From a virus, in the IMG/VR virus record IMGVR_UViG_3300033153_008400, positions 32,001-96,000 of that record: a stretch of 64,000 bases of DNA, one strand, 5' to 3'. Within the stretch, counting starts at the first letter, position 1, and the number at the start of each line of letters is the position of its first letter. Below are positions 1-64,000 of the stretch, piece after piece. The notes beneath the pieces were generated by a model. The model was given only the letters and a program-made list of their open reading frames with translations. It was not told the DNA's origin and made no database searches. Both the position numbers and the translations under genes were made by a program.

Positions 1-1
1 A

Positions 2-364
2 GGAAGACTCTTAGGATTAGCAGTAAGTGATGATACTACTGAAGATGTAGTATATAATTTAGTAGATAATATCCTTAAAAAAGGAGAGTTTGAATCTGGT
101 AAGTTCCAGGGACTATCTACTATTGAAGTCTTTAGTCGTTTTGCAGATATGAAAGAAAATCTGTTACACGTTAAAGATTTGGTAAAACAAGCAATAGTTC
201 ACTCTATTTACAGAGTCAAGAATAGTGGTAAAGTTTATGAAGGAGAATATGAAGTAGCTAAAGATGAAGAGGAATTGGTAGTATACCTTGTAAATGAGGA
301 CCATCAAGATGATTTACTCACGTTAGAAGGTAAACTGAAATCAAAAAAGTTAACATCAGTATAA
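2..364 (+). CDS. 5'-truncated conserved crAss-like late gene (position just downstream of the major capsid gene)
   Basis: The frame is open from base 2 (GRLLGLAVSDDTTEDVVYNLVDNILKKGEF...) through the tracked ORF 149..364. Function is inferred only from synteny. Confidence 0.55.
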   Translation, partial: GRLLGLAVSDDTTEDVVYNLVDNILKKGEFESGKFQGLSTIEVFSRFADMKENLLHVKDLVKQAIVHSIYRVKNSGKVYEGEYEVAKDEEELVVYLVNEDHQDDLLTLEGKLKSKKLTSV

Positions 365-374
365 TAATATAATT

Positions 375-1103
375 ATGATATCAGTAGATAGTTTATTATA
401 TAAAATAGATCAAAAGTTAAATAAACTATCTTCTAATTCTCATCAGAGGATTCAGTTAGAAGATAAGGTTTTAGCGCTTAATGAAGCACAGATCAAACTT
501 ATAAAACAGAAAGCTGATGGTATTAGTATTATTAGTGGATTAGGATTTGATTCTTTTAAAAAGAGATATGATGATTTACAAAATTTAGTCGTAAATTTTA
601 GTGATCCTCTTACTTTAACTGAAGTTAATAAAGATTTGAATGAATGGGAAACTACTATTGAAGGACTAGATCCTCAGTATATGTTTTATGTCGATAGTTA
701 TTTTTTAGCTGATAAAGGAGAATGTACAGACAGGATTATCTGGACAAACCCAGATTTATTAAAGCATGGAGACTTACAATTACTCCTGAATAATGTCAAT
801 ACTAAACCTTCTTTTGAATATCAAGAGACATTTAATTCGATTTCTTCAAATAAAATAAGTATATTTACAGATGGGACGTTTACTCCCAAAAAACTATATC
901 TTATGTACATTCGCTACCCACAGTATATCAATAAAGCTGGGTACGTTATGTTAAATGACGAGAACTCAGTCGATAGTGACTGTGAACTTGCCAGTTATCT
1001 CGAAGATGAAATCTTAGACTTAGCAGTTCAAAACTTAGCGATGTACACAGAAAATTCTTCTGCTGTGCAGAGTGCTCAATTTAGGATACAAACAAATGAA
1101 TAA
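375..1103 (+). CDS. Putative tail ring protein (crAss-like)
   Basis: 242 aa; LYLMYIRYP...DCEL...DEILDLAV pattern typical of crAss ring/adaptor proteins; lies directly before the auxiliary capsid-like gene. Confidence 0.65.
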   Translation: MISVDSLLYKIDQKLNKLSSNSHQRIQLEDKVLALNEAQIKLIKQKADGISIISGLGFDSFKKRYDDLQNLVVNFSDPLTLTEVNKDLNEWETTIEGLDPQYMFYVDSYFLADKGECTDRIIWTNPDLLKHGDLQLLLNNVNTKPSFEYQETFNSISSNKISIFTDGTFTPKKLYLMYIRYPQYINKAGYVMLNDENSVDSDCELASYLEDEILDLAVQNLAMYTENSSAVQSAQFRIQTNE

Positions 1104-1145
1104 GAATAATAAAATAAATATTAATTTAATCTAAAAATTTAAACA

Positions 1146-2327
1146 ATGGATTTTTCTTTAACAACAGTAGTGGTAGTCCCACCAGGAGCAACAGTAGCTC
1201 CAGTAACGGATTCAACACAGGACTTACTTGCTGGTGAAGTAGGATTTTTCGGAGCTGATTACGTAGGTGTAAGTGCAGGTACAATAGCTGCCCAACCTTA
1301 TTTTTATGTAGCGCAGGGAAGAGAGAATACTTACCTTCAAGGAACAAAACGTTCTGATAAAATTAGTGGATGTCCTCAAGCAGGGGTAGCATGTAACACT
1401 AATGTAACCGAATGGTATAAAGTTGCAGGTTGCATAACACCTACAAATCAAATTGTAGAGATAGATGATTTCACTGTAAAATGTGGTGAAAAACTAACAT
1501 TAACCTTAAGAGGACATTCTAGTTATCTGGATACCCTTTATTTCAACGGATTTACTCGTTCAGTAACTATCAACGCTCCTTGCTGTGACTGTCCTGCTGA
1601 CAATTGTACGGATGTTGATGCAGAGGCTCTGGTAGATGCTCTTATTGTTGCATTGGAAGCAGGTGCTCCTGGGACTAATTCAGACAATATTCTCTTAACA
1701 GATTTTTATACTTTTAGCAAGTTTGGAAGTGGTGCAACTACCAAATTAGTTATTACAGGTGTAGCTGTAACTAAAAACGGACAACCTTGTGATGTCGCTG
1801 CTTATCCAGCAGAATATGATAGAATGTGGTTTAATGTTTGGGTTATTGAAGGACCTGCAACAACTGTAGATTTTATTGTGTATGATGCATGTGAACAAGT
1901 AGCTACGGCGACTGTAACACAAACTTCTAATTATCCTACGGGAACAGCAGAAGAAATTGCACAGTTAGAGAAAAATTACTATAGCTATCAAGTTGGTTAC
2001 CTTAAGCATCTTTACAGAACTGCAGGGTACAACCAAAACTTTGAAAGCCATGTAGTAGCAGGAACTACATATGACACTTACTATATTAAGTTCAATGAAC
2101 TTGATAAGAGTGCATATCAATGGGGTGATTATATCCAAGAAGATAGCACAGTTATCATCGCTATCCCTACTGGAGATGCCGCTGCTTTTGAGGCTATTTT
2201 AGTAGCTGGTTTAGGAGCTGTTGCAGCAGATAATGCTTGTGTAACTACCACAACAACTGTAGCACCGTCGACTACGACAACTACAACTGTTGCGCCAACA
2301 ACTACAACTACTACAACAGGAGCTTAG
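1146..2327 (+). CDS. Putative auxiliary capsid (decoration) protein with C-terminal Thr-rich tail
   Basis: 393 aa, beta-rich and Cys-rich; followed by a strong terminator as expected for a highly expressed gene; synteny with the crAss auxiliary capsid gene; ends TTTTTVAPSTTTTTTVAPTTTTTTTGA. Confidence 0.6.
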   Translation: MDFSLTTVVVVPPGATVAPVTDSTQDLLAGEVGFFGADYVGVSAGTIAAQPYFYVAQGRENTYLQGTKRSDKISGCPQAGVACNTNVTEWYKVAGCITPTNQIVEIDDFTVKCGEKLTLTLRGHSSYLDTLYFNGFTRSVTINAPCCDCPADNCTDVDAEALVDALIVALEAGAPGTNSDNILLTDFYTFSKFGSGATTKLVITGVAVTKNGQPCDVAAYPAEYDRMWFNVWVIEGPATTVDFIVYDACEQVATATVTQTSNYPTGTAEEIAQLEKNYYSYQVGYLKHLYRTAGYNQNFESHVVAGTTYDTYYIKFNELDKSAYQWGDYIQEDSTVIIAIPTGDAAAFEAILVAGLGAVAADNACVTTTTTVAPSTTTTTTVAPTTTTTTTGA

Positions 2328-2350
2328 TAGTAAACAAAATAGTATAACCT

Positions 2351-2398
2351 AAATGTCAGGGGAAAGAGGATAACTCCTATCCTCTGACATTTTTTTAT
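2351..2398 (+). terminator. Rho-independent terminator
   Basis: Hairpin aaatgtcagggga...agga-taac-tcct...tcctctgacattt followed by a T-run, just after the 1146..2327 gene. Confidence 0.8.
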
Positions 2399-2408
2399 TT
2401 TACAAAAA

Positions 2409-2999
2409 ATGGCAACAACTACCACCACGACAACAACAGTAGTAGCCCCTGATTTAAGGCTAGATATATTTGTTCTCGAAACTTATAATGTAAAAACAAT
2501 AGCATTCTCTGATGCATCTATATATCCAAATGATCCTCCAGAAGTAACTCTTCCTACTATAAGGATTACTCCTCCTGGGTTTGATGAAGTCGCACTCCCT
2601 TTTTCAATGGAAACTTATAATGTATACAATTCTGCATCTTTATTAATTTCAGAAGTAGGGACAGAAGACCCTTTACCTGATGGTGTCTGGTCTGTATCTT
2701 ATAGTGTTTTTGATACTAAAACGGTGTGTATAACCAAGTCATTTATGAGGGTTAATAAGATTCAAGAAAAATTTGATAATGCTTTTATGACATTAGATAT
2801 GATGGAATGTGATAGTAAAATTAAGGCTCAAGCTAAAATAGAATTAAATTCCATTTGGTTTTTCATTCAAGGATCAATAGCAGCAGCCAATAATTGTGCT
2901 ATTTTACAATCTGAGAAATTATATGCTAAAGCAGATTCAATGCTTACACGTTTTTTAAACAATAATTGTGGATGTAGTGGATCTTTATACAACTATTAG
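2409..2999 (+). CDS. Putative virion structural protein (tail-hub position) with N-terminal Thr tract
   Basis: 196 aa; LPDGVWSVSY Ig-like strand followed by a helical C-terminus ending CGC; begins MATTTTTTTT; synteny. Confidence 0.5.
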   Translation: MATTTTTTTTVVAPDLRLDIFVLETYNVKTIAFSDASIYPNDPPEVTLPTIRITPPGFDEVALPFSMETYNVYNSASLLISEVGTEDPLPDGVWSVSYSVFDTKTVCITKSFMRVNKIQEKFDNAFMTLDMMECDSKIKAQAKIELNSIWFFIQGSIAAANNCAILQSEKLYAKADSMLTRFLNNNCGCSGSLYNY

Positions 3000-3110
3000 A
3001 TGGCAAATTGCAAAAAATGTGGTGCCAAAGTAGGATGTGGGTGCCAATTAATAAATGGATTGTGTGCAAGTTGCAGAGCAATCGCAAAAAAATTTAAAAC
3101 ATTATGCTAA
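3000..3110 (+). CDS. Small Cys-rich protein, 36 aa (absent from the ORF track)
   Basis: ATG at 3000 directly after the upstream TAG, TAA at 3108-3110 overlapping the next start; MANCKKCGAKVGCGCQLINGLCASCRAIAKKFKTLC fills the gap exactly. Confidence 0.75.
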   Translation: MANCKKCGAKVGCGCQLINGLCASCRAIAKKFKTLC

Positions 3111-3487
3111 CTATCAAAATGACAGATTGTGATCAATGTGGTGATATTTTAGCACTAATATCAGGAATCGATTGCACTATTACAAAGATTGGGAATGACA
3201 TATATAATGACCTTATATTTGCTCTGAACAAATCTTGTAGAACTAGTGATATGTCTGATCTTCTTCATTACAGAAGAATTTTGATAAATAAGTGGTGTAA
3301 TCCTTATTATACTGAAGATTATACTACTTTACAAATAGCTAGTAAAGTACAACTCATGACATCAGGATGTATTCCACAGGAATGTTGTGATGAATGTGAT
3401 TATGATGAATGTGATTATGATGGAGGTACAGTAGAAAGAGTAGCGCTAGAGTGTAATTATGATGGAGGTACTGTAGATCGTATATAG
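3104..3487 (+). CDS. Cys-rich putative structural protein
   Basis: 127 aa in the late operon; C-terminal duplicated C(D/N)YDGGTV(E/D)R motif. Confidence 0.55.
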   Translation: MLTIKMTDCDQCGDILALISGIDCTITKIGNDIYNDLIFALNKSCRTSDMSDLLHYRRILINKWCNPYYTEDYTTLQIASKVQLMTSGCIPQECCDECDYDECDYDGGTVERVALECNYDGGTVDRI

Positions 3488-3521
3488 AAGACTAAGTTTG
3501 AATAAAATTAAAATATAAAAA

Positions 3522-4364
3522 ATGAAGATACTTATAACACTTGCTCCCTTTGGAGAGGACTTAGGGCCATTCGATTTATACTCTGATGCAGATAATTATG
3601 CTGTTCCTTTTGATACGAATATCCTAGCATCAGAAATTGAGGCAGGATACACTAGTGTATTGGCTCCCGATGATGCTTTAATTATAAGAGCATTATCTAC
3701 AGGTACTTGTACTAATTATTTAAATTTAGTATTACCAACTACCACGACTACTACAACAATAGCCCCTTCTACTACAACGACAACAACATTAGCAGGAATA
3801 TTATGTGAAGAGACAGTTGCCTCAGGAGGATATGGAGTGACTGACAATATTGTAGTTATGGCTTCTGATACAGAAGGTACAGGAGGTATCATCATTATTG
3901 ATTTATCTTGTGTTTCTGTTCCAGATAAATTAGAGATAATTCATAATGGTGTCAAAGTAGCAACAACAGGTGTAGCTGGTGGTAATGCTGGACCATTTGA
4001 TAATGTATATGGAATTCCTAGTAATAACTATCCTACTGGTAGTGGAGATGTACTTCTTATTGACCAATTTGTTGGAGATGGTAAGCCAGGATCTAATCCT
4101 TCAAGGGATGCAGAGTTCTTAGCAGATACAGGTATTCCAGGTATCACAGCTAATAAACAACAATTAATCTGGTGGGAATATACTACTATAGATTATGCAG
4201 TTTCTACTAGTGTAACTATAAGAGTTGTTGGTTATCCAGGAACTTATTGGGAATTTACAAGAAGATGTCCTGCTGTAACAACGACTACTACAACAACAAG
4301 TAGTCCGACAACGACAACGACAACAACAGCTAGTCCTACAACAACGACTACAACGACAATATAA
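3522..4364 (+). CDS. Putative virion decoration protein: GPFDLYS module, Thr linker, beta domain, Thr tail
   Basis: 280 aa; N-terminal ~70-aa module shared with four other ORFs; two Thr tracts. Confidence 0.55.
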   Translation: MKILITLAPFGEDLGPFDLYSDADNYAVPFDTNILASEIEAGYTSVLAPDDALIIRALSTGTCTNYLNLVLPTTTTTTTIAPSTTTTTTLAGILCEETVASGGYGVTDNIVVMASDTEGTGGIIIIDLSCVSVPDKLEIIHNGVKVATTGVAGGNAGPFDNVYGIPSNNYPTGSGDVLLIDQFVGDGKPGSNPSRDAEFLADTGIPGITANKQQLIWWEYTTIDYAVSTSVTIRVVGYPGTYWEFTRRCPAVTTTTTTTSSPTTTTTTTASPTTTTTTTI

Positions 4365-4393
4365 AATGAAAATATTAATTTAATAAAAAAAAT

Positions 4394-5491
4394 ATGAGCT
4401 GCAAGAATTGTTTTAACGGATGTGCTAGTATAACATCAGACAAGTGTGTAAAATATACAGGAGTTAGCATTCCTGCACTAGGAATAGATAAAGGAGATAG
4501 CTTGTTTGTTGTAGAAAATAATATTTTACAACATCTCTTAAACTTAATAGATGGCACAGGTATTATAGTCAAGATACCTGAAGAGGCTCTTTGTGCAGTA
4601 ATAGAGAGTTATTTGCCAACTAGTGGAGACATAAGTATTGATCAATACATCACTGCTTTGATACAATCTGTTTGTTTTTTACAAGCTGAGGTTGATGCTA
4701 CAGATGCAAGAGTTAATAAGATTGAGGCTAATTATACGAAAGGATGTTTAACAGGAATAGATGCTGATGATGGAACACATGCCTTCCTTCAAGCTACTAT
4801 AGATTTTCTATGTACTTTGAATACTACAGTAGTTGCTTTATCTTTAAATTTAGCCAGTAACTATACAACTACTGCAGATTTACCTGCTCTTATAGAAACT
4901 CTAGTTGCAGAAGAACCAGAAACAAGTTTATATAAAAATAAAATGATTCCTATGACTGTAATGGAATACTATGGTTCTACAGGAAACTTCGATGGTTCGG
5001 GTGCAGGTATAGGAGATTACATAGATATCTATTTATGTAATGGTGATAATGGTACCCCTGATAAAAGAGGTAGAGTAGGTGTTGGTGCCACTACAGGAAT
5101 GGGTGGAGGTGCTATGGCGCCTGCAGTTGATCCTGGTGTATCTGGCAATCCTGGATATACTTTATTATCAGCAGAAGGTGCAAACACAGTAGCTTTGTCT
5201 ATTTCTCAAATGCCTACACATACTCATACAGCTTCTGCTACTTCAGAGGGAGACCATGTACATGCATATGGCACAGGATATGTTAGAACTGATGATGATG
5301 AGCCAGGAAATGATGAAGAAGCAGTCAGACATTCAGGATCTGATGAGCATAACAGAGCAAGTACTACTTCTACTCTAGGAAATGGAGCACATGGACATAC
5401 TATTACTGTAGATGCTGTTGGCGATGGAGATAGTCATGATAATATTCAACCAGTATTAACTTGTTACTATATAATGTATATACCATCTTAA
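4394..5491 (+). CDS. Tail fibre with tail-collar-like domain and HxH tip
   Basis: LCNGDNGTPDKRGRVGVG (collar-like), LSISQMPTHTH, DHVH, HGH and HDNIQPVLTCYYIM, as in T4 gp12/gp37-like fibres; N-terminal C-x5-CVxYxG module shared with ORF 48158. Confidence 0.75.
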   Translation: MSCKNCFNGCASITSDKCVKYTGVSIPALGIDKGDSLFVVENNILQHLLNLIDGTGIIVKIPEEALCAVIESYLPTSGDISIDQYITALIQSVCFLQAEVDATDARVNKIEANYTKGCLTGIDADDGTHAFLQATIDFLCTLNTTVVALSLNLASNYTTTADLPALIETLVAEEPETSLYKNKMIPMTVMEYYGSTGNFDGSGAGIGDYIDIYLCNGDNGTPDKRGRVGVGATTGMGGGAMAPAVDPGVSGNPGYTLLSAEGANTVALSISQMPTHTHTASATSEGDHVHAYGTGYVRTDDDEPGNDEEAVRHSGSDEHNRASTTSTLGNGAHGHTITVDAVGDGDSHDNIQPVLTCYYIMYIPS

Positions 5492-5506
5492 TAAACACTT
5501 AAGAGC

Positions 5507-5752
5507 ATGACAGGAATTGTAACACTATTGGCAGCAGGAATTGATTCAGGCCCATTTAATCTTTATTCAGATGTAGATGGGTTTGTAGTACCATTTGAGA
5601 GCTTAATAGATAAGGCACTGCTATTAGCTGGCTACCCAGTCAACACGATCCCTGGGGGAACGACTAGTATAAGAATTAAGTCCATAAGTGCTGTTTGTTC
5701 AAATTATGTAGATGTAGTAATGCCGACTACAACTACGACAACGACAATATAA
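5507..5752 (+). CDS. Stand-alone GPFDLYS module with Thr tail
   Basis: 81 aa; GPFNLYSDVDGFVVPFE...IRIKS...CSNY followed by PTTTTTTTI. Confidence 0.65.
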   Translation: MTGIVTLLAAGIDSGPFNLYSDVDGFVVPFESLIDKALLLAGYPVNTIPGGTTSIRIKSISAVCSNYVDVVMPTTTTTTTI

Positions 5753-5761
5753 AATTAATAT

Positions 5762-8700
5762 ATGATAGTATTATTAACTTTAACAACAGCAGGAACAGAT
5801 ACAGGACCATTTGATTTATATTCAAATGTAGATGATTTTATAACTCCTTTTGAAACAGGGATATTAAAAGCAACTCTTATAGCAGGGTATTCAACTACTG
5901 TGCCTGATGCTGCAACAGTTGTTAGAGTTCAATCTAATAATATTTGTACTAATTATAAAGATATTGTTTTATATAAACCACAATGTTCTCCTTTTGAGGG
6001 TACTGCAGGAGTTCAAACTTATTTTAATCAATATCTTGCACAAGTAATAGCCTTAGATAATTGTAATATTTTTTATTATGGTTATCAATCTTCATATGTT
6101 AACAATCCTGTTGATGAACTTACATATAATTCTAATAGAATTACACTCTTAGATACTTGTGGAAATATTAATCAATCATTTCAAATTAGTTTTGAAACTG
6201 GTTTAAATAGTGTGTATGCTTATACTAATGAAGGTATAGATTTTGATATTGATGGAAATCTTTATATAGGTGGTAATTTTACTACTGTACAAGGGCTTTC
6301 TTATGTAAGACTTGTAAAAATAAAACCTGATGGAACTATAGATTTAACATTTATAGTAGGTACAGGATTTACTGGAGGAGCAAATACAGTTTCCAGACCA
6401 TTTGTAGATGATGCTAATCAGAATGTTTGGGTAGGTGGTAATTATAATACTTATAATGGTTCAGGAGCTTTACAACTTGTAAAACTTGATATGTTTGGTG
6501 CTATAGATCCTTCCTTTACTTCTTTAGGATTTAATAATACAATAGAAGGAATATTAGAAGCTGGTGGTGGTAAAATATGGGTACATGGTTATTTCACTCA
6601 ATACAATTCAATAAACAGAGGTCACTTTATTTTATTGAATAAATCAGATGGTAGTGTAGATGAGAGTTTTGTTTGTCCAACGGGTCCTAATCAATATGGT
6701 AGCCCAGGGGAAGAACCAGCATGTGTAGTAACTGATGGAGATGATTTAATGTTTGTGAGCTTTTATGGAAATACCACATTTGATGGAGTATCTTGTCCAA
6801 GAGACATATTCAAGATAAAACGTAATGGTTCATTAGATGCTACTTTCTCAGCGAATGTAGGTACAGGATTTGATACAGGTGGAATGAGAGTTATTAATGA
6901 TGGTGGTAAATTTGTTATTACTTGTTATTTTACCAATACTACATTGAATGGTGTACCAATACCTAAAATAATTCGATTAAACAATGATGGTACTATAGAT
7001 AATGCCTTTAATTTTGATATGACATCTTGGGATCACTTCTGGGATATTACAAGAGCAGGAGATAATTATTATACAATTGCTTCACCTGGAGACGGTTGGG
7101 GATTAGAGTATCCAATACAAATAGATTTAGATGGTACTGCTAGATTACAAAATGGTTGTCCTGATGAGGATCCTTGTATCGTTACAACAACTACAACCAC
7201 AACTGCTGGTCCTACAACTACGACCACAACAACGACTGCAGCTCCAACTACTACAACGACGACAATTGCGCCAACTACAACTACCACAACTACGGCTAGT
7301 CCTACTACAACTACGACCACTACTATTAGTCCTACGACTACTACAACAACAACTGTGGCTCCAACTACGACTACCACTACAACGGCTAGTCCTACGACTA
7401 CAACCACTACTACGGTTGCACCTACAACGACTACTACCACGACTGTTAGTCCAACAACAACAACTACAACTACCGTAGCACCAACTACGACGACAACTAC
7501 TACAGTTGCTCCGACTACAACGACTACGACAACTGTAGCACCAACAACAACTACCACTACGACTGTAGCGCCTACTACGACGACTACAACAACGATAGCG
7601 CCTACAACTACGACGACTACAACTGTGGCACCTACGACTACAACTACAACTACTGTTAGTCCTACAACTACGACGACCACTATTGCACCAACAACTACGA
7701 CTACAACTATAGCTCCGACTACGACTACGACTACTCTTAGTCCAACGACGACAACTACGACTAGTGCTGCGGCGCCTACTACGACTACAACAACTTCTTG
7801 TGAAGTTTTCCCAGATGGTAATTATTCTGAATTTGAATCTAGTGGAGCTGTAACAACGACTGGTGGAACTCAATTAGCTCTTGATGGTGATGAAGTATTT
7901 GAAGAAGTAACTATACCATTTACTTTTGATTTTTATGGTAACCCATTTACAAGTGTATGGGTTACAGATAATGGATATATGTCTTTTGATGAAATTGATG
8001 GTACAGATTATACTCCTACAGCATTACCTTGGGAGGATCCTAATAGTGGAGACCAATATAAGAACATGTTATTCCCTTATTTCTATGACATGGCTGTAGA
8101 AAATACTTATGGTTATTATATTTACAAGATTACAGAAGGAGTAACTCCTAATAGAGTTTTTGTATTGAGATATGAAAATACTAATTATGATAATAGAGAA
8201 ACTCCAGGTTTACCTGTAATTTTTGAAGTTAGATTATCAGAAACTTCAAATTTAATAGAATATAGATATGGAGTTAGAACAGGAGATGATGCTGGTGATA
8301 TGACTATAGGTGTACAAGAAAATGGAGGAGCTCATTATACTGAGTATGCTGACAGTAGTAATATTGTACCAGGAAAATCACTTATATATTCTCCTAATAC
8401 TTGTTATACACAACCAACAACTACTACGACAACTACTAATCCTTTAGCTCCTTTACTGATACTTAAGACATCTGGTGGATTTACAGGAGATTATAGTCTT
8501 ACTGATAATTATAGTTCTTTCCCATTGGAAGGTGGAAGTGGTATTGTAAATACAGGAGGAACAATAGATTGGGCAATAGATGATACTTTTGGTATTGAAC
8601 ATGTTTATGGAGATCAGCCTAATGATCCTGTTGATGTAATGGACTTTAGTAGTAACCCAGGAGAGATAACAATAACAATGTCTAATGTTCTTGATATGTC

Positions 8701-9814
8701 ATATATAAATCTGAATTACTATTCAGAGCTTACATACATTGAAGCTAAATATCTTCCTAATTTGACAACAATTATATCAGAAGCGTGTTATGTAGAAGAC
8801 TTAATTCTTACAGGAACTTCTAATTTAGAACATATAGAACTTCCAGCATCTAGTTCATATGGTAGTTTAAGTTCATTGACTTTATCACAATCATCTTTAA
8901 CTTATTTAGACCTTGATAATCATACTTTAATAACCTTTGATGCAAGTAATTGTACTGCTTTAGAGACTTTAAATTTACGTAGAAATAGTCTGACAAGTTT
9001 GACTCTTACAGGATTAACAAGTTTAACAGAATTACGTATAGATAATAATCCGTTTATAACTGGTCCTACTATGACAGGATTAACTGCTTTAGAAATTTTA
9101 TATGTAGATAATAATACTGTAATGACTTCATTTAGTATCGCAGCTTGTACAGGTTTATTACAATATCGTGGTGATAAAAATTATACTTTAACATCCTTGA
9201 GTTTCTCAGCAAATACTTTATTAACTTATGTAGATTGTTCTCAGAATTCAGTATTAACCTCTTTAGACTTTGTTAATAATACTGCTTTACTTACTCTTTT
9301 AGTTGATGCTTGTAATCTTTCAACTTTAACAAATGTGAAAAGTACTGTATTGACTAATATAAATTGTGGTAATAATTCAAGTCTTACTACACTTGATCTT
9401 AGTCTTTGTACAGCACTTACTTCATTCTCCTTTGCAAATTCAGGATTATTAGATATGGATCTTACAGCAAATACATTATTAGAAACAATGTATGGTGCTG
9501 GAAGTGATTTACAAGATATAGACCTTACAACATTAGATGTTCTTACATCATTTACAATGAATGATTGTGATTTAGGTTCTGGGGCTGGTATCGATTTAAC
9601 TGGATGTGATGTTTTAGCTTTTGTAAATGTAGAAGGAAATAGTATGACTCCTGCAATGACAGATCAATTGTATATTGATTTAGCAGCAGGAACAGTAGAT
9701 TCAGGTACTTTAATATGTAGAAACAATAGAACAGCAGCTAGTGATGCTGCTCGTGCAACATTATTAGGAGCACCAAGAGGTCCTTGGACTATTCAAGATT
9801 TTTATTCAACATAA
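5762..9814 (+). CDS. Large mosaic adhesin-like virion protein: GPFDLYS module, delta-60-like beta-propeller repeats, long mucin-like stalk, NIDO-like domain, leucine-rich repeats
   Basis: Repeats of YIGGNFT...LVKIKPDGTIDLTF type; about 21 Thr runs; IPFTFDFYGNPFTSVWVTDNGYMSF (NIDO-like); repeated LTxLDxxxNxLTxL (LRR). Confidence 0.7.
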   Translation: MIVLLTLTTAGTDTGPFDLYSNVDDFITPFETGILKATLIAGYSTTVPDAATVVRVQSNNICTNYKDIVLYKPQCSPFEGTAGVQTYFNQYLAQVIALDNCNIFYYGYQSSYVNNPVDELTYNSNRITLLDTCGNINQSFQISFETGLNSVYAYTNEGIDFDIDGNLYIGGNFTTVQGLSYVRLVKIKPDGTIDLTFIVGTGFTGGANTVSRPFVDDANQNVWVGGNYNTYNGSGALQLVKLDMFGAIDPSFTSLGFNNTIEGILEAGGGKIWVHGYFTQYNSINRGHFILLNKSDGSVDESFVCPTGPNQYGSPGEEPACVVTDGDDLMFVSFYGNTTFDGVSCPRDIFKIKRNGSLDATFSANVGTGFDTGGMRVINDGGKFVITCYFTNTTLNGVPIPKIIRLNNDGTIDNAFNFDMTSWDHFWDITRAGDNYYTIASPGDGWGLEYPIQIDLDGTARLQNGCPDEDPCIVTTTTTTTAGPTTTTTTTTAAPTTTTTTIAPTTTTTTTASPTTTTTTTISPTTTTTTTVAPTTTTTTTASPTTTTTTTVAPTTTTTTTVSPTTTTTTTVAPTTTTTTTVAPTTTTTTTVAPTTTTTTTVAPTTTTTTTIAPTTTTTTTVAPTTTTTTTVSPTTTTTTIAPTTTTTTIAPTTTTTTLSPTTTTTTSAAAPTTTTTTSCEVFPDGNYSEFESSGAVTTTGGTQLALDGDEVFEEVTIPFTFDFYGNPFTSVWVTDNGYMSFDEIDGTDYTPTALPWEDPNSGDQYKNMLFPYFYDMAVENTYGYYIYKITEGVTPNRVFVLRYENTNYDNRETPGLPVIFEVRLSETSNLIEYRYGVRTGDDAGDMTIGVQENGGAHYTEYADSSNIVPGKSLIYSPNTCYTQPTTTTTTTNPLAPLLILKTSGGFTGDYSLTDNYSSFPLEGGSGIVNTGGTIDWAIDDTFGIEHVYGDQPNDPVDVMDFSSNPGEITITMSNVLDMSYINLNYYSELTYIEAKYLPNLTTIISEACYVEDLILTGTSNLEHIELPASSSYGSLSSLTLSQSSLTYLDLDNHTLITFDASNCTALETLNLRRNSLTSLTLTGLTSLTELRIDNNPFITGPTMTGLTALEILYVDNNTVMTSFSIAACTGLLQYRGDKNYTLTSLSFSANTLLTYVDCSQNSVLTSLDFVNNTALLTLLVDACNLSTLTNVKSTVLTNINCGNNSSLTTLDLSLCTALTSFSFANSGLLDMDLTANTLLETMYGAGSDLQDIDLTTLDVLTSFTMNDCDLGSGAGIDLTGCDVLAFVNVEGNSMTPAMTDQLYIDLAAGTVDSGTLICRNNRTAASDAARATLLGAPRGPWTIQDFYST
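7184..7795 (+). repeat. Coding tandem repeat of ~30-nt units encoding (T6-8-[VIAL]-[ASG]-P)n
   Basis: About 21 Thr runs separated by VAP/IAP/ASP/VSP; all four Thr codons are mixed, so the DNA units are not identical. Confidence 0.95.
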
Positions 9815-9830
9815 TTAAATAATTTAACAA

Positions 9831-10148
9831 ATGGCAATAACAGTATTAATTACAATAACAGCAGCAGGAAATGACCTAGATAATTTTGGGTTATACTCTG
9901 ATACAGATGCTTATGTTACCCCTTTTGAGACAGGAGTGAGCAGAGTGCAACTGTTAGCAGGGTATATTTCTACAGTAGTACCAGATGGAACAACAATCAT
10001 TAGGGTAACCTCTACAGGTTTATGTACAAATAGTGCAGATATTACTATAAATGTGGTGACGACAACTACCACAACAACTGTTGCGCCAACGACGACAACG
10101 ACTACGACAGTAGCTCCAACAACCACCACAACAACTACAACCCCATAG
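9831..10148 (+). CDS. Stand-alone GPFDLYS-like module with Thr tail
   Basis: 105 aa; DNFGLYSDTDAYVTPFETG...VPDGTTIIRVTSTGLCTN followed by three Thr runs. Confidence 0.65.
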   Translation: MAITVLITITAAGNDLDNFGLYSDTDAYVTPFETGVSRVQLLAGYISTVVPDGTTIIRVTSTGLCTNSADITINVVTTTTTTTVAPTTTTTTTVAPTTTTTTTTP

Positions 10149-10162
10149 GGCTAATTGTTTAA

Positions 10163-10194
10163 TTTGGTTTGTGTAAAACTATTATTTATCTTTA
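10163..10194 (+). promoter_or_regulatory. Putative Bacteroidota-type promoter (-33 TTTG / -7 TAnnTTTG-like)
   Basis: TTTG at 10163-10166, 20-nt spacer, TATCTTTA at 10187-10194 (one mismatch), about 20 nt upstream of the ATG at 10214. Confidence 0.4.
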
Positions 10195-10213
10195 CCTTAA
10201 TAAAAATTAAAAG

Positions 10214-10942
10214 ATGGCAACAGGAAGAAAATTAGTATCAGATGTAAGGTCAATGCATAAGCTTATCAGTGCTGATGCATCTATTACAGACCGTGCTATT
10301 TTATCTGAAGTTAGGAATAATTCACTTCTACTTATTAAACGAGAAACTAATCTTAGGAAACTTTGGGCTACTGATACTCTTTTTACTACATTGCCATGTT
10401 TAGAGATGATAGAAGTTCCTGTTTCAGAGTGTTGTGGGTATGTTGATGATCAGAAAATTGCAAGAACTAAATATAAAATACCTAATATAGCTGAAGGTAA
10501 TTATCAGTATGTTATCCAAGGAGTTTATTCTATTAATGCTCTTGGTGGCAGAGGTACAAAAATAAAAGAAATAACTATTAACAGATATATCAATTTATTA
10601 GAATTAGCCAAACGTAAGATAGAAATGTACTATATGATAATTAATGATTATTTATATATTACAAATCCAAATATTCAGGCAATTAGATTATCAGCATTAT
10701 TTACAGGAGAAGTATCTAATGATCTGCTTTACCCTGATTGCTGTTGTGGAGAGGAAATTACTTCTAAAGATGATATATGTATAAATCCACTAGACAAAGA
10801 GTTTCCTTTGCCTGGGTACTTAGAAGAACAAGTATTGAAACTAACTTCGATAAGATTATTAGAAAGTTATTTTAGACTTAAAACAGATATTGCAGCAGAT
10901 GGTATAGATGGACAAGCTCCTAATGCGCCTAACTTAAAGTAA
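10214..10942 (+). CDS. Putative tail ring protein (crAss-like)
   Basis: 242 aa; ITDRAIL, LPCLEMIEV, YYMIINDYLYI and EFPLPGYL patterns; lies directly before the IHF-like gene as in crAss-like phages. Confidence 0.65.
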   Translation: MATGRKLVSDVRSMHKLISADASITDRAILSEVRNNSLLLIKRETNLRKLWATDTLFTTLPCLEMIEVPVSECCGYVDDQKIARTKYKIPNIAEGNYQYVIQGVYSINALGGRGTKIKEITINRYINLLELAKRKIEMYYMIINDYLYITNPNIQAIRLSALFTGEVSNDLLYPDCCCGEEITSKDDICINPLDKEFPLPGYLEEQVLKLTSIRLLESYFRLKTDIAADGIDGQAPNAPNLK

Positions 10943-10943
10943 T

Positions 10944-11423
10944 ATGAGAACAGCAGTAGATTGGATATCCTATGGAAGAAAGAATTATAAAGAATTTTGT
11001 ATAGGGAATCCAGAAATTAAACTTACATATGACGAATGGAGAAATATTCTTTATACGTTTAGTGAACAGTTTAAATTTTATATATTAGAAACAGGAGAAA
11101 AAGCGAGATTGCCGTTTGGTTTTGGAGATTTCGCAATAGGAAAGAAGAAAAGGAGAAGGATGAAAGGTCCTAATGACGAGTTCATCAATCTCCCAGTAGA
11201 CTGGAAGAAAACTAAAGAAAAGGGGAAGAAGATCTATAACTTCAACTATCATACAGAAGGATACTTCTTTGGTTGGCTGTGGTTTAAAAAGACAATCTTG
11301 TTTAAGAATTCTAAATTATGGTACTTTAAACCCTCAAGAGTTACTTCTAGGTTATTAGCACATTATATTCATTCAGATAAAAAGTATATGAATATATATC
11401 AAGAGTGGGATGCTAAAATGTAA
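10944..11423 (+). CDS. IHF/HU-like DNA-binding protein (crAss-like)
   Basis: Basic, 159 aa; GEKARLPFGFGDFAIGKKK resembles the HU beta-arm; VDWKKTK and FKPSR motifs; synteny. Confidence 0.75.
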   Translation: MRTAVDWISYGRKNYKEFCIGNPEIKLTYDEWRNILYTFSEQFKFYILETGEKARLPFGFGDFAIGKKKRRRMKGPNDEFINLPVDWKKTKEKGKKIYNFNYHTEGYFFGWLWFKKTILFKNSKLWYFKPSRVTSRLLAHYIHSDKKYMNIYQEWDAKM

Positions 11424-11497
11424 GTCAGAGAATAAGTGTCGCTTACGTCATGTTTATGGTAATAGATGTGTTTTATACACTTTTATAAATTAAGATT

Positions 11498-12448
11498 ATG
11501 TCATATTACTATAAGTACAATTTCACATCACCTAAACCAACCTATGCAATTGTAAAGGAAGAGTTAAAAAGTTATTTTGATACAGGTGCAGTAGATGATT
11601 TAATGTTTCCTACTTATCTCACTAAATGCTTAACCAAACTCAGCAGAGCTACAAAGCCTATTGATGAAGTACCTTTATTCATAGTGGACTTTGAAGCAAG
11701 ACTTCCAGATAATTTTCATGCTGCACGCGAAGTATGGATGTGTGCAGAAATAAATATGAGTCCTTTTCAAGACTCTAGTTCATTCTATTCTCAAACAGGA
11801 ACTTGTAGTATGCAAATATCTCCTATGATCGTAGATGGGAATACTTGTGATGGTAATTGTGATTGTCCTACTTGTCCTGACTGTGCAGATGAAGAAGTTA
11901 CTCAGGCTGTGTATAAGAATACGAATATTACTGATAGAGTGTTCAGACAAATGTATCTTTTAAAACCTGGGAATATTTCAGTTAGAAATGATTGTTCAGT
12001 AAATTATTACAGAAATTGGACTAGATATGGTCAAACACCTGGAGCTAACCAAATAGATTCATTCGATATCAGAGATAATAAATTGCAGACTAATTTTAGG
12101 AATGGAACAGTTCATTTGATCTTCTATGCAGAAGATTCTGATAAATGTGGAAATCAACTTATACCAGATAATTATCGTATCAAAGAATATGTTGAAGCAT
12201 TTATCAAATACAAAGTCTTTGAGATGCTTTCTAATCAAATAAATGATGAGACCTTTAATCAGATTCATCAGAAAATGCTTTATTATAAACAACTTTCTGA
12301 TGAGGCATATATTTTAGCTGATATAGAAGTCAAGAAAGAAACTATTGAGAAGAAAATCAGGAAAATAAAAAAAGATAAGAGAAGATTAAATAAGTATGAA
12401 AGAATAACTTCTTCAGGATATGGTTCATCTATTAAACGTAGTATCTAA
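11498..12448 (+). CDS. Tail tubular / ring protein (P22 gp4-like position in crAss-like phages)
   Basis: 316 aa; ARLPDNF and NFRNGTVHLIFY...LIPDN...EAFIKYK; immediately upstream of the muzzle gene; internal Cys cluster. Confidence 0.7.
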   Translation: MSYYYKYNFTSPKPTYAIVKEELKSYFDTGAVDDLMFPTYLTKCLTKLSRATKPIDEVPLFIVDFEARLPDNFHAAREVWMCAEINMSPFQDSSSFYSQTGTCSMQISPMIVDGNTCDGNCDCPTCPDCADEEVTQAVYKNTNITDRVFRQMYLLKPGNISVRNDCSVNYYRNWTRYGQTPGANQIDSFDIRDNKLQTNFRNGTVHLIFYAEDSDKCGNQLIPDNYRIKEYVEAFIKYKVFEMLSNQINDETFNQIHQKMLYYKQLSDEAYILADIEVKKETIEKKIRKIKKDKRRLNKYERITSSGYGSSIKRSI

Positions 12449-15400
12449 TGGCTAAGAAAAAAAGCAATGAGACTTCTAGTAAAAACAAGAGTCTTACCAA
12501 TATCATAAAAGAATATAACATAGCCAGACTGGGTATGGATATGGATAGCAGTACTGCTCAGATTGTGAAAGGTAAGCTTTCTTATGCTTTGAATGCTGTT
12601 GTTGAGAACTTTGATGCTAATTCTATTAATTATCAGAATGAACCTGGTAATATTTTTTGCTTAGATTTCCCTGAAGATTATATCTTAATAGGAAGATACT
12701 TCATAAATGAACAATATAAGCACATATTCTTTTTAACTAATCCAATCACAGGAAACAGCCAAATAGGATACATGGTCAACAATGATTGTGTATATCATAT
12801 ATTGGTAAAAGATCCTTGCTTAGGATTTGATGTTAATTTCCCTATACATAAAGTAGTACATAAGATTACCAACTGTTCTACAGAAATATATTGGACAGAT
12901 AATATAGCTAGAAGATATTTAGATATTGACAATATACCATATAAATTATTAAGTGGTACTGCTGCTTGTGATCCAATTTATTCAGATACAATAGATTGTA
13001 ATCAGCTTAAAGTTCAACCAAATTTTACAGTACCATCATTAGAGATAGTAGGAGTTAGTGCAGGAGGAGACCTCATCAGTGGTACCTATCAATTTGCTAT
13101 ACAGTATGCTGATGCCGTAGGTGAACCTTTGACATCTTATTATTCTATTACAAACCCTTGTCCTATAAATGACCCATTTACAGTAAGTGTAAATTATAAT
13201 ACTCCTGTAGGAAAATCAATTACAGTCAGAGCAGGTAACCTCGATACCTCAGGACAGTTTGAATATTTTAATTTAGCTGTAATCAAGACAATAAATAATA
13301 TTGCAGAAGTTGAGCTCGTCGGTACATACTCTCTCCCAGGGTTAACGAAGGATATTACTTACTCTGGTGCTAATAAAATATTAATTCCATTAGCAATAGC
13401 TGATATAACAGAGAAATTTCCATATTATGATCAAGCCGATGACATAACCACAGCTAGAGATATCCTTATATGGAAGGGACTAACTACTATTGATAGAATT
13501 AATTATCAATCAATTGCCAGTGATATAACATTGGATTGGGAGACACACCGTATTCCTGCTGATGAAAACTATGCAGATGAATTGAATGCTACAAATATGA
13601 GAGGTTACCTTAGAGATGAGGTATATCCTTTTGAAATAGTATTCATCTTAACCAATGGTAGACAAACTGATGGATTTCATATCCCAGGGAGAGAGATCTC
13701 CAGAGAGGAAAGTATTACACCTGAAGTATCTACAGCAAATGCTGATTTTATAGGACCTCCTGAGAGAATGTCAGGTGATATAGGATATAGTCCTTATTGG
13801 AAGATATACAATACTGCTAGTGTTACTGGGTATTCCCCAGGTAAACAAGATACTGATGATTATAAAGGGCCTTATCAATATGGTAAGTTCGCGTACTGGG
13901 AATCTAATGATGAGTACTCATGTAATGAAGATTTATGGGGAGACTTAGCAGGAAAGAAGATACGTCACCATAAATTTCCTGATGTAAATGTTTCTCCTAT
14001 TAATGAATCTTCTCCATTTACTACTTCTGAAGGAATGGTAATGGAAGATACTGCTATATATCCGATAGGTGTTAGAATTAGTTTAGATCAGGTAAATACT
14101 CTTATCAAACATTCAAATCTTTCTCAAGCACAGAAAGATGAGATTGCTGGTATAAAAATCATTAGAGGTAACAGAGGAACTAATAAGTCAATTATCGGTA
14201 AAGGTATTTTGCGTAATGTAGGAAAATATGGAAGAGAAGGAGAAGAATATTATTTCCCTAATTATCCTTACAATGATATAAGTGAAGATCCTTTTTTAAA
14301 TAAAATTAATAATGCTTGGTCTGCAGAATGTGATCAGTATATAATTGAAATAACTGAACTTGTAGAAGGAAAAGCTATTGTAACTTATAAAAATTGTGAT
14401 AATAATAAATCTGATACCAAGACATATGATAGTATAGGAATTCAAGAACCATTATGCTCTATAGGATTTCCTGTATTGAATGCTCCAGGCACTGTAAAAA
14501 TAGCTAATTATGAAATATGGAAAATCAATTCACATGAAGTATGGACATGGCATTTGATTCCTCCTCATTATGGGCCAAGTTTTTGTGCAGGATGGAAAGC
14601 AGAATGGATAAATGCTTCAGGAGAAGTACAGCAAGAATGGGTAGAAGGGTGGCCTACTTTTTCTTCATATGATATAGAAGTACTTCCAGGCACAGAACCT
14701 AAATGTATAGATGGATGTAGTCATTGTGGTAAATATATTAGTGATGGTCCTGTTAGTACGGTAGAAGGAACAGGTGCTTGTGATGATGAAACTCCTATGG
14801 ATCCAATAGAAGAATTAGATACTTTACGTCAAGTATTCAACTCACCTGAGACTTCGTTCGGTCAACCATTTTTAGGTAGTGTACTTAAATTAGAGAATGT
14901 ACTCTTTGGTAGAGGTAAAGCTCATTTTGTAGAGGTTAAAGATAATGCTAAGTATAAGTTACTTTCAATAGAAGCTCAACAAGATGCTGTAGAAGCTTCT
15001 GAAACTATAGGTTTAATAACTGATCCGTTTAATCCAGGTGGTTTTTTTGTATCATATCAAGCATACATGGAGATTTATATTAAGAGTATCTCAAGAAAGA
15101 ATTATGCTTATTCGTATAATTCTATTGCTAGTTATAACTACAATAAGAGTATACCTAATGGTTTAGGAATAAAACAAAGAAATTTAGACATTTATAGATA
15201 TTTAATTCCTGGAGTACAATCAATCGGAGAAGATATAACTATCAATAATTATAACAGAGAATCTTCAGTATTTTTAAAAACTGATGAAGAAGTATCTCAA
15301 TTACCTTTTCCTAAAGATAGCCTAAATATGCTTCCAACAGGAGTAGAGGATATTTCTAGGCACACTTTGTCAGAGAAAGAAAATTGTTCAACTCCTGCAT

Positions 15401-18081
15401 TAGAGGAAAATATTTCTGTAGTATCATATTATGCTTCTCTTAAGAATCCAATAATTAATCAATGGGGACAAATTTATTCGTATATTACTGTTGATACAGG
15501 GTTTCAAAGAACTATAAATGATCCTTATGAATATTATACAATATTTGGTGGAGATACATTTATCAGCAAATTTGCATTTAAAACAAAACTTCCATTCTTT
15601 ATAGATAATAGAGTAAATGGTTTAGATGATAGTGATATATTTTATGATGAGATTGGTAATATAGCTTATCCTAAATATTGGCATTCAGCAAGAAGTATAA
15701 CTGAAGATGTGACTATTTCAGGTGTGGGAACACTACCTAATTTTCTTTCATATAAGGCACATAATTTTGATTGTCCTAATAATCAAACATTAGGAACGGA
15801 TCCTGAAGAGCCTGAGAATACATTACCACCTAGTACAAATCCTGATAGAATGTTTTATGATGGGTACTACTATTTATTTGCATATGGTATTCCTAGTTTT
15901 TACTGTGAGAGCTCTTATAACTTAGATCTAAGACAAGCATTTAACGCGAGAGAAGGAGAATACTGGCCACATGTAAGCACTTCTATTCCTGATGATTGGG
16001 TACAAGAAAGTTATGTAAGTATTTTAAATGATAATACATATACCTATAATGTTACTTATTCTAAACAGAACAAAGAAGATTCTTTTACAAATCTTCCTGC
16101 TAATTGGAGTGATAAACTGTGTTACACTCATTTCCCTTTTAGAGCGATATATAGTGATGTACAAAATACCGATCAAGATAACAGATCTAATAATTGGTTG
16201 ATTTATAGAGCTGTTTCTTACTTTGATTTTCCTCAGAACTATGGTAAGTTTACATCAATAGATGGTATAGCAGATAAGGCAATTCTTGCAAGGTTTGAGA
16301 ACAAGTCTTTGTTATATAACAATTTGCTTACAATTGATACAAGTAATCCTCAAGCAGCCTATATAGGTAATAATAGATTATTTAGTGATGCACCTCCTGT
16401 TGATTTTGCTGATACAGACTTAGGATTTGTGGGCACACAAAATAAGATGTTGCTTAAAATACCTAATGGACAAATATCCGTAGATGCTAAGCGTGGACAA
16501 ATATTTTTATTGAATGGTACCAATGCAGAGATTATCTCTAAATATGGTAGTGGTATGAACAGTTTCTTAAAAGAACATTTACCATATAAAATGCTTAAAC
16601 ATTTTCCTGAGACCAAAATAACTGTTGACGACGACATCATCACTGTCCCAGGGATAAATATAGATAACAATTTCATAGGTGTAGGACTACATGGTGTATA
16701 TGATAATAGATTCGATAGAGTCTTAATCACTAAATTAGATTACTTACCATTATTTGATGATATTGAATTAGACCCTTATACTCAAAAGTTCTCACTTGAT
16801 GGTATAGATATTGAATTGACTGATCCTACATATTTTTGTAATAAGAGTTGGACATTATCCTTTAATTTGAATACGAAGAGTTGGATATCTTTTCATAGTT
16901 ATGTACCAAACTTTTATATAGCAGAGAATAACTTCTTTTATTCAGGATTGAATGATTGTTGTACTGCTGCTGCAATTAGTGGTAATGATGGGGGTAAAAG
17001 TTCTTTTGACTTTATAGTAGGAGAAATAATTGAGAATCCTATTACGACTACAACGACTACGGTATACAGACCTATTTGTACTCCATTGTTTGGAAATGCA
17101 GTACAACAATATACAGTAGAATGTGACCCATTAGAAGGAGAGGTAGAACTTACAGATTGTATAATAGTAGGTGTAGGAATAATAACTACAGGACCAGTTA
17201 TTCCTTGTGAACGTCCAGATGGTTTAACTTTAAATTATTTTATTACAGGATATAACGATGGTACCCCTGTAGATACTACTGTTTCTGAAATAGCTGCTTG
17301 TAGTGGAAGTTTCTTCTTAAAGAATACTATTGATCCTACAGTAACTGTTTCTGTCATAGAAGGAGAACATCAAGATATTGCTTTAAATAATATTATTTAT
17401 GCTGGTGTTGATTTAGAAGATTGTACTGTTATACCAGATGGTTGGTATTTTACTGATGAATTAATGTTTGAAGGAAAAGTAATACATGTAGTAGATGGAG
17501 AGATTGTGGAAATAGTTGAATGTGTATATACTACTACAACAACAACAACTGTAGCACCTACTACTACTACAACGACAATAGCACCTACTACTACTACAAC
17601 AACAACTGTAGCGCCGACGACTACCACTACTACAACAGTGGCACCAACAACGACTACGACAACAACTGTAATGCCGACGACTACTACCACTACTACGGTA
17701 GAACCAACGACCACTACAACAACAACTGCTATTCCATATGATTATTTCTGGGTACATGGTTGTCCTGGTTCTAATTATGAGAATAGAGATGCTGTTGTTA
17801 GATCATTATCTTCTAATAATTGGGGATCTAATGGTTCAGGGTATAGTGGAAATGTAAGATCAGAATTTGGACATACATTCTATTATAATGGAATAGCAGA
17901 TGATGGTGAAAATAGATGGAATACAACAAATGATTGGTCTAATTATGATGGTGATATGCATAGTGATTGGGGACATCAATATCATTTTGGAGCACCAACA
18001 CAAGTAGAATGTACACCAGTAACAACAACGACTACTACTACGGTAGAACCAACGACGACAACAACGACAACAACTGTATAG
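12448..18081 (+). CDS. Muzzle / tail stabilization protein, N-terminal part, with Cys- and Thr-rich C-terminal extension
   Basis: 1877 aa; GMDMDSS...YALNA start, GTYQFAIQY, RDEVYPFEIV, IRHHKFPD, FGGDTFISKF and WISFHSYVP are typical of crAss-like tail stabilization proteins. Confidence 0.8.
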   Translation: MAKKKSNETSSKNKSLTNIIKEYNIARLGMDMDSSTAQIVKGKLSYALNAVVENFDANSINYQNEPGNIFCLDFPEDYILIGRYFINEQYKHIFFLTNPITGNSQIGYMVNNDCVYHILVKDPCLGFDVNFPIHKVVHKITNCSTEIYWTDNIARRYLDIDNIPYKLLSGTAACDPIYSDTIDCNQLKVQPNFTVPSLEIVGVSAGGDLISGTYQFAIQYADAVGEPLTSYYSITNPCPINDPFTVSVNYNTPVGKSITVRAGNLDTSGQFEYFNLAVIKTINNIAEVELVGTYSLPGLTKDITYSGANKILIPLAIADITEKFPYYDQADDITTARDILIWKGLTTIDRINYQSIASDITLDWETHRIPADENYADELNATNMRGYLRDEVYPFEIVFILTNGRQTDGFHIPGREISREESITPEVSTANADFIGPPERMSGDIGYSPYWKIYNTASVTGYSPGKQDTDDYKGPYQYGKFAYWESNDEYSCNEDLWGDLAGKKIRHHKFPDVNVSPINESSPFTTSEGMVMEDTAIYPIGVRISLDQVNTLIKHSNLSQAQKDEIAGIKIIRGNRGTNKSIIGKGILRNVGKYGREGEEYYFPNYPYNDISEDPFLNKINNAWSAECDQYIIEITELVEGKAIVTYKNCDNNKSDTKTYDSIGIQEPLCSIGFPVLNAPGTVKIANYEIWKINSHEVWTWHLIPPHYGPSFCAGWKAEWINASGEVQQEWVEGWPTFSSYDIEVLPGTEPKCIDGCSHCGKYISDGPVSTVEGTGACDDETPMDPIEELDTLRQVFNSPETSFGQPFLGSVLKLENVLFGRGKAHFVEVKDNAKYKLLSIEAQQDAVEASETIGLITDPFNPGGFFVSYQAYMEIYIKSISRKNYAYSYNSIASYNYNKSIPNGLGIKQRNLDIYRYLIPGVQSIGEDITINNYNRESSVFLKTDEEVSQLPFPKDSLNMLPTGVEDISRHTLSEKENCSTPALEENISVVSYYASLKNPIINQWGQIYSYITVDTGFQRTINDPYEYYTIFGGDTFISKFAFKTKLPFFIDNRVNGLDDSDIFYDEIGNIAYPKYWHSARSITEDVTISGVGTLPNFLSYKAHNFDCPNNQTLGTDPEEPENTLPPSTNPDRMFYDGYYYLFAYGIPSFYCESSYNLDLRQAFNAREGEYWPHVSTSIPDDWVQESYVSILNDNTYTYNVTYSKQNKEDSFTNLPANWSDKLCYTHFPFRAIYSDVQNTDQDNRSNNWLIYRAVSYFDFPQNYGKFTSIDGIADKAILARFENKSLLYNNLLTIDTSNPQAAYIGNNRLFSDAPPVDFADTDLGFVGTQNKMLLKIPNGQISVDAKRGQIFLLNGTNAEIISKYGSGMNSFLKEHLPYKMLKHFPETKITVDDDIITVPGINIDNNFIGVGLHGVYDNRFDRVLITKLDYLPLFDDIELDPYTQKFSLDGIDIELTDPTYFCNKSWTLSFNLNTKSWISFHSYVPNFYIAENNFFYSGLNDCCTAAAISGNDGGKSSFDFIVGEIIENPITTTTTTVYRPICTPLFGNAVQQYTVECDPLEGEVELTDCIIVGVGIITTGPVIPCERPDGLTLNYFITGYNDGTPVDTTVSEIAACSGSFFLKNTIDPTVTVSVIEGEHQDIALNNIIYAGVDLEDCTVIPDGWYFTDELMFEGKVIHVVDGEIVEIVECVYTTTTTTTVAPTTTTTTIAPTTTTTTTVAPTTTTTTTVAPTTTTTTTVMPTTTTTTTVEPTTTTTTTAIPYDYFWVHGCPGSNYENRDAVVRSLSSNNWGSNGSGYSGNVRSEFGHTFYYNGIADDGENRWNTTNDWSNYDGDMHSDWGHQYHFGAPTQVECTPVTTTTTTTVEPTTTTTTTTV
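17530..17727 (+). repeat. Thr-rich coding tandem repeat in the muzzle C-terminal extension
   Basis: Seven Thr runs separated by VAP/IAP/VMP/VEP; further short tracts at 17044-17061 and 18022-18075. Confidence 0.9.
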
Positions 18082-18083
18082 AT

Positions 18084-18956
18084 ATGGGAACAAAGGTAAT
18101 TTCAATAAAAATAACAAGAGCAGGCAGTAAGACAGGCCCTTTTGATATCTATGATCAACTTGGTAATCTTATAGCAGAAGGTGTTTCTAAAGAAACATTG
18201 ATTTCTGGTATAAGTTATGTTGTGGATGAAAGTGTTACCTTAATTACTATTAGGTCTCTTAGTGGATGTTGTGTACAAGACGTATCAAAGAATTTAGAGG
18301 ATATCACTAAATCTCAATATAATTTCGTAGACTTAGAAAGACATATTACAGCTTGTCTGTGGACACATCTTATTGATCACACAATATATAATTCTTATTA
18401 TGGATGTATACAACCATACATTATAGAGTATCCTTTTGCTTATCAATACAGAGATGAGATTTTACAAAACGTAGAAGATTACAATAAAGTATTCAGATAT
18501 TTTAATGATGGTCTGCATATTTCTGATAGAAACAATAGAATCCAATTAGATACTGAATGGTTCAATAAGGCTGTAGTCTATAATGACCAACAATCTTCAG
18601 GTATTTTATTATTAGAGGCTAAGCCTATAAATAATATGAGTGAATATATGAAGTATCCTAAGTTCAATGATGATAATAAATCTATCATTTGGACTAAGGC
18701 AGATAATCTGTATCAATACAATACCTTCTGGTCTTTAGTCAAAGATAAATCTTCACCATTATTCCTTACTACTTGTGAAACTTTAAACATAGACAAGGTA
18801 GTAAATCAGACTAATATGGATTATTCAATCAGAGCATATCGTAAAGATACAATCAGAGCGAAAGATGTTAAGATTAGACATATATTGGATAACAAAGATG
18901 ATATTACAATAGTAACACAGTTCATTATTTCACCTGCACAAATATCTTACATGTAA
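18084..18956 (+). CDS. GPFDIY module fused to the probable C-terminal part of the muzzle protein
   Basis: Likely start is the ATG at 18084, 2 nt after the upstream stop, rather than 17967; then CLWTHL...YNSYYG...PYIIEY, FNKAVVYNDQQSSG and IRAK, which resemble the C-terminal part of crAss muzzle proteins. Confidence 0.65.
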   Translation: MGTKVISIKITRAGSKTGPFDIYDQLGNLIAEGVSKETLISGISYVVDESVTLITIRSLSGCCVQDVSKNLEDITKSQYNFVDLERHITACLWTHLIDHTIYNSYYGCIQPYIIEYPFAYQYRDEILQNVEDYNKVFRYFNDGLHISDRNNRIQLDTEWFNKAVVYNDQQSSGILLLEAKPINNMSEYMKYPKFNDDNKSIIWTKADNLYQYNTFWSLVKDKSSPLFLTTCETLNIDKVVNQTNMDYSIRAYRKDTIRAKDVKIRHILDNKDDITIVTQFIISPAQISYM

Positions 18957-21900
18957 TGGGATGGTTAGACAAATATAATGATATTCCTAAAGCCCAAAGT
19001 GGTAAAGTAATTCCTCTTGATGAGGTTGAGATTGAAGGTTATAGTAGAGATAAACAAGCTTTATATGATAGATATGTAAAAGATAATCATTTTGATTCTG
19101 ATTCTACTCATGGAATTAACTTTCTTTATGATAAATATGTAACTCCTGATAGAAACTATATGAAAGAAGGATATGAGAAAGATTTAGCTAAGTATAATGA
19201 TAGTTTAAAATTATGGAAAATAGGTGAAGAAGAAAAAAGAAGATATTTTGAACTCCTTAAAAAAAATAATTTGTCTGCTGATGATTTATGGAATTATTCA
19301 AAGGAGCAAGGTATGTCAAGATCTGCTAAAATACAACCTATAAATTATAACAGAGTTCTTCGTGCTCAAAATCCTGAAAATATGTGGGGACAACGTTCAA
19401 ACGAAAATTATTATAGAACTATTACTAAAGAAGAAGGAGTAGATGAAGATAAAAATACTTATAGGTATTCTATTGATGGTAAAATAAAAAAAATTCCTTG
19501 GGACAGTAAAACAGCTTTTGAAATAGATCAAGGTTATCACACATTTAAAAAACCAACCAGACCAGTTCCACCTAAACCTAGAAAGAAGGTGGAAGTAATA
19601 AAAAGTAAAACAAAAAAAGTTTCCTCTATAAAACAAAAAGAAAATAATACACTAATACCAAGAAGAGAAACTCCTGTAAATATTAAATCTTATGATGTAA
19701 CACAAATACATGATAAACATTCAACAAGAGGAAAACACACTACACCAGAAAAGACTGAAGAATTATTTGATGATTATCAAAGGTTTAAAGATATTGAAGG
19801 TGGGCCAAGATTGAAGGTGATTCCTAATTATCAAGATGGTGGATGGTTAGGTAAATATGAAAATGGTGGAGTAATAAAAGATAACCGTGGACAATGGGAT
19901 CACCCAGGAGAGATCACAGAAATATCAGGAAATAAAATGAGAACAGATGGTTATGGAGATACATCATTATATGTAGTACCAGATAAAGGAAGTCCTAAAG
20001 TAATCCATGCTAATACAGGAACTCATGAATTTCCTGGAGCTACAAAGTTTACAGAATATCCAATGGCTCAAGATCATGGTGATTTAATGAAGAAAGATAA
20101 TACTAGAGTAGCTTCTCCTCATGTTAAAACATTTAATCCTCAACAAATAGAGAATGTTGCAAATAGTAACTGGGCATTTGAAAGTAGAATTAGACTTGAT
20201 GATGAATTATGGCAAGAAAGAGAAGATAATACTGTTTACCCTCCTGAATGGCCTGAGTTAAATCTTAAAGATAAAAGAAAAATTAGAGCTACTACAGGAA
20301 AACCAGTAAGACCTAAATATGATTTAATAGGAGATAAATATCAGTTAAATAATATAGATGATATAATGCAATATGCTAGACATAAGGGACTTACTAAAGA
20401 AGACTTATGGAATTTGGCAGCGATTGAGATGCAAGAGACTGGTTGGGGAAAAAGATCAGAAGGAACTGTAGGACATGTACTCGGTAATTATGGTGGTAAT
20501 GATGATGCAGAAAATTTTGTTAATGCTTATATAGCTAAAAAAGCAGAGGCTAAAAGATTAGGAATTACTGATCCTGCAAAAATACTTCAAATTTATAATG
20601 GTACAGGTATAGTAAGAAAAGATACTGAAAAAGATGTTCATGGTTATGAGATGAAGAAAATTTATGGTGTTTCTATTCCTAAGGAGGGAATAGATATGTC
20701 TAAGAATCCATTATATGGAAAACAGATTATAGATATTAGAGATAATGTATTGAAAAATGATGTTAATGTAAAAAAGTATATAGACTCTACTGCAGCATCT
20801 AAAGAACCTTTTCCTCAATATTTAATGCCTGAACAAATGAACTCTCCTTGGGAGAAGTACTTATGGAAACTTCAAATAGAACAAGAAAAGAAAGATTCAT
20901 TATTACATGCAGAACAAGAAGAAAAGAGAGTTAGAGATCTTTCAGGTGGAGAACTTTTTCCTATTGAGAAAGAATTAAAAGGAGGTAAGATAGAACAAAA
21001 TGGTGGTTGGATAGATAAAATGCAAGATGGTAATACAGTTTCTCAAACATGGGAAAAAACTACTGGAACTAATTGGTCTCAAGCTAAAGAACGTGGTTTG
21101 ACAGATGGTTCTTATGATAATAATATTAAATTATTAAATGACCTGAAAAGTGGTATGTACGATAGAGATACACCAAATACACCTATTTCAGAAAATACTA
21201 ATTTTAATGAAGCTTTTGCTAAAGCTAGAAAGATTAAAGGAGCTAATAAATTATTTAGATACGAAGGTAAAATATATGGTACAAACATAGCTAATGAAAA
21301 ATTTAATCCTACTGATGCTGAATTAAAACAATTTAAAATAGATACTCCTGAAGTAAAACAAAATATTAAAGAAAATATTAAAATTATAAATTCACCTTAT
21401 GTTTCTACAGCTACAGTAGATAATACGCCTATAACAGGAGAACCAAAATGGCAGAATTGGAATGATATTAGAGCTAGGGATGCCGAACTTAATAAAATGA
21501 GTAATGTAGACCTAATCAATCAATATCATAAAAGAGATACCAAGACTACTAGTTATACAGTAAAAAGTGGAGATAACTTAAGTGAAATAGCTAGAGATAA
21601 TGGTGTTACTTTACAAGATCTTAAAACATCTAATAATTTAAAAAGTGATTTGATAAAACCAAATCAAAAGTTATCTATAGAAATTGCTCCAGAAGGAGCT
21701 ACTCAATATTTAATTATTGATAAGAAAACAGGGAAGAGTCATTTATATAGAGGAGGTAAAGAAGTAGCATCCTTTGATATGTTAGTAGGAGAAAATGAAG
21801 GAGATGCTCAAACTGTAACCAAAGTAAAAGATCCTTCTGATGATGGTATACCTATTACTAGTGAAGAATCTAAAACAGCAAAAGCAGATTGGCCTGCAGG

Positions 21901-22984
21901 AAATAAATCAACGGGTGCAGGAGAATTCACTATTAGTGTTGCTAGTCCAACATCTGAAAGACAATATGGTAGAGGACCTTCATTTAATTTAAAAAATAAT
22001 GTTGGTGATGAGATATCTACTACTTTGCATGGTGCTCCTGGGAGGAGAAATTATTTTGGTTCGAGTAATCCTAAACGTTCCAATGGTTGTATTAATGGTA
22101 AATGTAAAGATTTAGATGAGCTTTATAATACTTATGGTTTAACAAAAGGAGATAAGGTTTATATTTTACCTGAAGATGAAGGAAATAATTTTATTATAAG
22201 AAATAATAAATTAGTATTTGATGTTAATTCTGAAAAGGATTATGAGAACTATACAGATAAAAGAGGTAAACCACAAAAAGGTCAAGGTATAAATAGAACT
22301 GTAAATAGCTTAAAATATAACCCTATTAAAATAGAATTTGATGAAGGTAGATTTAGAGAGGAAAAATTTACTGCACTTGATTTTGATGATGAGAAAGAAC
22401 TAAATAATGTAGTTAAACCTTTTATAGCAGCGTTGTCAAAAGATAAACAGCAATTAATGAAAGATTTAAAAATAGATGGAGATATTTATAATGAAATAGC
22501 TAAAGCTACTTTTGGTATATTTGGAGTAGAAAGTACATTTGGAGACACAAACCTAGGTATAACTAATCTGGGTAAAGGTATTTACAGAAAAAGTGTAGAT
22601 TGGTTAAATGAGAAAGGTTATACTAATAAGAAAACTCCTGGAGCACCTGATACTAAAACAGAAAGTATGTATAATGCTATTATGGGAAATGAAGAATTTG
22701 CATCTTCTGGATTAACACAAGTAGTTTGGGGACAACTTTCTGCTTCAGAGAAAAAAACATTATATAAGTATAATATTTATAGTGTACGTAGTCTTAACAA
22801 TCCTAAAAAAGCAGCATTAGCTACATTAATTATACTAGGACACAGATATAATAATGAAATTAAAGGAAAGAAAAATCCTTCTAATATAGAGAGTGATTTA
22901 GCTTTTGCATGGAATCACGGTAAAAAATATGACATGAGAGTAAAACATGCCACAAGATTCATTAACTTAAAAGAATTAAGATAA
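18956..22984 (+). CDS. Virion cargo protein with peptidoglycan-active domains (lysozyme-like, LysM, L,D-transpeptidase-like, second lysozyme/SLT-like)
   Basis: LAAIEMQETGWG...YNGTG; LysM YTVKSGDNLSEIARDNGVTLQDLKTSNNL...IKPNQKL; YkuD-like LIIDK...LHG...RSNGCIN; FGVESTFG...SSGLTQV...AWNHG. Confidence 0.75.
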   Translation: MGWLDKYNDIPKAQSGKVIPLDEVEIEGYSRDKQALYDRYVKDNHFDSDSTHGINFLYDKYVTPDRNYMKEGYEKDLAKYNDSLKLWKIGEEEKRRYFELLKKNNLSADDLWNYSKEQGMSRSAKIQPINYNRVLRAQNPENMWGQRSNENYYRTITKEEGVDEDKNTYRYSIDGKIKKIPWDSKTAFEIDQGYHTFKKPTRPVPPKPRKKVEVIKSKTKKVSSIKQKENNTLIPRRETPVNIKSYDVTQIHDKHSTRGKHTTPEKTEELFDDYQRFKDIEGGPRLKVIPNYQDGGWLGKYENGGVIKDNRGQWDHPGEITEISGNKMRTDGYGDTSLYVVPDKGSPKVIHANTGTHEFPGATKFTEYPMAQDHGDLMKKDNTRVASPHVKTFNPQQIENVANSNWAFESRIRLDDELWQEREDNTVYPPEWPELNLKDKRKIRATTGKPVRPKYDLIGDKYQLNNIDDIMQYARHKGLTKEDLWNLAAIEMQETGWGKRSEGTVGHVLGNYGGNDDAENFVNAYIAKKAEAKRLGITDPAKILQIYNGTGIVRKDTEKDVHGYEMKKIYGVSIPKEGIDMSKNPLYGKQIIDIRDNVLKNDVNVKKYIDSTAASKEPFPQYLMPEQMNSPWEKYLWKLQIEQEKKDSLLHAEQEEKRVRDLSGGELFPIEKELKGGKIEQNGGWIDKMQDGNTVSQTWEKTTGTNWSQAKERGLTDGSYDNNIKLLNDLKSGMYDRDTPNTPISENTNFNEAFAKARKIKGANKLFRYEGKIYGTNIANEKFNPTDAELKQFKIDTPEVKQNIKENIKIINSPYVSTATVDNTPITGEPKWQNWNDIRARDAELNKMSNVDLINQYHKRDTKTTSYTVKSGDNLSEIARDNGVTLQDLKTSNNLKSDLIKPNQKLSIEIAPEGATQYLIIDKKTGKSHLYRGGKEVASFDMLVGENEGDAQTVTKVKDPSDDGIPITSEESKTAKADWPAGNKSTGAGEFTISVASPTSERQYGRGPSFNLKNNVGDEISTTLHGAPGRRNYFGSSNPKRSNGCINGKCKDLDELYNTYGLTKGDKVYILPEDEGNNFIIRNNKLVFDVNSEKDYENYTDKRGKPQKGQGINRTVNSLKYNPIKIEFDEGRFREEKFTALDFDDEKELNNVVKPFIAALSKDKQQLMKDLKIDGDIYNEIAKATFGIFGVESTFGDTNLGITNLGKGIYRKSVDWLNEKGYTNKKTPGAPDTKTESMYNAIMGNEEFASSGLTQVVWGQLSASEKKTLYKYNIYSVRSLNNPKKAALATLIILGHRYNNEIKGKKNPSNIESDLAFAWNHGKKYDMRVKHATRFINLKELR

Positions 22985-22989
22985 ATCAT

Positions 22990-22997
22990 TACCTTTG
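22990..22997 (+). promoter_or_regulatory. Bacteroidota-type -7 promoter box TACCTTTG
   Basis: Exact TAnnTTTG match in the short intergenic gap, about 30 nt upstream of the ATG at 23027. Confidence 0.5.
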
Positions 22998-23026
22998 AAT
23001 AAAATATAATTTAATACCTACACACA

Positions 23027-25864
23027 ATGAGAGCACAAATGTTTAAAATCGCAGGAGTTAAGACTGAAAAGGAGTTTTATAAGAAGTTTCCAAACGAAGC
23101 ATCTTTTATGAAAAAACATGGAAAAGCTTTTAAGAAAGCTCAAGATGGTTTTATGGATAAGATGGGAGGAGTTGCTGGTTTGGCAGGTATAGCTGGAGAT
23201 ACTGCAGGTATGATAAGTGCGTTTGGAAAACAGAGTGACATGGTTGATACTACTGAACAACAAAAACAAATCACTGCTCTTAATGTTCAGGCTATGGCAA
23301 TACCAGGAGAAAAAATTGAGAATCAATATTATCGACCTGAAGATGCTGCATTTTCATATGATCAGTTTAGCCCAGGTTCTGTAAATACTAATATTCTCAC
23401 ACAAGATGGTGGTATATTTAAAAAAGCTCAAGACGGCAAATATATTCCTATAGCTCAGAATAATTATAATTGGAATCCTAATCAGATGGTAGGTCCTAAT
23501 GACCAACCTGAAAATATTGGACAACCTAAAGTACCTCAATCAAACAATAGAACTGGATTTAAAGATTGGTTTGGAAAACCAGCAACATCAGATCAATTTG
23601 ATAAAGATGGTAATATACTTCAGACAGGAATGAATAATGGTCAAATGGTTGCTGAAACTATGGACAAAGTAGCTGGTGTAGCTGGTATGAAAAATCATAA
23701 ATCTGCTTATGGTAAGGCAGGTAAACTTATAGGAAATGTAGCAGGTAAATTTATTCCTATTCCTGGCGCAGGTGCTGTATTAGGTAAAGGTTTAGAATTA
23801 ATTGGTTCAGCAGTTGATCCTCAAGCTAGAAAAATCAAGAAAAACCAGAATGCGATAGAACGTAGTATGAATCAAATGACAGGTATGGGTGTAGGAGCTT
23901 CAGTCCAAGGAATGTATAGTGCAAATGTACAAGATGGTGGTGAGTATACTACTATGGATGAAGATGTACAAGTATTGGGAGATGGAGCAATTGAAACATC
24001 ATCATTTAATCCTACTATTGAAGGTGGAGGTGAATCTGCAAATATTTATGGTGATGCTCATCGTGGCCCCAATGGAGATGATGGTGGTGTAACTCTTGAT
24101 GTGAATGGTAAACGTATCAAAGGTGAGGGAGGAGAAGTTATCTCTTCGTTAGGAGATAAGAAGATAATATATGGTAATCTTCCTATAACTAAAATTACTG
24201 CAGATACATTGTTAGGAGACTCTATGGCCGCAGGTAAAAAATCTAAGAATTATGCTAAAGGTATTAACAAAGATGAGGATAAATCTAATAAAGCTTTAGA
24301 GAAGAATATGAAATCATTAAATGAATTGGTGGTGAGATCTTCTTTTGATAAGTTAAAATTAAAAGGATTAGAAGCAATGGATTTAGGACATAATATGAGG
24401 CTTGGTATAGCTGCTGAGAAAAAACAAAATTTAGCAGATTGGCAAAGCTCTGTTACTGAAACTGCAGATGAGTTTGGTATTGTAGCTAATGATTTAGCTA
24501 GAGGCAAAATTAAAGTTGATAAAGGTGCATTTACACCTTCTAATGCTACAACTGCTCAAGAGGGTATTGAAATTCCTATAGCTCAAGATCATGCTGGAGC
24601 TAAAGATCAAGAAGATAGAAAAACATTTACTAAAGGAGAAATAGAACAATATAAAAAAGATGGTTGGAAATTATCTGATGATGGAAAAACTCTTACACTT
24701 AAAGGTACAAATGAGACTAAAGAACTTGTATTTAAAGGTGAGGAAGGAAGTGGTGGAGATAGTAAAGTGATTAAAGGTAAATCTAAAACCTGGAATGAAG
24801 CGTGGAATACAAGAGATAAGAAATTATATCCAGAATCTGAATATACAAAAGAACAGTATATTGTTGAAGCTAAACGTCAAAAAGCTGCTAATCCTGAAAT
24901 GTATACAGAATATGAAGCAGGTAAAAAAGATCGAACGATTACTACTCCAATTGTGCAACCTACACAAGATAAGTATAAAACTATTCCAGGGTCTCCAGAT
25001 AAGAATATGTATTTAGATGACCCTACTGGTGAAGATGAAAAGAAAAAATTTGGTGTAGGAGATGCTATGGCTATAGCTAATGGAATACTTCCTTATGCGC
25101 GCCCTAGTGATGCAGATGATTTTGACCACAGACAATTATATGGAGAAATGTTTGCTCTTTCACACAATAAGGTAGAACCTGTAAAAGCACAACAATATCA
25201 CCCTCAATTAGATGTTCCTTTTGATATTTCTTTACAAGACCAAAGGAATGATGTTACAGCAGCGACTAGATCTGCGAGTAAATTAGCAGGATACAATCCT
25301 GCAGCTCAGGCAATGATAGCAGCTCAATCATATGAACCTCTTAATAAAATCAATGCAGAAGAATTTAGACTGAATCAAGCTAAAAAAGATCAAGTGTACA
25401 GTGATAACAGAGCTACTATGAATCAAGCTCAGCTTACTAACTTAGGTATATTAGATCAACAAGCTAATCGTCAATCAATAGCTAAATCTAATACTAAAGA
25501 AGCTACTCAATTAGCATTAAATTCTATTGGTGACAAATATGCTAAGCACAGATTAGAAAATAAGACTTTAGGTATTTATGAGAACATATACAACTATCGT
25601 TTTGGTGACAATAATATAGCTCAGAATATGAATCCTTTTGCTAGATTTAATATGCAAGGAAGTGGTAATATGGGCTCAATGACTAATGATCAACAACTTC
25701 TATATCTTGAAGATAAAGTAGATTATATGAAAAAAGCTAGAAAAGAAAGAATAAAGTCATCAGGTATTCCTAGTAACGCCAATCCTCCTTGGAATGGAGG
25801 ATATGGACAAGATGGGGTAACTATCAAAAAGACTAATCTAGTAAAAGCTCTTAAGAATTACTAA
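23027..25864 (+). CDS. Cargo / ejection protein (crAss cargo-1-like)
   Basis: 945 aa; Gly-rich hydrophobic hairpin (GKLIGNVAGKFIPIPGAGAVLGKGLELIG), GDAH...GGV...EGGEV motif, Gln/Asn/Ala-rich coiled C-terminus, repeated AQDG motifs; lies between muzzle and vRNAP. Confidence 0.65.
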   Translation: MRAQMFKIAGVKTEKEFYKKFPNEASFMKKHGKAFKKAQDGFMDKMGGVAGLAGIAGDTAGMISAFGKQSDMVDTTEQQKQITALNVQAMAIPGEKIENQYYRPEDAAFSYDQFSPGSVNTNILTQDGGIFKKAQDGKYIPIAQNNYNWNPNQMVGPNDQPENIGQPKVPQSNNRTGFKDWFGKPATSDQFDKDGNILQTGMNNGQMVAETMDKVAGVAGMKNHKSAYGKAGKLIGNVAGKFIPIPGAGAVLGKGLELIGSAVDPQARKIKKNQNAIERSMNQMTGMGVGASVQGMYSANVQDGGEYTTMDEDVQVLGDGAIETSSFNPTIEGGGESANIYGDAHRGPNGDDGGVTLDVNGKRIKGEGGEVISSLGDKKIIYGNLPITKITADTLLGDSMAAGKKSKNYAKGINKDEDKSNKALEKNMKSLNELVVRSSFDKLKLKGLEAMDLGHNMRLGIAAEKKQNLADWQSSVTETADEFGIVANDLARGKIKVDKGAFTPSNATTAQEGIEIPIAQDHAGAKDQEDRKTFTKGEIEQYKKDGWKLSDDGKTLTLKGTNETKELVFKGEEGSGGDSKVIKGKSKTWNEAWNTRDKKLYPESEYTKEQYIVEAKRQKAANPEMYTEYEAGKKDRTITTPIVQPTQDKYKTIPGSPDKNMYLDDPTGEDEKKKFGVGDAMAIANGILPYARPSDADDFDHRQLYGEMFALSHNKVEPVKAQQYHPQLDVPFDISLQDQRNDVTAATRSASKLAGYNPAAQAMIAAQSYEPLNKINAEEFRLNQAKKDQVYSDNRATMNQAQLTNLGILDQQANRQSIAKSNTKEATQLALNSIGDKYAKHRLENKTLGIYENIYNYRFGDNNIAQNMNPFARFNMQGSGNMGSMTNDQQLLYLEDKVDYMKKARKERIKSSGIPSNANPPWNGGYGQDGVTIKKTNLVKALKNY

Positions 25865-25947
25865 CTAAGTTAGTTATAAATTATTAACTAAATTTGTTAG
25901 TTAGTAATTGTATATAAATATAATAACATGTAAATTTGATAAATTTG
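25862..25947 (+). promoter_or_regulatory. Promoter region with three TAAATTTG boxes and TAACTAA/TTAGTTA inverted repeats
   Basis: TAAATTTG at 25889, 25931 and 25940; inverted repeats at 25862-25876 and 25885-25903. Confidence 0.5.
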
Positions 25948-25966
25948 CGTATTTAAAATAAACACT

Positions 25967-28861
25967 ATGGCCAGTTATACTGATAAAGCACCAACTTTTA
26001 GTCCTTATGTAGCACAGAAACCCGTTGATGCTATGGTTAAAGTTGGTATGTATAAACAAGCTCAGTATCAACAGGGGTACGAGAAAATACAAGATAGCAT
26101 TGACAATATTGCAGGGTTAGATATTGTTCGTCCACAAGATAAAGCACACTTACAGACTAAGTTAAATGAACTGGGTACAAAATTACAAAGTGTGGCTGCT
26201 GCTGATTTCTCAAACTTTCAATTAAGTAATTCTGTTGCAGGTATGGCAAGCAGTCTTATTAAAGACCCAGGTATAAGTGGGGCCGTAGGTGCTACTCAAC
26301 GTTTTAAAAGAGAACAAGAATTTGTTGCTGCTGCTAAAAAAGATGGTACATTGACTCCAGATAATTTATTACACTATCAAAAACAAGTGAAGTCATATTT
26401 TGATGATGAAGAAATAGGAGCTTCTTTTAATGGTCAGTATGTACCTCATTTTGATGTATTTGAATTTGCCAAAGAAACTTTCTCTGAGATATTACCAGAT
26501 GGTATGAGTTATGATGAAGTATTCATATTAGGTAAAGATGGTTTACCCGTAGAAGATAAAAACGGGAATTTGATGTATGCCCCTGCTATGACTAGAATTA
26601 TGAAAGAAGGCAGGTTCCCTGAAAAAGTCAGGCAAACCTTAAATCAAATTTTTTCTGATCCTAGAGTAGCTCAACAGTTACAAATTAGTGGAGAATATAA
26701 TTATCAAGGATTAGATTCGGATGCTCTGATTGCTAAAACTAATAGATTAAAAGATAAAGTATCTGCATCTTATGAAGAAAAAAGAATAGAACTTGGTGCT
26801 CAATTAATGGCAGGAAGAGATGTTCAAAAACAATTAGATGAATTAGATGTCCAAAAACAAAGGTCAATCGACTATTATGAATCATTAGCAGAATTAGCAG
26901 GAAAAGACTCTGAAAGAGCTAGAGGTGCCTTATATAAAGATGAAGTTAATTCTAGGTATACTACAATGTTTGGTCAAATTAAAACAGAGACACAAATATT
27001 ATCTAGTCCTCCAGCAAATTTTCAGTTTAAATTAAAACAGGAAGCTAATGATATATGGCAGTGGGAACAGGAACAACTATATAAAAGGGATCGAGATAAA
27101 ATAGAAGATTCACAGTGGCAAGCAACTCATGATCAAAGAGCAAAATTAGCTGGTGATAAATTAAAAGCTGATAATGCTGGATTAGATGGAGGAGGTACGG
27201 GGCCTGCAGGAAGTGGTGGTGCTCTTCAAGGACCTGAAGATGCTAATTTTGACAACTCTAGTTTCCAACAACAAAATTATATAAATGCTGGTGTACGTCT
27301 AAAAGAAGCTAATAATGCATTAGTATATAAATTTTTAACAGATACTAATGGAGTTCTTGAAGATGAAGTAAAGGATATGGTGACACAGGGAGTGTTATCT
27401 GAAACAGAAGCAATAAATTTTGTAATTGATAGGGAATCCAAAGGAGTTATACTTGATGAAGAGCTTCAAAGAGTTAATGCTATCAGAATATCAAATAGTC
27501 AAGAACCTCAAACTAAGCAAGAGTTATATGTTGAAAAAGTTATAGATGCTACTTCAAAGGAATTATTCAGTATGCGTCCACAAGACAGACAACAAAAGCC
27601 TATATCTACACATTTATTAAGAGAACAAATAAAAGCTAATAAAGCTTTTACTGCTGAAAGTCTTGATAATAAGACAATAGAAGATGCACTTCTTATAGAT
27701 TTTAAAGATCAATCCGAACCAGAGTTAATTGCATCGGTAGAGCCTCAAACTATGGTGTATAAGGATATAGAATATGAGTTATCCCCAAAAGATATAGTTG
27801 ACTTAGCTATTATTAGAAGAGGAACTAAGCATAGAATATTTGGATTTTTAGATAATAGATTGGCTAGAAGAGCAGCAGAACAGGCACAGAATAGACTTAA
27901 AGCAAATGGTAAAGGACCTGTAATTGATGCTATGCGTGCAGATTTAGTTGTGCATGATGCAAGTCAAGATCCATTTAATTATATACCTTCATTAATTAAA
28001 GATAATGTTATTCAGATAGGAATAGAAGCTTACAAATATGAATCAGAGAGAGGAGTTCCTACTAGAAAATGGGATCAAATGTTTAAAGTTTATGATGCAA
28101 TCAATAATGAGAAGTCTATACAGAGGATGGAGAGAAGAGAGGAAATTACAAAAGAAGTGTATTCTAAGAATCCTAATTTAAATACAGGACTTCTTACTGG
28201 AAACACAGAAACAGATAAAAAGACTATAACAGCGTTGTCACGAATGGCTGGAGAATATAATGAAATAGGACAAAATATGTCTCCTACTTTTGCAGCATTT
28301 TATACACATATAAATGATGCAAGGAAAAATGAGTATGGTATAGGCACAAGTGTAGTTACTGGTGCTGATAATCAGCCTGCAGTCTCTGTGAAAATATATG
28401 ATAGTACTCTTGATGGAGGAAAAAATACTCCTGCTATGGTTATTACTGATGCACAAGCGAAAGAATTACAAGTAGATACAGGAAGATTATTTGATACACC
28501 AGAGGTACACAATGTAAGAAAGACACTTGATAATCAAGGTAAGACTAGTAAATGGAATATTGAAGAATTATCTACTTATTTAAAAATTGGTGGAGGATAT
28601 TTTACAATGAATGATTTACCTTATTTAGAATCGAACATTGTGGATGTTCAAGCAAATATTGAAAAAAGAGGGAATATGTATTTTCCTATCCTTTATATCA
28701 ATAACGGGGAAGTGAGATTCACAGAATGGCTAACAGAGTCTTCTAATTTGGGTGATGTAGTAAGAGAAATAAAAAATAGTGATGCTCTATTAATTAATAG
28801 TTTAATATCAGAAGAATATGTCAAACGGCAAACCGAATACAATAACAGGGTCAAAGAGTAG
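25967..28861 (+). CDS. Cargo / ejection protein
   Basis: 964 aa, helical; N-terminal PYVAQKPVDAMVKVG..KQAQY resembles crAss cargo proteins; directly precedes the vRNAP gene. Confidence 0.6.
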   Translation: MASYTDKAPTFSPYVAQKPVDAMVKVGMYKQAQYQQGYEKIQDSIDNIAGLDIVRPQDKAHLQTKLNELGTKLQSVAAADFSNFQLSNSVAGMASSLIKDPGISGAVGATQRFKREQEFVAAAKKDGTLTPDNLLHYQKQVKSYFDDEEIGASFNGQYVPHFDVFEFAKETFSEILPDGMSYDEVFILGKDGLPVEDKNGNLMYAPAMTRIMKEGRFPEKVRQTLNQIFSDPRVAQQLQISGEYNYQGLDSDALIAKTNRLKDKVSASYEEKRIELGAQLMAGRDVQKQLDELDVQKQRSIDYYESLAELAGKDSERARGALYKDEVNSRYTTMFGQIKTETQILSSPPANFQFKLKQEANDIWQWEQEQLYKRDRDKIEDSQWQATHDQRAKLAGDKLKADNAGLDGGGTGPAGSGGALQGPEDANFDNSSFQQQNYINAGVRLKEANNALVYKFLTDTNGVLEDEVKDMVTQGVLSETEAINFVIDRESKGVILDEELQRVNAIRISNSQEPQTKQELYVEKVIDATSKELFSMRPQDRQQKPISTHLLREQIKANKAFTAESLDNKTIEDALLIDFKDQSEPELIASVEPQTMVYKDIEYELSPKDIVDLAIIRRGTKHRIFGFLDNRLARRAAEQAQNRLKANGKGPVIDAMRADLVVHDASQDPFNYIPSLIKDNVIQIGIEAYKYESERGVPTRKWDQMFKVYDAINNEKSIQRMERREEITKEVYSKNPNLNTGLLTGNTETDKKTITALSRMAGEYNEIGQNMSPTFAAFYTHINDARKNEYGIGTSVVTGADNQPAVSVKIYDSTLDGGKNTPAMVITDAQAKELQVDTGRLFDTPEVHNVRKTLDNQGKTSKWNIEELSTYLKIGGGYFTMNDLPYLESNIVDVQANIEKRGNMYFPILYINNGEVRFTEWLTESSNLGDVVREIKNSDALLINSLISEEYVKRQTEYNNRVKE

Positions 28862-31800
28862 AAGGGGAGAAAATTTCATAAATAGAAAGGCTACAGTTCC
28901 AAATTTACCTAGTACTCCTACTTTACCAATTGTAGAACCGTATAATACGGGTGCTCCTGGTGTGATGACAGCTAGAGACATATGGAATCAAAGATTGGCT
29001 ACTGGAAGTTATAATAAAATTGCTCCTCTTAACACTAAAGAAATTTATTCTGGACCTAGATATAATGAAACTATACCTGGTACAGACTATGAAGAAATGC
29101 ATGCCCAACAACAAAGCAATTGGGGAAAATGGAGCAATGCTACTGCTAAAATGATAGGGACAGCTTCTACTACTTTTGTTACTGGTACTGCAGGGCTTCT
29201 TTATGGTATGGGAAGTGCCCTCATAAATTTAAAATTATCTAATGTTGTGGATAATAGTGTAACTAGAGCTATGGATGATATCTCTAGGGGAATGGATGAT
29301 AGTCTTCCTAATTATTATACTCAGAAAGAAACAGAGGCTAAATGGTGGTCACCTGATAATATTATGACGGCTAACTTCTGGTCAGACAAAGTACTTAAGA
29401 ACTTAGGATTTTCTGTAGGTTCAATGGCAGGTGGTATGGCTTGGGGTGCTTTATTCAGATCTATTGGAATGACTAATCAATTAGTTCGATGGGGAAAAGG
29501 AAATGATTTAGCTACAGCAGTAGAAAAAAGACTGGCTGTTGCTCCAGCTTCAGCAAGATATCCTGCTTTTCAAAGTGCTTTGAATAAGACATGGACTACT
29601 GCTAAGATGCCTATGGCCGCTGTTGCCAAAAATTCAGACAGAATACTGACTTCTATAATGGCTACTGCAGGAGAAGCTACTATTGAAGGACTTCAAGCAA
29701 TGCATACATTGAGAGAAAGTTTACTTGATGAATTTAAGTTATCTCATGGTAGAATGCCATCTGGTCTGGAATTAAATGCTATCAATGAGACTGTACAGAC
29801 TGCAGGTCTTTATATATATGGAATGAATGGGTTGATTCTTACAGCAACTAACTACATTCAGTTAGGAAAAATAATAGGTAGTTCACGTAAAGCAGATAAA
29901 GCCTTAATCAATAGTATCAGAAGAAATGCTGATACAAGACTTTGGGAAGCTGCTCTTCCAAAAACTATTGCAGGAAAAGTATTAGGTGTAGCCAAACATA
30001 TAGGGAGGCTATCATTTGCCCCTGTGGAGGCATTAGAAGAAGGGTTACAACATGCTGCTACCACTGGTGTAGAGGATTATTTTTCTAGAGCATATAAAAA
30101 TAAGAATGAAACTAATGATTTACTAAGGGCTGTAGATGACAACATGTTAAATGTTTATTCTAATGTATACCTACATGGTTTACATGAAACTCTTAATACT
30201 AAAGAAGGACTAGAAAGTATGTTGATTGGGGCCTTATCAGGAGGTTTACAACAAATGGGTTTATTTGGTAGTTATAGGGATGAGAAAGGTAAAATCAAAT
30301 ATGGTGTAGGTAAATCTGGTGAAATAGGAGAATATGGTTTATTTGGTAGAGGAGGTACTCGAGGCATAAATACTAAACGAGCTGTTGAAGAATTAAATCT
30401 TAAACAAGTAGAAGATGTCATTAAAGATGGTGTAAACTATATGGGAGTAGGTATTGGTTCTCAAAAGCTAAGACAACAAGCAATTGAAAATGATGATATA
30501 CTTGCTGAGAAAGATGCTGAAGAAGATTATGCATTATCTTACTTGATGCCTAGAATTAAGTATGGAAAACTTGAGAGTGTAATAGAAGAGCTTACCAATT
30601 ACAAAACTCAGGCTATGAGTACAACAGGATACTCTGAATTAGTCACTGCAGGATTAGCGAATCAAAATGAAACTGCTGATGAGTTCATACAAAGAATAGA
30701 TAATTTATTAGAATCTGCTAATAAGACAGATAAGATGTATTCTTTATTGAATGACAGATATGAGAATGCCAGAAGTGAAGATGGAACAATTGCATATACA
30801 CCTGAAGTCATTGACAAGATGGTTTATGCTGCTGCTAAAATCGAAAACTACGACAAACGTATCGAAGAAGTCCAGACTGCTCTACTCTCCTCAGGGGTTG
30901 ATTTGACCTTGATAGATGAGATTATAAAAAACAAAGATGCTATTCCTACTGATGCACAATGGGAAGAAGTATCAAAGACTGCCGATAATGTAAAGATCAC
31001 AGAACAAGAGACTTTTTCTACTAATTTACTCGATTATGGTGAGTTATTATTGAGAAGAAAAAAGTTTGCTCAGGAGTATGAGACTATAAAAGATGCTCCA
31101 TATAATTATCGTGCTGTAGTAGGTGCTCTTCCTCCAGAAGAATCAGAGGAAATTAAATCTACTAAAGAAAACAGTATTACTGTACCTGTTACTACTGGTG
31201 GGGAGAAAACATATAATATAGATGATACTTATTATTTAGGTAATGTACTTGCAGATCAAATTGTATCTGGTGCTGATCTCTCAGCTCCACAAATGAAGAT
31301 TTTGAGTATGAATGAGGATGGTACAATTAAGATAATGACTCAGAATGGGAAAGAATTGGATATCACTGCAGGAGAATTAGAGCAACTTAAGTTAGGTAGT
31401 GTTAACAAAGCTCTTAAGGATAACAAGAAAGGTGAGTTTTATTTTGATAATTGGAATACTCCTTTCACTTTTAACTTCGGAGATAATGGTGGTTTTAAAA
31501 AAGGAAGAATAATTTATAATGAGAATGATGATAAGATGCATTTTGTCTATGTGGATGCATCAGGCAATACAAGGGATATAGAGGTTACGAATGACCAATT
31601 TGGGCCTAAAGGAGAAAATGAGGCACAGATACAGAGAGAAGAAGGTGTGAATGACTTCCAGGGAGGCGTAGAAGCACGTTTCCTTGCTGCTAAAGATGAA
31701 CGTAAGGATAAGAAACATGAAGATAGATTAAAGGTCTTAGGTGAGTTTGCAGAGGAGATGATGGTGAGACAAGCTGAGCTAACAAAGGTTATTAATAAGA

Positions 31801-34800
31801 GACAGGAAAATGTTGCTAGGACTAAAAAAATCTTAGGACTCTTACAGGAAGACCTTCTTAAAAATAAAGATAAGCGAACTAAAGATGCTTATACTATAGC
31901 TGGTCAGAAAATATTAACTAATATCAAGAGAACAGAAAAAGATTTAGAAGCACTTGAAAAAGTAGAAAGAGAATCTTCAGAAGAATTAAATGATATTACT
32001 GCAACTTTGGTATATGTAGAAGATCTTATAGAAAATATAGATACCCGTGCTACAGACTATGTTAATTTTATAGCTGAAATTAAAGTAGATAAAGTTAATT
32101 TGGAAGAACTTCATAAAGAAGTTACAACAGGTATCAAGGATTTAAAAACTTTAATACAAGAAGTCAAAGATTTTATTCAGACATCTAAAGATGTTCTTAA
32201 TGATCTTTTATTACAATTATCGGGAGCATTTCCCAATATATCAAGTGAAGGTGTTTTCTTGGATGATATTGTTACAGTAGAAGACTATTTTACTGATTTA
32301 GCTCCTTTGATAGGAGGAACAGAATCAGAAGAAAGTTTAGCCTTTGCAGGTGTAACTTTGACAGGTATACAACCTAAAAAAGCTCAACTTACTAAAATGG
32401 AAAAAGAATTATCTAATGCTAAAAAAGCTTTAGATAAATATGATGATGGTATTATAGCCAGAGGAAAAGTACTGGCTAAATTTGGGGAAAGATTGATAGA
32501 ATGGGAAAGAGCTAAGGAAGAAGAAGCTATTTTAGGAACGAGTTCTGAGATTAGTTCTGATATATTAGATTCTCAATCTAAGTCATCTTTTGAGAATGAT
32601 CATTATAAAGAAGGATTTGAATATAAAAAATTAAAAGCTAAAAATCTTGTAGTTACAGGAGGTATTGCCCCAGAAGGAAGTGATGGTAAACCTGTAGGAG
32701 TATATGCAAAAAGAGCTCAAGCTTTTGGTAATATATTTCATAGATTAGTACAAAATGGTAAGGAGTTTAGAGGAAGAGTAGTTACTATTGCGAATGAAAA
32801 ACATATCATGAAAGGGCTTACTAAACATTTAGCCCAGCCAGGTACTGATCCAAGGTTTACGATTGTCTTAGTTGTTACCAATAAAAAAGGAGTTCCTGTA
32901 GATGAAAAAGGTATACCTATTACAGATGAAAGTAAACTTTTAGATGAAGGAATTTATCAAACATTCCCTGATCCTAAATTAAGAAATTCATATGGTAGTC
33001 TGTTTAGAGCAGATGTTAAGTTTAAAGAGCGAGAAAGAATTACAAAGATTTATGAAAAATGGGTAGAGAAGACTCTTGGACAGAGTAAACTTCAACCTCT
33101 TCAAGATATTTCAGCTTCTTTTGGATTAGTTGATTACATACAAAAAACAGATAGTAAAGGAAAAATACTTCCAGAAGCTACATCAATGGCTAGATCTAGT
33201 ATAAATGCTTCAGGATTAATTACTAATATTGAACTAGGAAGTGGAGATGTTATTAAAGTAGCAACTAACAATGATACTTTAACCAGAGGTACTGTTGAAA
33301 TTAGTGCTCCTCTTGGACATGTCTTTTTAGAAGCACCAGGAGGTTATGTAAAATTATATAATCAGAAAAATAGTGAGAAACAATCTGAGCTTATATATAA
33401 TGTATTGCTTCAGGTTACTAAAAATATTTTAAGGGATAAACATGGTAAAGAGGCAGATACTCAACGATTATTTGAATGGTTAAGATCTGTAGTATATTGG
33501 GGTCAACCTATGAATTTTCAGACTGGAGAAAGGAAGGAACCTTCCGATGGCTCTGTTTATTATGAAGTAATAGGTCAGGGTGAAGGAGTTGCTTCTGAAA
33601 GAAAACTTCGTATAGGTAAAACGAGTAGATTTGATTTTACTCCTACTTCTTTAAAGGATAACAAAGATGCAATTATTGCCTTATTACAAAATGTATGGGG
33701 TAATACACATGCCCCAGGAGTAGCGAAAGATATGTATGATGTTGCTTATCATGAAATTACTGCTGTTAACAAAGATGGTACTACTGAAGGTATCACATGG
33801 AATAGTTATCAACAATTCTTATTAGCTGATATATATCCAGATGGTAGTCCTAGAAATTTAGATAGTATTCCTCTAAAAACTAAAGTACGTCCACTCGTTG
33901 GAAAAGAGGATACCAATAGACATGCTATTTATTTCTATTTAGAAGATAGCTCAGAATATATGCAGGATGCTCCTGTTGAGTCTATTGTGAAGAAAACAGT
34001 TCCTGGGAAAAAAGAAGTTAGTACACCTAAATATATCTTTGATGGTGTGGTAGAGAACATAATAAATTTAGGAACCTTAGGAGAAGCTAAAGTGACTCTA
34101 AATTTAGATGAAGCTGTACAAGAATTTCATAGAAGAGAAGGTAAAGTATTCTCAAGTCTTGAGGAAACACAACAATTTACTTTTGCTTTACTTAGCAAAC
34201 ATATTATTACTATAGGATTAGGAACAGATGTTGAAGCAAACTTAGTAGAGGCAGGTGGAGCTACAGATAGTTCTGCTCAAAGTAATGCTCAAATGCTTGT
34301 TGTTGAAATGCTTTCTAGTCAGATAACAGAGGCTGCAAACAGAACAGCGGCCAAGTCTGAACCTGTGCCTACACTCAAATCTTCTATAACGTCTGTAGAA
34401 GATCTAATACAAGACATTAATGATGCATTTATCTATATAAATTCTGGAAAATATAAAGGAGATAGAAAAAATGAAATGACATCAGTAGGAGATAAATTAG
34501 TAAAAATTTTCCTTACAGGTTTAAGAAAAGAAGGTTTAGTAAAAGCAGGGACTAGACGAGCTCCTAGAGCTGATGGTTCTTATGATACAATGACAATAAA
34601 TGAAGACCTTAAAGGAAAAAATATAGGAAATGATTGGTCTGCAGCAAAACATTTTAAAGAAAAATTAAGAACTTTTTTCGATACAGAAATAGCTGAACTT
34701 AAATCTTCTACTAAAATAACAGAAACAACTGTTAGAACTGAAGATAAAAAATGGAAATTAGATGGTTCACCTGAAGTGATGACTGTAGGAGAGAGTAAAG

Positions 34801-37800
34801 TTACATTTACACTCAAAGATCAAGCTGTAATAGATGCACTCAGAGATGATTCTGAGATATTAGAAGATGAAATCAAAAGACTTAAATTAATAACAGGTCT
34901 TATTAGAGGTGGTCATTTAGTGATTACTCCTACTCAAGCTGCTTTGGATAATGGAGAAAAACTGTTAGGTAGTACAGATGCTCTTATTACTATGTTAGCA
35001 AATACTATTTTACAGGAAGTAGCACCTCAAATTAAAAAAAATTGGTTCCTTGCTGATACTGATAAAGGATCAGAAAATTATAGTGATGCTGAATGGGAAG
35101 AAATACAAGCTAGATTTAATCCAGAAGGCGAAACATCTTCAAGAACTGAAGAAGATGATTATACTCGAATAATAGCTGAGAGACATCTTGAACCTTTCAA
35201 GGAAACAAATTGGGAAAAAGAAGCAGAATGGATGAAGAAAAACTTTCCTCTTATTCCTATAAATGTACTTAAGAATGTTATTCAGGCAACTAATGGTAGA
35301 CAAGCATGGGGTTTATATCGTCAAGGAGCTGTCTATATATATAAACATGCTGAGGCTGGTACAATTTATCATGAAGTATTTCATGCTGTGTGGGATATGT
35401 CTTTATCTCTTAGAGAGAAAAGACAAATTGCTGAAGAGTTTAGAAATAGAAAAGGTTCTTATACAGACAGATTTACTTTTAAAGTAATCAAATATAGCGA
35501 GGCTACTGATTATCAAATGGGTGAAGAGATAGCTGAAGAATTTAGAGATAGAGTACTTTATGGTAAAAAACCTACTAGAAAACCTAGGTCTTTAATGCGA
35601 AGAGCATTTGAGGGAATAATTAATTTCTTCAACGATCTTTTATTCGGTAAAGATGCTTTTACTAATACGAACAAATTATTTGATAAGATGGGTAATGGCG
35701 ATTATGCAGCCTTTATTCCACATGAAGATGTATTAAGAAAAGCAGGTGAGTCACAAATCTTGCATATTGAGGGTATAACAGTAAGAAAGGGTGATCAACT
35801 TAGACCACTTATAACTAGATTAGAAGGAATCAATGCTGTACAAGAACATGAGATTTATCAACATATGACATTTGTAGCTGTTAATAAGATGTTTGCCACA
35901 GACGATGGGTTGTTTGCTATGAAGGATAGATTGAAAATTACAAATTTATATCAAGATCTTAAAAGAAATCTGTTAGGAGAAAATGGTATTATAAACAGAA
36001 AACAAATTGATTACAGTCAAATAACAATAAAAAATCCTAAGCAACAAGAACAAGTTACTAAAAAAATTAAGGATTTAGATGATTTGAAGATAGCTATTAA
36101 TGAGAATTGGGATGTCATTAAAAAAAGACATATGGATTCTTTAGCCCCATATGAGATTACATTTGATGAAGAAGAAAATTTAATCGTAGAGGATGAGACC
36201 ATAGTGAAAGCAGATTCAATGGATGGTAACAAGATAGATTCATACAGAAAATCTAGTGGTGCTATTAAGTTGTTATTTGCTACTCTTGCAGATTTTGAGA
36301 AAGTTCCTGGAGAAAACAGAACAAGACTTAAAACATCTTCTATAGGTGGTGCAACATTTGAGCAATCAGATAAGATATATATTACTTTAAAAAATAATTT
36401 ACATGACTCTACTGGCTTAAATGATATGCTAGAAAGGTTGAAAGAATTAGCCAACAATGAAGAAACAGGTTATCATTATGCTAAATTATATACTAGAATA
36501 ACTAAGCAAGACATTAGTGATACAAATAAAAATACTGTTAACATTGATAAGATGAGTAACAGTGCCATAATGTTATTGGGAGGCTTTTGGAAAGTGATAA
36601 AAGGACAGAATCCAGATGTTCCTATCATATTCATTCTCCAAGGGGGAGAGGTTGTAATAGGAAATACAGAGTTATCAAATGCATCTAAACAGATAAGATA
36701 TGAAATGTCTCAAAATATTATAGCACATATTAGAGAAGATGCTGAGGGTAATGAAAAACTTTATAAAATAAATTCTTTAGGGTTGTATAATCCTACTACA
36801 GCTTTAAAAAATGTAAAATTAAATAGTTCTAAACCTGCTGAATATATTAGATTTTTACAAGCATTCGGTATTAATTTTAAATTAAAAGAATTTAATAAAT
36901 TTTTACCTGATCAAAAAGCTACATTTAGAGAAGCTACAGAAGGGTTACTTTCTGATCTTTCTACTAGAAAGGATATATATTCTTGGAGTGAGAAAGCAAT
37001 AAACTCTACTCAAAATTTACTTAAATTAGGGGCACTCAGAGCTGTAATGGATAATCCTGTTTTTGAAAGTACTTATTTCAGTATAGCTGGAGAACGTACT
37101 CAAAAGTTCATAGGCCCTAATGCTACTAGTGATTTATTTCATACTTTATCACAAATTACGAATAAACAAGATTTACGTTCAACACGTTATTCTCATTTAT
37201 TGGATGATGTCTTTACCCAAGGGAGTGTAGTGATGCAGAAGTTATTCAATGGGAACGAGCGTAAGAGAAATACGAAAGATATCTTTAAGACCGTATATGT
37301 AGGAGGAACTATAAATGAAGAGAATAATAGGAGAACACGATCATCCAGACTTTATTATAGAGATAGATTGATTCAGGAAATGAGTCTAAATTTAGAAGGA
37401 ATATATGCAAACTTAGTTCCTGGGGATTCTGAATTAGAATGGGCTATTAAGATGCATTCTAAGAAAAGCCCATTTATAACTCCATCTAGTGTTTCTCGAA
37501 AAGAGTATCAAAAAATATTCAGAGATTATTTTATTGATGAAGTTAACTTATCCAGAGACAATAGAATTGTAGCTAAAGGCAGAAGTGCCAGAGATTTGAG
37601 ATTCTTTAAAGATATTTTAGATGCTTATAATTCTAAAGCTCATGCTACTATACTTGATTACTCACATAAAATATCTGCAGAAGAAATATATGAAGAGCAT
37701 AAGTCAGGGATTAAAGCTGCTGTAGAAGCTTTTATAACTAATGATGCTGAGGAAACAATGACATTGTTGAAAGACTATAAAATTATACAAAAAATACCTG

Positions 37801-40800
37801 GTGAAGCTGAAATATATAAGCATACTCTTTCACTTAAGGATAAGGAATTATCTTTTACTGAAATGGAGCTTCAGATAAAGTCACTTACTGTTAACTATAT
37901 GATAGCAAATATAGAACAACATAAGATATTATATTCTGATCCTTATCAGTATTCAGATGAATTAAAGCGTATTAAAAACTTTAACTCTCCTCGTCAGGCT
38001 CTTATGCATAGTTCTAAAGACCTTTATAAAGCGATTAATAAAGTTTATAATAAAGGATATAAAGCAGAAGATTTAGGTTATTCTAATATGGATCGTAGTT
38101 CTTTTAGAACAGTTACTCTTCAAGATATATGGTCAATAATAGATCCTAAATTAGCTAAGCAATATCCAGGATATACTGATTATAAAAATAAAGAAGGTTG
38201 GCAAGAAACTGATGGTGCTGGTATGATTACTATGAAGGCATATAGATTCTTCAGAATCTTGGCAGGTGATTGGTTACCTAATAATGAAGCACAATATCGT
38301 TGGGATATTCAATATCAGGAGAAGGTAATGGAGATAAATGATGCTACTGGAACTGAAAAATCCAGATTAAATGAAAAATTTAGAGCATTTAAAGCTGCTA
38401 GAAAGGTTCATGATCAAAGTACTTATACTCCTATTAAACCTATTGTATCTGGTAATAAAGGAAATGGTAGAAATTATAATGATTCAGTATTAGATAAATA
38501 TGCATTATTTCCAATGCCATTCAGAGTATTTCATATGATGGAACCTAATTCTAATATTTTAGAGTTTACTGAAAAGATGCGTAGAGAAAAAATCGATTAT
38601 GCTATTTATGAAACAGGTAGAAAAGTAGGTGTAGAAGAAACATATCCAGTATATGTGAAAGGTGCTTTAAATACTGCTCCTTTTCAACCTCAAGAAGAGA
38701 TTGATAGAGTAGCTGAAAATAATCCTGAAGACAGAGTGAAGAGATTTGTGACTAATATTCCTTTTTCTATTATGTCTTTACAAACTGAGGTTCCTTCTAA
38801 AAAAGATGGTAAAGTGATACAAGGTTCACAAATAACTAAGTTAGTTACTTTGGATTTCATGAATGGTGGTGTACCTATAGATTTTAATCCTGTGGATAAA
38901 GACGGTAATTCAATTGTCACGGAAGATAAGGATGGAAAGGATACTACTGATTATGATGCATTAAGTGTTGCCTGGGTTGAATTAGAAACAGAAGCAGCTA
39001 AAAAAGAGGCTTCTCTATTGTATAAAGAAATTCAACATAATAAGCGATTATTACAAGAACGTATACAGCTAGGGTATGAAAATTTATTACGTAAATTAGG
39101 TATTATTGAAGATGAAGATGAAGATGGTAATAAGACATATACTGTTTTTGATAAAGAAAAACTCATAGGAACTATAGAAAAAGAAATATTCAAGCAACAG
39201 AAAAATAATAATTTAGTAGTTGCTTTTCAAGAAGTGAGAGAAGGAAAAGCTCTTATTGAAGCTACTCCTGTATATCAACAAATACGAAATGTTTTATATT
39301 CATTAGCTAATGGTAATGTAGTTCGTCCTAAAATAAGTGGAGGAAGTAAGATACAAATGCCTTCTACTTTATTTGAAGTAGGTGCTAGAATTGAAAAATT
39401 TGTTCATGATGGTAAAACATACCTTCATTCGGATGTATTGAATTTTTATGAGGAAGGTAAAGTAGCTGAGATTTTTGTAGCTCGTTGGGATAATAGTCCT
39501 CTATCTGATGAACAATTATTAAATTCATGGTATAAATTAGATGAAAATGATAATAGAACATCTGAGTTAACTAAAGAAGGTGAACGTGCTTTAAAAGGTA
39601 TAGCATTTAGAACTCCTACTCAGAAACAAAATTCTATAGAATCATATGTTATTAAAAAATTCTTACCTAGGTCATATGGGGATTCAGTAGTTATTCCTTC
39701 AGCGATAGTACGAAAAACAGGTAGTGATTATGATATTGATAAATTATCTGTATATCTTAAGAATCTAATTTGGGATGGTAAAAGACTTTTCTCAGTACCA
39801 TTTCAAGGATTCCAAAGTGAATTAGATGCTAAAAGAGAATTCAAAAAGATTTTTCATAGATTAATGGAAAATAGAATTTCTAAAGTAGAAGGAAAAAAAG
39901 CTAAAGTTATTTCTTTGAAAGCTATGTTTACCAAGATAGCCAATGGTACAGCAGAATTTGAAGAATTTGAAGAGTTTACTCCTATTATCAGTACACTTTT
40001 AGAAAATAACAATATTAGTCTTAAAGATACTGAAGCAATAAATGAATATTTTGATCAACGTCTAGGTAATGGAATAGCACGTATCAATACTTTGACTGTT
40101 AAACAATTTGAAGAAGATGCTGCTCAAAAATTTGCTGATAAATTATATAGTCAATCAATAGAGAATGAATACATTGAGTCTTTACAAAGACTGGTAATGC
40201 ATCCTAAAAATTATCATAATCTGATTAAGCCTAATTCTGCTCAGATTATGAGAGACCTAACAGATCATATTAATGAAAAGTTTAGAAGAACTAAGATTGA
40301 TTATCATTCTGCTGGATTTATGTTGAGTAGAAAGAAAATGTCTGGATTACGTCAAGCCTTTGTAGGTGGTAAGAGAGCTATTGGTATTGCTGCCGTTGGT
40401 GCAACCAATAATTCAAACAATCAATTAGCAGATACATATACTGATACAAATCTTATAGGAACTAATATTATTTCTGATGAAGATGAGTTTTGGTTGAATG
40501 GTATGAAAATTACTAAGATTGCCGATGACACTGATGCCGATGTTAAGTTCTTAGAATATAATAAAAAGATGGTTGATGGCAGACCTATGGCATCTCTCTC
40601 CAGGGCTAAAAATTCAGCAGGTGAATATATCTCTGATATTATAGGAATGTTCATTGATGGTTATGTTGATATTTCTGCAGGACCTTGGATTATGCAAATG
40701 GGTGCAACTCCTGAAACAGCAGGGACATGGTTATATTTATTAAAGATAGGTGTACCTAAAGAAACAGTAGCTTATTTCATGAATCAACCTATTATTACTG

Positions 40801-43800
40801 AATTATTATTTGATTTAGAAATAGAAGGTAAATCATGGTTATATAATAGAAACAGAATATTTGATCTTTTAAAATTATATGCAGGATCTAAAGCAAACAT
40901 TGCTATGATTCCTTCTGAAAGAGGATTGGATACTATGATGGGTAAGAAAAGAGGAGAGTTATCTCTTCTTCAAAAGACTCAACAACAGTTTATTTTAAAA
41001 GAGTTTTTAAAATATTCTAAACAAGCAGACCATTTATTCCTAGTAACTCAAGGTACTAACTTTGATACAGCTACTTTAAATGATCCTTTCTTAATATTTA
41101 AAAAATCACGGTTATTTAAAATGGCTCAGAAGACTGTTATTTCTTCTGCTCAGAAAATTTTAGATACATCTTTCTTAGGTTATTTAAAAGATACTATGGA
41201 TAAAATCAGAGGAGCATATTCTGTGATACTTCTGTCTGATAAAAATGACCCAAATAAAGCAATTACTCCTAGAAAAGTATTAGAACGAGTATTGTTACCA
41301 TATATTAGAATGTCAGATAGAGAATTTGTAGGCCTGAGTCAAAAGGTTGTAGCAGATTTCTTTGATTGGGCAATGCAAACAGATAGAAGTATTAAAAGTA
41401 GTTTTAATTCTTTAATAGTTGAAATACTATTGGGAACTGATACTGAAAGAAGTGCTGCTAAACAAATCATACAATTTAAAGAAGATATATTTGGTAGAGA
41501 GGCTGATGCAAATAAAGGCATATTAGCTATTGCTCCCAAGGAGAACCATCCTTTATATAATAATATGATTTTAAAATCTTTTGTATTAGTACCAGGTGCT
41601 AGAAAAAATGTTCCTGATAATCTTATTATTAAAGCTAAGGATAACAAAGTATATGATCAGAACCAGACTATCAATAGTTTTGAAGAGATTAAGGATTATT
41701 TAAGTTCCTTAAAAGGTTCTAATAGTAAATATGCTGGGTTGTATGAGAAGATGGTTAGATTAGCTGTAATACAATCAGGGCTTTCTACATCTCCTATATC
41801 TTTTTCTAAATTATTGCCTTATGAAGATTTTAAAGAAATATATAATCATACATTACTTAATTTAGAAGCTAATCCTACTATAGAAAATTATGCTTCTCTT
41901 AATGTATTTGAAAGAAGTAATTGGAATAAAGGAAAATGGATATCTACTATTACTAGAAAAGTAGATTATGATGAACATGATACACGTATTGTACGTACTG
42001 AAGATAATGTAGATTATAGACTTAGTTCTGCTGAAGATAAATTTGAGATACCTAAAGTAGTTTTTATTAGTGAAGGTAATCCAAATGCATCAGAAGTAAT
42101 AGTATATAAATGGTCTATACCAATTACACAAGACGAGAGAATTAAAAGATCTAAAACAGGAAATACGAGTCATTTGAAATCTCAATTGATGAGAAAGGTA
42201 TATTATGATAGAGGAGTTGAACCAATACCATTGATTCAAGTACATGATGAATTTAATCCTTACACAGGTAGAAATATTTCTTACAGAGGATTTGTATATG
42301 TAGCTATTAATGCTTGGGGAGACTCATTCAGAGGTAGAGAGTTTTATAATTCTGTTGATGGTACAAACGTTAAGGCTACTGTGCTAGATAATGGATTTGA
42401 AAAAGTAATAGAGGATCAAGATATAGTTGGAAATAAGATTTCCTCAGGAGAGGTAACTGATGAGAAAGTTATAGAAATATTAAGTCGTAAAATGTTAGTT
42501 GCTGGTAATAGAGTTACATCTGAGGACACTAAAATTACTCCGAGCAGTATCTATGAGACCTTAGGGGATAAAACAGCCTCCAGAAATGTAGTGATTGAAA
42601 ATGTATTCCAAGCTACTGGTGTCAAGTTTGCTAAGTCTATTGGTGGTATATTTAGTATGAGACTTAAGGGTTCTGATAAACATTTCGGTAATCCATTCAG
42701 TTCTACTATAAAAGATAAGTCTTTAATAGCTACTAAGAGTACTAGAGAAAGTGTAGAAAGATATATTGATTGGATTATACGTGGAACTGATACTAGAGCG
42801 AAATGGATTAGAACACAACTTGAAACAGGAGATTTAAAAAGAAGACCTATTGTTTATTATAAGGAATTAGGAGAACCTTCTCATGCAACTGCATTAGATT
42901 ATCTGATCAATCAAAAGGATTGGACTGAACCTAAGTTAACACGGGAAGAGAGTACAGAGCTTGAAGAGTTAAAAGCAAAACGCGAGACACTGGAAACCAA
43001 CCCTGAATATATTGTATTAAACAGTATACCAAAGATAACTCCTGCATCTGCTAAAAAAGAGACAGGTGGTAAGGTAGGTATCAATCAGGACATCAATCCA
43101 AGCTGGTTATCTAAAGCTGGAGTAACTATTGAAAAGGCTGCAGAGAATATTTATGCTGATAATTTTTCAGAATCTAATGAATACTCTGAACAAGATATAA
43201 GAAACTATATAATAGGTGCATTATTAAAAAGTAAAGTAGAAGCCAAAAGAGAGATATTTGATGAAAAAAGATTAGATGAACTTTTAAACCCTGGTAATAA
43301 AGAGGATATATTATCTCAGACTGACGACATGAATGTTTCTGTAGCAACGTCCAATACCATTGAACGAATGAAAGCAGCGGCTGCATCCATGGGAATAAAT
43401 TTGACCTCTCTTTTAAACTATGCTAAAGATAATCCTGATGTAGATGTTACTAATGTTAATGGTATTGCCGATTTAACTCAAGGTATTATAGCCATTGCAG
43501 AAGGGAAAGAAGATGTAGCTATAACTGAGGAACTTATCCATATCGGTAGTGCTATTGTAGAAGCAAATGATCCTAAAAGAATAACAGCATTGATCAGTAA
43601 GATTGCTGATTTTAAAATTTATAAAACAGTATTAGATGCCTATAAAGGTAAGAAGGCTTATCAATTACCTAATGGTAAACCTGATATAAGGAAAATCAAG
43701 AAAGAAGCTATTGATAAATTAATGGCTGAAGTAGTTGTAAATGGTGCTAATGGTAGCACAGATTTTCCTGAACTCTCAGATCTGACTGTTGTAGGAAGAA

Positions 43801-46800
43801 TCAAAGAGATGTGGAATAGTCTCTTGAGATATATACGTGGAGTATATAGAGTATCAACAATAGATATTTTCAAAGAGACAGGTGAAATGATAGTAGAAGG
43901 TAACATTGGCACCGTAGATGACATTGTCTCCACAGGGGTATTTTCGCAAATGGCTACTGAAAACCAACCATTAAATGATTTATATAAAAGGCTCTTAGAA
44001 GAAGACAATCGATTAACATTATATGAGGAGAATGAGATACCAGGAAAGAAAAGACATTATACTTATGTTGATCCTATTACTGGAGAAACTGTAGATGTAG
44101 ATTTTAGTGTTACTGAGGATATCAAACTTCAAAAAGAAAAAACAGGAAAAACATTTGCTCCTAGATCTCCACAGAATAAAATGATTGATGCGTTCAAGAT
44201 GAAATGGGGTAATTCAGGTCATAAATATTTAGAGGCTTGGTTAAAGATCAATTTAATAGATAAGGAAACAGGCTTTGCTAAGTCTATTCCTGGTACTGAT
44301 CCAGTAGATAATTTTGGTTTAGAAGATGAAGTAACCCAAGAATTAGAAAATTTTATTAAACAATTAGTAGATTCTTATCCTAAAGGAACTAAGTTCTTAG
44401 CAGAACCTATGGTAATTAATAAACAAAATCGTAATAGAACATTAGCATCTGCTATTGATTTTGTAGCATTAATTCCTGTTGAAAGGAACAATAAACCTGA
44501 TGTTAAGATAGAAATGCTGGATTGGAAGTTTACTACAATACTTGAGTCGGACAAAGTTCCTGATATACCTTGGTACAGTCAAAGTACTTGGAAATCTCAA
44601 ATGGGTGAGTATACTAAGATGTTGAGAGGTTATGGTATGAAAAATTATCAATTACAAAAGGCTAGGATGATTCCTTTTATAATGACATATGGTGAAGATA
44701 TTCCTGGTAGCCCATGGAGAGGACTATATGCTTCTCAAGTAGAGATAGGTGATGTAAATAGTTTGAAAGAAACTAATATTTACTTATTGCCTGTTCCTGT
44801 TAATATAGAGCCAACAGGTATAGCTGTTGTAGATAAATTACTATTTGAATTAAATGCATATTATCAAAGAAATTATGCATATGATGGTAAGTTAAATGCT
44901 GATGAGCAAAAGGAAAAAGAAAAAAAATTAAATAATTTAAAAGTAGCTATTAGGAGATTGCATGTAGCTAGAGATTTTAAACCACTTGTAGGTGTAGCAC
45001 AAAATTTTGTGAAAGCTGCTCAAACAGTTTTTGATAAGTTTGATGTAATGGATTATGCAACTGAAGATCCTAAAGTAATTTCAACTTTATTACATGAATT
45101 ATCTACATTGAAAAGAGACTCTTTTAGATTTGAAGGAATAAACAGAATATTTTTAGAAACTTATAAAGATAAAGAATTTGATAAAGAAGAAAATAAAATC
45201 CTACAAGATTTAGGAGATGTTTCTGTAGAAATAGAGAAAATGCTAGTCAAAATTGTTGAACATCAGAATGAACGTGCTAAATATATCAATTTAAATTTAT
45301 CATATACTACTGAAGAAGAAGGAGATAGTATTTTAACTCCATCAAGAGAGTTAAAAAGAATGGCAAAATTATTTAAGGAAGGTAGTAAACTTTCTAATAA
45401 ACGTGCAAATGCTATAGCTGCTATAGTGCTTCAGGGAAAAAATGAAGTAGAGTTGAGATTTAATAAAGAGATGTTTAAGTTTAACAGAATCTTTAAAAAA
45501 TTATATGCTCAGGCAAATAGCAGAGGAGTGTCTTCGTTCAGTTTGATAGGTAAGATTGGTAAAGCAGGTGATACAAAAGAAGGTGCTGAAGATACTTTAC
45601 AAATATATGATAAAGTTAAACCTAACTTTATGAAAGATCTTCAACGGGCTAGAACAGATAGGGATAAAACTTTTATTACGACACACATTGATATGAAAGC
45701 GCATAATAAATATATCAATGCTGAAATGAAGAAACAAGAAGCAGAATTGAATGCTCATGTATTCAATCCAAATGATGAAGCAGATAATGATATATCTAAA
45801 ACTGTGGCAATAGATAAAATGAGAAATTCATTAGATATCTACAGGACTACTTTTAATGGATGGAATTCTCATCATTTTTTAGAGTCAATGTTTGCTAATG
45901 TAAAAGAAAATGATCCTGAATATCAAACTCAGGAATATAAGGATATGGCTAAGAACCAAGTTGCTTTAGATGCTTGGAATTATGTCAGAGAATGGGGTGA
46001 CAGAGCTAAAGTTAATGGACATATTCCTCAATGGAAAGATGCATTTTTCCCATTAATTGAGGCTGATTCTATGGCAAAGTTTATGCAGAGTAAGAAAGGA
46101 ACCATAGCCAATATTAAGGAATATTTCTTAGATGCTATAACAGGTAGAATAGATGAAAGTAAAGGATATACTAATATTGATCCTGAAACAGGAGAAGCTA
46201 GAGAAAGTATTCCAGTATATTTTACAAGATCTAACAAAGATGTAGAATATATGACCCAGGATATTAGTAAAGCTGTTCCTATGTGGGTTCATTCTATCTT
46301 GGATTTTGAAGCTAGTTTAGCAATGGAAGCTGATCTTAATCTAATGGTAGATGTAGAAGAAAATATAGGTGTGTTTATTGTAGATGCCAGAAGAAAAATT
46401 CAGAGAGTAGCTGGAGAACCACAAGTTACTAAGAGTAAGAATGCAAATATTGCTGTATTAAGAGGACAGGTAAGTGATGCTATTTATGGTCAAAGAGAAG
46501 ATGTAGATGAATTAGGTAATGTAGAAATTACTGCTTTAGCTGCAAGACTTACTAAAATATTTGGTGGATCGGAAGAACAGATGGATCAAATAGCTACTGA
46601 GATCAGAATTAAAAAGATTTTAGAAGGAGCTAATAATTGGGTAAGGAATTTAGGTGTAGGTTTAAAACCTGCTATTGCTATAGCAAATGCAGCAGGACAA
46701 ACAATGTTATCCTATATATACAAAAGTGGTGTTTACAGAGGTAGAGAATATGCAAAGAATACTACTAAGGTAATGTCCAATAATCTTTCTACTAAGGAAA

Positions 46801-48035
46801 GAGGGCTCTTGCATTTTATATCTGCTTTCTCTGAAAATAATCTTATATTACAAAGACGTTTAGCTAAGAATGGTTTTATGTCATATCTGAATACATGGTC
46901 TATGACAGATATCATACAATCTACTAACTCATATCCTGAAATAATACTTCAGAGAATAAATGGTTTGAGTATGATGGAGAATACGATTGTTGTTGATGGT
47001 AAATTATTAAATGTTCGAGAGGTAGTATTAGCAGAAGACAGAGCAACAAAAGAAAAAGGTATTTCACAAGCGGCCCGTCGTGCATTAAATGATTCTTATG
47101 AAGATAGAGTAGCTGCACGTAAAGTTAGTGAAACACAATTAATAGAAGTAGTAGAAGTAAGTGAAAAGGGTGTAGAATTTCCTGGAGTATCTATAGAAGA
47201 ACTCGCTAAATTAAGAGTGAGAATAATGGAATATTCAAGAAAGTTGAATGGACAGATGGATGAAAATGATAAAGCTGCTTATAGAAGAAGTATTATCATG
47301 AATAGTTTTATGATGTTCAAACATTGGGTTCCTAAGTTACTTGAAGGCAGATTTCATGGGATTCATAAAAATTTACAATCTGATAATTGGGAATATGGTA
47401 GATCAAGATTGATGGCTAAAACGTTGCTTAAATTAGCAAGTACCAGTATTTTAAAAATGTCTGATTTAATACATCAAACAGATGAAGGGAAGAAGATAAT
47501 GGATCAAATGCTGGAAGAAAAAATGATTGCTCATTTTGATAAAACTGGACAAGTTTTACAGATTACGAGAGAAGAATGGTATGATTTAATGAGGCAAGAG
47601 TTATCTCGACAAATGAGAGAACTTCAGATGGTATTAATGGTATTTACAATATTGATGAGTATAAAGGCTGCAGAGCCACCAGAAAATATTAGTGCTGGAG
47701 ATAGAAGTAGATTTAATTATTTATTAAGAGTACTTAATAAAGTAACAGATGAGATATTATTCTTCTATAATCCAACATCATTTGAAGGTATGACTACTGG
47801 TAGTATAATGCCTGCAGTAACACTATTATCAAAGGCAGGGAAAATATTGAATGCAATTAGAAAAGCAACAGTTGCTGAAACTGAAAAAGAAAGGGAGAAT
47901 GCGAATGTTGCTAAACATATTTTGAATATAGTACCAATAGGATATCAAGTATCAAAAACATTCATACCATTAATAGATGCTGAATTGGCTAAAGATATGG
48001 GTAATAGAATTTCACCAGAAACAAATAGAAGATAA
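28818..48035 (+). CDS. Giant virion RNA polymerase polyprotein (crAss-type double-psi-barrel RNAP) with zincin-like, DUF4326-like and PD-(D/E)xK domains
   Basis: 6405 aa; catalytic GSDYDIDK at 39720-39743 preceded by FRTPTQ; ETDGAG at ~38205; HEVFH zincin at 35370-35384 with downstream EEIAEEF; IDFV...MLDWK...QMGEY nuclease at ~44050-44690. Confidence 0.9.
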   Translation: MSNGKPNTITGSKSRRGENFINRKATVPNLPSTPTLPIVEPYNTGAPGVMTARDIWNQRLATGSYNKIAPLNTKEIYSGPRYNETIPGTDYEEMHAQQQSNWGKWSNATAKMIGTASTTFVTGTAGLLYGMGSALINLKLSNVVDNSVTRAMDDISRGMDDSLPNYYTQKETEAKWWSPDNIMTANFWSDKVLKNLGFSVGSMAGGMAWGALFRSIGMTNQLVRWGKGNDLATAVEKRLAVAPASARYPAFQSALNKTWTTAKMPMAAVAKNSDRILTSIMATAGEATIEGLQAMHTLRESLLDEFKLSHGRMPSGLELNAINETVQTAGLYIYGMNGLILTATNYIQLGKIIGSSRKADKALINSIRRNADTRLWEAALPKTIAGKVLGVAKHIGRLSFAPVEALEEGLQHAATTGVEDYFSRAYKNKNETNDLLRAVDDNMLNVYSNVYLHGLHETLNTKEGLESMLIGALSGGLQQMGLFGSYRDEKGKIKYGVGKSGEIGEYGLFGRGGTRGINTKRAVEELNLKQVEDVIKDGVNYMGVGIGSQKLRQQAIENDDILAEKDAEEDYALSYLMPRIKYGKLESVIEELTNYKTQAMSTTGYSELVTAGLANQNETADEFIQRIDNLLESANKTDKMYSLLNDRYENARSEDGTIAYTPEVIDKMVYAAAKIENYDKRIEEVQTALLSSGVDLTLIDEIIKNKDAIPTDAQWEEVSKTADNVKITEQETFSTNLLDYGELLLRRKKFAQEYETIKDAPYNYRAVVGALPPEESEEIKSTKENSITVPVTTGGEKTYNIDDTYYLGNVLADQIVSGADLSAPQMKILSMNEDGTIKIMTQNGKELDITAGELEQLKLGSVNKALKDNKKGEFYFDNWNTPFTFNFGDNGGFKKGRIIYNENDDKMHFVYVDASGNTRDIEVTNDQFGPKGENEAQIQREEGVNDFQGGVEARFLAAKDERKDKKHEDRLKVLGEFAEEMMVRQAELTKVINKRQENVARTKKILGLLQEDLLKNKDKRTKDAYTIAGQKILTNIKRTEKDLEALEKVERESSEELNDITATLVYVEDLIENIDTRATDYVNFIAEIKVDKVNLEELHKEVTTGIKDLKTLIQEVKDFIQTSKDVLNDLLLQLSGAFPNISSEGVFLDDIVTVEDYFTDLAPLIGGTESEESLAFAGVTLTGIQPKKAQLTKMEKELSNAKKALDKYDDGIIARGKVLAKFGERLIEWERAKEEEAILGTSSEISSDILDSQSKSSFENDHYKEGFEYKKLKAKNLVVTGGIAPEGSDGKPVGVYAKRAQAFGNIFHRLVQNGKEFRGRVVTIANEKHIMKGLTKHLAQPGTDPRFTIVLVVTNKKGVPVDEKGIPITDESKLLDEGIYQTFPDPKLRNSYGSLFRADVKFKERERITKIYEKWVEKTLGQSKLQPLQDISASFGLVDYIQKTDSKGKILPEATSMARSSINASGLITNIELGSGDVIKVATNNDTLTRGTVEISAPLGHVFLEAPGGYVKLYNQKNSEKQSELIYNVLLQVTKNILRDKHGKEADTQRLFEWLRSVVYWGQPMNFQTGERKEPSDGSVYYEVIGQGEGVASERKLRIGKTSRFDFTPTSLKDNKDAIIALLQNVWGNTHAPGVAKDMYDVAYHEITAVNKDGTTEGITWNSYQQFLLADIYPDGSPRNLDSIPLKTKVRPLVGKEDTNRHAIYFYLEDSSEYMQDAPVESIVKKTVPGKKEVSTPKYIFDGVVENIINLGTLGEAKVTLNLDEAVQEFHRREGKVFSSLEETQQFTFALLSKHIITIGLGTDVEANLVEAGGATDSSAQSNAQMLVVEMLSSQITEAANRTAAKSEPVPTLKSSITSVEDLIQDINDAFIYINSGKYKGDRKNEMTSVGDKLVKIFLTGLRKEGLVKAGTRRAPRADGSYDTMTINEDLKGKNIGNDWSAAKHFKEKLRTFFDTEIAELKSSTKITETTVRTEDKKWKLDGSPEVMTVGESKVTFTLKDQAVIDALRDDSEILEDEIKRLKLITGLIRGGHLVITPTQAALDNGEKLLGSTDALITMLANTILQEVAPQIKKNWFLADTDKGSENYSDAEWEEIQARFNPEGETSSRTEEDDYTRIIAERHLEPFKETNWEKEAEWMKKNFPLIPINVLKNVIQATNGRQAWGLYRQGAVYIYKHAEAGTIYHEVFHAVWDMSLSLREKRQIAEEFRNRKGSYTDRFTFKVIKYSEATDYQMGEEIAEEFRDRVLYGKKPTRKPRSLMRRAFEGIINFFNDLLFGKDAFTNTNKLFDKMGNGDYAAFIPHEDVLRKAGESQILHIEGITVRKGDQLRPLITRLEGINAVQEHEIYQHMTFVAVNKMFATDDGLFAMKDRLKITNLYQDLKRNLLGENGIINRKQIDYSQITIKNPKQQEQVTKKIKDLDDLKIAINENWDVIKKRHMDSLAPYEITFDEEENLIVEDETIVKADSMDGNKIDSYRKSSGAIKLLFATLADFEKVPGENRTRLKTSSIGGATFEQSDKIYITLKNNLHDSTGLNDMLERLKELANNEETGYHYAKLYTRITKQDISDTNKNTVNIDKMSNSAIMLLGGFWKVIKGQNPDVPIIFILQGGEVVIGNTELSNASKQIRYEMSQNIIAHIREDAEGNEKLYKINSLGLYNPTTALKNVKLNSSKPAEYIRFLQAFGINFKLKEFNKFLPDQKATFREATEGLLSDLSTRKDIYSWSEKAINSTQNLLKLGALRAVMDNPVFESTYFSIAGERTQKFIGPNATSDLFHTLSQITNKQDLRSTRYSHLLDDVFTQGSVVMQKLFNGNERKRNTKDIFKTVYVGGTINEENNRRTRSSRLYYRDRLIQEMSLNLEGIYANLVPGDSELEWAIKMHSKKSPFITPSSVSRKEYQKIFRDYFIDEVNLSRDNRIVAKGRSARDLRFFKDILDAYNSKAHATILDYSHKISAEEIYEEHKSGIKAAVEAFITNDAEETMTLLKDYKIIQKIPGEAEIYKHTLSLKDKELSFTEMELQIKSLTVNYMIANIEQHKILYSDPYQYSDELKRIKNFNSPRQALMHSSKDLYKAINKVYNKGYKAEDLGYSNMDRSSFRTVTLQDIWSIIDPKLAKQYPGYTDYKNKEGWQETDGAGMITMKAYRFFRILAGDWLPNNEAQYRWDIQYQEKVMEINDATGTEKSRLNEKFRAFKAARKVHDQSTYTPIKPIVSGNKGNGRNYNDSVLDKYALFPMPFRVFHMMEPNSNILEFTEKMRREKIDYAIYETGRKVGVEETYPVYVKGALNTAPFQPQEEIDRVAENNPEDRVKRFVTNIPFSIMSLQTEVPSKKDGKVIQGSQITKLVTLDFMNGGVPIDFNPVDKDGNSIVTEDKDGKDTTDYDALSVAWVELETEAAKKEASLLYKEIQHNKRLLQERIQLGYENLLRKLGIIEDEDEDGNKTYTVFDKEKLIGTIEKEIFKQQKNNNLVVAFQEVREGKALIEATPVYQQIRNVLYSLANGNVVRPKISGGSKIQMPSTLFEVGARIEKFVHDGKTYLHSDVLNFYEEGKVAEIFVARWDNSPLSDEQLLNSWYKLDENDNRTSELTKEGERALKGIAFRTPTQKQNSIESYVIKKFLPRSYGDSVVIPSAIVRKTGSDYDIDKLSVYLKNLIWDGKRLFSVPFQGFQSELDAKREFKKIFHRLMENRISKVEGKKAKVISLKAMFTKIANGTAEFEEFEEFTPIISTLLENNNISLKDTEAINEYFDQRLGNGIARINTLTVKQFEEDAAQKFADKLYSQSIENEYIESLQRLVMHPKNYHNLIKPNSAQIMRDLTDHINEKFRRTKIDYHSAGFMLSRKKMSGLRQAFVGGKRAIGIAAVGATNNSNNQLADTYTDTNLIGTNIISDEDEFWLNGMKITKIADDTDADVKFLEYNKKMVDGRPMASLSRAKNSAGEYISDIIGMFIDGYVDISAGPWIMQMGATPETAGTWLYLLKIGVPKETVAYFMNQPIITELLFDLEIEGKSWLYNRNRIFDLLKLYAGSKANIAMIPSERGLDTMMGKKRGELSLLQKTQQQFILKEFLKYSKQADHLFLVTQGTNFDTATLNDPFLIFKKSRLFKMAQKTVISSAQKILDTSFLGYLKDTMDKIRGAYSVILLSDKNDPNKAITPRKVLERVLLPYIRMSDREFVGLSQKVVADFFDWAMQTDRSIKSSFNSLIVEILLGTDTERSAAKQIIQFKEDIFGREADANKGILAIAPKENHPLYNNMILKSFVLVPGARKNVPDNLIIKAKDNKVYDQNQTINSFEEIKDYLSSLKGSNSKYAGLYEKMVRLAVIQSGLSTSPISFSKLLPYEDFKEIYNHTLLNLEANPTIENYASLNVFERSNWNKGKWISTITRKVDYDEHDTRIVRTEDNVDYRLSSAEDKFEIPKVVFISEGNPNASEVIVYKWSIPITQDERIKRSKTGNTSHLKSQLMRKVYYDRGVEPIPLIQVHDEFNPYTGRNISYRGFVYVAINAWGDSFRGREFYNSVDGTNVKATVLDNGFEKVIEDQDIVGNKISSGEVTDEKVIEILSRKMLVAGNRVTSEDTKITPSSIYETLGDKTASRNVVIENVFQATGVKFAKSIGGIFSMRLKGSDKHFGNPFSSTIKDKSLIATKSTRESVERYIDWIIRGTDTRAKWIRTQLETGDLKRRPIVYYKELGEPSHATALDYLINQKDWTEPKLTREESTELEELKAKRETLETNPEYIVLNSIPKITPASAKKETGGKVGINQDINPSWLSKAGVTIEKAAENIYADNFSESNEYSEQDIRNYIIGALLKSKVEAKREIFDEKRLDELLNPGNKEDILSQTDDMNVSVATSNTIERMKAAAASMGINLTSLLNYAKDNPDVDVTNVNGIADLTQGIIAIAEGKEDVAITEELIHIGSAIVEANDPKRITALISKIADFKIYKTVLDAYKGKKAYQLPNGKPDIRKIKKEAIDKLMAEVVVNGANGSTDFPELSDLTVVGRIKEMWNSLLRYIRGVYRVSTIDIFKETGEMIVEGNIGTVDDIVSTGVFSQMATENQPLNDLYKRLLEEDNRLTLYEENEIPGKKRHYTYVDPITGETVDVDFSVTEDIKLQKEKTGKTFAPRSPQNKMIDAFKMKWGNSGHKYLEAWLKINLIDKETGFAKSIPGTDPVDNFGLEDEVTQELENFIKQLVDSYPKGTKFLAEPMVINKQNRNRTLASAIDFVALIPVERNNKPDVKIEMLDWKFTTILESDKVPDIPWYSQSTWKSQMGEYTKMLRGYGMKNYQLQKARMIPFIMTYGEDIPGSPWRGLYASQVEIGDVNSLKETNIYLLPVPVNIEPTGIAVVDKLLFELNAYYQRNYAYDGKLNADEQKEKEKKLNNLKVAIRRLHVARDFKPLVGVAQNFVKAAQTVFDKFDVMDYATEDPKVISTLLHELSTLKRDSFRFEGINRIFLETYKDKEFDKEENKILQDLGDVSVEIEKMLVKIVEHQNERAKYINLNLSYTTEEEGDSILTPSRELKRMAKLFKEGSKLSNKRANAIAAIVLQGKNEVELRFNKEMFKFNRIFKKLYAQANSRGVSSFSLIGKIGKAGDTKEGAEDTLQIYDKVKPNFMKDLQRARTDRDKTFITTHIDMKAHNKYINAEMKKQEAELNAHVFNPNDEADNDISKTVAIDKMRNSLDIYRTTFNGWNSHHFLESMFANVKENDPEYQTQEYKDMAKNQVALDAWNYVREWGDRAKVNGHIPQWKDAFFPLIEADSMAKFMQSKKGTIANIKEYFLDAITGRIDESKGYTNIDPETGEARESIPVYFTRSNKDVEYMTQDISKAVPMWVHSILDFEASLAMEADLNLMVDVEENIGVFIVDARRKIQRVAGEPQVTKSKNANIAVLRGQVSDAIYGQREDVDELGNVEITALAARLTKIFGGSEEQMDQIATEIRIKKILEGANNWVRNLGVGLKPAIAIANAAGQTMLSYIYKSGVYRGREYAKNTTKVMSNNLSTKERGLLHFISAFSENNLILQRRLAKNGFMSYLNTWSMTDIIQSTNSYPEIILQRINGLSMMENTIVVDGKLLNVREVVLAEDRATKEKGISQAARRALNDSYEDRVAARKVSETQLIEVVEVSEKGVEFPGVSIEELAKLRVRIMEYSRKLNGQMDENDKAAYRRSIIMNSFMMFKHWVPKLLEGRFHGIHKNLQSDNWEYGRSRLMAKTLLKLASTSILKMSDLIHQTDEGKKIMDQMLEEKMIAHFDKTGQVLQITREEWYDLMRQELSRQMRELQMVLMVFTILMSIKAAEPPENISAGDRSRFNYLLRVLNKVTDEILFFYNPTSFEGMTTGSIMPAVTLLSKAGKILNAIRKATVAETEKERENANVAKHILNIVPIGYQVSKTFIPLIDAELAKDMGNRISPETNRR

Positions 48036-48065
48036 AAATTATTTGTAACTTACACATTGGAAACT

Positions 48066-48127
48066 AAATACCTTATTTTAGCCTTATCAGATGAAGGATA
48101 ATGCTATAATAGGGTGTTTTATTTATA
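48066..48127 (+). terminator. Long hairpin / probable terminator after the vRNAP gene
   Basis: aaataccttattttagc pairs with gctataatagggtgttt (two G-U pairs and one mismatch on the + strand), inner ttatc/gataa stem, T-rich tail. Confidence 0.6.
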
Positions 48128-48157
48128 AGAAAAAAAGAATTAATATTATATAAAGAT

Positions 48158-48724
48158 ATGAGTTATACACCACCACCACATTATCTTTTTGGAGTTACTT
48201 ATGTAGAGCAAGGGACTGTGACAGAGACTACTACTGTGGTAACAACTTGCCCCTTAGGAGTAACCTTCCCTGATGCAGGTGTTATAATAGAACCATCTAC
48301 CCCAACACCTTTATATCTTATAGGGCCTACAACAGCCTATATAGGAGTTTCGGTGGAAAGTAGCAATTGTGAAGCAGCACCAGTACCGTTGCCACCAGAG
48401 GCATGTCCAGTAATATTAAGTACGAATTGTGTATTTTATGGTGGAAGTACATTGCCTAATACAAATATACAAGCACATGATTCTCTTACAGAGATATTAG
48501 AAAAGATAGACATTGTAATAACTGGAGGTGATAAAACTTTTGTATTTACACAAGGATTGGTCTCAGCTATATGGACTATATTTCATGATATGGATAAATT
48601 TCCTTCAGTAGATGTACAAGATAATGGAGGAACTTGGCAAATAGGACAAGTAGATCATATAGATAATAAGAATTTAACAATAACATATTCATCAGGCTTC
48701 GCAGGAAAAGCCTATTTAAACTAA
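48158..48724 (+). CDS. Fibre-associated adaptor protein
   Basis: CPVILSTNCVFYGG...DSLTEILEKID module similar to the N-terminus of ORF 4394; C-terminal WTIFHDMDKFPSVDVQD...LTITYSSGFAGKAYL beta domain common in phage fibre proteins. Confidence 0.6.
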   Translation: MSYTPPPHYLFGVTYVEQGTVTETTTVVTTCPLGVTFPDAGVIIEPSTPTPLYLIGPTTAYIGVSVESSNCEAAPVPLPPEACPVILSTNCVFYGGSTLPNTNIQAHDSLTEILEKIDIVITGGDKTFVFTQGLVSAIWTIFHDMDKFPSVDVQDNGGTWQIGQVDHIDNKNLTITYSSGFAGKAYLN

Positions 48725-48729
48725 ATATT

Positions 48730-50556
48730 ATGGCACAACGAAGTTTTTTAGTAGATATAAATCTAAATCAGAATCAATTAGTATTACCAAGAATACATAA
48801 CTTGGCAAGTGCTCCAGGAACACCAGTTTCAGGGCAATTGTATTATGATACAGGAGATGATAATCTTTATGTATGGGATACTGTAGGATGGGTAGATCTT
48901 ACTAATCAAGGAGCAGGAGCTGCAAATCTATCCTTAGGTACAGTAACTGCAACCACTATGAATGTAGACTCTGATACAGGTACAAATGCTACACTTGTTG
49001 CAGCAAATACGACAGAGGCAGGGTTATTAAGTGCTGCTAAATGGAACGAGATTGTAGCTAATAGTTTAAAAGATACAAATGTTTCTACAAACTTAAGTTT
49101 AGGTACAGTAACAGCAACTACCATGGATGTTAATTCCTCTGATGGTACTAATGCTACTTTAGTAGCAGCGAATACCACAGAAGCAGGACTATTGAGTGCT
49201 GCTAAGTGGAATGAAATTGTAGCAAATTCTTTAAAGGATACAAATGTTTCTACAGATTTAGGGTATACATCTAGTTCAACAGATGGTACTGTAACAAGTT
49301 CAGATGGAACAGATGCTACTTTAATTTTAGCAACACCAGTAGCAGGCACTAATTTAGCTGGTCTCATGTCTCCTGGTGATAAAACAAAACTTGATGGTAT
49401 CACAGCAGGTGCAGAACCAGGTACCGTAACCAGTATTGGTGTCTCGGGAACTGATTTCGATATTACAAGTTCTCCTGTTACAACTTCAGGAACTATAGGA
49501 CTAACTATAAAAGCTGATGCAGTCACAAATGCTAAATTAGCTAATATGGCTGCTAATACTGTCAAGCTCAATGCTACAGGAGGTGCAGCAAATCCAACAG
49601 ACTTTGCTCTTACTACTAATACCGTATTAGGTAGAATTGCTAGTAATATTGTAGCTATAGTTATTGATAATGATTTAACTGCAGTAAGTGGTTCACACGA
49701 TACATTAGCTTCAGCATTATCTATTAAGACTTATGCTGATAATCTTTTAGGCGCCAATGATGCAATGATCTTCAAAGGAACTGTTGGCTCAGGAGGGACT
49801 CATGAGATCGCAGCTTTTAATGCCTTAGATACTTATGATATAGGATGGGCTTATAAAGTAATTACAGCAGGTACCATAAAAGGTATAATTTCCGAAGTAG
49901 GTGATATGTTTATTTCTACAGTAGATAGAACAGGTGGTTCTGGTGTTGATGCTGACTGGGTAGTTCTTCAGACTAATTTAGATGGAGTTGTAATAGGACC
50001 TGCATCTGCAGTTGCTGATAATGTTGTTTTCTTTGATGGAACATCAGGTAAACTTATTAAAGATAGTGGTGTAACCTTATCAGGATCAAATACTGGGGAT
50101 AACCCAGGTGTTACTTCTGTAACAGGAACTGCTAGTAGAATTTCATCAACAGGAGGAACAACCCCTGTAATAGATATTGATGCTGCTTATGTAGGACAAA
50201 CCAGTATTACTACTTTAGGTACAATTGGAACTGGTACATGGACTGGTAGTGTAATTGCAGAGGCCTATTTAGAAAATCAGAGTGGTACCAATACAGGTGA
50301 CCAGTCATTAGCTAGTTTAGGAGCAACAGGAAAATATGCAGCTTCATTTGGTAATGGTGCTTTGACAACATTTACTATTTCAGAAGCTACACACGGACTA
50401 GGAACTGATGGAGATTATATAGTTCAGGCGAGATTATTATCGACAGAGGAAGTAGAAGAAGTACAAGTTAGTATTAATACTAGTACAGGATTAATAACAA
50501 TAGATACTAATTCAGCTCCAGCTTCAAATGATTTGAGAATAATAGTAATTGGATAA
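48730..50556 (+). CDS. Tail/head fibre protein
   Basis: 608 aa, rich in G/T/A/S; AGLMSPGDKTKLDGI, GTVTSIGV, IKADAVTNAKLA, AMIFKGT and FDGTSGKLIKDSG are fibre-type motifs. Confidence 0.75.
   Translation: MAQRSFLVDINLNQNQLVLPRIHNLASAPGTPVSGQLYYDTGDDNLYVWDTVGWVDLTNQGAGAANLSLGTVTATTMNVDSDTGTNATLVAANTTEAGLLSAAKWNEIVANSLKDTNVSTNLSLGTVTATTMDVNSSDGTNATLVAANTTEAGLLSAAKWNEIVANSLKDTNVSTDLGYTSSSTDGTVTSSDGTDATLILATPVAGTNLAGLMSPGDKTKLDGITAGAEPGTVTSIGVSGTDFDITSSPVTTSGTIGLTIKADAVTNAKLANMAANTVKLNATGGAANPTDFALTTNTVLGRIASNIVAIVIDNDLTAVSGSHDTLASALSIKTYADNLLGANDAMIFKGTVGSGGTHEIAAFNALDTYDIGWAYKVITAGTIKGIISEVGDMFISTVDRTGGSGVDADWVVLQTNLDGVVIGPASAVADNVVFFDGTSGKLIKDSGVTLSGSNTGDNPGVTSVTGTASRISSTGGTTPVIDIDAAYVGQTSITTLGTIGTGTWTGSVIAEAYLENQSGTNTGDQSLASLGATGKYAASFGNGALTTFTISEATHGLGTDGDYIVQARLLSTEEVEEVQVSINTSTGLITIDTNSAPASNDLRIIVIG
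48925..49254 (+). repeat. 165-bp (55-aa) tandem duplication in the fibre gene
   Basis: NLSLGTVTATTM.V.S..GTNATLVAANTTEAGLLSAAKWNEIVANSLKDTNVST occurs twice (starts 48925 and 49090), followed by a degenerate third copy. Confidence 0.9.
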
Positions 50557-50565
50557 TATTAACCT

Positions 50566-51633
50566 ATGGCAGCGAAGAAATTTTTAGTAGACATAGATCT
50601 AAATGGTAATGTTATAATTGATGGAGATACTACTTTAGGATTTGTAACTCCTATTGCAGTGACAACCCTTAATTTACCTGCTAAGACAGTTGGTACATAT
50701 ACACTTGCTACTTTAGCAGACATTCCTACAACTATAGTTGGTATAACTGGAACTAAGACTGAGTTTGACACGGCTGTTACAGATAGTGATTTTGTGTGGG
50801 CAGAAGATAATGAACCCATAACTGGACTTTGGAATTTTAAAAATAATGGGGCAGGTGGATTTACCGATTATGATATTTCAATAGGTGATACAGATGTATC
50901 ACCTACCTATGGTATGGCAAGATTTGGTTCTGCTACTATTGGAAGAACAAGTAGAAATACTGCAAATCTTGATTTAGATGGAACAGTAGTGATTATAAAT
51001 AATGATACTCCTGCAACAAGTAATATCTTATTTGCTATGTTGGATGGTAGTAATTCACTTCGATTTGCTTTACCAAAAAGTGCAGTAGGTAATGCAACCT
51101 ACAATCCACGTTCTATGCTTTTAGCTGGGCCAGTGGTTAATGATGATACAGTAGTTACAGTAGGATATTGGCAAGGTCAAGGAATATTTCATAATCTTGC
51201 TTGTGATACTGGAACAGATGGTGCTGATTTAGGTGTTCAGAATGATTTAGAAGTTGAGGGAAATATATTTATAGATTCCATAAAAGAAAGTACAATAGAT
51301 ACTGGTGTAACAATTGATGGTTTATTAATCAAAGATGGTGGAATACCTGAAGCAGCAGTAACTACTCATGAAACTGCATTGTCAATAGCATGGAGTCAGA
51401 TAACAGGGGAGCCTACTACATTTAGTGGATATGGTATTAGTGATACGATGGCTAATTTAGACTCAGCAATATCTGATGGTGATGTAGCTTATCAAGATCA
51501 AACATTAGTAGTGGGAGATCATGGAACAGCATCTGTAGATCAAGTAGTAAATGTTTGTTATGGTACAAGCTCAACCCCTCCAACAGCAAGTGGAACAACA
51601 GAAGGGACATTATATATTCAATATACTGCATAA
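50566..51633 (+). CDS. Fibre-like protein
   Basis: N-terminus FLVDIDLN matches FLVDINLN of ORF 48730; AWSQITGEPTTFSGYGISD fibre repeat; C-terminal YGTSSTPPT...EGTLYIQY. Confidence 0.7.
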   Translation: MAAKKFLVDIDLNGNVIIDGDTTLGFVTPIAVTTLNLPAKTVGTYTLATLADIPTTIVGITGTKTEFDTAVTDSDFVWAEDNEPITGLWNFKNNGAGGFTDYDISIGDTDVSPTYGMARFGSATIGRTSRNTANLDLDGTVVIINNDTPATSNILFAMLDGSNSLRFALPKSAVGNATYNPRSMLLAGPVVNDDTVVTVGYWQGQGIFHNLACDTGTDGADLGVQNDLEVEGNIFIDSIKESTIDTGVTIDGLLIKDGGIPEAAVTTHETALSIAWSQITGEPTTFSGYGISDTMANLDSAISDGDVAYQDQTLVVGDHGTASVDQVVNVCYGTSSTPPTASGTTEGTLYIQYTA

Positions 51634-51653
51634 TAATTTTAAAACTAAACAAT

Positions 51654-52085
51654 ATGGCAATATTAAATTTAGATGATTGGGCTGATATTATACAAGCAAG
51701 TCCAATATTAAATATCCAGCAATGTAATGACCTTAGAGAATCTGTTCATGCAGGAGTATTTGATGATACAAAAATGATTAAAATTTTTCAATATTCAGGA
51801 TCTATTGATTTTATAAATAGTCATTCAGATTTATGGAAGATTACTAAAAATTTTATAAAAAATTATATGTTTGATGATAATCCAACTCCTGAAGAAGAGG
51901 AAGATCCAAACTACATATATGATGTTATTACAAAGAAAAAAGGAGATTTTTTAGAAAGAGAAATTGATAAAATAAATGAATTTCCTATACAATTAAGAAA
52001 TGAAATATTAATTGAAATAGGTGAACAAATGGGAGGTAACCTATCTACAAAATTACAAACAGCAATAGACTTACTTAATAGTTAG
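51654..52085 (+). CDS. Hypothetical protein (possible fibre assembly factor)
   Basis: Likely start is the ATG at 51654 after an A-rich leader, avoiding overlap with ORF 50566; acidic and helical; lies between fibre genes. Confidence 0.5.
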   Translation: MAILNLDDWADIIQASPILNIQQCNDLRESVHAGVFDDTKMIKIFQYSGSIDFINSHSDLWKITKNFIKNYMFDDNPTPEEEEDPNYIYDVITKKKGDFLEREIDKINEFPIQLRNEILIEIGEQMGGNLSTKLQTAIDLLNS

Positions 52086-52088
52086 AAA

Positions 52089-55000
52089 ATGGCATATCCA
52101 GTATATCAAAGTAATGGTGGAATAGGAACAGGAACAGCTTATGAAGTAGTTGTTGATTATCCTTCTACTGTAAATGCAGATGATATACTTATTGCTTGTA
52201 TCATGGATGCTGATAATGATACGTTTGATACACCTTTCGGATGGACTAAAATATATGAAGATGGTACAGTTAATAACTGTTCAGTAGCTTTTTATTGGAA
52301 ACGAGCTGACGGAACAGAAACAGGTTCAGTTACTTTTACGTCTTTACTTAATGCAGGTTCTTTAGTAGCGGGTATTATGTATCGTTATTCAGGTTGCATT
52401 AAAACTGGTGTTCCATTTGAAGAAAAAGCACAGTATGCTGTTACACAAGCTACATCACAAGTTATTGGTTGGGGAGCTATGTTTCCTGCTAATGGTACAG
52501 ATAGACTTGCAGTAGCTTTTAATATTGTTGAGGATAATACCATATCTGGGTTTTCAGGTACAGGATGGACAGAAGATAGCAGATTATCTACATCAGTAGG
52601 TGGTGATGCTCATTTTGCAGCCGCTTCTGAAGAATTTACTACTTATGGTAGTGTTGCTACATGGACTTCAGGAAATGAATATAATGGAGGTTTAGGATTA
52701 TATCTACTTCCTGAACCTGAAATAGATGTTACTTTAAATACAGCAGATGCATATGATTTTGAAGAAGATACTACTCCTACATTAGAATTTACAGGTGATG
52801 CAGTAAGTAATGAAGATTTAGAATATGAAATACAAATTGATACTGTTAATACTTTTAATTCAGATGAACGAAATGATGATGGTTATTCTGAAAGTAATTA
52901 CGATACTGATGCTCCTATTGGCGATTTTACAACAAATAAAGGAATAGCTCAAAGTTTTACAGCTCAATCAAGTTCTATCCTTAAATCATTAGATGTTTAT
53001 CTTAAAAAGATAAGTGCTCCAACAGGAAATGCAGTAGCTAAACTTTATTATCATGGAGGTAATTATGGTAGTATTACACTCTCAGCTCCAATAGGAGATG
53101 TATTAGCTATTTCTGATACCTTTGATGTCTCAACATTAACAACATCTTATGAAACTGTTACTTTTAATTTTCCTACTTTTTTTGAATTAGAAGAAGGAAC
53201 TTATTATTTTATTTCTATTGAATATACTGGTGATAGTTCTAATTATTTAGAAGCTAAAATAGATACATCTTCTCCAACTCATAGTGGAGTTATAGCTGCA
53301 TTAAATAGTTCTAATGAATGGTATGGAACAGGTTTTGATTATGATTTATGTTTTCAATTAAAAGTAAGTATTCCTTTAATCCAAGCATTATCAGAAGTAC
53401 CAGATGCAGGGTTTTTGAATACAACAGATAATTGGGAAGCTACTACATATTACTTCGATGGTTCAGATGCAGCAGCAGTAGATAGTGGTACAGATTGGGT
53501 TGATGTTACTAATTCTGATGATGGTTCTATTTCTACTTATGCTTATATACCATCAGGAACTTCTATTCTAAAAATAGAGGGAACTAATGCACCTGCAAGT
53601 GGTAATACCATTACTCTTGTAAGAACAAGAATATATTATGATGATGATGATAATGATACTCCTCATTGGAGTTCTTATTATAATTTATCAATCCCTTCAG
53701 GTGGTTGGACATGGGCTAAAGTTCAAGCATTAGAATCTTCTTATCTTGTAGGAGGAGGGATATGTACTTTTACTGTTGATACAAATGGAGATGCCGAAGA
53801 ACTTTTATTTGAAACTTTCAGTTCTTATGATTTTAGAGTTTACAAAGTAGAAATAGAAGTAATCACAGGAGATTGGCATCCATTTGATGACAATGAAAAG
53901 GTAAGTTATACGGTACAACCAATTGTTCCAAGTATTATAGAAACATTTTATTTTGATGGTAGTGATTTACCAGCAGAAGACCAAGGTAGTGATTGGGTTA
54001 ATGTTACTAATCTTGATGATGGTAGTATATCTACTTACATGTACACTACTTCTTTACTTTCATCAGCTATATGGTGTGATGGTACAAATGCACCATCTTC
54101 AGGAAGTGCCATTGTAAAAGTACGAACAAGAATTTATGTAGAAAATGGACAAGGTAATCCTCTTTTATGGGATATTTGGGACGAAACTTCAACTGAATTA
54201 TTAACTTATGAAGATTACCCTATTGATTTTTCTTTAGGATGGACAGATTATGTGAATGTATTGGCTCCTATAGGTGGATGGACATGGGCTGGTGTACAAG
54301 GACTTTCATTAGCTATATCCTCAGGATCAGGAAGTGCAGGGCAAGTTGATGTCTATAAAATGGAAATAGAAGTTACTTCATTAGGTCCTTTACCTGCACC
54401 AACAGGAACAGATGTTTACTATTGGAGAGCAAGGGCTAAAAACCCAACAGGAATTAATATTTGGGATGATTGGAGTTTCTTAGCTACTCCTATAACTACA
54501 TATTATTTCGATGGGAGTGATGCAGGTGCAGTAGATACGGATGCTGTTTGGACAGACGAAACGAACACAGACGATGGTTCTACATCTACCTATGGTTATA
54601 CCACAACATTAGGTTCAGAAACTACAAATGAAGTTATAATAGAAGGAACAAATGCTCCTGCAAGTGGAGCAGATATTTTTTCTGTTAGAGCAAGATATTA
54701 TGCTAATTTTTCAGGGGGTGATGGTTGGTCTGATTATGTAGAATTATCTATTCCTTCGGGCGGTTGGACATGGGCTAAACTACAAGCTCTTGAAGCTATT
54801 ACTTATTATACACAACAAATTGGAGAATATGGAGCTTTATCTATATACACAAATGGATTAGGAGAAAGATTACTTCAAGTAATAGCTCATAACGAAATTG
54901 CCACAACTCAATATAATCTTTATAAAATAGAACTTGAAGTAACCCCTTACAAAACTTTTGAACTTACAGAAGCAACAGGTACTACTACGACTACCACAAC

Positions 55001-55145
55001 AGTAGGAGGAGGAATTAATATAAAAGTAAACATAGGAGATGATTGGAAAGAAGCAACAGCTATGAAAATAAACATAGGGGATGATTGGAAGGAAGTGATA
55101 ACTGTAAAACAAAATATAGGAGGAATTTGGAAAACAGTTTTTTAA
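52089..55145 (+). CDS. Receptor-binding / fibre tip protein with three internal repeats
   Basis: 1018 aa, acidic and beta-rich; three copies of YYFDGSD...W.D.TN.DDGS.STY...GTNAP.SG...GGWTWA; short Thr tract; C-terminal (NIG..WK)x3. Confidence 0.65.
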   Translation: MAYPVYQSNGGIGTGTAYEVVVDYPSTVNADDILIACIMDADNDTFDTPFGWTKIYEDGTVNNCSVAFYWKRADGTETGSVTFTSLLNAGSLVAGIMYRYSGCIKTGVPFEEKAQYAVTQATSQVIGWGAMFPANGTDRLAVAFNIVEDNTISGFSGTGWTEDSRLSTSVGGDAHFAAASEEFTTYGSVATWTSGNEYNGGLGLYLLPEPEIDVTLNTADAYDFEEDTTPTLEFTGDAVSNEDLEYEIQIDTVNTFNSDERNDDGYSESNYDTDAPIGDFTTNKGIAQSFTAQSSSILKSLDVYLKKISAPTGNAVAKLYYHGGNYGSITLSAPIGDVLAISDTFDVSTLTTSYETVTFNFPTFFELEEGTYYFISIEYTGDSSNYLEAKIDTSSPTHSGVIAALNSSNEWYGTGFDYDLCFQLKVSIPLIQALSEVPDAGFLNTTDNWEATTYYFDGSDAAAVDSGTDWVDVTNSDDGSISTYAYIPSGTSILKIEGTNAPASGNTITLVRTRIYYDDDDNDTPHWSSYYNLSIPSGGWTWAKVQALESSYLVGGGICTFTVDTNGDAEELLFETFSSYDFRVYKVEIEVITGDWHPFDDNEKVSYTVQPIVPSIIETFYFDGSDLPAEDQGSDWVNVTNLDDGSISTYMYTTSLLSSAIWCDGTNAPSSGSAIVKVRTRIYVENGQGNPLLWDIWDETSTELLTYEDYPIDFSLGWTDYVNVLAPIGGWTWAGVQGLSLAISSGSGSAGQVDVYKMEIEVTSLGPLPAPTGTDVYYWRARAKNPTGINIWDDWSFLATPITTYYFDGSDAGAVDTDAVWTDETNTDDGSTSTYGYTTTLGSETTNEVIIEGTNAPASGADIFSVRARYYANFSGGDGWSDYVELSIPSGGWTWAKLQALEAITYYTQQIGEYGALSIYTNGLGERLLQVIAHNEIATTQYNLYKIELEVTPYKTFELTEATGTTTTTTTVGGGINIKVNIGDDWKEATAMKINIGDDWKEVITVKQNIGGIWKTVF

Positions 55146-55161
55146 TAATTAAATTCGTATT

Positions 55162-55455
55162 GTGAAACAAAAGGAAATGATAATAGAAAAAGAAGTAAAA
55201 CCTCTTATTGACTATTTGGTAGACAGACTTGTAAGTAGAAAATTCATTGCTGCATGTGTAGCCACATGGTTAGTTTGGAATGATAAAATTGATGGTAATG
55301 CATGGACTATTTTTATGGCTTGGTATATTTCAACATTAGTGTTCTTAAAAATATTACCATTTTTTGCTAAAAAGCAAGAACGAAACTTTAAGCATTTTAG
55401 ATTTAAAAAAGATGATAATGCTATTGATACAAAACACATACCAGAAAAGGATTAA
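55162..55455 (+). CDS. Putative holin
   Basis: SRKF followed by two hydrophobic segments and a charged C-terminus; first gene of the lysis cluster. Confidence 0.55.
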   Translation: MKQKEMIIEKEVKPLIDYLVDRLVSRKFIAACVATWLVWNDKIDGNAWTIFMAWYISTLVFLKILPFFAKKQERNFKHFRFKKDDNAIDTKHIPEKD

Positions 55456-55471
55456 CGAAATACTACACGCA

Positions 55472-55720
55472 ATGACACAGACATTAAACAAAGTTACGTT
55501 TGGACATCTTCTCACTATTTTAGCAATAATTCTAATACCATTACTTGTTTGGGGAGTTTCAATAGAGAATAGATTTGAACAGGTAATTGACAATACAGAA
55601 GATATTAAAGATCTTGAAAAAGAAGATAAATCTTTAGAAGATACTATAGATACAAATCATATTGAAATAATGAAAGTATTACTTGAAATTCAAATAGAAC
55701 AAGCAAAAGCACATAAATAA
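55472..55720 (+). CDS. Small membrane protein (holin/antiholin-like)
   Basis: Likely start 55472 (MTQTLNK...); one TM helix followed by an acidic coiled coil; stop overlaps the lysin start. Confidence 0.5.
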   Translation: MTQTLNKVTFGHLLTILAIILIPLLVWGVSIENRFEQVIDNTEDIKDLEKEDKSLEDTIDTNHIEIMKVLLEIQIEQAKAHK

Positions 55721-56163
55721 TGGTACCTATAATTAAAATAGAAAGAATGTGGCAAAATGTTAATGAAACATTTGGAACTTGTACAGTTATAGGAAACGAG
55801 AACATGCCTTTATTTTCATCATTATGTGTTGAAAGAGGTTGGAGAAATAATAAAAAAAGTGTCAGTTGTATCCCTAAAGATTCTGGACCATATGAAGTTG
55901 TATGGGAATATTCTAATAAATTTAAAAGAATGTTATGGGAAATTAAAGGAGTCCCTAATAGAAGTGAGACCAAGTTTCATGTTTCAAATTACTGGCACGA
56001 TCTAAATGGTTGTATTTCCCTTGGGAGACGACCTAAGGATATTGATAAAGATGGTTATATGGATGTGACTTCATCTACTGATACTATTAATGATTTTCAT
56101 AGAGCTTTGAAACATTTTGACAAAGCTATACTAGTAATAGTAGGTAAACAAAATATATCATAA
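55720..56163 (+). CDS. DUF5675-family putative endolysin (L,D-transpeptidase-like fold)
   Basis: IER...TFG...CVER.W.NN...SCIP...Y...VPNRS...FH..N...DLNGCISLG matches the DUF5675 pattern; lysis-cassette context. Confidence 0.8.
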   Translation: MVPIIKIERMWQNVNETFGTCTVIGNENMPLFSSLCVERGWRNNKKSVSCIPKDSGPYEVVWEYSNKFKRMLWEIKGVPNRSETKFHVSNYWHDLNGCISLGRRPKDIDKDGYMDVTSSTDTINDFHRALKHFDKAILVIVGKQNIS

Positions 56164-56549
56164 TGATAGAAAATTTAAAAAAATACAAATGGGTATACAC
56201 TGTTTTAGTTATTATAATTGGAGGTGCTACATGGATCTATACTCAAGGTGGAATTGATTACGATAAAGAAAGTAGATTATTTACTACTCCTGAAAAAAGA
56301 ATTGAAACTGAAACTTATTTTGAACAACGACCTTCTCCAGTACAAGAAATGCGACAACTTATTTTAGATAGTGTTGCAGCTAGAGAAGTGATTAAAAATT
56401 CTAAAGATGCTACACGTTCAAGAGCTAAACGAGATTCTTTATATAAAGAAGAACGTAAAGCTAGGCAGATAACTGATTCTATAAATAAGTTAAATGCAGA
56501 TCAGATGTATCAGATCAAGGAAGAACTCAAAAGAATTAAACAAGAATGA
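56163..56549 (+). CDS. Membrane-anchored coiled-coil protein (lysis accessory)
   Basis: N-terminal TM segment (WVYTVLVIIIGGATWIY) followed by a charged helical region. Confidence 0.5.
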   Translation: MIENLKKYKWVYTVLVIIIGGATWIYTQGGIDYDKESRLFTTPEKRIETETYFEQRPSPVQEMRQLILDSVAAREVIKNSKDATRSRAKRDSLYKEERKARQITDSINKLNADQMYQIKEELKRIKQE

Positions 56550-57109
56550 AAAATCTACTAATTATATTCATATCAGTATTTCTTATAGGATGTTTAGGTT
56601 CTAAAACAGTCAGTGAATCTACCATTAAAACAAAAGAAGTTGATAAATCTGAAAAGGTAAAAGATTCTATTTCTACCAAAGATACCAATAAAGCAATTGA
56701 TGATAAGATTGTTACACCAGTACCAAAAACTGGTAATGCTGAGATGGATGCAAGATTTGATGCATTATTATCAGCTATGAATACATCTAAAACTTCAGGA
56801 GATAACTCTTATAAGCGTTATTATGACGAAAATACACGACAACTCATAGAAGAATTTAAAATAGGTGAGACCACTTCTGAGAAGATTGATGTTAATGAGA
56901 GTGAAAAAGTTGAAAAAACCTTTGAAGAGCAACAAAATGAATACTTTAAAAAGAAAATAACAACAATGCCCTGGTACCTATGGGTTGCATTATTTGTATT
57001 CTTATGGCCTACTATATGGAAGTTCTTGAAGCCAATTATACAAGTAGCTACAGGACCAGCTAATATAGTAACAGGAGTGACTAATCTTATAAAACCAAAA
57101 GATAAATAA
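56546..57109 (+). CDS. Putative unimolecular spanin (lipoprotein with C-terminal TM helix)
   Basis: Signal peptide with lipobox LIGC, S/T/K/E-rich periplasmic region, C-terminal TM (PWYLWVALFVFLW). Confidence 0.7.
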   Translation: MKNLLIIFISVFLIGCLGSKTVSESTIKTKEVDKSEKVKDSISTKDTNKAIDDKIVTPVPKTGNAEMDARFDALLSAMNTSKTSGDNSYKRYYDENTRQLIEEFKIGETTSEKIDVNESEKVEKTFEEQQNEYFKKKITTMPWYLWVALFVFLWPTIWKFLKPIIQVATGPANIVTGVTNLIKPKDK

Positions 57110-57119
57110 AATATTTTGT

Positions 57120-57127
57120 TACCTTTG
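57120..57127 (+). promoter_or_regulatory. Bacteroidota-type -7 promoter box TACCTTTG
   Basis: Exact TAnnTTTG match in the intergenic gap, about 28 nt upstream of the ATG at 57155. Confidence 0.55.
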
Positions 57128-57154
57128 GTAACACACACAATAAATTAACTACAT

Positions 57155-58201
57155 ATGAAGAACGTAAAGTTTATTACTGCATGTCCTGATGATAACTATT
57201 ATACATGGCAAGTCCATTTATGGTTAGAATCTTTGAAAGACTTAGATAAATCCAAAGATGCAATCGTTTTAATCTACAGACCATTGGTTAGGGAACCAAA
57301 TACAAAATGGAAGAAAATTGAAGAGCTTTATCCTGAAGCAGAGTTCAATTATATTGTAGAACGTGTAGGAGAGAACATGAATACGTTGATCGGCATCTAT
57401 ATTCCAATTATAAGAACGTATAGTATGTGGCGTTACTTGAAAGAGAATCCCTCCCTGGGGTTAGATAATGTATTGTTCTTTTGTGATTCAGATATTTTGT
57501 TCACGAAAGATTTCAATATAGATAAATTTTTAGAAGAGGATGATGATGTCAATTATGTATCAGATTCTGTAAGCTATATGGGAGCAGTATACTTTGACAA
57601 CAAGATCAGTGAAGTACTTCCTGAGAAGAAAGAAGAATTCAAGACTCGGGATGTTTTAGCAGAGTTGTTAAGTATCATAGGAGTTGAAAGAGAAGTTGCA
57701 GATAGAAATCAAGAACATAGTGGAGGAGTACAATATATTTTAAAGAATTCTACTCCTGATTTTTGGCAAAAGGTAATGAATGATGCTATTTTGATTAGGA
57801 CGTATATGCAAAAGGTAAACAGAGAGTTTTTTCCTACTCAAGATTTAGGATATCAAAGTTGGTGTGCTGATATGTGGTCAATTTTATGGAATTTATGGTT
57901 TGGTAACCTTGAAGTAAAAGTTGTTCCTGAATTAGATTTTAGTTGGGCATCTTGTAAGATAGACCAATTAGATAAGAAAACGATTTTTCATAATGCAGGA
58001 ATTACAGGAGAGAGTATGCCACACGATGGAGGTGGAACTCATTTATGTTTTTATAAAGGAAAGTACCACAGAGGTTCTGACCCAACTAAAGATCCTGTAT
58101 TAGATCAAATTATAAATAGTGAAGATTCTCAAAAATTTTGTACTTGGTTTTATGCCAAGAAGGTAAAAGAAATTGGAGAAAAATATAAAATAGATTATTA
58201 A
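57155..58201 (+). CDS. GT-A fold glycosyltransferase resembling peptidyl O-glycosyltransferases (GT95 HPAT / GT96 SGT-like)
   Basis: N-terminal FITAC..NYYTWQV, DxD motif FFCDSDILF (57485-57493), GGVQYIL, WCADMW (57860) and a late IFH; the order and spacing resemble the YxxWQ / DxD / WxxEM motifs of HPAT/SGT enzymes. Confidence 0.65.
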   Translation: MKNVKFITACPDDNYYTWQVHLWLESLKDLDKSKDAIVLIYRPLVREPNTKWKKIEELYPEAEFNYIVERVGENMNTLIGIYIPIIRTYSMWRYLKENPSLGLDNVLFFCDSDILFTKDFNIDKFLEEDDDVNYVSDSVSYMGAVYFDNKISEVLPEKKEEFKTRDVLAELLSIIGVEREVADRNQEHSGGVQYILKNSTPDFWQKVMNDAILIRTYMQKVNREFFPTQDLGYQSWCADMWSILWNLWFGNLEVKVVPELDFSWASCKIDQLDKKTIFHNAGITGESMPHDGGGTHLCFYKGKYHRGSDPTKDPVLDQIINSEDSQKFCTWFYAKKVKEIGEKYKIDY

Positions 58202-58218
58202 CATTAAATACAATTATC

Positions 58219-58500
58219 ATGAAAAAAAGAGACCTCAAAGGGTATGTCAGATTCGATGGATCAGGCCGAATTGTAGCAGGAAGTTTAGTACTAAGAAGAA
58301 AAATGCCTAAAGTGGGCAAGTGGCAAGAAGTCCCTTCTTATGAATGTTGTAATACGACGACTACTACTACAGCAGCGCCTACTACGACAACGACTACTAC
58401 GGCAGCTCCGACAACAACAACAACGACCACGGCAGCGCCTACGACTACTACGACAACAACCGTAGCACCGACAACAACAACAACAACAACAGGAGCATAA
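58219..58500 (+). CDS. Mini-mucin: basic ~44-aa head plus five Thr runs
   Basis: MKKRDLKGYVRFDGSGRIVAGSLVLRRKMPKVGKWQEVPSYECC then (T7AAP/VAP)n ending TTTTTTTGA; tightly packed between its neighbours. Confidence 0.75.
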   Translation: MKKRDLKGYVRFDGSGRIVAGSLVLRRKMPKVGKWQEVPSYECCNTTTTTTAAPTTTTTTTAAPTTTTTTTAAPTTTTTTTVAPTTTTTTTGA

Positions 58501-58504
58501 TAGT

Positions 58505-58915
58505 ATGAATAATATATTTCCAAAAGGCATGATTAAACAAGAATTGACTTGTGAAATAATAGCCTCAAAATTATCGATTTTTTATGAGCAAATTCATTTG
58601 CTTCATTTACAGACTTCTTCTTATGCTGAGCATATGGCCTTAGGTGGTTTATATGAATATATAGGAGGATTTAAAGATGATACTTTGGAAAAAATTATGG
58701 GATACAAAAGTGTAAGACTCAAAGCATTTGATTTAGGAGGTACTCTTAAAGAGTACTCTCCTGGATTAAGTATTGAGCTTGTACAGGAATTAAAGGATTT
58801 TGCATATGATTTACAATTATATGCAGGAGAATATAATATGCCTGATATTGAGAATACAGCACAGGAATTATCTGGTCAAGCAGCTAAAACATTGTATCTT
58901 TTAACTTTGAAATAA
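58505..58915 (+). CDS. Ferritin/Dps-like protein (DUF5856-like)
   Basis: IHLLHLQTSSYAEHMALGGLYE...D.LEKIMG and a terminal KTLYLLTL are typical of phage ferritin-like proteins. Confidence 0.8.
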   Translation: MNNIFPKGMIKQELTCEIIASKLSIFYEQIHLLHLQTSSYAEHMALGGLYEYIGGFKDDTLEKIMGYKSVRLKAFDLGGTLKEYSPGLSIELVQELKDFAYDLQLYAGEYNMPDIENTAQELSGQAAKTLYLLTLK

Positions 58916-59197
58916 GTGGAAACTCTCAGGAAATTCTTTCCTTCGATATTATCTGAGAATGAAGCAACATATTTTGCTCAATTAGAAGGTATAGTTGGTT
59001 CTGTAGATGAACTTAGTTCTTTACAGATAACGCGAACTTCAGATTCTTATGCTTTTAGGATAGCTCCAAGTCATCCTAAGTATAATAATTTGTTGATAGA
59101 AGAATTATTGAAGTATCATAATTTATTTAAAATTAGATTGGATATGTCTAAAAGCATAAAAACATCTGGTACTATTGTATTTAAAATAAGTTTATAA
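58916..59197 (+). CDS. Hypothetical protein
   Basis: 93-aa ORF with a GTG start abutting the upstream stop. Confidence 0.6.
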   Translation: METLRKFFPSILSENEATYFAQLEGIVGSVDELSSLQITRTSDSYAFRIAPSHPKYNNLLIEELLKYHNLFKIRLDMSKSIKTSGTIVFKISL

Positions 59198-59211
59198 CTA
59201 AAAAAGTTATT

Positions 59212-59248
59212 AAAAAAGAAAGAGCCTATCAGTTAGATGATAGGCCCT
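59212..59248 (-). terminator. Rho-independent terminator (minus strand)
   Basis: Minus-strand RNA agggccuauca-ucuaac-ugauaggcucu forms an 11-bp stem with a G-U pair that only forms on the minus strand, followed by uucuuuuuu. Confidence 0.7.
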
Positions 59249-59298
59249 TACATGGCAGAATTCATAAAGTACTAGTTTAATATTCGAGTTTATTCTCG
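59212..59298 (-). ncRNA. Candidate ~85-nt small RNA
   Basis: Bounded by a minus-strand TATGTTTG box (59304-59311) and the minus-strand terminator; contains a 5' hairpin cgag-aauaaa-cucg; no substantial ORF. Confidence 0.4.
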
Positions 59299-59303
59299 CT
59301 TTA

Positions 59304-59367
59304 CAAACATACAAAATTAATTCTAACTAAAAAAATTAGTAATTTTATATATTTTTCACTAAATTTG
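59304..59367. promoter_or_regulatory. Divergent Bacteroidota-type promoters with a central palindrome
   Basis: TATGTTTG on the - strand (59304-59311), TAAATTTG on the + strand (59360-59367), and TAACTAA-N5-TTAGTAA between them (59324-59342). Confidence 0.5.
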
Positions 59368-59392
59368 TGAGTAACATTTAAAAACTACATTT

Positions 59393-59686
59393 ATGACAGC
59401 AGAAAAAGATAAAAAAGCACCTATCAAATTAAAAGCAAAACCAGTATATGATCCAGCTAAGAAATACACTTGGCCTAAGGATGCAATATTTGAATTAACA
59501 GGAGATCAATTTGGTCTTTGGTTAAATTCTGTAAGGAATAAAGTAACATCTAAAGAAGCTATGAATTATAGAATAGCTTTTGAAGCAAATAATGTTATTG
59601 AAGGTATAATGGCTAAAGGCGTTGAAGCTGGTGTCATTACAGAAATGGAACAATCTCAACAAAATGGCAAAGAAAACAACTCATAA
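59393..59686 (+). CDS. Hypothetical protein
   Basis: 97-aa ORF downstream of a TAAATTTG box, with an A-rich leader. Confidence 0.65.
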   Translation: MTAEKDKKAPIKLKAKPVYDPAKKYTWPKDAIFELTGDQFGLWLNSVRNKVTSKEAMNYRIAFEANNVIEGIMAKGVEAGVITEMEQSQQNGKENNS

Positions 59687-59783
59687 AAAAGCACCAAAGG
59701 TACATATTCAAAAAGGTCCTTCCCGTAATTATATGCGAGAGGCAGATCAAATGAAACCTTCTCAAAAGAGAAATAAAACATAA
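59664..59783 (+). CDS. Small basic protein, 39 aa (absent from the ORF track)
   Basis: MAKKTTHKKAPKVHIQKGPSRNYMREADQMKPSQKRNKT; ATG in an A-rich context overlapping the upstream gene end; finishes before the terminator. Confidence 0.5.
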   Translation: MAKKTTHKKAPKVHIQKGPSRNYMREADQMKPSQKRNKT

Positions 59784-59814
59784 TCATGCATACTTGGTAC
59801 TCTGTGAAAGTAGA

Positions 59815-59844
59815 GGGGCCTCTTATTAATTTAAGAGGCCTTTT
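59815..59844. terminator. Terminator between convergent operons
   Basis: ggcctctta-ttaatt-taagaggcc followed by tttt, located at the +/- convergence point. Confidence 0.75.
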
Positions 59845-59849
59845 GTGTG

Positions 59850-60338
59850 TTATTTGATAACGATAAAGTTCTTTCCTGCACCTTTAAAGTATGTTATTCC
59901 TTTATTTAGTTTCTCAGATATACCCCGAGCTAATTCTATTTCAGGTCCTCTGTTTGTATCATCTACTATGATAGGTACAGATGTATCGAACAGGTGTATA
60001 TTATATAAGAATCCTTCACGACCTATGTTCCCAGGAGGACCATCTACCAGAATCATGTCATATTTTACACCTTTGAGTGCAGCTCTTATTGCTATTAACG
60101 AATACCATTTATAATTACGATAAGTTTGTATTGGAGCATATATGTAATTAGAGTCTTCTACATGATTTAACCATCCTTTGTTATGTTCTATTGAATATAC
60201 TTTCCACTTTTTGATTAATTCAGTTGTTCCTGTACCACTACCTAATTCCAATATGGTTTTACCTTCTTCTAAGTTATCAACAATCCATTTGTATAGTTCA
60301 GTGGATATTGCCCACCCATTTAAATTTTTTTCATTCAT
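59850..60338 (-). CDS. Class I SAM-dependent methyltransferase
   Basis: ILELGSGTGT motif I, SIEH, YDMILVDGP, IIVDD. Confidence 0.8.
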   Translation of the reverse strand: MNEKNLNGWAISTELYKWIVDNLEEGKTILELGSGTGTTELIKKWKVYSIEHNKGWLNHVEDSNYIYAPIQTYRNYKWYSLIAIRAALKGVKYDMILVDGPPGNIGREGFLYNIHLFDTSVPIIVDDTNRGPEIELARGISEKLNKGITYFKGAGKNFIVIK

Positions 60339-60344
60339 AATTGT

Positions 60345-60968
60345 TTATATGTGTTGGTTAAGGACTTTGAATTTTTCAATCCAACCAAATCCTTTTTTGT
60401 TATAATGTAAGTCACTGTGAAATGCATTTAAGCAAAATTCAGAAAAGTAAGTGTGTTTTATTTGTGATTTGAATGCTAATAATCGTGTTTTCTTTTCAAC
60501 ATAAAAATCATTAATTTCTACGGCTAAGTTAGGAACCCACATTGTATCAGCAGATGGAGTAAAGTATTCATATAAATTATACTTAGATACCCTAGAGAGC
60601 GAACGACCTAAATTACTAACTTTAACATGGAAGAAATGATTATCTTCTCTACAGGGGATAAATATTGCATCATACTGTTGTAAATTATATTCTTTTTCTA
60701 ATTTATAGACAGCTATGTCTTGTTTAAATTTATTAGGTTCTAGTCCTTCGATATAGATTATGTTTACATTTTCAACATCTTTCCAAAAAGCTATCACTTC
60801 TTCATACCTAGTCTTATTCTTAGTCAAATCTAAGTCACCTCCAAAGCTGAATACATAGATATCAAATACAGTAGATTTAAATTTTAAAATAGTTCCACTC
60901 ATTGAGTATTCTATATCGTCTGGATGTGGACTCAGACACATAACACGATCATTATTTAAGAATTTCAT
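60345..60968 (-). CDS. PIG-L/LmbE-family N-deacetylase
   Basis: LSPHPDDIE metal motif, DNHFFH, K...L.AFKSQ, IEKF. Confidence 0.85.
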   Translation of the reverse strand: MKFLNNDRVMCLSPHPDDIEYSMSGTILKFKSTVFDIYVFSFGGDLDLTKNKTRYEEVIAFWKDVENVNIIYIEGLEPNKFKQDIAVYKLEKEYNLQQYDAIFIPCREDNHFFHVKVSNLGRSLSRVSKYNLYEYFTPSADTMWVPNLAVEINDFYVEKKTRLLAFKSQIKHTYFSEFCLNAFHSDLHYNKKGFGWIEKFKVLNQHI

Positions 60969-61825
60969 ATACTTGGCATTGATTTGAATAATTTTCCAGT
61001 ATAAAATTTAATACCATTCCTACGTAAGAAATCACGTAAATCTTCTGTTATTGGGTTTTGTTCACCATATATCTTCATATCATTTAAATCATAAATGATT
61101 ATTGATTCAGGTAATCCTAATTCTATTCTATTTTTAAGTGGATTATATCCTAAAAATTTTACACCTTTAATTCCTTTTGCAGGGCATAAAACATCATACC
61201 ATCTTTTTAAAATAGGAAGTAATAATTCTGCTCTTTCTTTAGGAAGCAATACTTTTTTAGGATACATGTTTTTCCTAATGACTTTACAAGGTACTCCTGC
61301 AGCCAATGATCCAGAGGGTATATCTTTAGTAATTATGCTACCAATACCTATTACAGTATTATTACCAATGGTAGTATTAGGTAAGACAATACATCTGGCT
61401 GGTAACCATACATTATCTTCTATAGTAACAGGACCAAAATCAGCAGGAAATCCTTGTAGGATATCCAACCATGCTCCGTGTGTCCAGATCATGACACCGT
61501 CGCCTATACCAACATCATTCCCTATTTTAACAGGGCTATTTGGGTTTATTACGGTATTCTCAAAAATACCAACATGGTCTCCTATTTCAACAGTAGCCTC
61601 TGGATTCTTATGACCACCTCTACCAACTTCAACGTTCTTTCCCATATATAAGTAATCACCTGCTGTAAATGTTTGACAATTTATTGTACAACCATCTTTG
61701 ATAACACAACAATCTCCTAGTCTGAATGTACCTTTGACATTAATCTTAACATTATTTCCTATTACGCAGTTTTTACCATAAAGGATTTTATCTGCATTTA
61801 TCATTGCGTTTTTATGTATGCTCAT
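60965..61825 (-). CDS. Hexapeptide-repeat (LbH) sugar acetyltransferase
   Basis: IGDHVGI, IGNDVGIG...IWTH, PVTIEDNVWL...IGNNTVIG.GS.ITKDIP...AAGVPCKVIR. Confidence 0.9.
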   Translation of the reverse strand: MSIHKNAMINADKILYGKNCVIGNNVKINVKGTFRLGDCCVIKDGCTINCQTFTAGDYLYMGKNVEVGRGGHKNPEATVEIGDHVGIFENTVINPNSPVKIGNDVGIGDGVMIWTHGAWLDILQGFPADFGPVTIEDNVWLPARCIVLPNTTIGNNTVIGIGSIITKDIPSGSLAAGVPCKVIRKNMYPKKVLLPKERAELLLPILKRWYDVLCPAKGIKGVKFLGYNPLKNRIELGLPESIIIYDLNDMKIYGEQNPITEDLRDFLRRNGIKFYTGKLFKSMPSI

Positions 61826-62624
61826 TTGATTGATTTTTATTATAAGTTATTATTTCTTCTTGTATATCATCTACATATTGACAAGTATTGAACCAATGAC
61901 TACCCGTTCTTTTTCTTAGATTAATATATTTTTTACTTAGATGTTCAGTAAGTGAATTTTCTATATCATTCAGTGGTATTACCTTAGTTAAGAATTTAGT
62001 ACAATATGCTTCAGTCATAGCAGTACATTTGATATTGTAGCCATTAACTAATTTAGGAATAGCATTGAATCCCTCTTCAATTAATAATTTAAGTTGCTCC
62101 TGGGAGATGATCAAAGATGACTGATGTAGATTCTTGGGTTCCATAAAGTCTTCCCCATTTATTGTTACTATCTTGCCTAGACCTCTGTAAGATGCGTGGA
62201 AGGCTGGTAGTAATTTCCTGCCTTTGTCTTCCTCATAGGTGAGGTTTCCAATAATGTAACCATCTAGTTTATTTTCGCCATAGCTATATTTGACAAACTG
62301 TTTAAAATTCTTTTCATTGAAAGCTATATCGTCTTCTAAATGTATGAATATATCATAGTCATTGACTTTAGATAGCATATCTGCTCTATATAACCATATA
62401 AATTCGGGTTCTGGTTGCCAGCCATTGGCCCACACGGAATTACTGAAGACCTTGGGCTTGATTATGACGCTGACGACGAGTTCAGTGTCCAAATTGAGTG
62501 CTTCTGTAGTATAAATGATGACATCTAAGTCTAAATCAAAGGATTTTAAGTTATTTAATATTTTATTTACATGTCTAACTTTCTTATTGCCTTCATAATT
62601 TGTTATATATACTAATCCTTTCAT
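61812..62624 (-). CDS. Putative GT-A glycosyltransferase
   Basis: YDIFIHLEDDI acidic motif and late EHLS..Y; lies in a glycan-modification operon. Confidence 0.6.
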   Translation of the reverse strand: MKGLVYITNYEGNKKVRHVNKILNNLKSFDLDLDVIIYTTEALNLDTELVVSVIIKPKVFSNSVWANGWQPEPEFIWLYRADMLSKVNDYDIFIHLEDDIAFNEKNFKQFVKYSYGENKLDGYIIGNLTYEEDKGRKLLPAFHASYRGLGKIVTINGEDFMEPKNLHQSSLIISQEQLKLLIEEGFNAIPKLVNGYNIKCTAMTEAYCTKFLTKVIPLNDIENSLTEHLSKKYINLRKRTGSHWFNTCQYVDDIQEEIITYNKNQSNEHT

Positions 62625-63163
62625 TTTTTTACTAATATGGTTAGACCATTATTATTTGTGAATCTTTCTTTAATACTCCATTCAGGATTATCTTCCATAA
62701 ATTCTTCAATAGCTGGCCATAGTCCTAATCTGGAAAGTCCATCATATGATTCACCTATATAAGCATATGTAGTAGTATCATGAAAAATAAGATATTTACT
62801 TACTTTTGGAGCATGTAGTTTAAGTTCTACAGATAGTTGATCATAATTATGAAGAGTATCAATAAACAATAATTCAGTAGGGTCTATCTCTATTTCTAAG
62901 GTATTACCTATTATAAATTGAAAATTTGTATAATTTTCTTCTAAAGCTTGTTTTTGAAGAGGTTTCCAATCACAATTTCTTATATCATATGATATTAATG
63001 TATAAGGATGTCCAGCCAGTAAAGCATATGTAGAAACAATTCCTCTAACTCCCATTTCTGTTACATGTCTACATTTTTTAGCATATCTTTTCAGAATAGG
63101 TAAGTGTTCGTTTATGTCTGAGGGTTTATCCCACAGTTCTTGATATTTATTTTCTATGTTCAT
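62621..63163 (-). CDS. Class I SAM-dependent methyltransferase (Methyltransf_24-like)
   Basis: SDINEHL, VTEMGVRGIVST, LLFIDTLH.Y, YLIFHDT, NNNGLTIL. Confidence 0.8.
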   Translation of the reverse strand: MNIENKYQELWDKPSDINEHLPILKRYAKKCRHVTEMGVRGIVSTYALLAGHPYTLISYDIRNCDWKPLQKQALEENYTNFQFIIGNTLEIEIDPTELLFIDTLHNYDQLSVELKLHAPKVSKYLIFHDTTTYAYIGESYDGLSRLGLWPAIEEFMEDNPEWSIKERFTNNNGLTILVKK

Positions 63164-63923
63164 TACAATAATCTTTAAGTTGTTGTTGATAATCTATATC
63201 CCAGTGAGGATTTAGTACAATGTTACCTGTAGGAATGTTTCCTTTAACACGTTCACTTTCTATGTGCTCAGAATTCCTTACTACAATATTAGGTCTTGTA
63301 TCGTTGTCTTTGCCTAAGCCTGATTGATGATAGGACCTATTTGCCCAGTAATAGAACCAACTTACTTCATCATCTGGAGGGAATGCTCGAACAACTTTTT
63401 CATCACCCAGAGCTCTGATGGATACAACCAATACCATGTCTCCACCTGCATTCATGAGTGGACTCTTTCCGATGGCTTCCCATGCCCCTTTGGAGTACAC
63501 TATACCTGAATTACCTATAGTCATTATCTTAGATATTTTCTTATTGTTATAAGCTACTCCTCGGTTCCAATGTAATAAGTTAGTGTCCTTCTTCCAATAC
63601 TTAACTACATTCTGTAAGTGGTTAGGCATAGCTATGTCATCATCATCCCACACAGCTATTAGCGGCCCTTTACAGAGTTCTATAGCATAGTTCTCTTTCT
63701 CACCTATCAGTGGAAAGGTATCATCAAGGTTATATATCTTTACTTGAGGATGACTAAATTTTAATTTTTGTAGTGGATAGTCATTTACAATGATGAGTTC
63801 ACACTTATCAGCAGGATAGTCCTGGATAAGAAAACTATGGAGAGCCTCTTCTAATGTAGGGACTCTGCCGTGCGTGATGCACTTGCATGAAATCATAGGA
63901 TATTCTTTATCTTTATCATACAT
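63147..63923 (-). CDS. GT2-family glycosyltransferase
   Basis: ISCKCITHGR...LEEAL.SFLIQDY...ELIIVND...IGEKENYA...IAVWDDDD. Confidence 0.85.
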   Translation of the reverse strand: MYDKDKEYPMISCKCITHGRVPTLEEALHSFLIQDYPADKCELIIVNDYPLQKLKFSHPQVKIYNLDDTFPLIGEKENYAIELCKGPLIAVWDDDDIAMPNHLQNVVKYWKKDTNLLHWNRGVAYNNKKISKIMTIGNSGIVYSKGAWEAIGKSPLMNAGGDMVLVVSIRALGDEKVVRAFPPDDEVSWFYYWANRSYHQSGLGKDNDTRPNIVVRNSEHIESERVKGNIPTGNIVLNPHWDIDYQQQLKDYCNEHRK

Positions 63924-63999
63924 ATTTGTAACTTGTTTTATTTTTAATATTTCTTCTATTAGTTAATTGATCACGTAATGTACTAGGATTCATACCTAA
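63916..63999 (-). CDS. 3' end of a truncated gene, possibly a NUMOD1/HTH tail of a homing endonuclease
   Basis: Open frame from the window edge, LGMNPSTLRDQLTNRRNIKNKTSYKYV*, whose stop overlaps the GT2 start; only 27 aa are visible. Confidence 0.35.
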   Translation of the reverse strand, partial: LGMNPSTLRDQLTNRRNIKNKTSYKYV

Positions 64000-64000
64000 G

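Follow-up and report, generated by a model that had tools for sequence, protein, structure and literature searches.

A phage glycosyltransferase paired with poly-threonine tracts suggests a glycan coat on virion stalks of an uncultured crAss-like phage

Bacteroidota possess a general protein O-glycosylation system, as mentioned in one report (PMC12386605). Eight phages distant from the one described here encode a glycosyltransferase 24-30% identical to the product of gene 57155 (genes are named by their first coordinate); their hosts are Enterococcus, Clostridium, Lactococcus, Lactobacillus, Lacticaseibacillus, Staphylococcus and Chryseobacterium. All eight carry Thr-repeat tails on genes near the enzyme gene, and several of these genes are annotated as head, tail or portal genes. 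Enterococcus phage phiFL1A bears poly-Thr ends on its major head and major tail proteins, with the enzyme gene placed after the tail gene; the tracts lie on the portal, head and tail tube proteins in Clostridium phage phiCTP1 and on two genes upstream of the enzyme gene in Chryseobacterium phage MA9V-3. Lactococcus phage 1706, Lactobacillus phage Semele, Staphylococcus phage PT94 and Lacticaseibacillus phage R3.3 are tract-positive, each with the enzyme. In Lactobacillus phage SAC12B, both genes preceding the enzyme gene end in (PTTV)n tails; this enzyme-positive phage contains PTTV repeats only and no T6 run in its 136.6 kb. The same pairing was seen in both siphophages and myophages of Bacillota. 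Bacteroides phage crAss001 and Cellulophaga phage phi14:2 lack both the enzyme and the tracts.

Here, we analyzed a window of 64,000 nucleotides from the 122,743-bp (123 kb) genome of an uncultured phage. Its crAss-like label is based on gene order and on the product of gene 12448, which is 28-36% identical to a Cellulophaga phage phi4:1 protein, annotated as virion structural from MS/MS proteomics, and to the csAssE-Sib protein annotated 'Muzzle protein'. The original prediction held that the phage glycosylates Thr tracts on its own particle, and it named nine genes as carriers. When all 40 translated ORFs were screened for runs of five or more Thr, T5-8 runs were present on exactly these nine:

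1146..2327, + strand: head-module protein, 393 aa; three Thr runs at the C-terminus (ORF translation)
2409..2999, + strand: virion structural protein; T8 run at the N-terminus, residues 3-10 (phrog_31752 'virion structural protein', E 3.2e-9)
3522..4364, + strand: 70-aa N-terminal module, two Thr runs, middle domain and three C-terminal runs (ORF translation)
5507..5752, + strand: 81-aa protein, the 70-aa module plus a single C-terminal T7 run (ORF translation)
5762..9814, + strand: fibre-like protein of 1350 aa (70-aa module, DUF5122 beta-propeller repeats, 21 decapeptide Thr repeats at aa 475-680, LRR-like region)
9831..10148, + strand: 105-aa protein, the 70-aa module plus three C-terminal Thr runs (ORF translation)
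12448..18081, + strand: muzzle-like virion protein of 1877 aa with ten Thr runs in its last 350 residues (phrog_37948 'virion structural protein', E 2.1e-105)
52089..55145, + strand: 1018-aa protein encoded in the tail-fibre region; single T7 run close to the C-terminus (ORF translation)
58219..58500, + strand: small protein with a 45-aa basic N-terminal module ending in ECCN, followed by five T6-7 runs (ORF translation)

These ORFs contain 51 runs (3, 1, 5, 1, 22, 3, 10, 1 and 5 in the order listed), and all of them fall within the structural half of the genome. No T5+ run occurred in the remaining 31 ORFs, and a six-frame scan of the entire genome found such runs in no ORF beyond the nine. 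Successive runs are separated by three residues, the last of which is Pro (x-x-P; VAP 14, IAP 5, AAP 4 and ASP 3, plus others). As predicted, the runs lie at termini or between domains: they are C-terminal in 1146, 3522, 5507, 9831, 12448 and 58219, N-terminal in 2409 alone, and interdomain in 3522, 5762 (aa 475-680) and 12448 (aa 1695-1760). A Kyte-Doolittle scan agreed with the expected lack of signal peptides, as no hydrophobic N-terminal segment was found in any of the nine proteins. The claim that the cargo proteins and vRNAP are tract-free stood for ORFs 18956, 23027, 25967 and 28818 (28818-48035, 6405 aa), but the vRNAP identity found no support, the sole match of 28818 being phrog_32390, of unknown function. 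We assumed the virion membership of 58219, 1146, 3522, 5507, 5762, 9831 and 52089 from gene position. PHROG, phage tblastn and PDB searches returned no match for 1146, and family searches returned none for 52089; the beta-propeller repeats of 5762 matched PF17164 (E 1.2e-24), and its LRR matches were weak.

The gene directly upstream of 58219 encodes the candidate enzyme:

57120..57127, + strand: TAnnTTTG box, candidate Bacteroidota-type -7 element, 27 nt upstream of the 57155 start
57155..58201, + strand: soluble 348-aa candidate initiating glycosyltransferase with a GT8-like GT-A fold (phrog_4417, E 2.5e-48; AF2 model)

Neither Pfam nor NCBIfam gave a match for 57155, and no transmembrane segment was found in it. 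Its high-confidence AF2 model (pLDDT 97, pTM 0.93) has the fold of GT-A glycosyltransferases and comes nearest to the GT8 type, the top structural neighbors being glycogenin (Z 14.8), LgtC (14.0) and Skp1 alpha-galactosyltransferase (13.9), followed by UGGT (13.5), GlyE (11.9) and PBCV-1 A64R (11.4). The DxD motif (D111, D113) was invariant across 60 homologues. Several of the fold neighbors act on proteins or protein-bound glycans. The original label of a peptidyl-O-glycosyltransferase-like enzyme found no support, as kinship with the plant peptidyl O-glycosyltransferases (GT95/96) was undetectable with HMMER.

The suggested check of tract and enzyme co-occurrence favored the pairing in one direction. 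Of 80 viral loci with a 57155 relative, 75 contained a T6+ ORF, which in most cases lay no more than 1 kb from the enzyme gene; a T6+ run lay within 1 kb downstream in 60/80 loci and within 1 kb upstream in 56/80. The run density was 1.06 per kb in the 1-kb upstream bin and 0.83 per kb in the bin comprising the gene and the first kb downstream, compared with 0.05 (upstream) and 0.014 per kb (downstream) at distances above 2 kb. In the relatives inspected, a 58219-type module with a poly-Thr tail stood directly 3′ of the enzyme gene. T6 codon runs were found in all 15 enzyme-bearing whole records tested for them (our phage, G010, G011, 10 further records, phiFL1A and MA9V-3). Many positive records form one clade with capsid proteins 91-92% identical; since 5/5 near-complete members carry the enzyme, this clade offers no internal contrast. 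Conversely, none of five complete enzyme-less records of relatives or crAss-like phages (Lbo-JY46, phi4:1, csAssE-Sib, crAss001 and phi14:2) contained a T6 run. The comparative sequence data strongly support a functional tie between this phage glycosyltransferase and the poly-Thr tracts on particle proteins.

We consider virion O-glycosylation the best reading, with a probability of roughly 0.6: the phage's own soluble enzymes would glycosylate poly-Thr stalks and tails inside the infected cell. Beyond the observed tracts, enzyme folds, gene linkage and co-occurrence, we infer the sugar attachment itself, the donor, the enzyme order and the purpose of the coat. The 57155 enzyme would take a nucleotide sugar and place the first sugar on Thr hydroxyls of T6-8-x-x-P runs, with the Thr run serving as a portable tag; a GT8-like fold would point to a retaining enzyme and, by extension, to an alpha linkage of the sugar. 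The modified proteins would then assemble into the virion, with the short N-terminal modules as putative anchors, and the glycosylated runs may act as stalks that are stiff and resist proteases. The end domains borne on such stalks, here and in relatives, would be of beta-propeller, LRR, lectin-like and adhesin-like types; beyond the tracts, we found Fib_succ_major, Laminin_G_3, Lcl_C, DUF5122 and beta-helix domains. The mucin-like surface proposed originally needs narrowing, however. The major capsid protein, encoded just upstream of the window, has no Thr tract, and tracts also occur in enzyme-less contigs (below); therefore, any coat would be one of stalks and accessory proteins.

Six minus-strand genes were originally predicted to extend and cap this glycan:

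59850..60338, - strand: possible SAM-dependent methyltransferase, weak (RrnaAD, E 0.16)
60345..60968, - strand: PIG-L/LmbE-like putative deacetylase, weak (PF02585, E 3.4e-5, under the curated cut-off)
60965..61825, - strand: hexapeptide-repeat sugar acetyltransferase (PF00132, Hexapep, E 7.4e-12; in 0/80 loci)
61812..62624, - strand: second GT-A (GT2-like) glycosyltransferase (AF2 pLDDT 91.7; in 0/80 loci)
62621..63163, - strand: possible methyltransferase, weak (CmcI, E 0.035; Methyltransf_24, E 0.063; homologue in 1/80 loci)
63147..63923, - strand: GT2 glycosyltransferase, conserved partner of 57155 (PF00535, E 3.8e-11)

The two further glycosyltransferases were confirmed, 63147 by its Pfam match and 61812 by fold (SpsA Z 13.6, rmsd 3.4, 193 aligned; WrtF 13.1; TarP 11.7; invariant E97, D98 and D99), as was the acetyltransferase (WcaF-like, 2.6e-18; also LacA-like and NeuD-like). 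The deacetylase matched below the cut-off and has a BshB1 N-terminal motif (E 2.9e-8), and the two methyltransferases were not supported, all their matches being weak (E 0.0023 to 0.16, including, for 59850, an NCBIfam match at E 0.0023 and a PDB methyltransferase at E 0.027 over 29 residues). We suggest that 63147 probably extends the glycan and that the strain-variable 61812, 60965, perhaps 60345 and the two doubtful methyltransferases would diversify it.

A different division of labor is possible, although we regard it as doubtful: 57155 may glycosylate the Thr tracts while the 59850-63923 cluster serves another target, namely host surface polysaccharide, a small molecule or phage DNA. The polysaccharide version would amount to superinfection exclusion or receptor masking. 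The cluster lies on the same strand as the replication and early genes and borders on them. Among named matches, 60965 and 63147 come closest to enzymes that make exopolysaccharide, colanic acid and LPS, and the genome contains a PurZ-like gene, so this phage does modify DNA. Moreover, the five genes other than 63147 were found in 0 to 1 of 80 enzyme loci, so that only the GT2 component of the predicted operon is conserved; apart from 63147, the cluster is a variable tailoring set. Nevertheless, 42/80 loci had a 63147 homologue 2.8-9.3 kb 3′ of the enzyme gene (on the opposite strand in 41/42), and the count was 36/44 among loci whose flank reached 9.5 kb or more. The same slot in relatives was always occupied by sugar-handling enzymes (GT2s, FkbM-type and other methyltransferases, a hexapeptide acetyltransferase and a TOD1/MUCI70-like domain). 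Additionally, a polysaccharide pathway is hard to reconcile with a locus in which no flippase, polymerase, lipid-carrier transferase or membrane segment was found (none of all eight enzymes here has a transmembrane segment), and DNA as a target with a lack of any base hydroxymethylase among the annotated genes of a replication module annotated in part.

Thr/Pro-rich linkers function without sugars in many recombinant proteins. The runs may likewise be plain, unglycosylated linkers or spacers, with 57155 acting on some other substrate and the linkage reflecting shared placement in the late region, which we judge unlikely. Such a view accords with the weak converse of the pairing: among 91 random viral loci holding a T7+ ORF in frame, the enzyme turned up in only 6 (85/91 without it, counting the stored stretch of each locus), and it was present in only one of nine whole tract-bearing records searched, one enzyme-less record being rated 100% complete. 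A tract on its own therefore does not prove the presence of a 57155-type enzyme and does not depend on it. It also accords with the fact that no glycan has been seen so far; we found no chemical evidence of one for this phage or, in the searched literature, for any phage with a 57155-type enzyme. However, plain linkers would leave unexplained the Thr-run genes flanking the enzyme gene on both sides, the pairing in Bacillota phages with such divergent enzymes, where proteins annotated as major capsid, tail tube and portal bear the tracts, and the five enzyme-less records entirely without runs. Furthermore, a run on a terminal pure-Thr tail, as in 1146, 5507, 9831 and 58219, joins nothing and hence is no linker.

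It is very improbable that the host's general O-glycosylation machinery, rather than the phage enzyme, modifies the tracts. A Bacteroidota host, which would have such machinery, is suggested by TAnnTTTG-type boxes 19-29 nt 5′ of 5/30 plus-strand genes (3522, 23027, 25967, 57155 and 59393), the exact word TACCTTTG not being enriched (6 found versus 2.75 expected). However, the Bacteroidota system operates outside the cytoplasm and recognizes the motif D-(S/T)-(A/I/L/V/M/T), whereas the nine proteins lack signal peptides and the Thr runs lack this motif; nor would it explain the enzyme-tract pairing in Gram-positive phages. Equally remote is the idea that the runs matter at the DNA level, as slippage or recombination hot spots for phase or length variation, with the amino acids as a by-product: although run number varies greatly among orthologues (0 to 8 in those of 5762 versus 22 here; a T5+ run on only 25 of the 79 orthologues of 1146 found in 80 capsid-linked loci), the codons are mixed (ACT 123, ACA 126, ACG 75, ACC 24), the third positions of the 5762 repeat units are scrambled to chance level (identity 0.31 versus 0.31 expected at random), the opposite of a slippage-prone repeat, which argues that the peptide itself and not the DNA is under selection, and the over-representation of ACG in runs (75/348 Thr codons versus 19/452 outside) breaks up DNA repetitiveness. 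The Thr run sat on different carrier proteins in different relatives.

Taken together, our data point to a phage-encoded O-glycosylation of poly-Thr runs, and we place at about 0.6 the probability that these runs carry a sugar in a manner dependent on 57155, the 348-aa candidate initiating glycosyltransferase hereafter called the enzyme (genes are named by window start coordinate). Runs of five or more threonines (T5+) occur in nine of the 40 translated window ORFs, exactly the nine of the original prediction (1146, 2409, 3522, 5507, 5762, 9831, 12448, 52089 and 58219), and the other 31 have none. A six-frame scan of the entire genome found T5+ runs in no further ORF. The 51 runs in the nine genes follow a common unit, in which T6-8 is succeeded by a three-residue spacer with a final proline (VAP 14 times, IAP 5, AAP 4, ASP 3, and a few variants). 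They lie at the C-terminus of 1146, 3522, 5507, 9831, 12448 and 58219, at the N-terminus of 2409 only, and between domains in 3522, 12448 and chiefly 5762, whose stalk is the longest tract region (21 units across residues 475-680, ~205 residues). A DNA-repeat artefact as the origin of the tracts is ruled out, since all four Thr codons are mixed within runs and third positions of aligned repeat units agree at the level of chance (0.31 observed, 0.31 by chance); therefore, the peptide is what is conserved. The codon ACG is much commoner in runs (75/348) than outside runs of the same genes (19/452).

The source contig, of which the window is bases 32001-96000, has a length of 122,743 bp and is rated 100% complete. 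Its setting is tentatively that of a Bacteroidota-type, crAss-like phage, with an extreme mucin-like stalk (5762), an anchor-stalk-end-domain architecture and a variable tailoring cluster. The head genes stand outside the window:
Genome 23657-31282: terminase, portal and major capsid protein, just upstream of the window.
Thr runs are absent from the major capsid protein, and the tags are found on accessory, fibre and muzzle-like proteins. The 2409 product matches a PHROG of virion structural proteins. The 12448 product matches phrog_37948, and its residues 882-1438 share 28-36% identity with proteins of Lbo-JY46 and phi4:1 and with a csAssE-Sib protein annotated 'Muzzle protein'; for the homologue in Cellulophaga phage phi4:1, a phage placed outside Crassvirales by its own record, the annotation as virion structural protein comes from MS/MS proteomics. 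PDB sequence searches with 1146 and 12448 gave no useful match, and tblastn found no match to 1146 among phage records. In 5762, DUF5122 beta-propeller repeats precede the stalk and a weak LRR signal follows it. An N-terminal module of ~70 aa (GPFDLYS type) is common to 3522, 5507, 5762 and 9831 and is weakly detected in an ORF at ~18099-18308 (+), so that poly-Thr follows the module in four of the five proteins bearing it; the module may be a common docking domain. A hydrophobic N-terminus is absent in all nine tract proteins, in agreement with the predicted lack of an obvious signal peptide.

In crAss-like phages, the tail muzzle protein homologue is followed by large ORFs. The large ORFs at 18956-48035 are free of Thr runs, as had been said of the internal cargo and virion RNA polymerase proteins, and their assignment as ejected cargo plus virion RNA polymerase is plausible from gene order. 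The 18956 product contains a lysozyme/transglycosylase-like stretch, and the last part of this region is a single gene:
Window 28818-48035, + strand: one ORF of 6405 aa, whose only family match is phrog_32390 (unknown function), over residues 81-501.
This ORF has no RNA polymerase match among its family matches.

As modelled, the enzyme is a GT-A glycosyltransferase with a conserved DxD site (D111, D113). The AlphaFold model, built on a 60-sequence alignment, has a pLDDT of 97 and a pTM of 0.93, and Y82, D111, D113, Y141, Y146, Q234, F262, H279, K301 and Y333 are invariant in that alignment. Foldseek matched the model to WbbM, the UGGT catalytic domain, glycogenin and XXYLT1 at E ~1e-6, and a structural search returned 104 chains at Z ≥ 8 with named glycosyltransferases on top. 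The GT8-type GT-As glycogenin (Z 14.8, rmsd 3.8, 235 aligned), LgtC (14.0), Skp1 alpha-galactosyltransferase (13.9), UGGT (13.5) and GlyE (11.9) agree with the enzyme in fold and DxD over 213-245 aligned residues, and WbbM scored 13.6. Several of the GT8-type matches act on proteins or protein-bound glycans. However, the sequence identity to them is only 9-13%, Pfam Glyco_transf_8 (CAZy GT8) does not match the enzyme and none of 60 family members matches any GT8 model. The enzyme thus has a GT8-type fold, yet it is no sequence-level member of GT8.

By sequence, the enzyme belongs to a large family of phage proteins. It matches phrog_4417 (unknown function) over residues 5-340 (E 2.5e-48), and its family comprises 1188 proteins at E ≤ 1e-5 in one database and 692 cluster representatives at E ≤ 1e-3 in a second. 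Pfam and NCBIfam gave no match, Pfam none even at E ≤ 10; the 60-homologue profile found no solved structure, its best hit (E 0.0046) being a designed protein; and the ESM Atlas returned only unnamed viral clusters for both the enzyme and 61812. Ten long fused forms were looked up, and the single name returned was 'SAM-dependent methyltransferase'. The enzyme had been described as peptidyl-O-glycosyltransferase-like. What is shared with the plant enzymes HPAT (GT95, PF23452) and SGT1 (GT96) is the idea of placing the first sugar on hydroxy-amino acids of repetitive proteins; kinship was not borne out, as 0/60 members match PF23452. A search of the genome with PF23452 gave nothing at E ≤ 10, which is no proof of absence, as the control genomes were also without a match. 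PF23452 occurs on 10% of the members of one ESM-Atlas neighbour cluster of the enzyme, a weak hint of a remote link.

The linkage of enzyme and tract was seen at several distances. Among 80 viral loci encoding an enzyme 53-61% identical to 57155, a T6+ ORF was present in 75. Run density is 1.06 per kb in the 1 kb upstream of the enzyme gene, 0.83 per kb in the bin of the gene plus its first kb downstream and 0.30 in the next bin; more than 2 kb away it falls to ~0.05 (upstream) and 0.014 (downstream) per kb. A run lies within 1 kb downstream in 60/80 loci and within 1 kb upstream in 56/80. Two types of flanking gene were recognized in the 16 loci read for architecture: upstream, an N-terminal module of ~35 aa (MAIPS.QIG...LLWQISKQLE type) with poly-Thr and often a variable end domain, and downstream, a 58219-type module of ~45 aa with poly-Thr. 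The end domains in relatives include Fib_succ_major, a ConA-like lectin fold, Lcl_C, a beta-propeller and a beta-helix.

More distantly, a tblastn search yielded 77 phage records encoding the enzyme with 23-30% identity (Lactobacillus 23, Enterococcus 21, Staphylococcus 11, Lactococcus 8, Clostridium 3, and others including one Chryseobacterium), eight of which were examined. In Enterococcus phage phiFL1A, the major tail gene is immediately followed by that of the enzyme, and poly-Thr forms the end of the major head protein as well as of the major tail protein. Chryseobacterium phage MA9V-3 has long Ser/Thr runs on two genes just 5′ of the enzyme gene. Thr tails near the enzyme gene are carried by the portal, head protein and tail tube of Clostridium phage phiCTP1, by the head protease/capsid fusion and major tail protein of Lactococcus phage 1706, and also occur in Lactobacillus phage Semele, Staphylococcus phage PT94 and Lacticaseibacillus phage R3.3. 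Lactobacillus phage SAC12B encodes the enzyme and has no T6 run in 136.6 kb; an ORF annotated 'holin' and an Ig-domain protein, both preceding the enzyme gene (L301, 7686-8979), have (PTTV-x)n ends, which may be a variant form of the tag. T6 codon runs were found in all 15 of the enzyme-bearing records that were scanned whole for them with a control (our own genome, G010, G011, ten of 21 long capsid-linked records, phiFL1A and MA9V-3), nearly all on the gene strand and well above a reversed-pattern control. Five complete enzyme-less genomes (Leptolyngbya phage Lbo-JY46, Cellulophaga phages phi4:1 and phi14:2, csAssE-Sib and Bacteroides phage crAss001) had no T6 run.

The proposed co-occurrence of tracts with 57155 homologues held in one direction only: the enzyme comes with a tract in most loci, but a tract does not imply a 57155-family enzyme. 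When 118 viral stretches (L083-L200) were chosen solely by a T7 codon pattern, 91 contained an in-frame T7+ ORF, and the enzyme was present within the stored stretch in only six of these and absent from the other 85. Likewise, one of nine whole records of multi-tract loci encoded the enzyme, and one of the enzyme-less records is rated 100% complete. Tracts that lack the 57155 family may be served by other enzymes or put to other uses. In addition, the capsid protein varies little within the clade (91-92% identity among at least 600 viral contigs); therefore, the positive records are not independent. The clade also gives no internal contrast, as all of its near-complete members (5/5) carry the enzyme, and the absence of the enzyme from 11 capsid-linked fragments is uninformative. 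A locus search with gene 10214 found only 10 close relatives.

The minus-strand cluster (59850, 60345, 60965, 61812, 62621 and 63147, at 59850-63923) was expected to extend and cap the glycan by means of two further glycosyltransferases, two methyltransferases, an acetyltransferase and a deacetylase. Both glycosyltransferases were recovered: 63147 is a GT2 by PF00535 (Glycos_transf_2, 43.7 bits against a cut-off of 23.3), and 61812 matches no family but has a confident model (pLDDT 91.7) that resembles SpsA (Z 13.6), WrtF (13.1) and TarP (11.7), with an invariant EDD motif, so that it is predicted to be a GT2-like GT-A. The acetyltransferase was confirmed as 60965, of the sugar-type hexapeptide class, whereas the deacetylase stands in part, 60345 being PIG-L-like with a score below the cut-off. 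The methyltransferases were not upheld, with best scores of 14.3-14.6 bits for 62621 (cut-offs 23-26) and 11.5 bits for 59850 (cut-off 24) and only marginal methyltransferase signals in PDB sequence searches. All proteins of the cluster are soluble.

Conservation divides the cluster. A 63147 homologue lies 2.8-9.3 kb downstream of the enzyme gene in 42/80 loci (36/44 where the flank extends for 9.5 kb or more), and 41 of the 42 are on the opposite strand, but the other five genes are present in 0-1 of 80 loci. The proposed extending and capping operon is thus tied to the enzyme through the GT2 and not through its neighbours. The intervening genes of relatives encode further GT2s (one family in 22 loci and one in 10), Methyltransf_24 in 14 loci, methyltransferases of the FkbM and other types, a hexapeptide-type acetyltransferase and a domain resembling TOD1/MUCI70. 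Judged by gene content, a conserved core of two transferases appears to be accompanied by a tailoring set that can be swapped. We give slightly less than even odds to a glycan role of the minus-strand genes; a different target for them is a possible alternative, since the cluster shares its strand with the replication genes. A 98-aa ORF (window 63916-64000 and beyond; genome 95916-96212, -) separates the GT2 gene from the replication genes, and its match to a homing-endonuclease PHROG (E 3.6e-6) is confined to the C-terminal part of that family.

Overall, cytoplasmic O-glycosylation of the Thr runs is the most economical explanation. The enzyme would start O-glycosylation on the Thr runs in the cytoplasm, 63147 would extend the glycan, and its diversification would fall to the variable minus-strand enzymes. 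Once modified, the proteins would be built into the particle, where they would form glycosylated stalks and tails. We can only infer a retaining mechanism for the enzyme, its donor sugar and what the coat would be for.

The putative system would work like virion glycosylation in mycobacteriophages, but it is not a member of that system. In PMC12619734, phage-encoded glycosyltransferases of mycobacteriophages are described as placing glycans on terminal extensions of virion surface proteins, and mycobacteriophage virion glycosylation is also cited in PMC12894461. The likeness would lie in phage-encoded glycosyltransferases acting on terminal extensions of particle proteins. However, the 60-sequence profile of the enzyme found nothing at E ≤ 1 in the whole Che8 genome (positive controls 9e-82 and 1e-96), and Mycobacterium does not occur among the 77 tblastn-matched phage records when these are tallied by the leading word of their organism names. 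Neither the capsid nor the tail proteins of Che8 end in poly-Thr, unlike the putative acceptors here; moreover, the host phylum differs and the major capsid protein of our phage is untagged. Freeman et al. (2023, Cell Host Microbe) reportedly found virion glycosylation in mycobacteriophages Che8, Corndog and Myrna, where the glycans are said to sit on the C-termini of capsid and tail-tube subunits.

Other systems resemble parts of the proposed one. In the serine-rich-repeat adhesins of Gram-positives, hydroxy-amino-acid repeats are glycosylated in the cytoplasm by soluble GtfA/B, GlyE and other GT-As then extend the glycan, the initiating enzyme is a GT-B and export uses the accessory Sec pathway. 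Long repeats and soluble enzymes are common to both systems, and GlyE is among the fold matches of the enzyme, but the substrates there are Ser-rich and exported, and no export is involved here. Chlorovirus PBCV-1 encodes A64R, a host-independent GT-A that decorates the capsid protein and resembles the enzyme (Z 11.4, rmsd 3.4, 193 aligned); PBCV-1 is a eukaryotic virus, unlike our phage, and its capsid glycans have an atypical N-linkage and no Thr-repeat tag. The PTS domains of animal mucins consist of tandem Pro/Thr repeats, as does the stalk of 5762, but mucins are secreted proteins produced in the Golgi, where the enzymes are GT27s carrying lectin domains, and no such enzyme is encoded here.

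In the literature searched, no description was found of the 57155 family, of phage proteins with poly-Thr tails or of crAss-like phages with glycosylation, and virion glycosylation by phage-encoded enzymes is described there for mycobacteriophages only. If the enzyme-dependent glycosylation of Thr runs is true, phages of very different bacteria sugar-coat their particles by means of a simple tag and enzymes of an unrelated family, and the carriers include a very abundant environmental clade, represented by at least 600 relatives of its capsid gene among the viral contigs. Such a coat would bear on protease resistance, adhesion to surfaces or mucus and evasion of recognition. It would also bear on structural-protein annotation, since Thr tails would mark exposed positions, and on how virion proteomics and cryo-EM maps are interpreted, because modified peptides would escape detection. 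The tag and enzyme might provide a compact tool for making O-glycoproteins in the bacterial cytoplasm.

The presence of the tag varies among close relatives. T5+ runs were found on 1146 orthologues in 25/79 capsid-linked loci (L217-L296), on 2409 orthologues in 1/78 and on 3104 orthologues in 9/78; hence, within the clade, the Thr tag is gained or lost on the same orthologous protein despite the near-identity of the capsids. We advance a broader reading tentatively, and consider it rather unlikely as a whole: poly-Thr would be a portable glycosylation tag for one widespread phage glycosyltransferase family (in Bacteroidota, Bacillota and other phages), the tag would have spread to many stalk and accessory proteins in the abundant aquatic clade, and the tailoring genes beside the GT2 would be swapped between near-identical phages. 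If so, each strain would wear its own virion 'glyco-serotype' on mucin-like stalks displaying binding domains, as a phage counterpart of O-antigen diversity, and the tag plus the soluble enzyme would be a ready-made two-part system for cytoplasmic O-glycosylation.

With regard to promoters, the word TACCTTTG was not enriched (6 found against 2.75 expected; 6/100 shuffles reach 6). A looser box at a fixed distance looked non-random, being found 19-29 nt 5′ of five start codons (background frequency, 0.075 per 100 nt and strand):
Window 3493, + strand: TAnnTTTG box.
Window 22990, + strand: TAnnTTTG box.
Window 25931/25940, + strand: TAnnTTTG boxes.
Window 57120, + strand: TAnnTTTG box.
Window 59360, + strand: TAnnTTTG box.
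These boxes fit Bacteroidota-type promoters and thus suggest a Bacteroidota host.

Directly 5′ of the enzyme gene, window 56546-57109 (+) encodes a 187-aa protein whose signal is of the lipoprotein type (…FLIGC) and which has a hydrophobic segment at its C-terminal end (maximum KD 2.25), a layout that we take to be that of a unimolecular spanin; no relative of it was found in the 80 enzyme loci. After 58219, three small genes (58505-58915, 58916-59197 and 59393-59686, all +) are kept beside the enzyme cassette in 67, 71 and 65 of the 80 loci, respectively, and the first of them is DUF5856/phrog_858, 'starvation-inducible transcriptional regulator'. Finally, an adenylosuccinate-synthetase-like gene (361 aa, genome 452-1537, -) lies 30.5 kb before the window start and matches phrog_1211 (E 1.3e-52), a PurZ-type family with the library name '2-aminooxy adenylosuccinate synthetase'; going by this match, the phage DNA may contain 2-aminoadenine in place of adenine.

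Follow-up and report, generated by a model that had tools for sequence, protein, structure and literature searches.

On the plus strand of the 64,000-nucleotide stretch of viral DNA analysed here (the window), positions 57155 to 58201 encode a soluble glycosyltransferase (GT) of 348 amino acids that has a GT-A fold and belongs to an unnamed family, PHROG 4417. The open reading frame (ORF) has the boundaries and strand given in a preliminary description of this DNA, and it represents a real gene, because 1188 proteins match its product at E<=0.001 and an exhaustive search recovers 692 matching cluster representatives. That description had also listed five motifs, all of which are present in the order proposed: YYTWQ (residues 15-19), CDSD (110-113), GGVQY (190-194), WCADMW (236-241) and IFH (277-279). 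The protein had likewise been described as carrying no transmembrane anchor, in keeping with a highest 19-residue Kyte-Doolittle mean of 0.87 and with a structure model that consists of one globular domain.

The 45-nucleotide gap 5' of the gene holds a copy of TACCTTTG (57120 to 57127, plus strand, 27 nucleotides before the ATG) within the palindrome GTTACC-TTT-GGTAAC, and this box is a possible -7 promoter element of the Bacteroidota type. The gene had been credited with its own promoter box. Such a box does occur upstream, but the window contains six copies of TACCTTTG versus 2.75 expected, a count that 6 of 100 shuffled sequences also reach, and the element is therefore present but not above chance frequency.

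Only 17 nucleotides after the GT stop codon begins a gene for a 93-amino-acid ‘mini-mucin’ (58219 to 58500, plus strand), a likely substrate. Its conserved head is about 45 residues long and ends in ECCN, and five T6-7-x-x-P runs come after it. The window carries 50 runs of six or more consecutive threonines (T6+), distributed among this protein and eight other late ORFs on the same strand, and the Thr codons within these runs are mixed. Two of the other candidate substrates are virion structural proteins: one (2409 to 2999; PHROG 31752) has T8 at residues 3-10, and the other, of 1877 amino acids (12448 to 18081; PHROG 37948 and 15100), has ten T6+ runs near its C-terminus. Another candidate is a 1350-amino-acid protein (5762 to 9814) with 22 T6+ runs and a mucin-like stalk at residues ~475-890. 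The remaining candidates are a 393-amino-acid late-strand protein with two C-terminal T6+ runs and no PHROG match (1146 to 2327), a 280-amino-acid protein with five T6+ runs that lie partly in an internal linker and partly in its C-terminal tail (3522 to 4364), an 80-amino-acid protein ending in PTTTTTTTI (5507 to 5749), a 105-amino-acid protein with three C-terminal T7-8 runs (9831 to 10148), and a 1018-amino-acid protein with a single T7 linker at residue 965 (52089 to 55145). No T6+ run is present in four giant ORFs (9656 amino acids in total).

Six packed genes occupy the minus strand from 59850 to 63923. They encode a methyltransferase-like protein, a PIG-L-like deacetylase, a hexapeptide acetyltransferase, two proteins of unknown function and a recognisable GT2 enzyme (63147 to 63923), so that the plus-strand GT gene is indeed separate from the other GT, as had been noted. 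Given its proximity, this cluster possibly extends and tailors the same glycan.

Family relationships and predicted fold

Homology searches with the 57155-58201 protein return one family only. Neither Pfam (E<=1) nor NCBIfam yields a match, whereas PHROG 4417 (function unknown) is matched over its full length (E 2.5e-48, residues 5-340 on profile positions 2-291 of 293). Searches of PDB sequences give chance matches only, with the single protein and with a profile as query alike. The Pfam model for GT8 (Glyco_transf_8) does not match the window protein (E<=1) and is absent from the families matched by 57 relatives. The only names found on relatives are ‘hypothetical protein’, ‘Prophage pi2 protein 34’ and, for one fused form, ‘SAM-dependent methyltransferase’; there are fused relatives that join the enzyme to a GT2 domain or to a PF11397 GlcNAc-transferase domain. 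An alignment of 57 family sequences (A1) reveals five residues that are invariant in all 57 (D111, D113, Q234, H279 and K301) and five that are nearly so (G190, G191, Q193, Y194 and D239). A second alignment (A2) again has an invariant DxD, and its invariant H249 is the equivalent of H279. The motifs from YYTWQ to IFH, taken as a set, hold the invariant residues D111, D113, Q234 and H279 together with the five nearly invariant ones.

The structure model (pLDDT 97.1, pTM 0.93) predicts an alpha/beta/alpha domain of the Rossmann-like type with matches to solved GT-A enzymes. Among solved structures it lies closest to retaining GT-A enzymes of the families GT8 and GT24, at 7-11% sequence identity; these include glycogenin, LgtC, Skp1 Gat1, GlyE (5gvv), WbbM and the catalytic domain of UGGT (GT24). 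Because the fold is GT8-like, retaining catalysis would be expected. Unlike the GT8 and GT24 enzymes, the phage protein has an extra helical insert (residues ~139-185) and a C-terminal extension. Glycogenin, Skp1 Gat1, UGGT and GlyE act on proteins, and LgtC and WbbM are lipo-oligosaccharide or O-antigen enzymes; the fold therefore does not fix the acceptor. A structural comparison of this kind had been proposed as a check on the preliminary description, and it falls on both sides, with protein-modifying GT-A enzymes among the best matches and LgtC and WbbM there too, which neither overturns the proposal nor secures it. A weaker structural match than GT8 is PBCV-1 A64R (2p6w), a capsid-glycan glycosyltransferase of a Chlorella virus. 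This virus infects eukaryotes, and its glycans are attached differently.

Within the model, the DxD motif (D111-S112-D113, codons 57485 to 57493, plus strand) directly follows strand 105-110, in line with the placement of this motif after the fourth beta strand in GT-A enzymes. By analogy with that fold, D111 and D113 are predicted to form the site for the metal ion and the nucleotide sugar. H279 (codon 57989 to 57991, plus strand), at the end of strand 277-279, is a candidate for the third metal ligand, a role that the equivalent residue has in GT8 enzymes.

The preliminary description had likened the motifs of the protein to those of GT95 and of GT96 (peptidyl-serine alpha-galactosyltransferase), an assignment that is not established. 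Hydroxyproline O-arabinosyltransferase (HPAT, GT95 in CAZy) is a plant Golgi membrane protein whose acceptor is hydroxyproline. The window protein misses the Pfam HPAT model (PF23452), and the few relatives that reach it all fall below the curated cut-off of 23.9 bits. They comprise 3 of the 57 relatives (best E 0.012) and the most HPAT-like relative, P0258 (21.9 bits, E 1.3e-4; the only one of 38 in its set), and no Pfam family other than HPAT turns up repeatedly among the relatives. In the ESM Atlas, 20 of the 30 named near clusters are viral ones with PF23452 on 10-40% of their members. A search seeded with P0258 gave 85 matches, with no named plant protein among them. When PF23452 was run against the whole genome nothing was recovered at E<=10, a result of little weight because 14 control genomes were also blank. 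The two enzymes are alike in their acceptors, known for HPAT and proposed for the phage enzyme, which are hydroxy-amino acids in repetitive proteins. However, the phage enzyme is soluble, with no hydrophobic segment and none of the type II membrane anchor that is a feature of HPAT, and its proposed acceptor is Thr.

Linkage of the enzyme gene to poly-Thr tracts

Homologues are present in 77 phage records, from which 11 cultured-phage genomes were sampled non-randomly from the top of BLAST lists. In all 11, a Thr-rich tract is encoded in the ORF, or in an overlapping frame, directly upstream of the homologue. Two tracts were judged by eye, and tract thresholds differed between the scripts used for this and the following comparisons. 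The upstream neighbours are capsid tails in CHPC836 and R3.3, tail-tube tails in phiFL1A, phiCTP1 (gp18) and phage 1706 (orf13), and small Thr-repeat proteins in Semele, iLp84, PT94 and SAC12B. The homologues are situated inside the late structural modules of lytic and temperate phages, directly 3' of capsid or tail-tube genes. The SAC12B neighbour has TTVxP repeats and lacks a T6 run.

Close relatives of the window phage show the same association downstream. An ORF with a run of five or more Thr residues (T5+) starts within 600 nucleotides after the GT gene in 56 of 78 loci, compared with 126 of 1270 other ORFs (9.9%) as background. The relatives compared here and below, like the sampled genomes, come from the top of BLAST lists, and related phages share synteny by descent. 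The head family of the mini-mucin occurs in 73 of 80 related loci, and no head-domain ORF was found within the stretch examined in the other seven. For a second subfamily, an adjacent Thr-rich ORF is present in 19 of 24 loci versus 31 of 298 background ORFs; two of the five loci without one lack upstream sequence.

Near-identical phages that differ in the enzyme offer a further comparison. Lactococcus phage CHPC836, which encodes the enzyme, bears poly-Thr tails on its capsid protein and on its tail-tube protein. In six relatives whose capsids are 84-92% identical, the tails are short, the record holds no homologue anywhere and there is no T6 codon run; positive controls for this comparison were detected in 4/4. 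The pattern is repeated when phiFL1A and R3.3, which carry the enzyme, are set against Javan47, Javan505, Bassarid and phiJL-1, which do not. Together, these two sets comprise ten close relatives without the enzyme, and long poly-Thr tails are absent from all ten. No other GT is annotated in CHPC836 or phiFL1A, and GT Pfam families match none of the 18 largest uncharacterised ORFs of these two phages. A short KTTTSTAV end is still found on the capsid protein of three relatives that lack the enzyme, and one ACT-repeat place in Bassarid fits the T5 pattern.

Proposed function and known systems

The preliminary description had proposed a soluble, initiating protein O-GT that acts on Thr-repeat virion proteins, and this functional part of the proposal finds support in comparative genomics, namely in the linkage observed in 11 of 11 genomes, the co-variation of enzyme and tails, and the occurrence of the enzyme as the sole recognisable GT in two small phages. 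Enzyme and Thr tracts are present or absent together in many unrelated phages, and the enzyme most likely sugar-coats the virus particle. On the basis of the predicted fold and of links that all consist of neighbouring position and co-occurrence of genes, we consider it probable (roughly 0.7) that the gene at 57155-58201 encodes a cytoplasmic, metal-dependent GT-A enzyme that puts the first sugar on poly-Thr tracts in virion proteins encoded by the phage itself. Transfer would be to Thr side chains, before or during assembly, and the candidate substrates would be the adjacent mini-mucin together with the other eight late proteins, which carry T6-8-x-x-P runs. Both the choice of Thr as acceptor and initiation instead of extension are predictions, and the minus-strand operon might then elaborate the resulting glycan.

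More speculatively, the poly-Thr run could be a portable glyco-tag, such that one cytoplasmic enzyme starts a mucin-type O-glycan on any protein bearing it. Phages of hosts ranging from Bacteroidota to Firmicutes would then coat capsids, tails or fibres simply by appending T6-10, and the family would be a viral sister of plant HPAT (GT95). We regard this broader scheme as tentative, and doubtful as a whole.

An alternative with a small share of the probability is that the enzyme extends the glycan once the first sugar has been added to Thr by an enzyme of the host or by a different one of the phage. Skp1 Gat1, GlyE and UGGT, which are among the top folds, are extending enzymes; fused forms with a GT2 or PF11397 domain exist; and the sugar-tailoring operon of the window encodes, besides its GT2, a 269-amino-acid protein without assignment. 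However, CHPC836 and phiFL1A offer no second GT among their annotated genes or large uncharacterised ORFs, and their poly-Thr tails still track the homologue gene. Any host initiator would also need to work in the cytoplasm and to occur in such different hosts as Lactococcus, Enterococcus, Clostridium and a member of the Bacteroidota.

Less likely again is modification of a glycan of the host envelope (for example LPS, capsule, teichoic acid or cell-wall polysaccharide), which would serve to mask receptors or to convert the serotype, with the adjacency to Thr-rich genes being incidental. Phage GTs often modify host surface glycans, according to excerpts of PMC12619734, and the best-matching folds include LgtC and WbbM. 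Against this role stand the position of the gene inside late structural modules, the lack of a membrane segment, the frequency of neighbouring T5+ ORFs relative to background, and the fact that presence of the gene tracks Thr tails in near-identical phages. Glucosylation of DNA is another well-known phage GT role in the same excerpts (PMC12619734), yet glycosylation of phage DNA bases to evade restriction is very improbable here, given that the annotation tables of the 11 sampled loci show no hydroxymethylase or base-modification gene beside the homologue, that the gene lies between tail genes in phiFL1A and similar small temperate siphophages, and that this role would not account for the link to Thr tails.

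If initiation on poly-Thr tracts is the correct reading, then sugar-coated virions would not be peculiar to mycobacteriophages and would be common among dairy, enterococcal, staphylococcal and large environmental phages. Consequences would follow for how the immune system recognises therapeutic phages, for adherence to mucus and surfaces, and for phage stability. The large ‘hypothetical’ family counted above would gain a name and a testable function, and a one-enzyme, one-tag route to cytoplasmic O-glycosylation of recombinant proteins could follow. Phages in culture already offer pairs of which one member has the enzyme and the other lacks it, for example CHPC836 versus BK5-T or bIL286. Our literature search, conducted at the level of abstracts, found no paper on this GT family or on poly-Thr tags associated with a phage GT; virion mass data (e.g. 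for phages 1706, phiFL or LP65) could exist in subscription articles or supplements.

Cytoplasmic O-glycosylation is also known for the serine-rich repeat adhesins of streptococci, in which the GT-B initiator GtfA/B is followed by GlyE and other enzymes. Unlike the virion proteins considered here, the substrate in that system is a Ser-rich, exported bacterial adhesin. Another parallel is the glycosylation of mycobacteriophage virions (Freeman et al. 2023, Cell Host Microbe 31:1216, as cited in PMC12619734 and PMC12582341), in which phage-encoded GTs are proposed to place glycans at the C-terminal ends of capsid and tail-tube subunits. No Mycobacterium phage is among the 77 records with a homologue, and therefore the enzyme family appears to be different from theirs. 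The tag differs as well, being nearly pure poly-Thr, and the hosts are Firmicutes and probably Bacteroidota. The Thr tails of CHPC836, phiFL1A, R3.3 and phage 1706 occupy the C-terminal position at which the mycobacteriophage glycans are proposed to lie, and for the phages described here glycosylation is a prediction.

A conserved gene family with a predicted GT-A fold

The open reading frame (ORF) at 57155-58201 (+ strand) encodes a protein of 348 aa and carries, in the order given in the preliminary description, the motifs YYTWQ (residues 15-19), CDSD (110-113), GGVQY (190-194), WCADMW (236-241) and IFH (277-279). It is present in single copy in the virus record, whose 122,743 bases include the window as bases 32001-96000. 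Homology searches recovered 1188 proteins at E ≤ 0.001 (of 2650 candidates), the best 120 of which are 53-88% identical and have no Pfam domain and no name except 'hypothetical protein'. Exhaustive HMMER searching of 1.84 billion cluster representatives yielded 692 matches at E ≤ 0.001, 521 at ≤ 1e-10 and 100 at ≤ 1e-30. Aligning 57 diverse members (alignment A1; 29-88% identical to the window's enzyme) shows residues Y82, D111, D113, Y141, Y146, Q234, F262, H279, K301 and Y333 to be invariant, and therefore the motifs mark the conserved core. Judging from this conservation, the ORF is a real, conserved gene.

The preliminary description also assigned the gene its own TACCTTTG promoter box. 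This box is present at 57120-57127, but the sequence is not enriched (6 matches versus 2.75 expected, with 6 of 100 shuffles reaching 6). It lies within a perfect 6-3-6 palindrome (GTTACC-TTT-GGTAAC, 57117-57131), which could be an operator or hairpin, instead of or besides a promoter.

The window's enzyme matches no Pfam family at E ≤ 1 and no NCBIfam model, and PDB sequence searches returned chance matches only, while PHROG 4417 (function unknown) matches it end to end (E 2.5e-48). An AlphaFold2 model built on A1 is a single, very confidently predicted domain (pLDDT 97.1, pTM 0.93). The PDB matches listed by Foldseek, at TM 0.3-0.58, include the UGGT catalytic domain (GT24; 5y7f, E 2.4e-6), WbbM, glycogenin (GT8), Ktr4 and alpha-1,3-galactosyltransferase. 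A Foldseek-independent structure search returned, among its best matches, Skp1 Gat1, GlyE, UGGT, LgtC and WbbM, and sequence identity to such GT8 and GT24 enzymes is 7-11%. In a viral structure library, an uncultured phage protein (E 4.5e-29) and Orf49 of Lactobacillus phage LP65, both belonging to the family, rank first and second, followed by giant-virus GT8-like proteins. GT-A enzymes usually place a DxD motif after a strand and a histidine at a strand end. In the model, the DxD comes immediately after strand 105-110, and strand 277-279 terminates in H279. The predicted structure is therefore that of a soluble GT-A glycosyltransferase nearest the retaining GT8/GT24 group. The protein has no hydrophobic segment (maximum 19-residue hydropathy mean 0.87), in agreement with the earlier view that it has no membrane anchor. 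We judge it too remote in sequence from any GT8/GT24 enzyme for membership to be assigned.

The proposed kinship with GT95, evaluated through the Pfam model for HPAT (PF23452, cut-off 23.9 bits), survives only as a weak remote lead through relatives, all below the cut-off; the window's enzyme itself has no match. HPAT is the only Pfam family that recurs among relatives (3 of 57 A1 members, best E 0.012). The 295-aa relative P0258 aligns with profile positions 9-230 of 307 at E 1.3e-4 and 21.9 bits, which is below the cut-off, and it alone matches within a 38-member alignment of its subfamily (A2). Comparison of A1 with A2 by hhalign (probability 100%, E 3.4e-98) indicates that the two are clearly one family. 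Among 30 named near clusters in the ESM Atlas, 20 are viral clusters with PF23452 in 10-40% of members. A six-frame PF23452 search of the whole genome gave nothing at E ≤ 10, but it is a weak search, since the 14 control genomes gave no match either. Remote kinship with GT95 is thus consistent with these comparisons as a weak lead, not as membership.

Threonine tracts beside the enzyme gene

Starting 17 nt 3′ of the enzyme gene is a 93-aa ORF (58219-58500, + strand), here termed the mini-mucin, in which a conserved head of ~45 residues is followed by five T6-7-x-x-P runs. Runs of at least six consecutive threonines number 50 in the window and are spread over nine late-strand ORFs, several of which have matches in PHROG to families of virion structural or tail proteins; the four giant ORFs (9656 aa in total) have none. 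Threonine codons in these runs are mixed (ACA 124, ACT 121, ACG 75, ACC 23), and selection therefore acts on the protein rather than on a DNA repeat. A single ORF of 6405 aa, without threonine runs, occupies 28818-48035 on the late strand and is preceded by three ORFs of 945-1342 aa, one with a lysozyme/LysM-like stretch. Just 5′ of the enzyme gene, a 187-aa ORF (56546-57109) has a lipoprotein-like start (…FLIGC), a hydrophobic segment at its end and no threonine runs, and differs from the upstream neighbours in other phages. Genes of sugar-tailoring type (methyltransferase-like, PIG-L-like deacetylase, hexapeptide acetyltransferase, two unknowns and GT2) lie at 59850-63923 on the minus strand, so that the enzyme gene, on the late (+) strand, is indeed apart from the GT2 gene.

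The best 80 of 284 IMG/VR loci (53-61% identity) were examined, and 78 contain an ORF with at least five consecutive threonines. Such an ORF starts no more than 600 nt after the enzyme's stop codon in 56 of the 78 loci whose downstream sequence extends for 400 nt or more, against a background of 126 of 1270 (9.9%) other same-strand ORFs. The mini-mucin head motif occurs in 73 of the 80 loci, often in two tandem genes, and 92 of 115 ORFs with this head contain the five-threonine run, some with extra C-terminal domains beyond the threonine linker. Copies 3′ of the enzyme gene number two in 36 loci and three in 3 loci, and in some loci the added domains are large (e.g. a 663-aa form in L021). The head appears to be a docking module for the display of variable cargo. 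For distant metagenomic subfamilies, sampling was through IMG/VR only; in that of P0258, a threonine-rich ORF lies within 400 nt in 19 of 24 loci versus a background of 31 of 298, and two of the five exceptions have no upstream sequence.

Among cultured phages, tblastn located homologues in 77 records, from phages of Lactobacillus (23), Enterococcus (21), Staphylococcus (11), Lactococcus (8), Clostridium (3), Lacticaseibacillus (2), Chryseobacterium (1), Levilactobacillus (1) and Arcanobacterium (1), with a further 6 records labelled 'Bacteriophage sp.'; none is from a Mycobacterium or Streptococcus phage. In all 11 records sampled, which were chosen among the best 30 rows so as to be diverse, a threonine-rich tract is found in the ORF (or overlapping frame) directly upstream, those of SAC12B, phiCTP1 and Planchet having been missed by a first automatic threshold and recognised by reading translations. 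This neighbour is the major tail protein in phiFL1A (C-terminus NGTTTTTSTTTTTTSSTTTTTTTQASSK), a capsid protein in CHPC836 and R3.3, gp18 in phiCTP1 (C-terminus EETTTTTNAPITTTTTTV), orf13 in phage 1706 (C-terminus T10-HHD), a small threonine-repeat protein in PT94, Semele and iLp84, a protein of 185 aa with seven TTVxP repeats at its end in SAC12B, and a 428-aa protein with an internal threonine linker in Chryseobacterium phage MA9V-3. In Enterococcus phage Planchet, the tract (7772-8001) lies in another frame overlapping the end of the capsid gene; just past the capsid stop this frame reads ...EPTTTTSTTKVTTTTTSTSTTTTTTVMPTTTTTTVAEG*, directly before the enzyme homologue. The arrangement looks like programmed frameshifting, by which some of the capsid subunits would receive a poly-threonine extension. 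In CHPC836, R3.3 and phage 1706, the tails within one phage share a short ending: ...T(n)-(S/T)HA for capsid and tail tube alike in the first two phages, and ...T(9-10)HHD for two proteins in the third. This ending may serve as a recognition signal at the terminus or as a stop signal.

Relatives with and without the enzyme were also compared. In the Lactococcus phage CHPC836 (Sandinevirus), the enzyme gene lies between capsid and DNA-packaging genes, and the capsid and tail tube end in ...GNFTGAPTTTTTTQATTTTTSHA and ...NGYASTTTTTTTHA, respectively. Six relatives with capsids 84-92% identical (BK5-T, bIL286, 4268, CHPC148, proPhi2 and CHPC1175) all have the packaging gene directly 3′ of the capsid gene, and the A1 profile found no homologue in any of their records, while matching 4 of 4 known positives (E 1e-54 to 1e-78). 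Their capsids end in GNFTAGK or GNFKTTTSTAV and their tail tubes in GVGV (NGYAGVGV in five, NGYARVGV in proPhi2). A six-threonine codon pattern occurs nowhere in these six; among enzyme carriers the count is 3 for CHPC836, 5 for phiFL1A, 11 for phage 1706 and 0 for SAC12B. The KTTTSTAV end, kept in the enzyme-less bIL286, 4268 and CHPC148, may be a remnant or seed of the poly-threonine tag. Similarly, phiFL1A and R3.3 carry the enzyme and threonine tails on capsid-like and tail-tube proteins alike. Four phages whose tail-tube proteins are 50-60% identical (Javan47, Javan505, Bassarid and phiJL-1) have no homologue (0 of 4, with R3.3 matched as control) and no threonine runs at capsid and tail protein ends. 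A five-threonine pattern is absent from three of the four; in Bassarid it matches once, at an ACT repeat close to the end of the genome. These ten enzyme-less relatives are the top of BLAST lists, a non-random choice.

Proposed function and comparison with known systems

We consider it probable (roughly 70%), from sequence, predicted structure and gene neighbourhood, that the enzyme places the first sugars on threonine tracts of virion proteins. Late in infection, D111/D113 and H279 of the soluble enzyme would hold an NDP-sugar and a divalent metal, and the enzyme would pass the sugar to hydroxyl groups of threonines in the exposed, disordered tracts (T6-10) of small docking proteins and of the capsid, tail and fibre proteins. 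Extension and tailoring of the glycan would fall to further enzymes in the larger phages. The preliminary description had proposed an initiating protein O-glycosyltransferase acting on threonine repeats. The fold, conserved residues, solubility and co-occurrence with threonine tracts are observed, and from them we infer that threonine is the acceptor, that the enzyme initiates the glycan and that its chemistry is retaining.

With regard to initiation, no product is annotated as a glycosyltransferase in CHPC836 (57 features) or phiFL1A (61 features), and their 18 largest uncharacterised ORFs include no glycosyltransferase family in Pfam at E ≤ 0.001. With no other recognisable glycosyltransferase in these two phages, the enzyme must, as far as such searches indicate, start the glycan if the modification is phage-supplied. 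The same absence makes it unlikely that the enzyme extends rather than starts a glycan, an alternative favoured by fused forms that carry a GT2 or PF11397 domain. Among 10 long fused forms scanned, two add Methyltransf_24, one GT2 plus methyltransferase domains, one a PF11397 'GlcNAc' transferase and six no Pfam domain (those with added domains are the metagenomic P0156, P0175, P0208 and P0269). Such fusions are compatible with a glycan that is built in several steps on a single substrate. Modification of the host envelope is improbable, and modification of DNA can be given very little credence.

Our searches of the openly accessible literature found no published description of this family or of its pairing with poly-threonine. 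The closest known system to the proposed glycosylation of threonine tracts by this enzyme is virion glycosylation in mycobacteriophages, for which the part of PMC12619734 citing Freeman et al. 2023 describes glycans proposed for the C-terminal ends of capsid and tail-tube subunits. No Mycobacterium phage record contains a homologue of the present family, and therefore the enzyme family appears to be different. In addition, the hosts differ, glycosylation is here predicted, and the tag is a near-pure threonine run.
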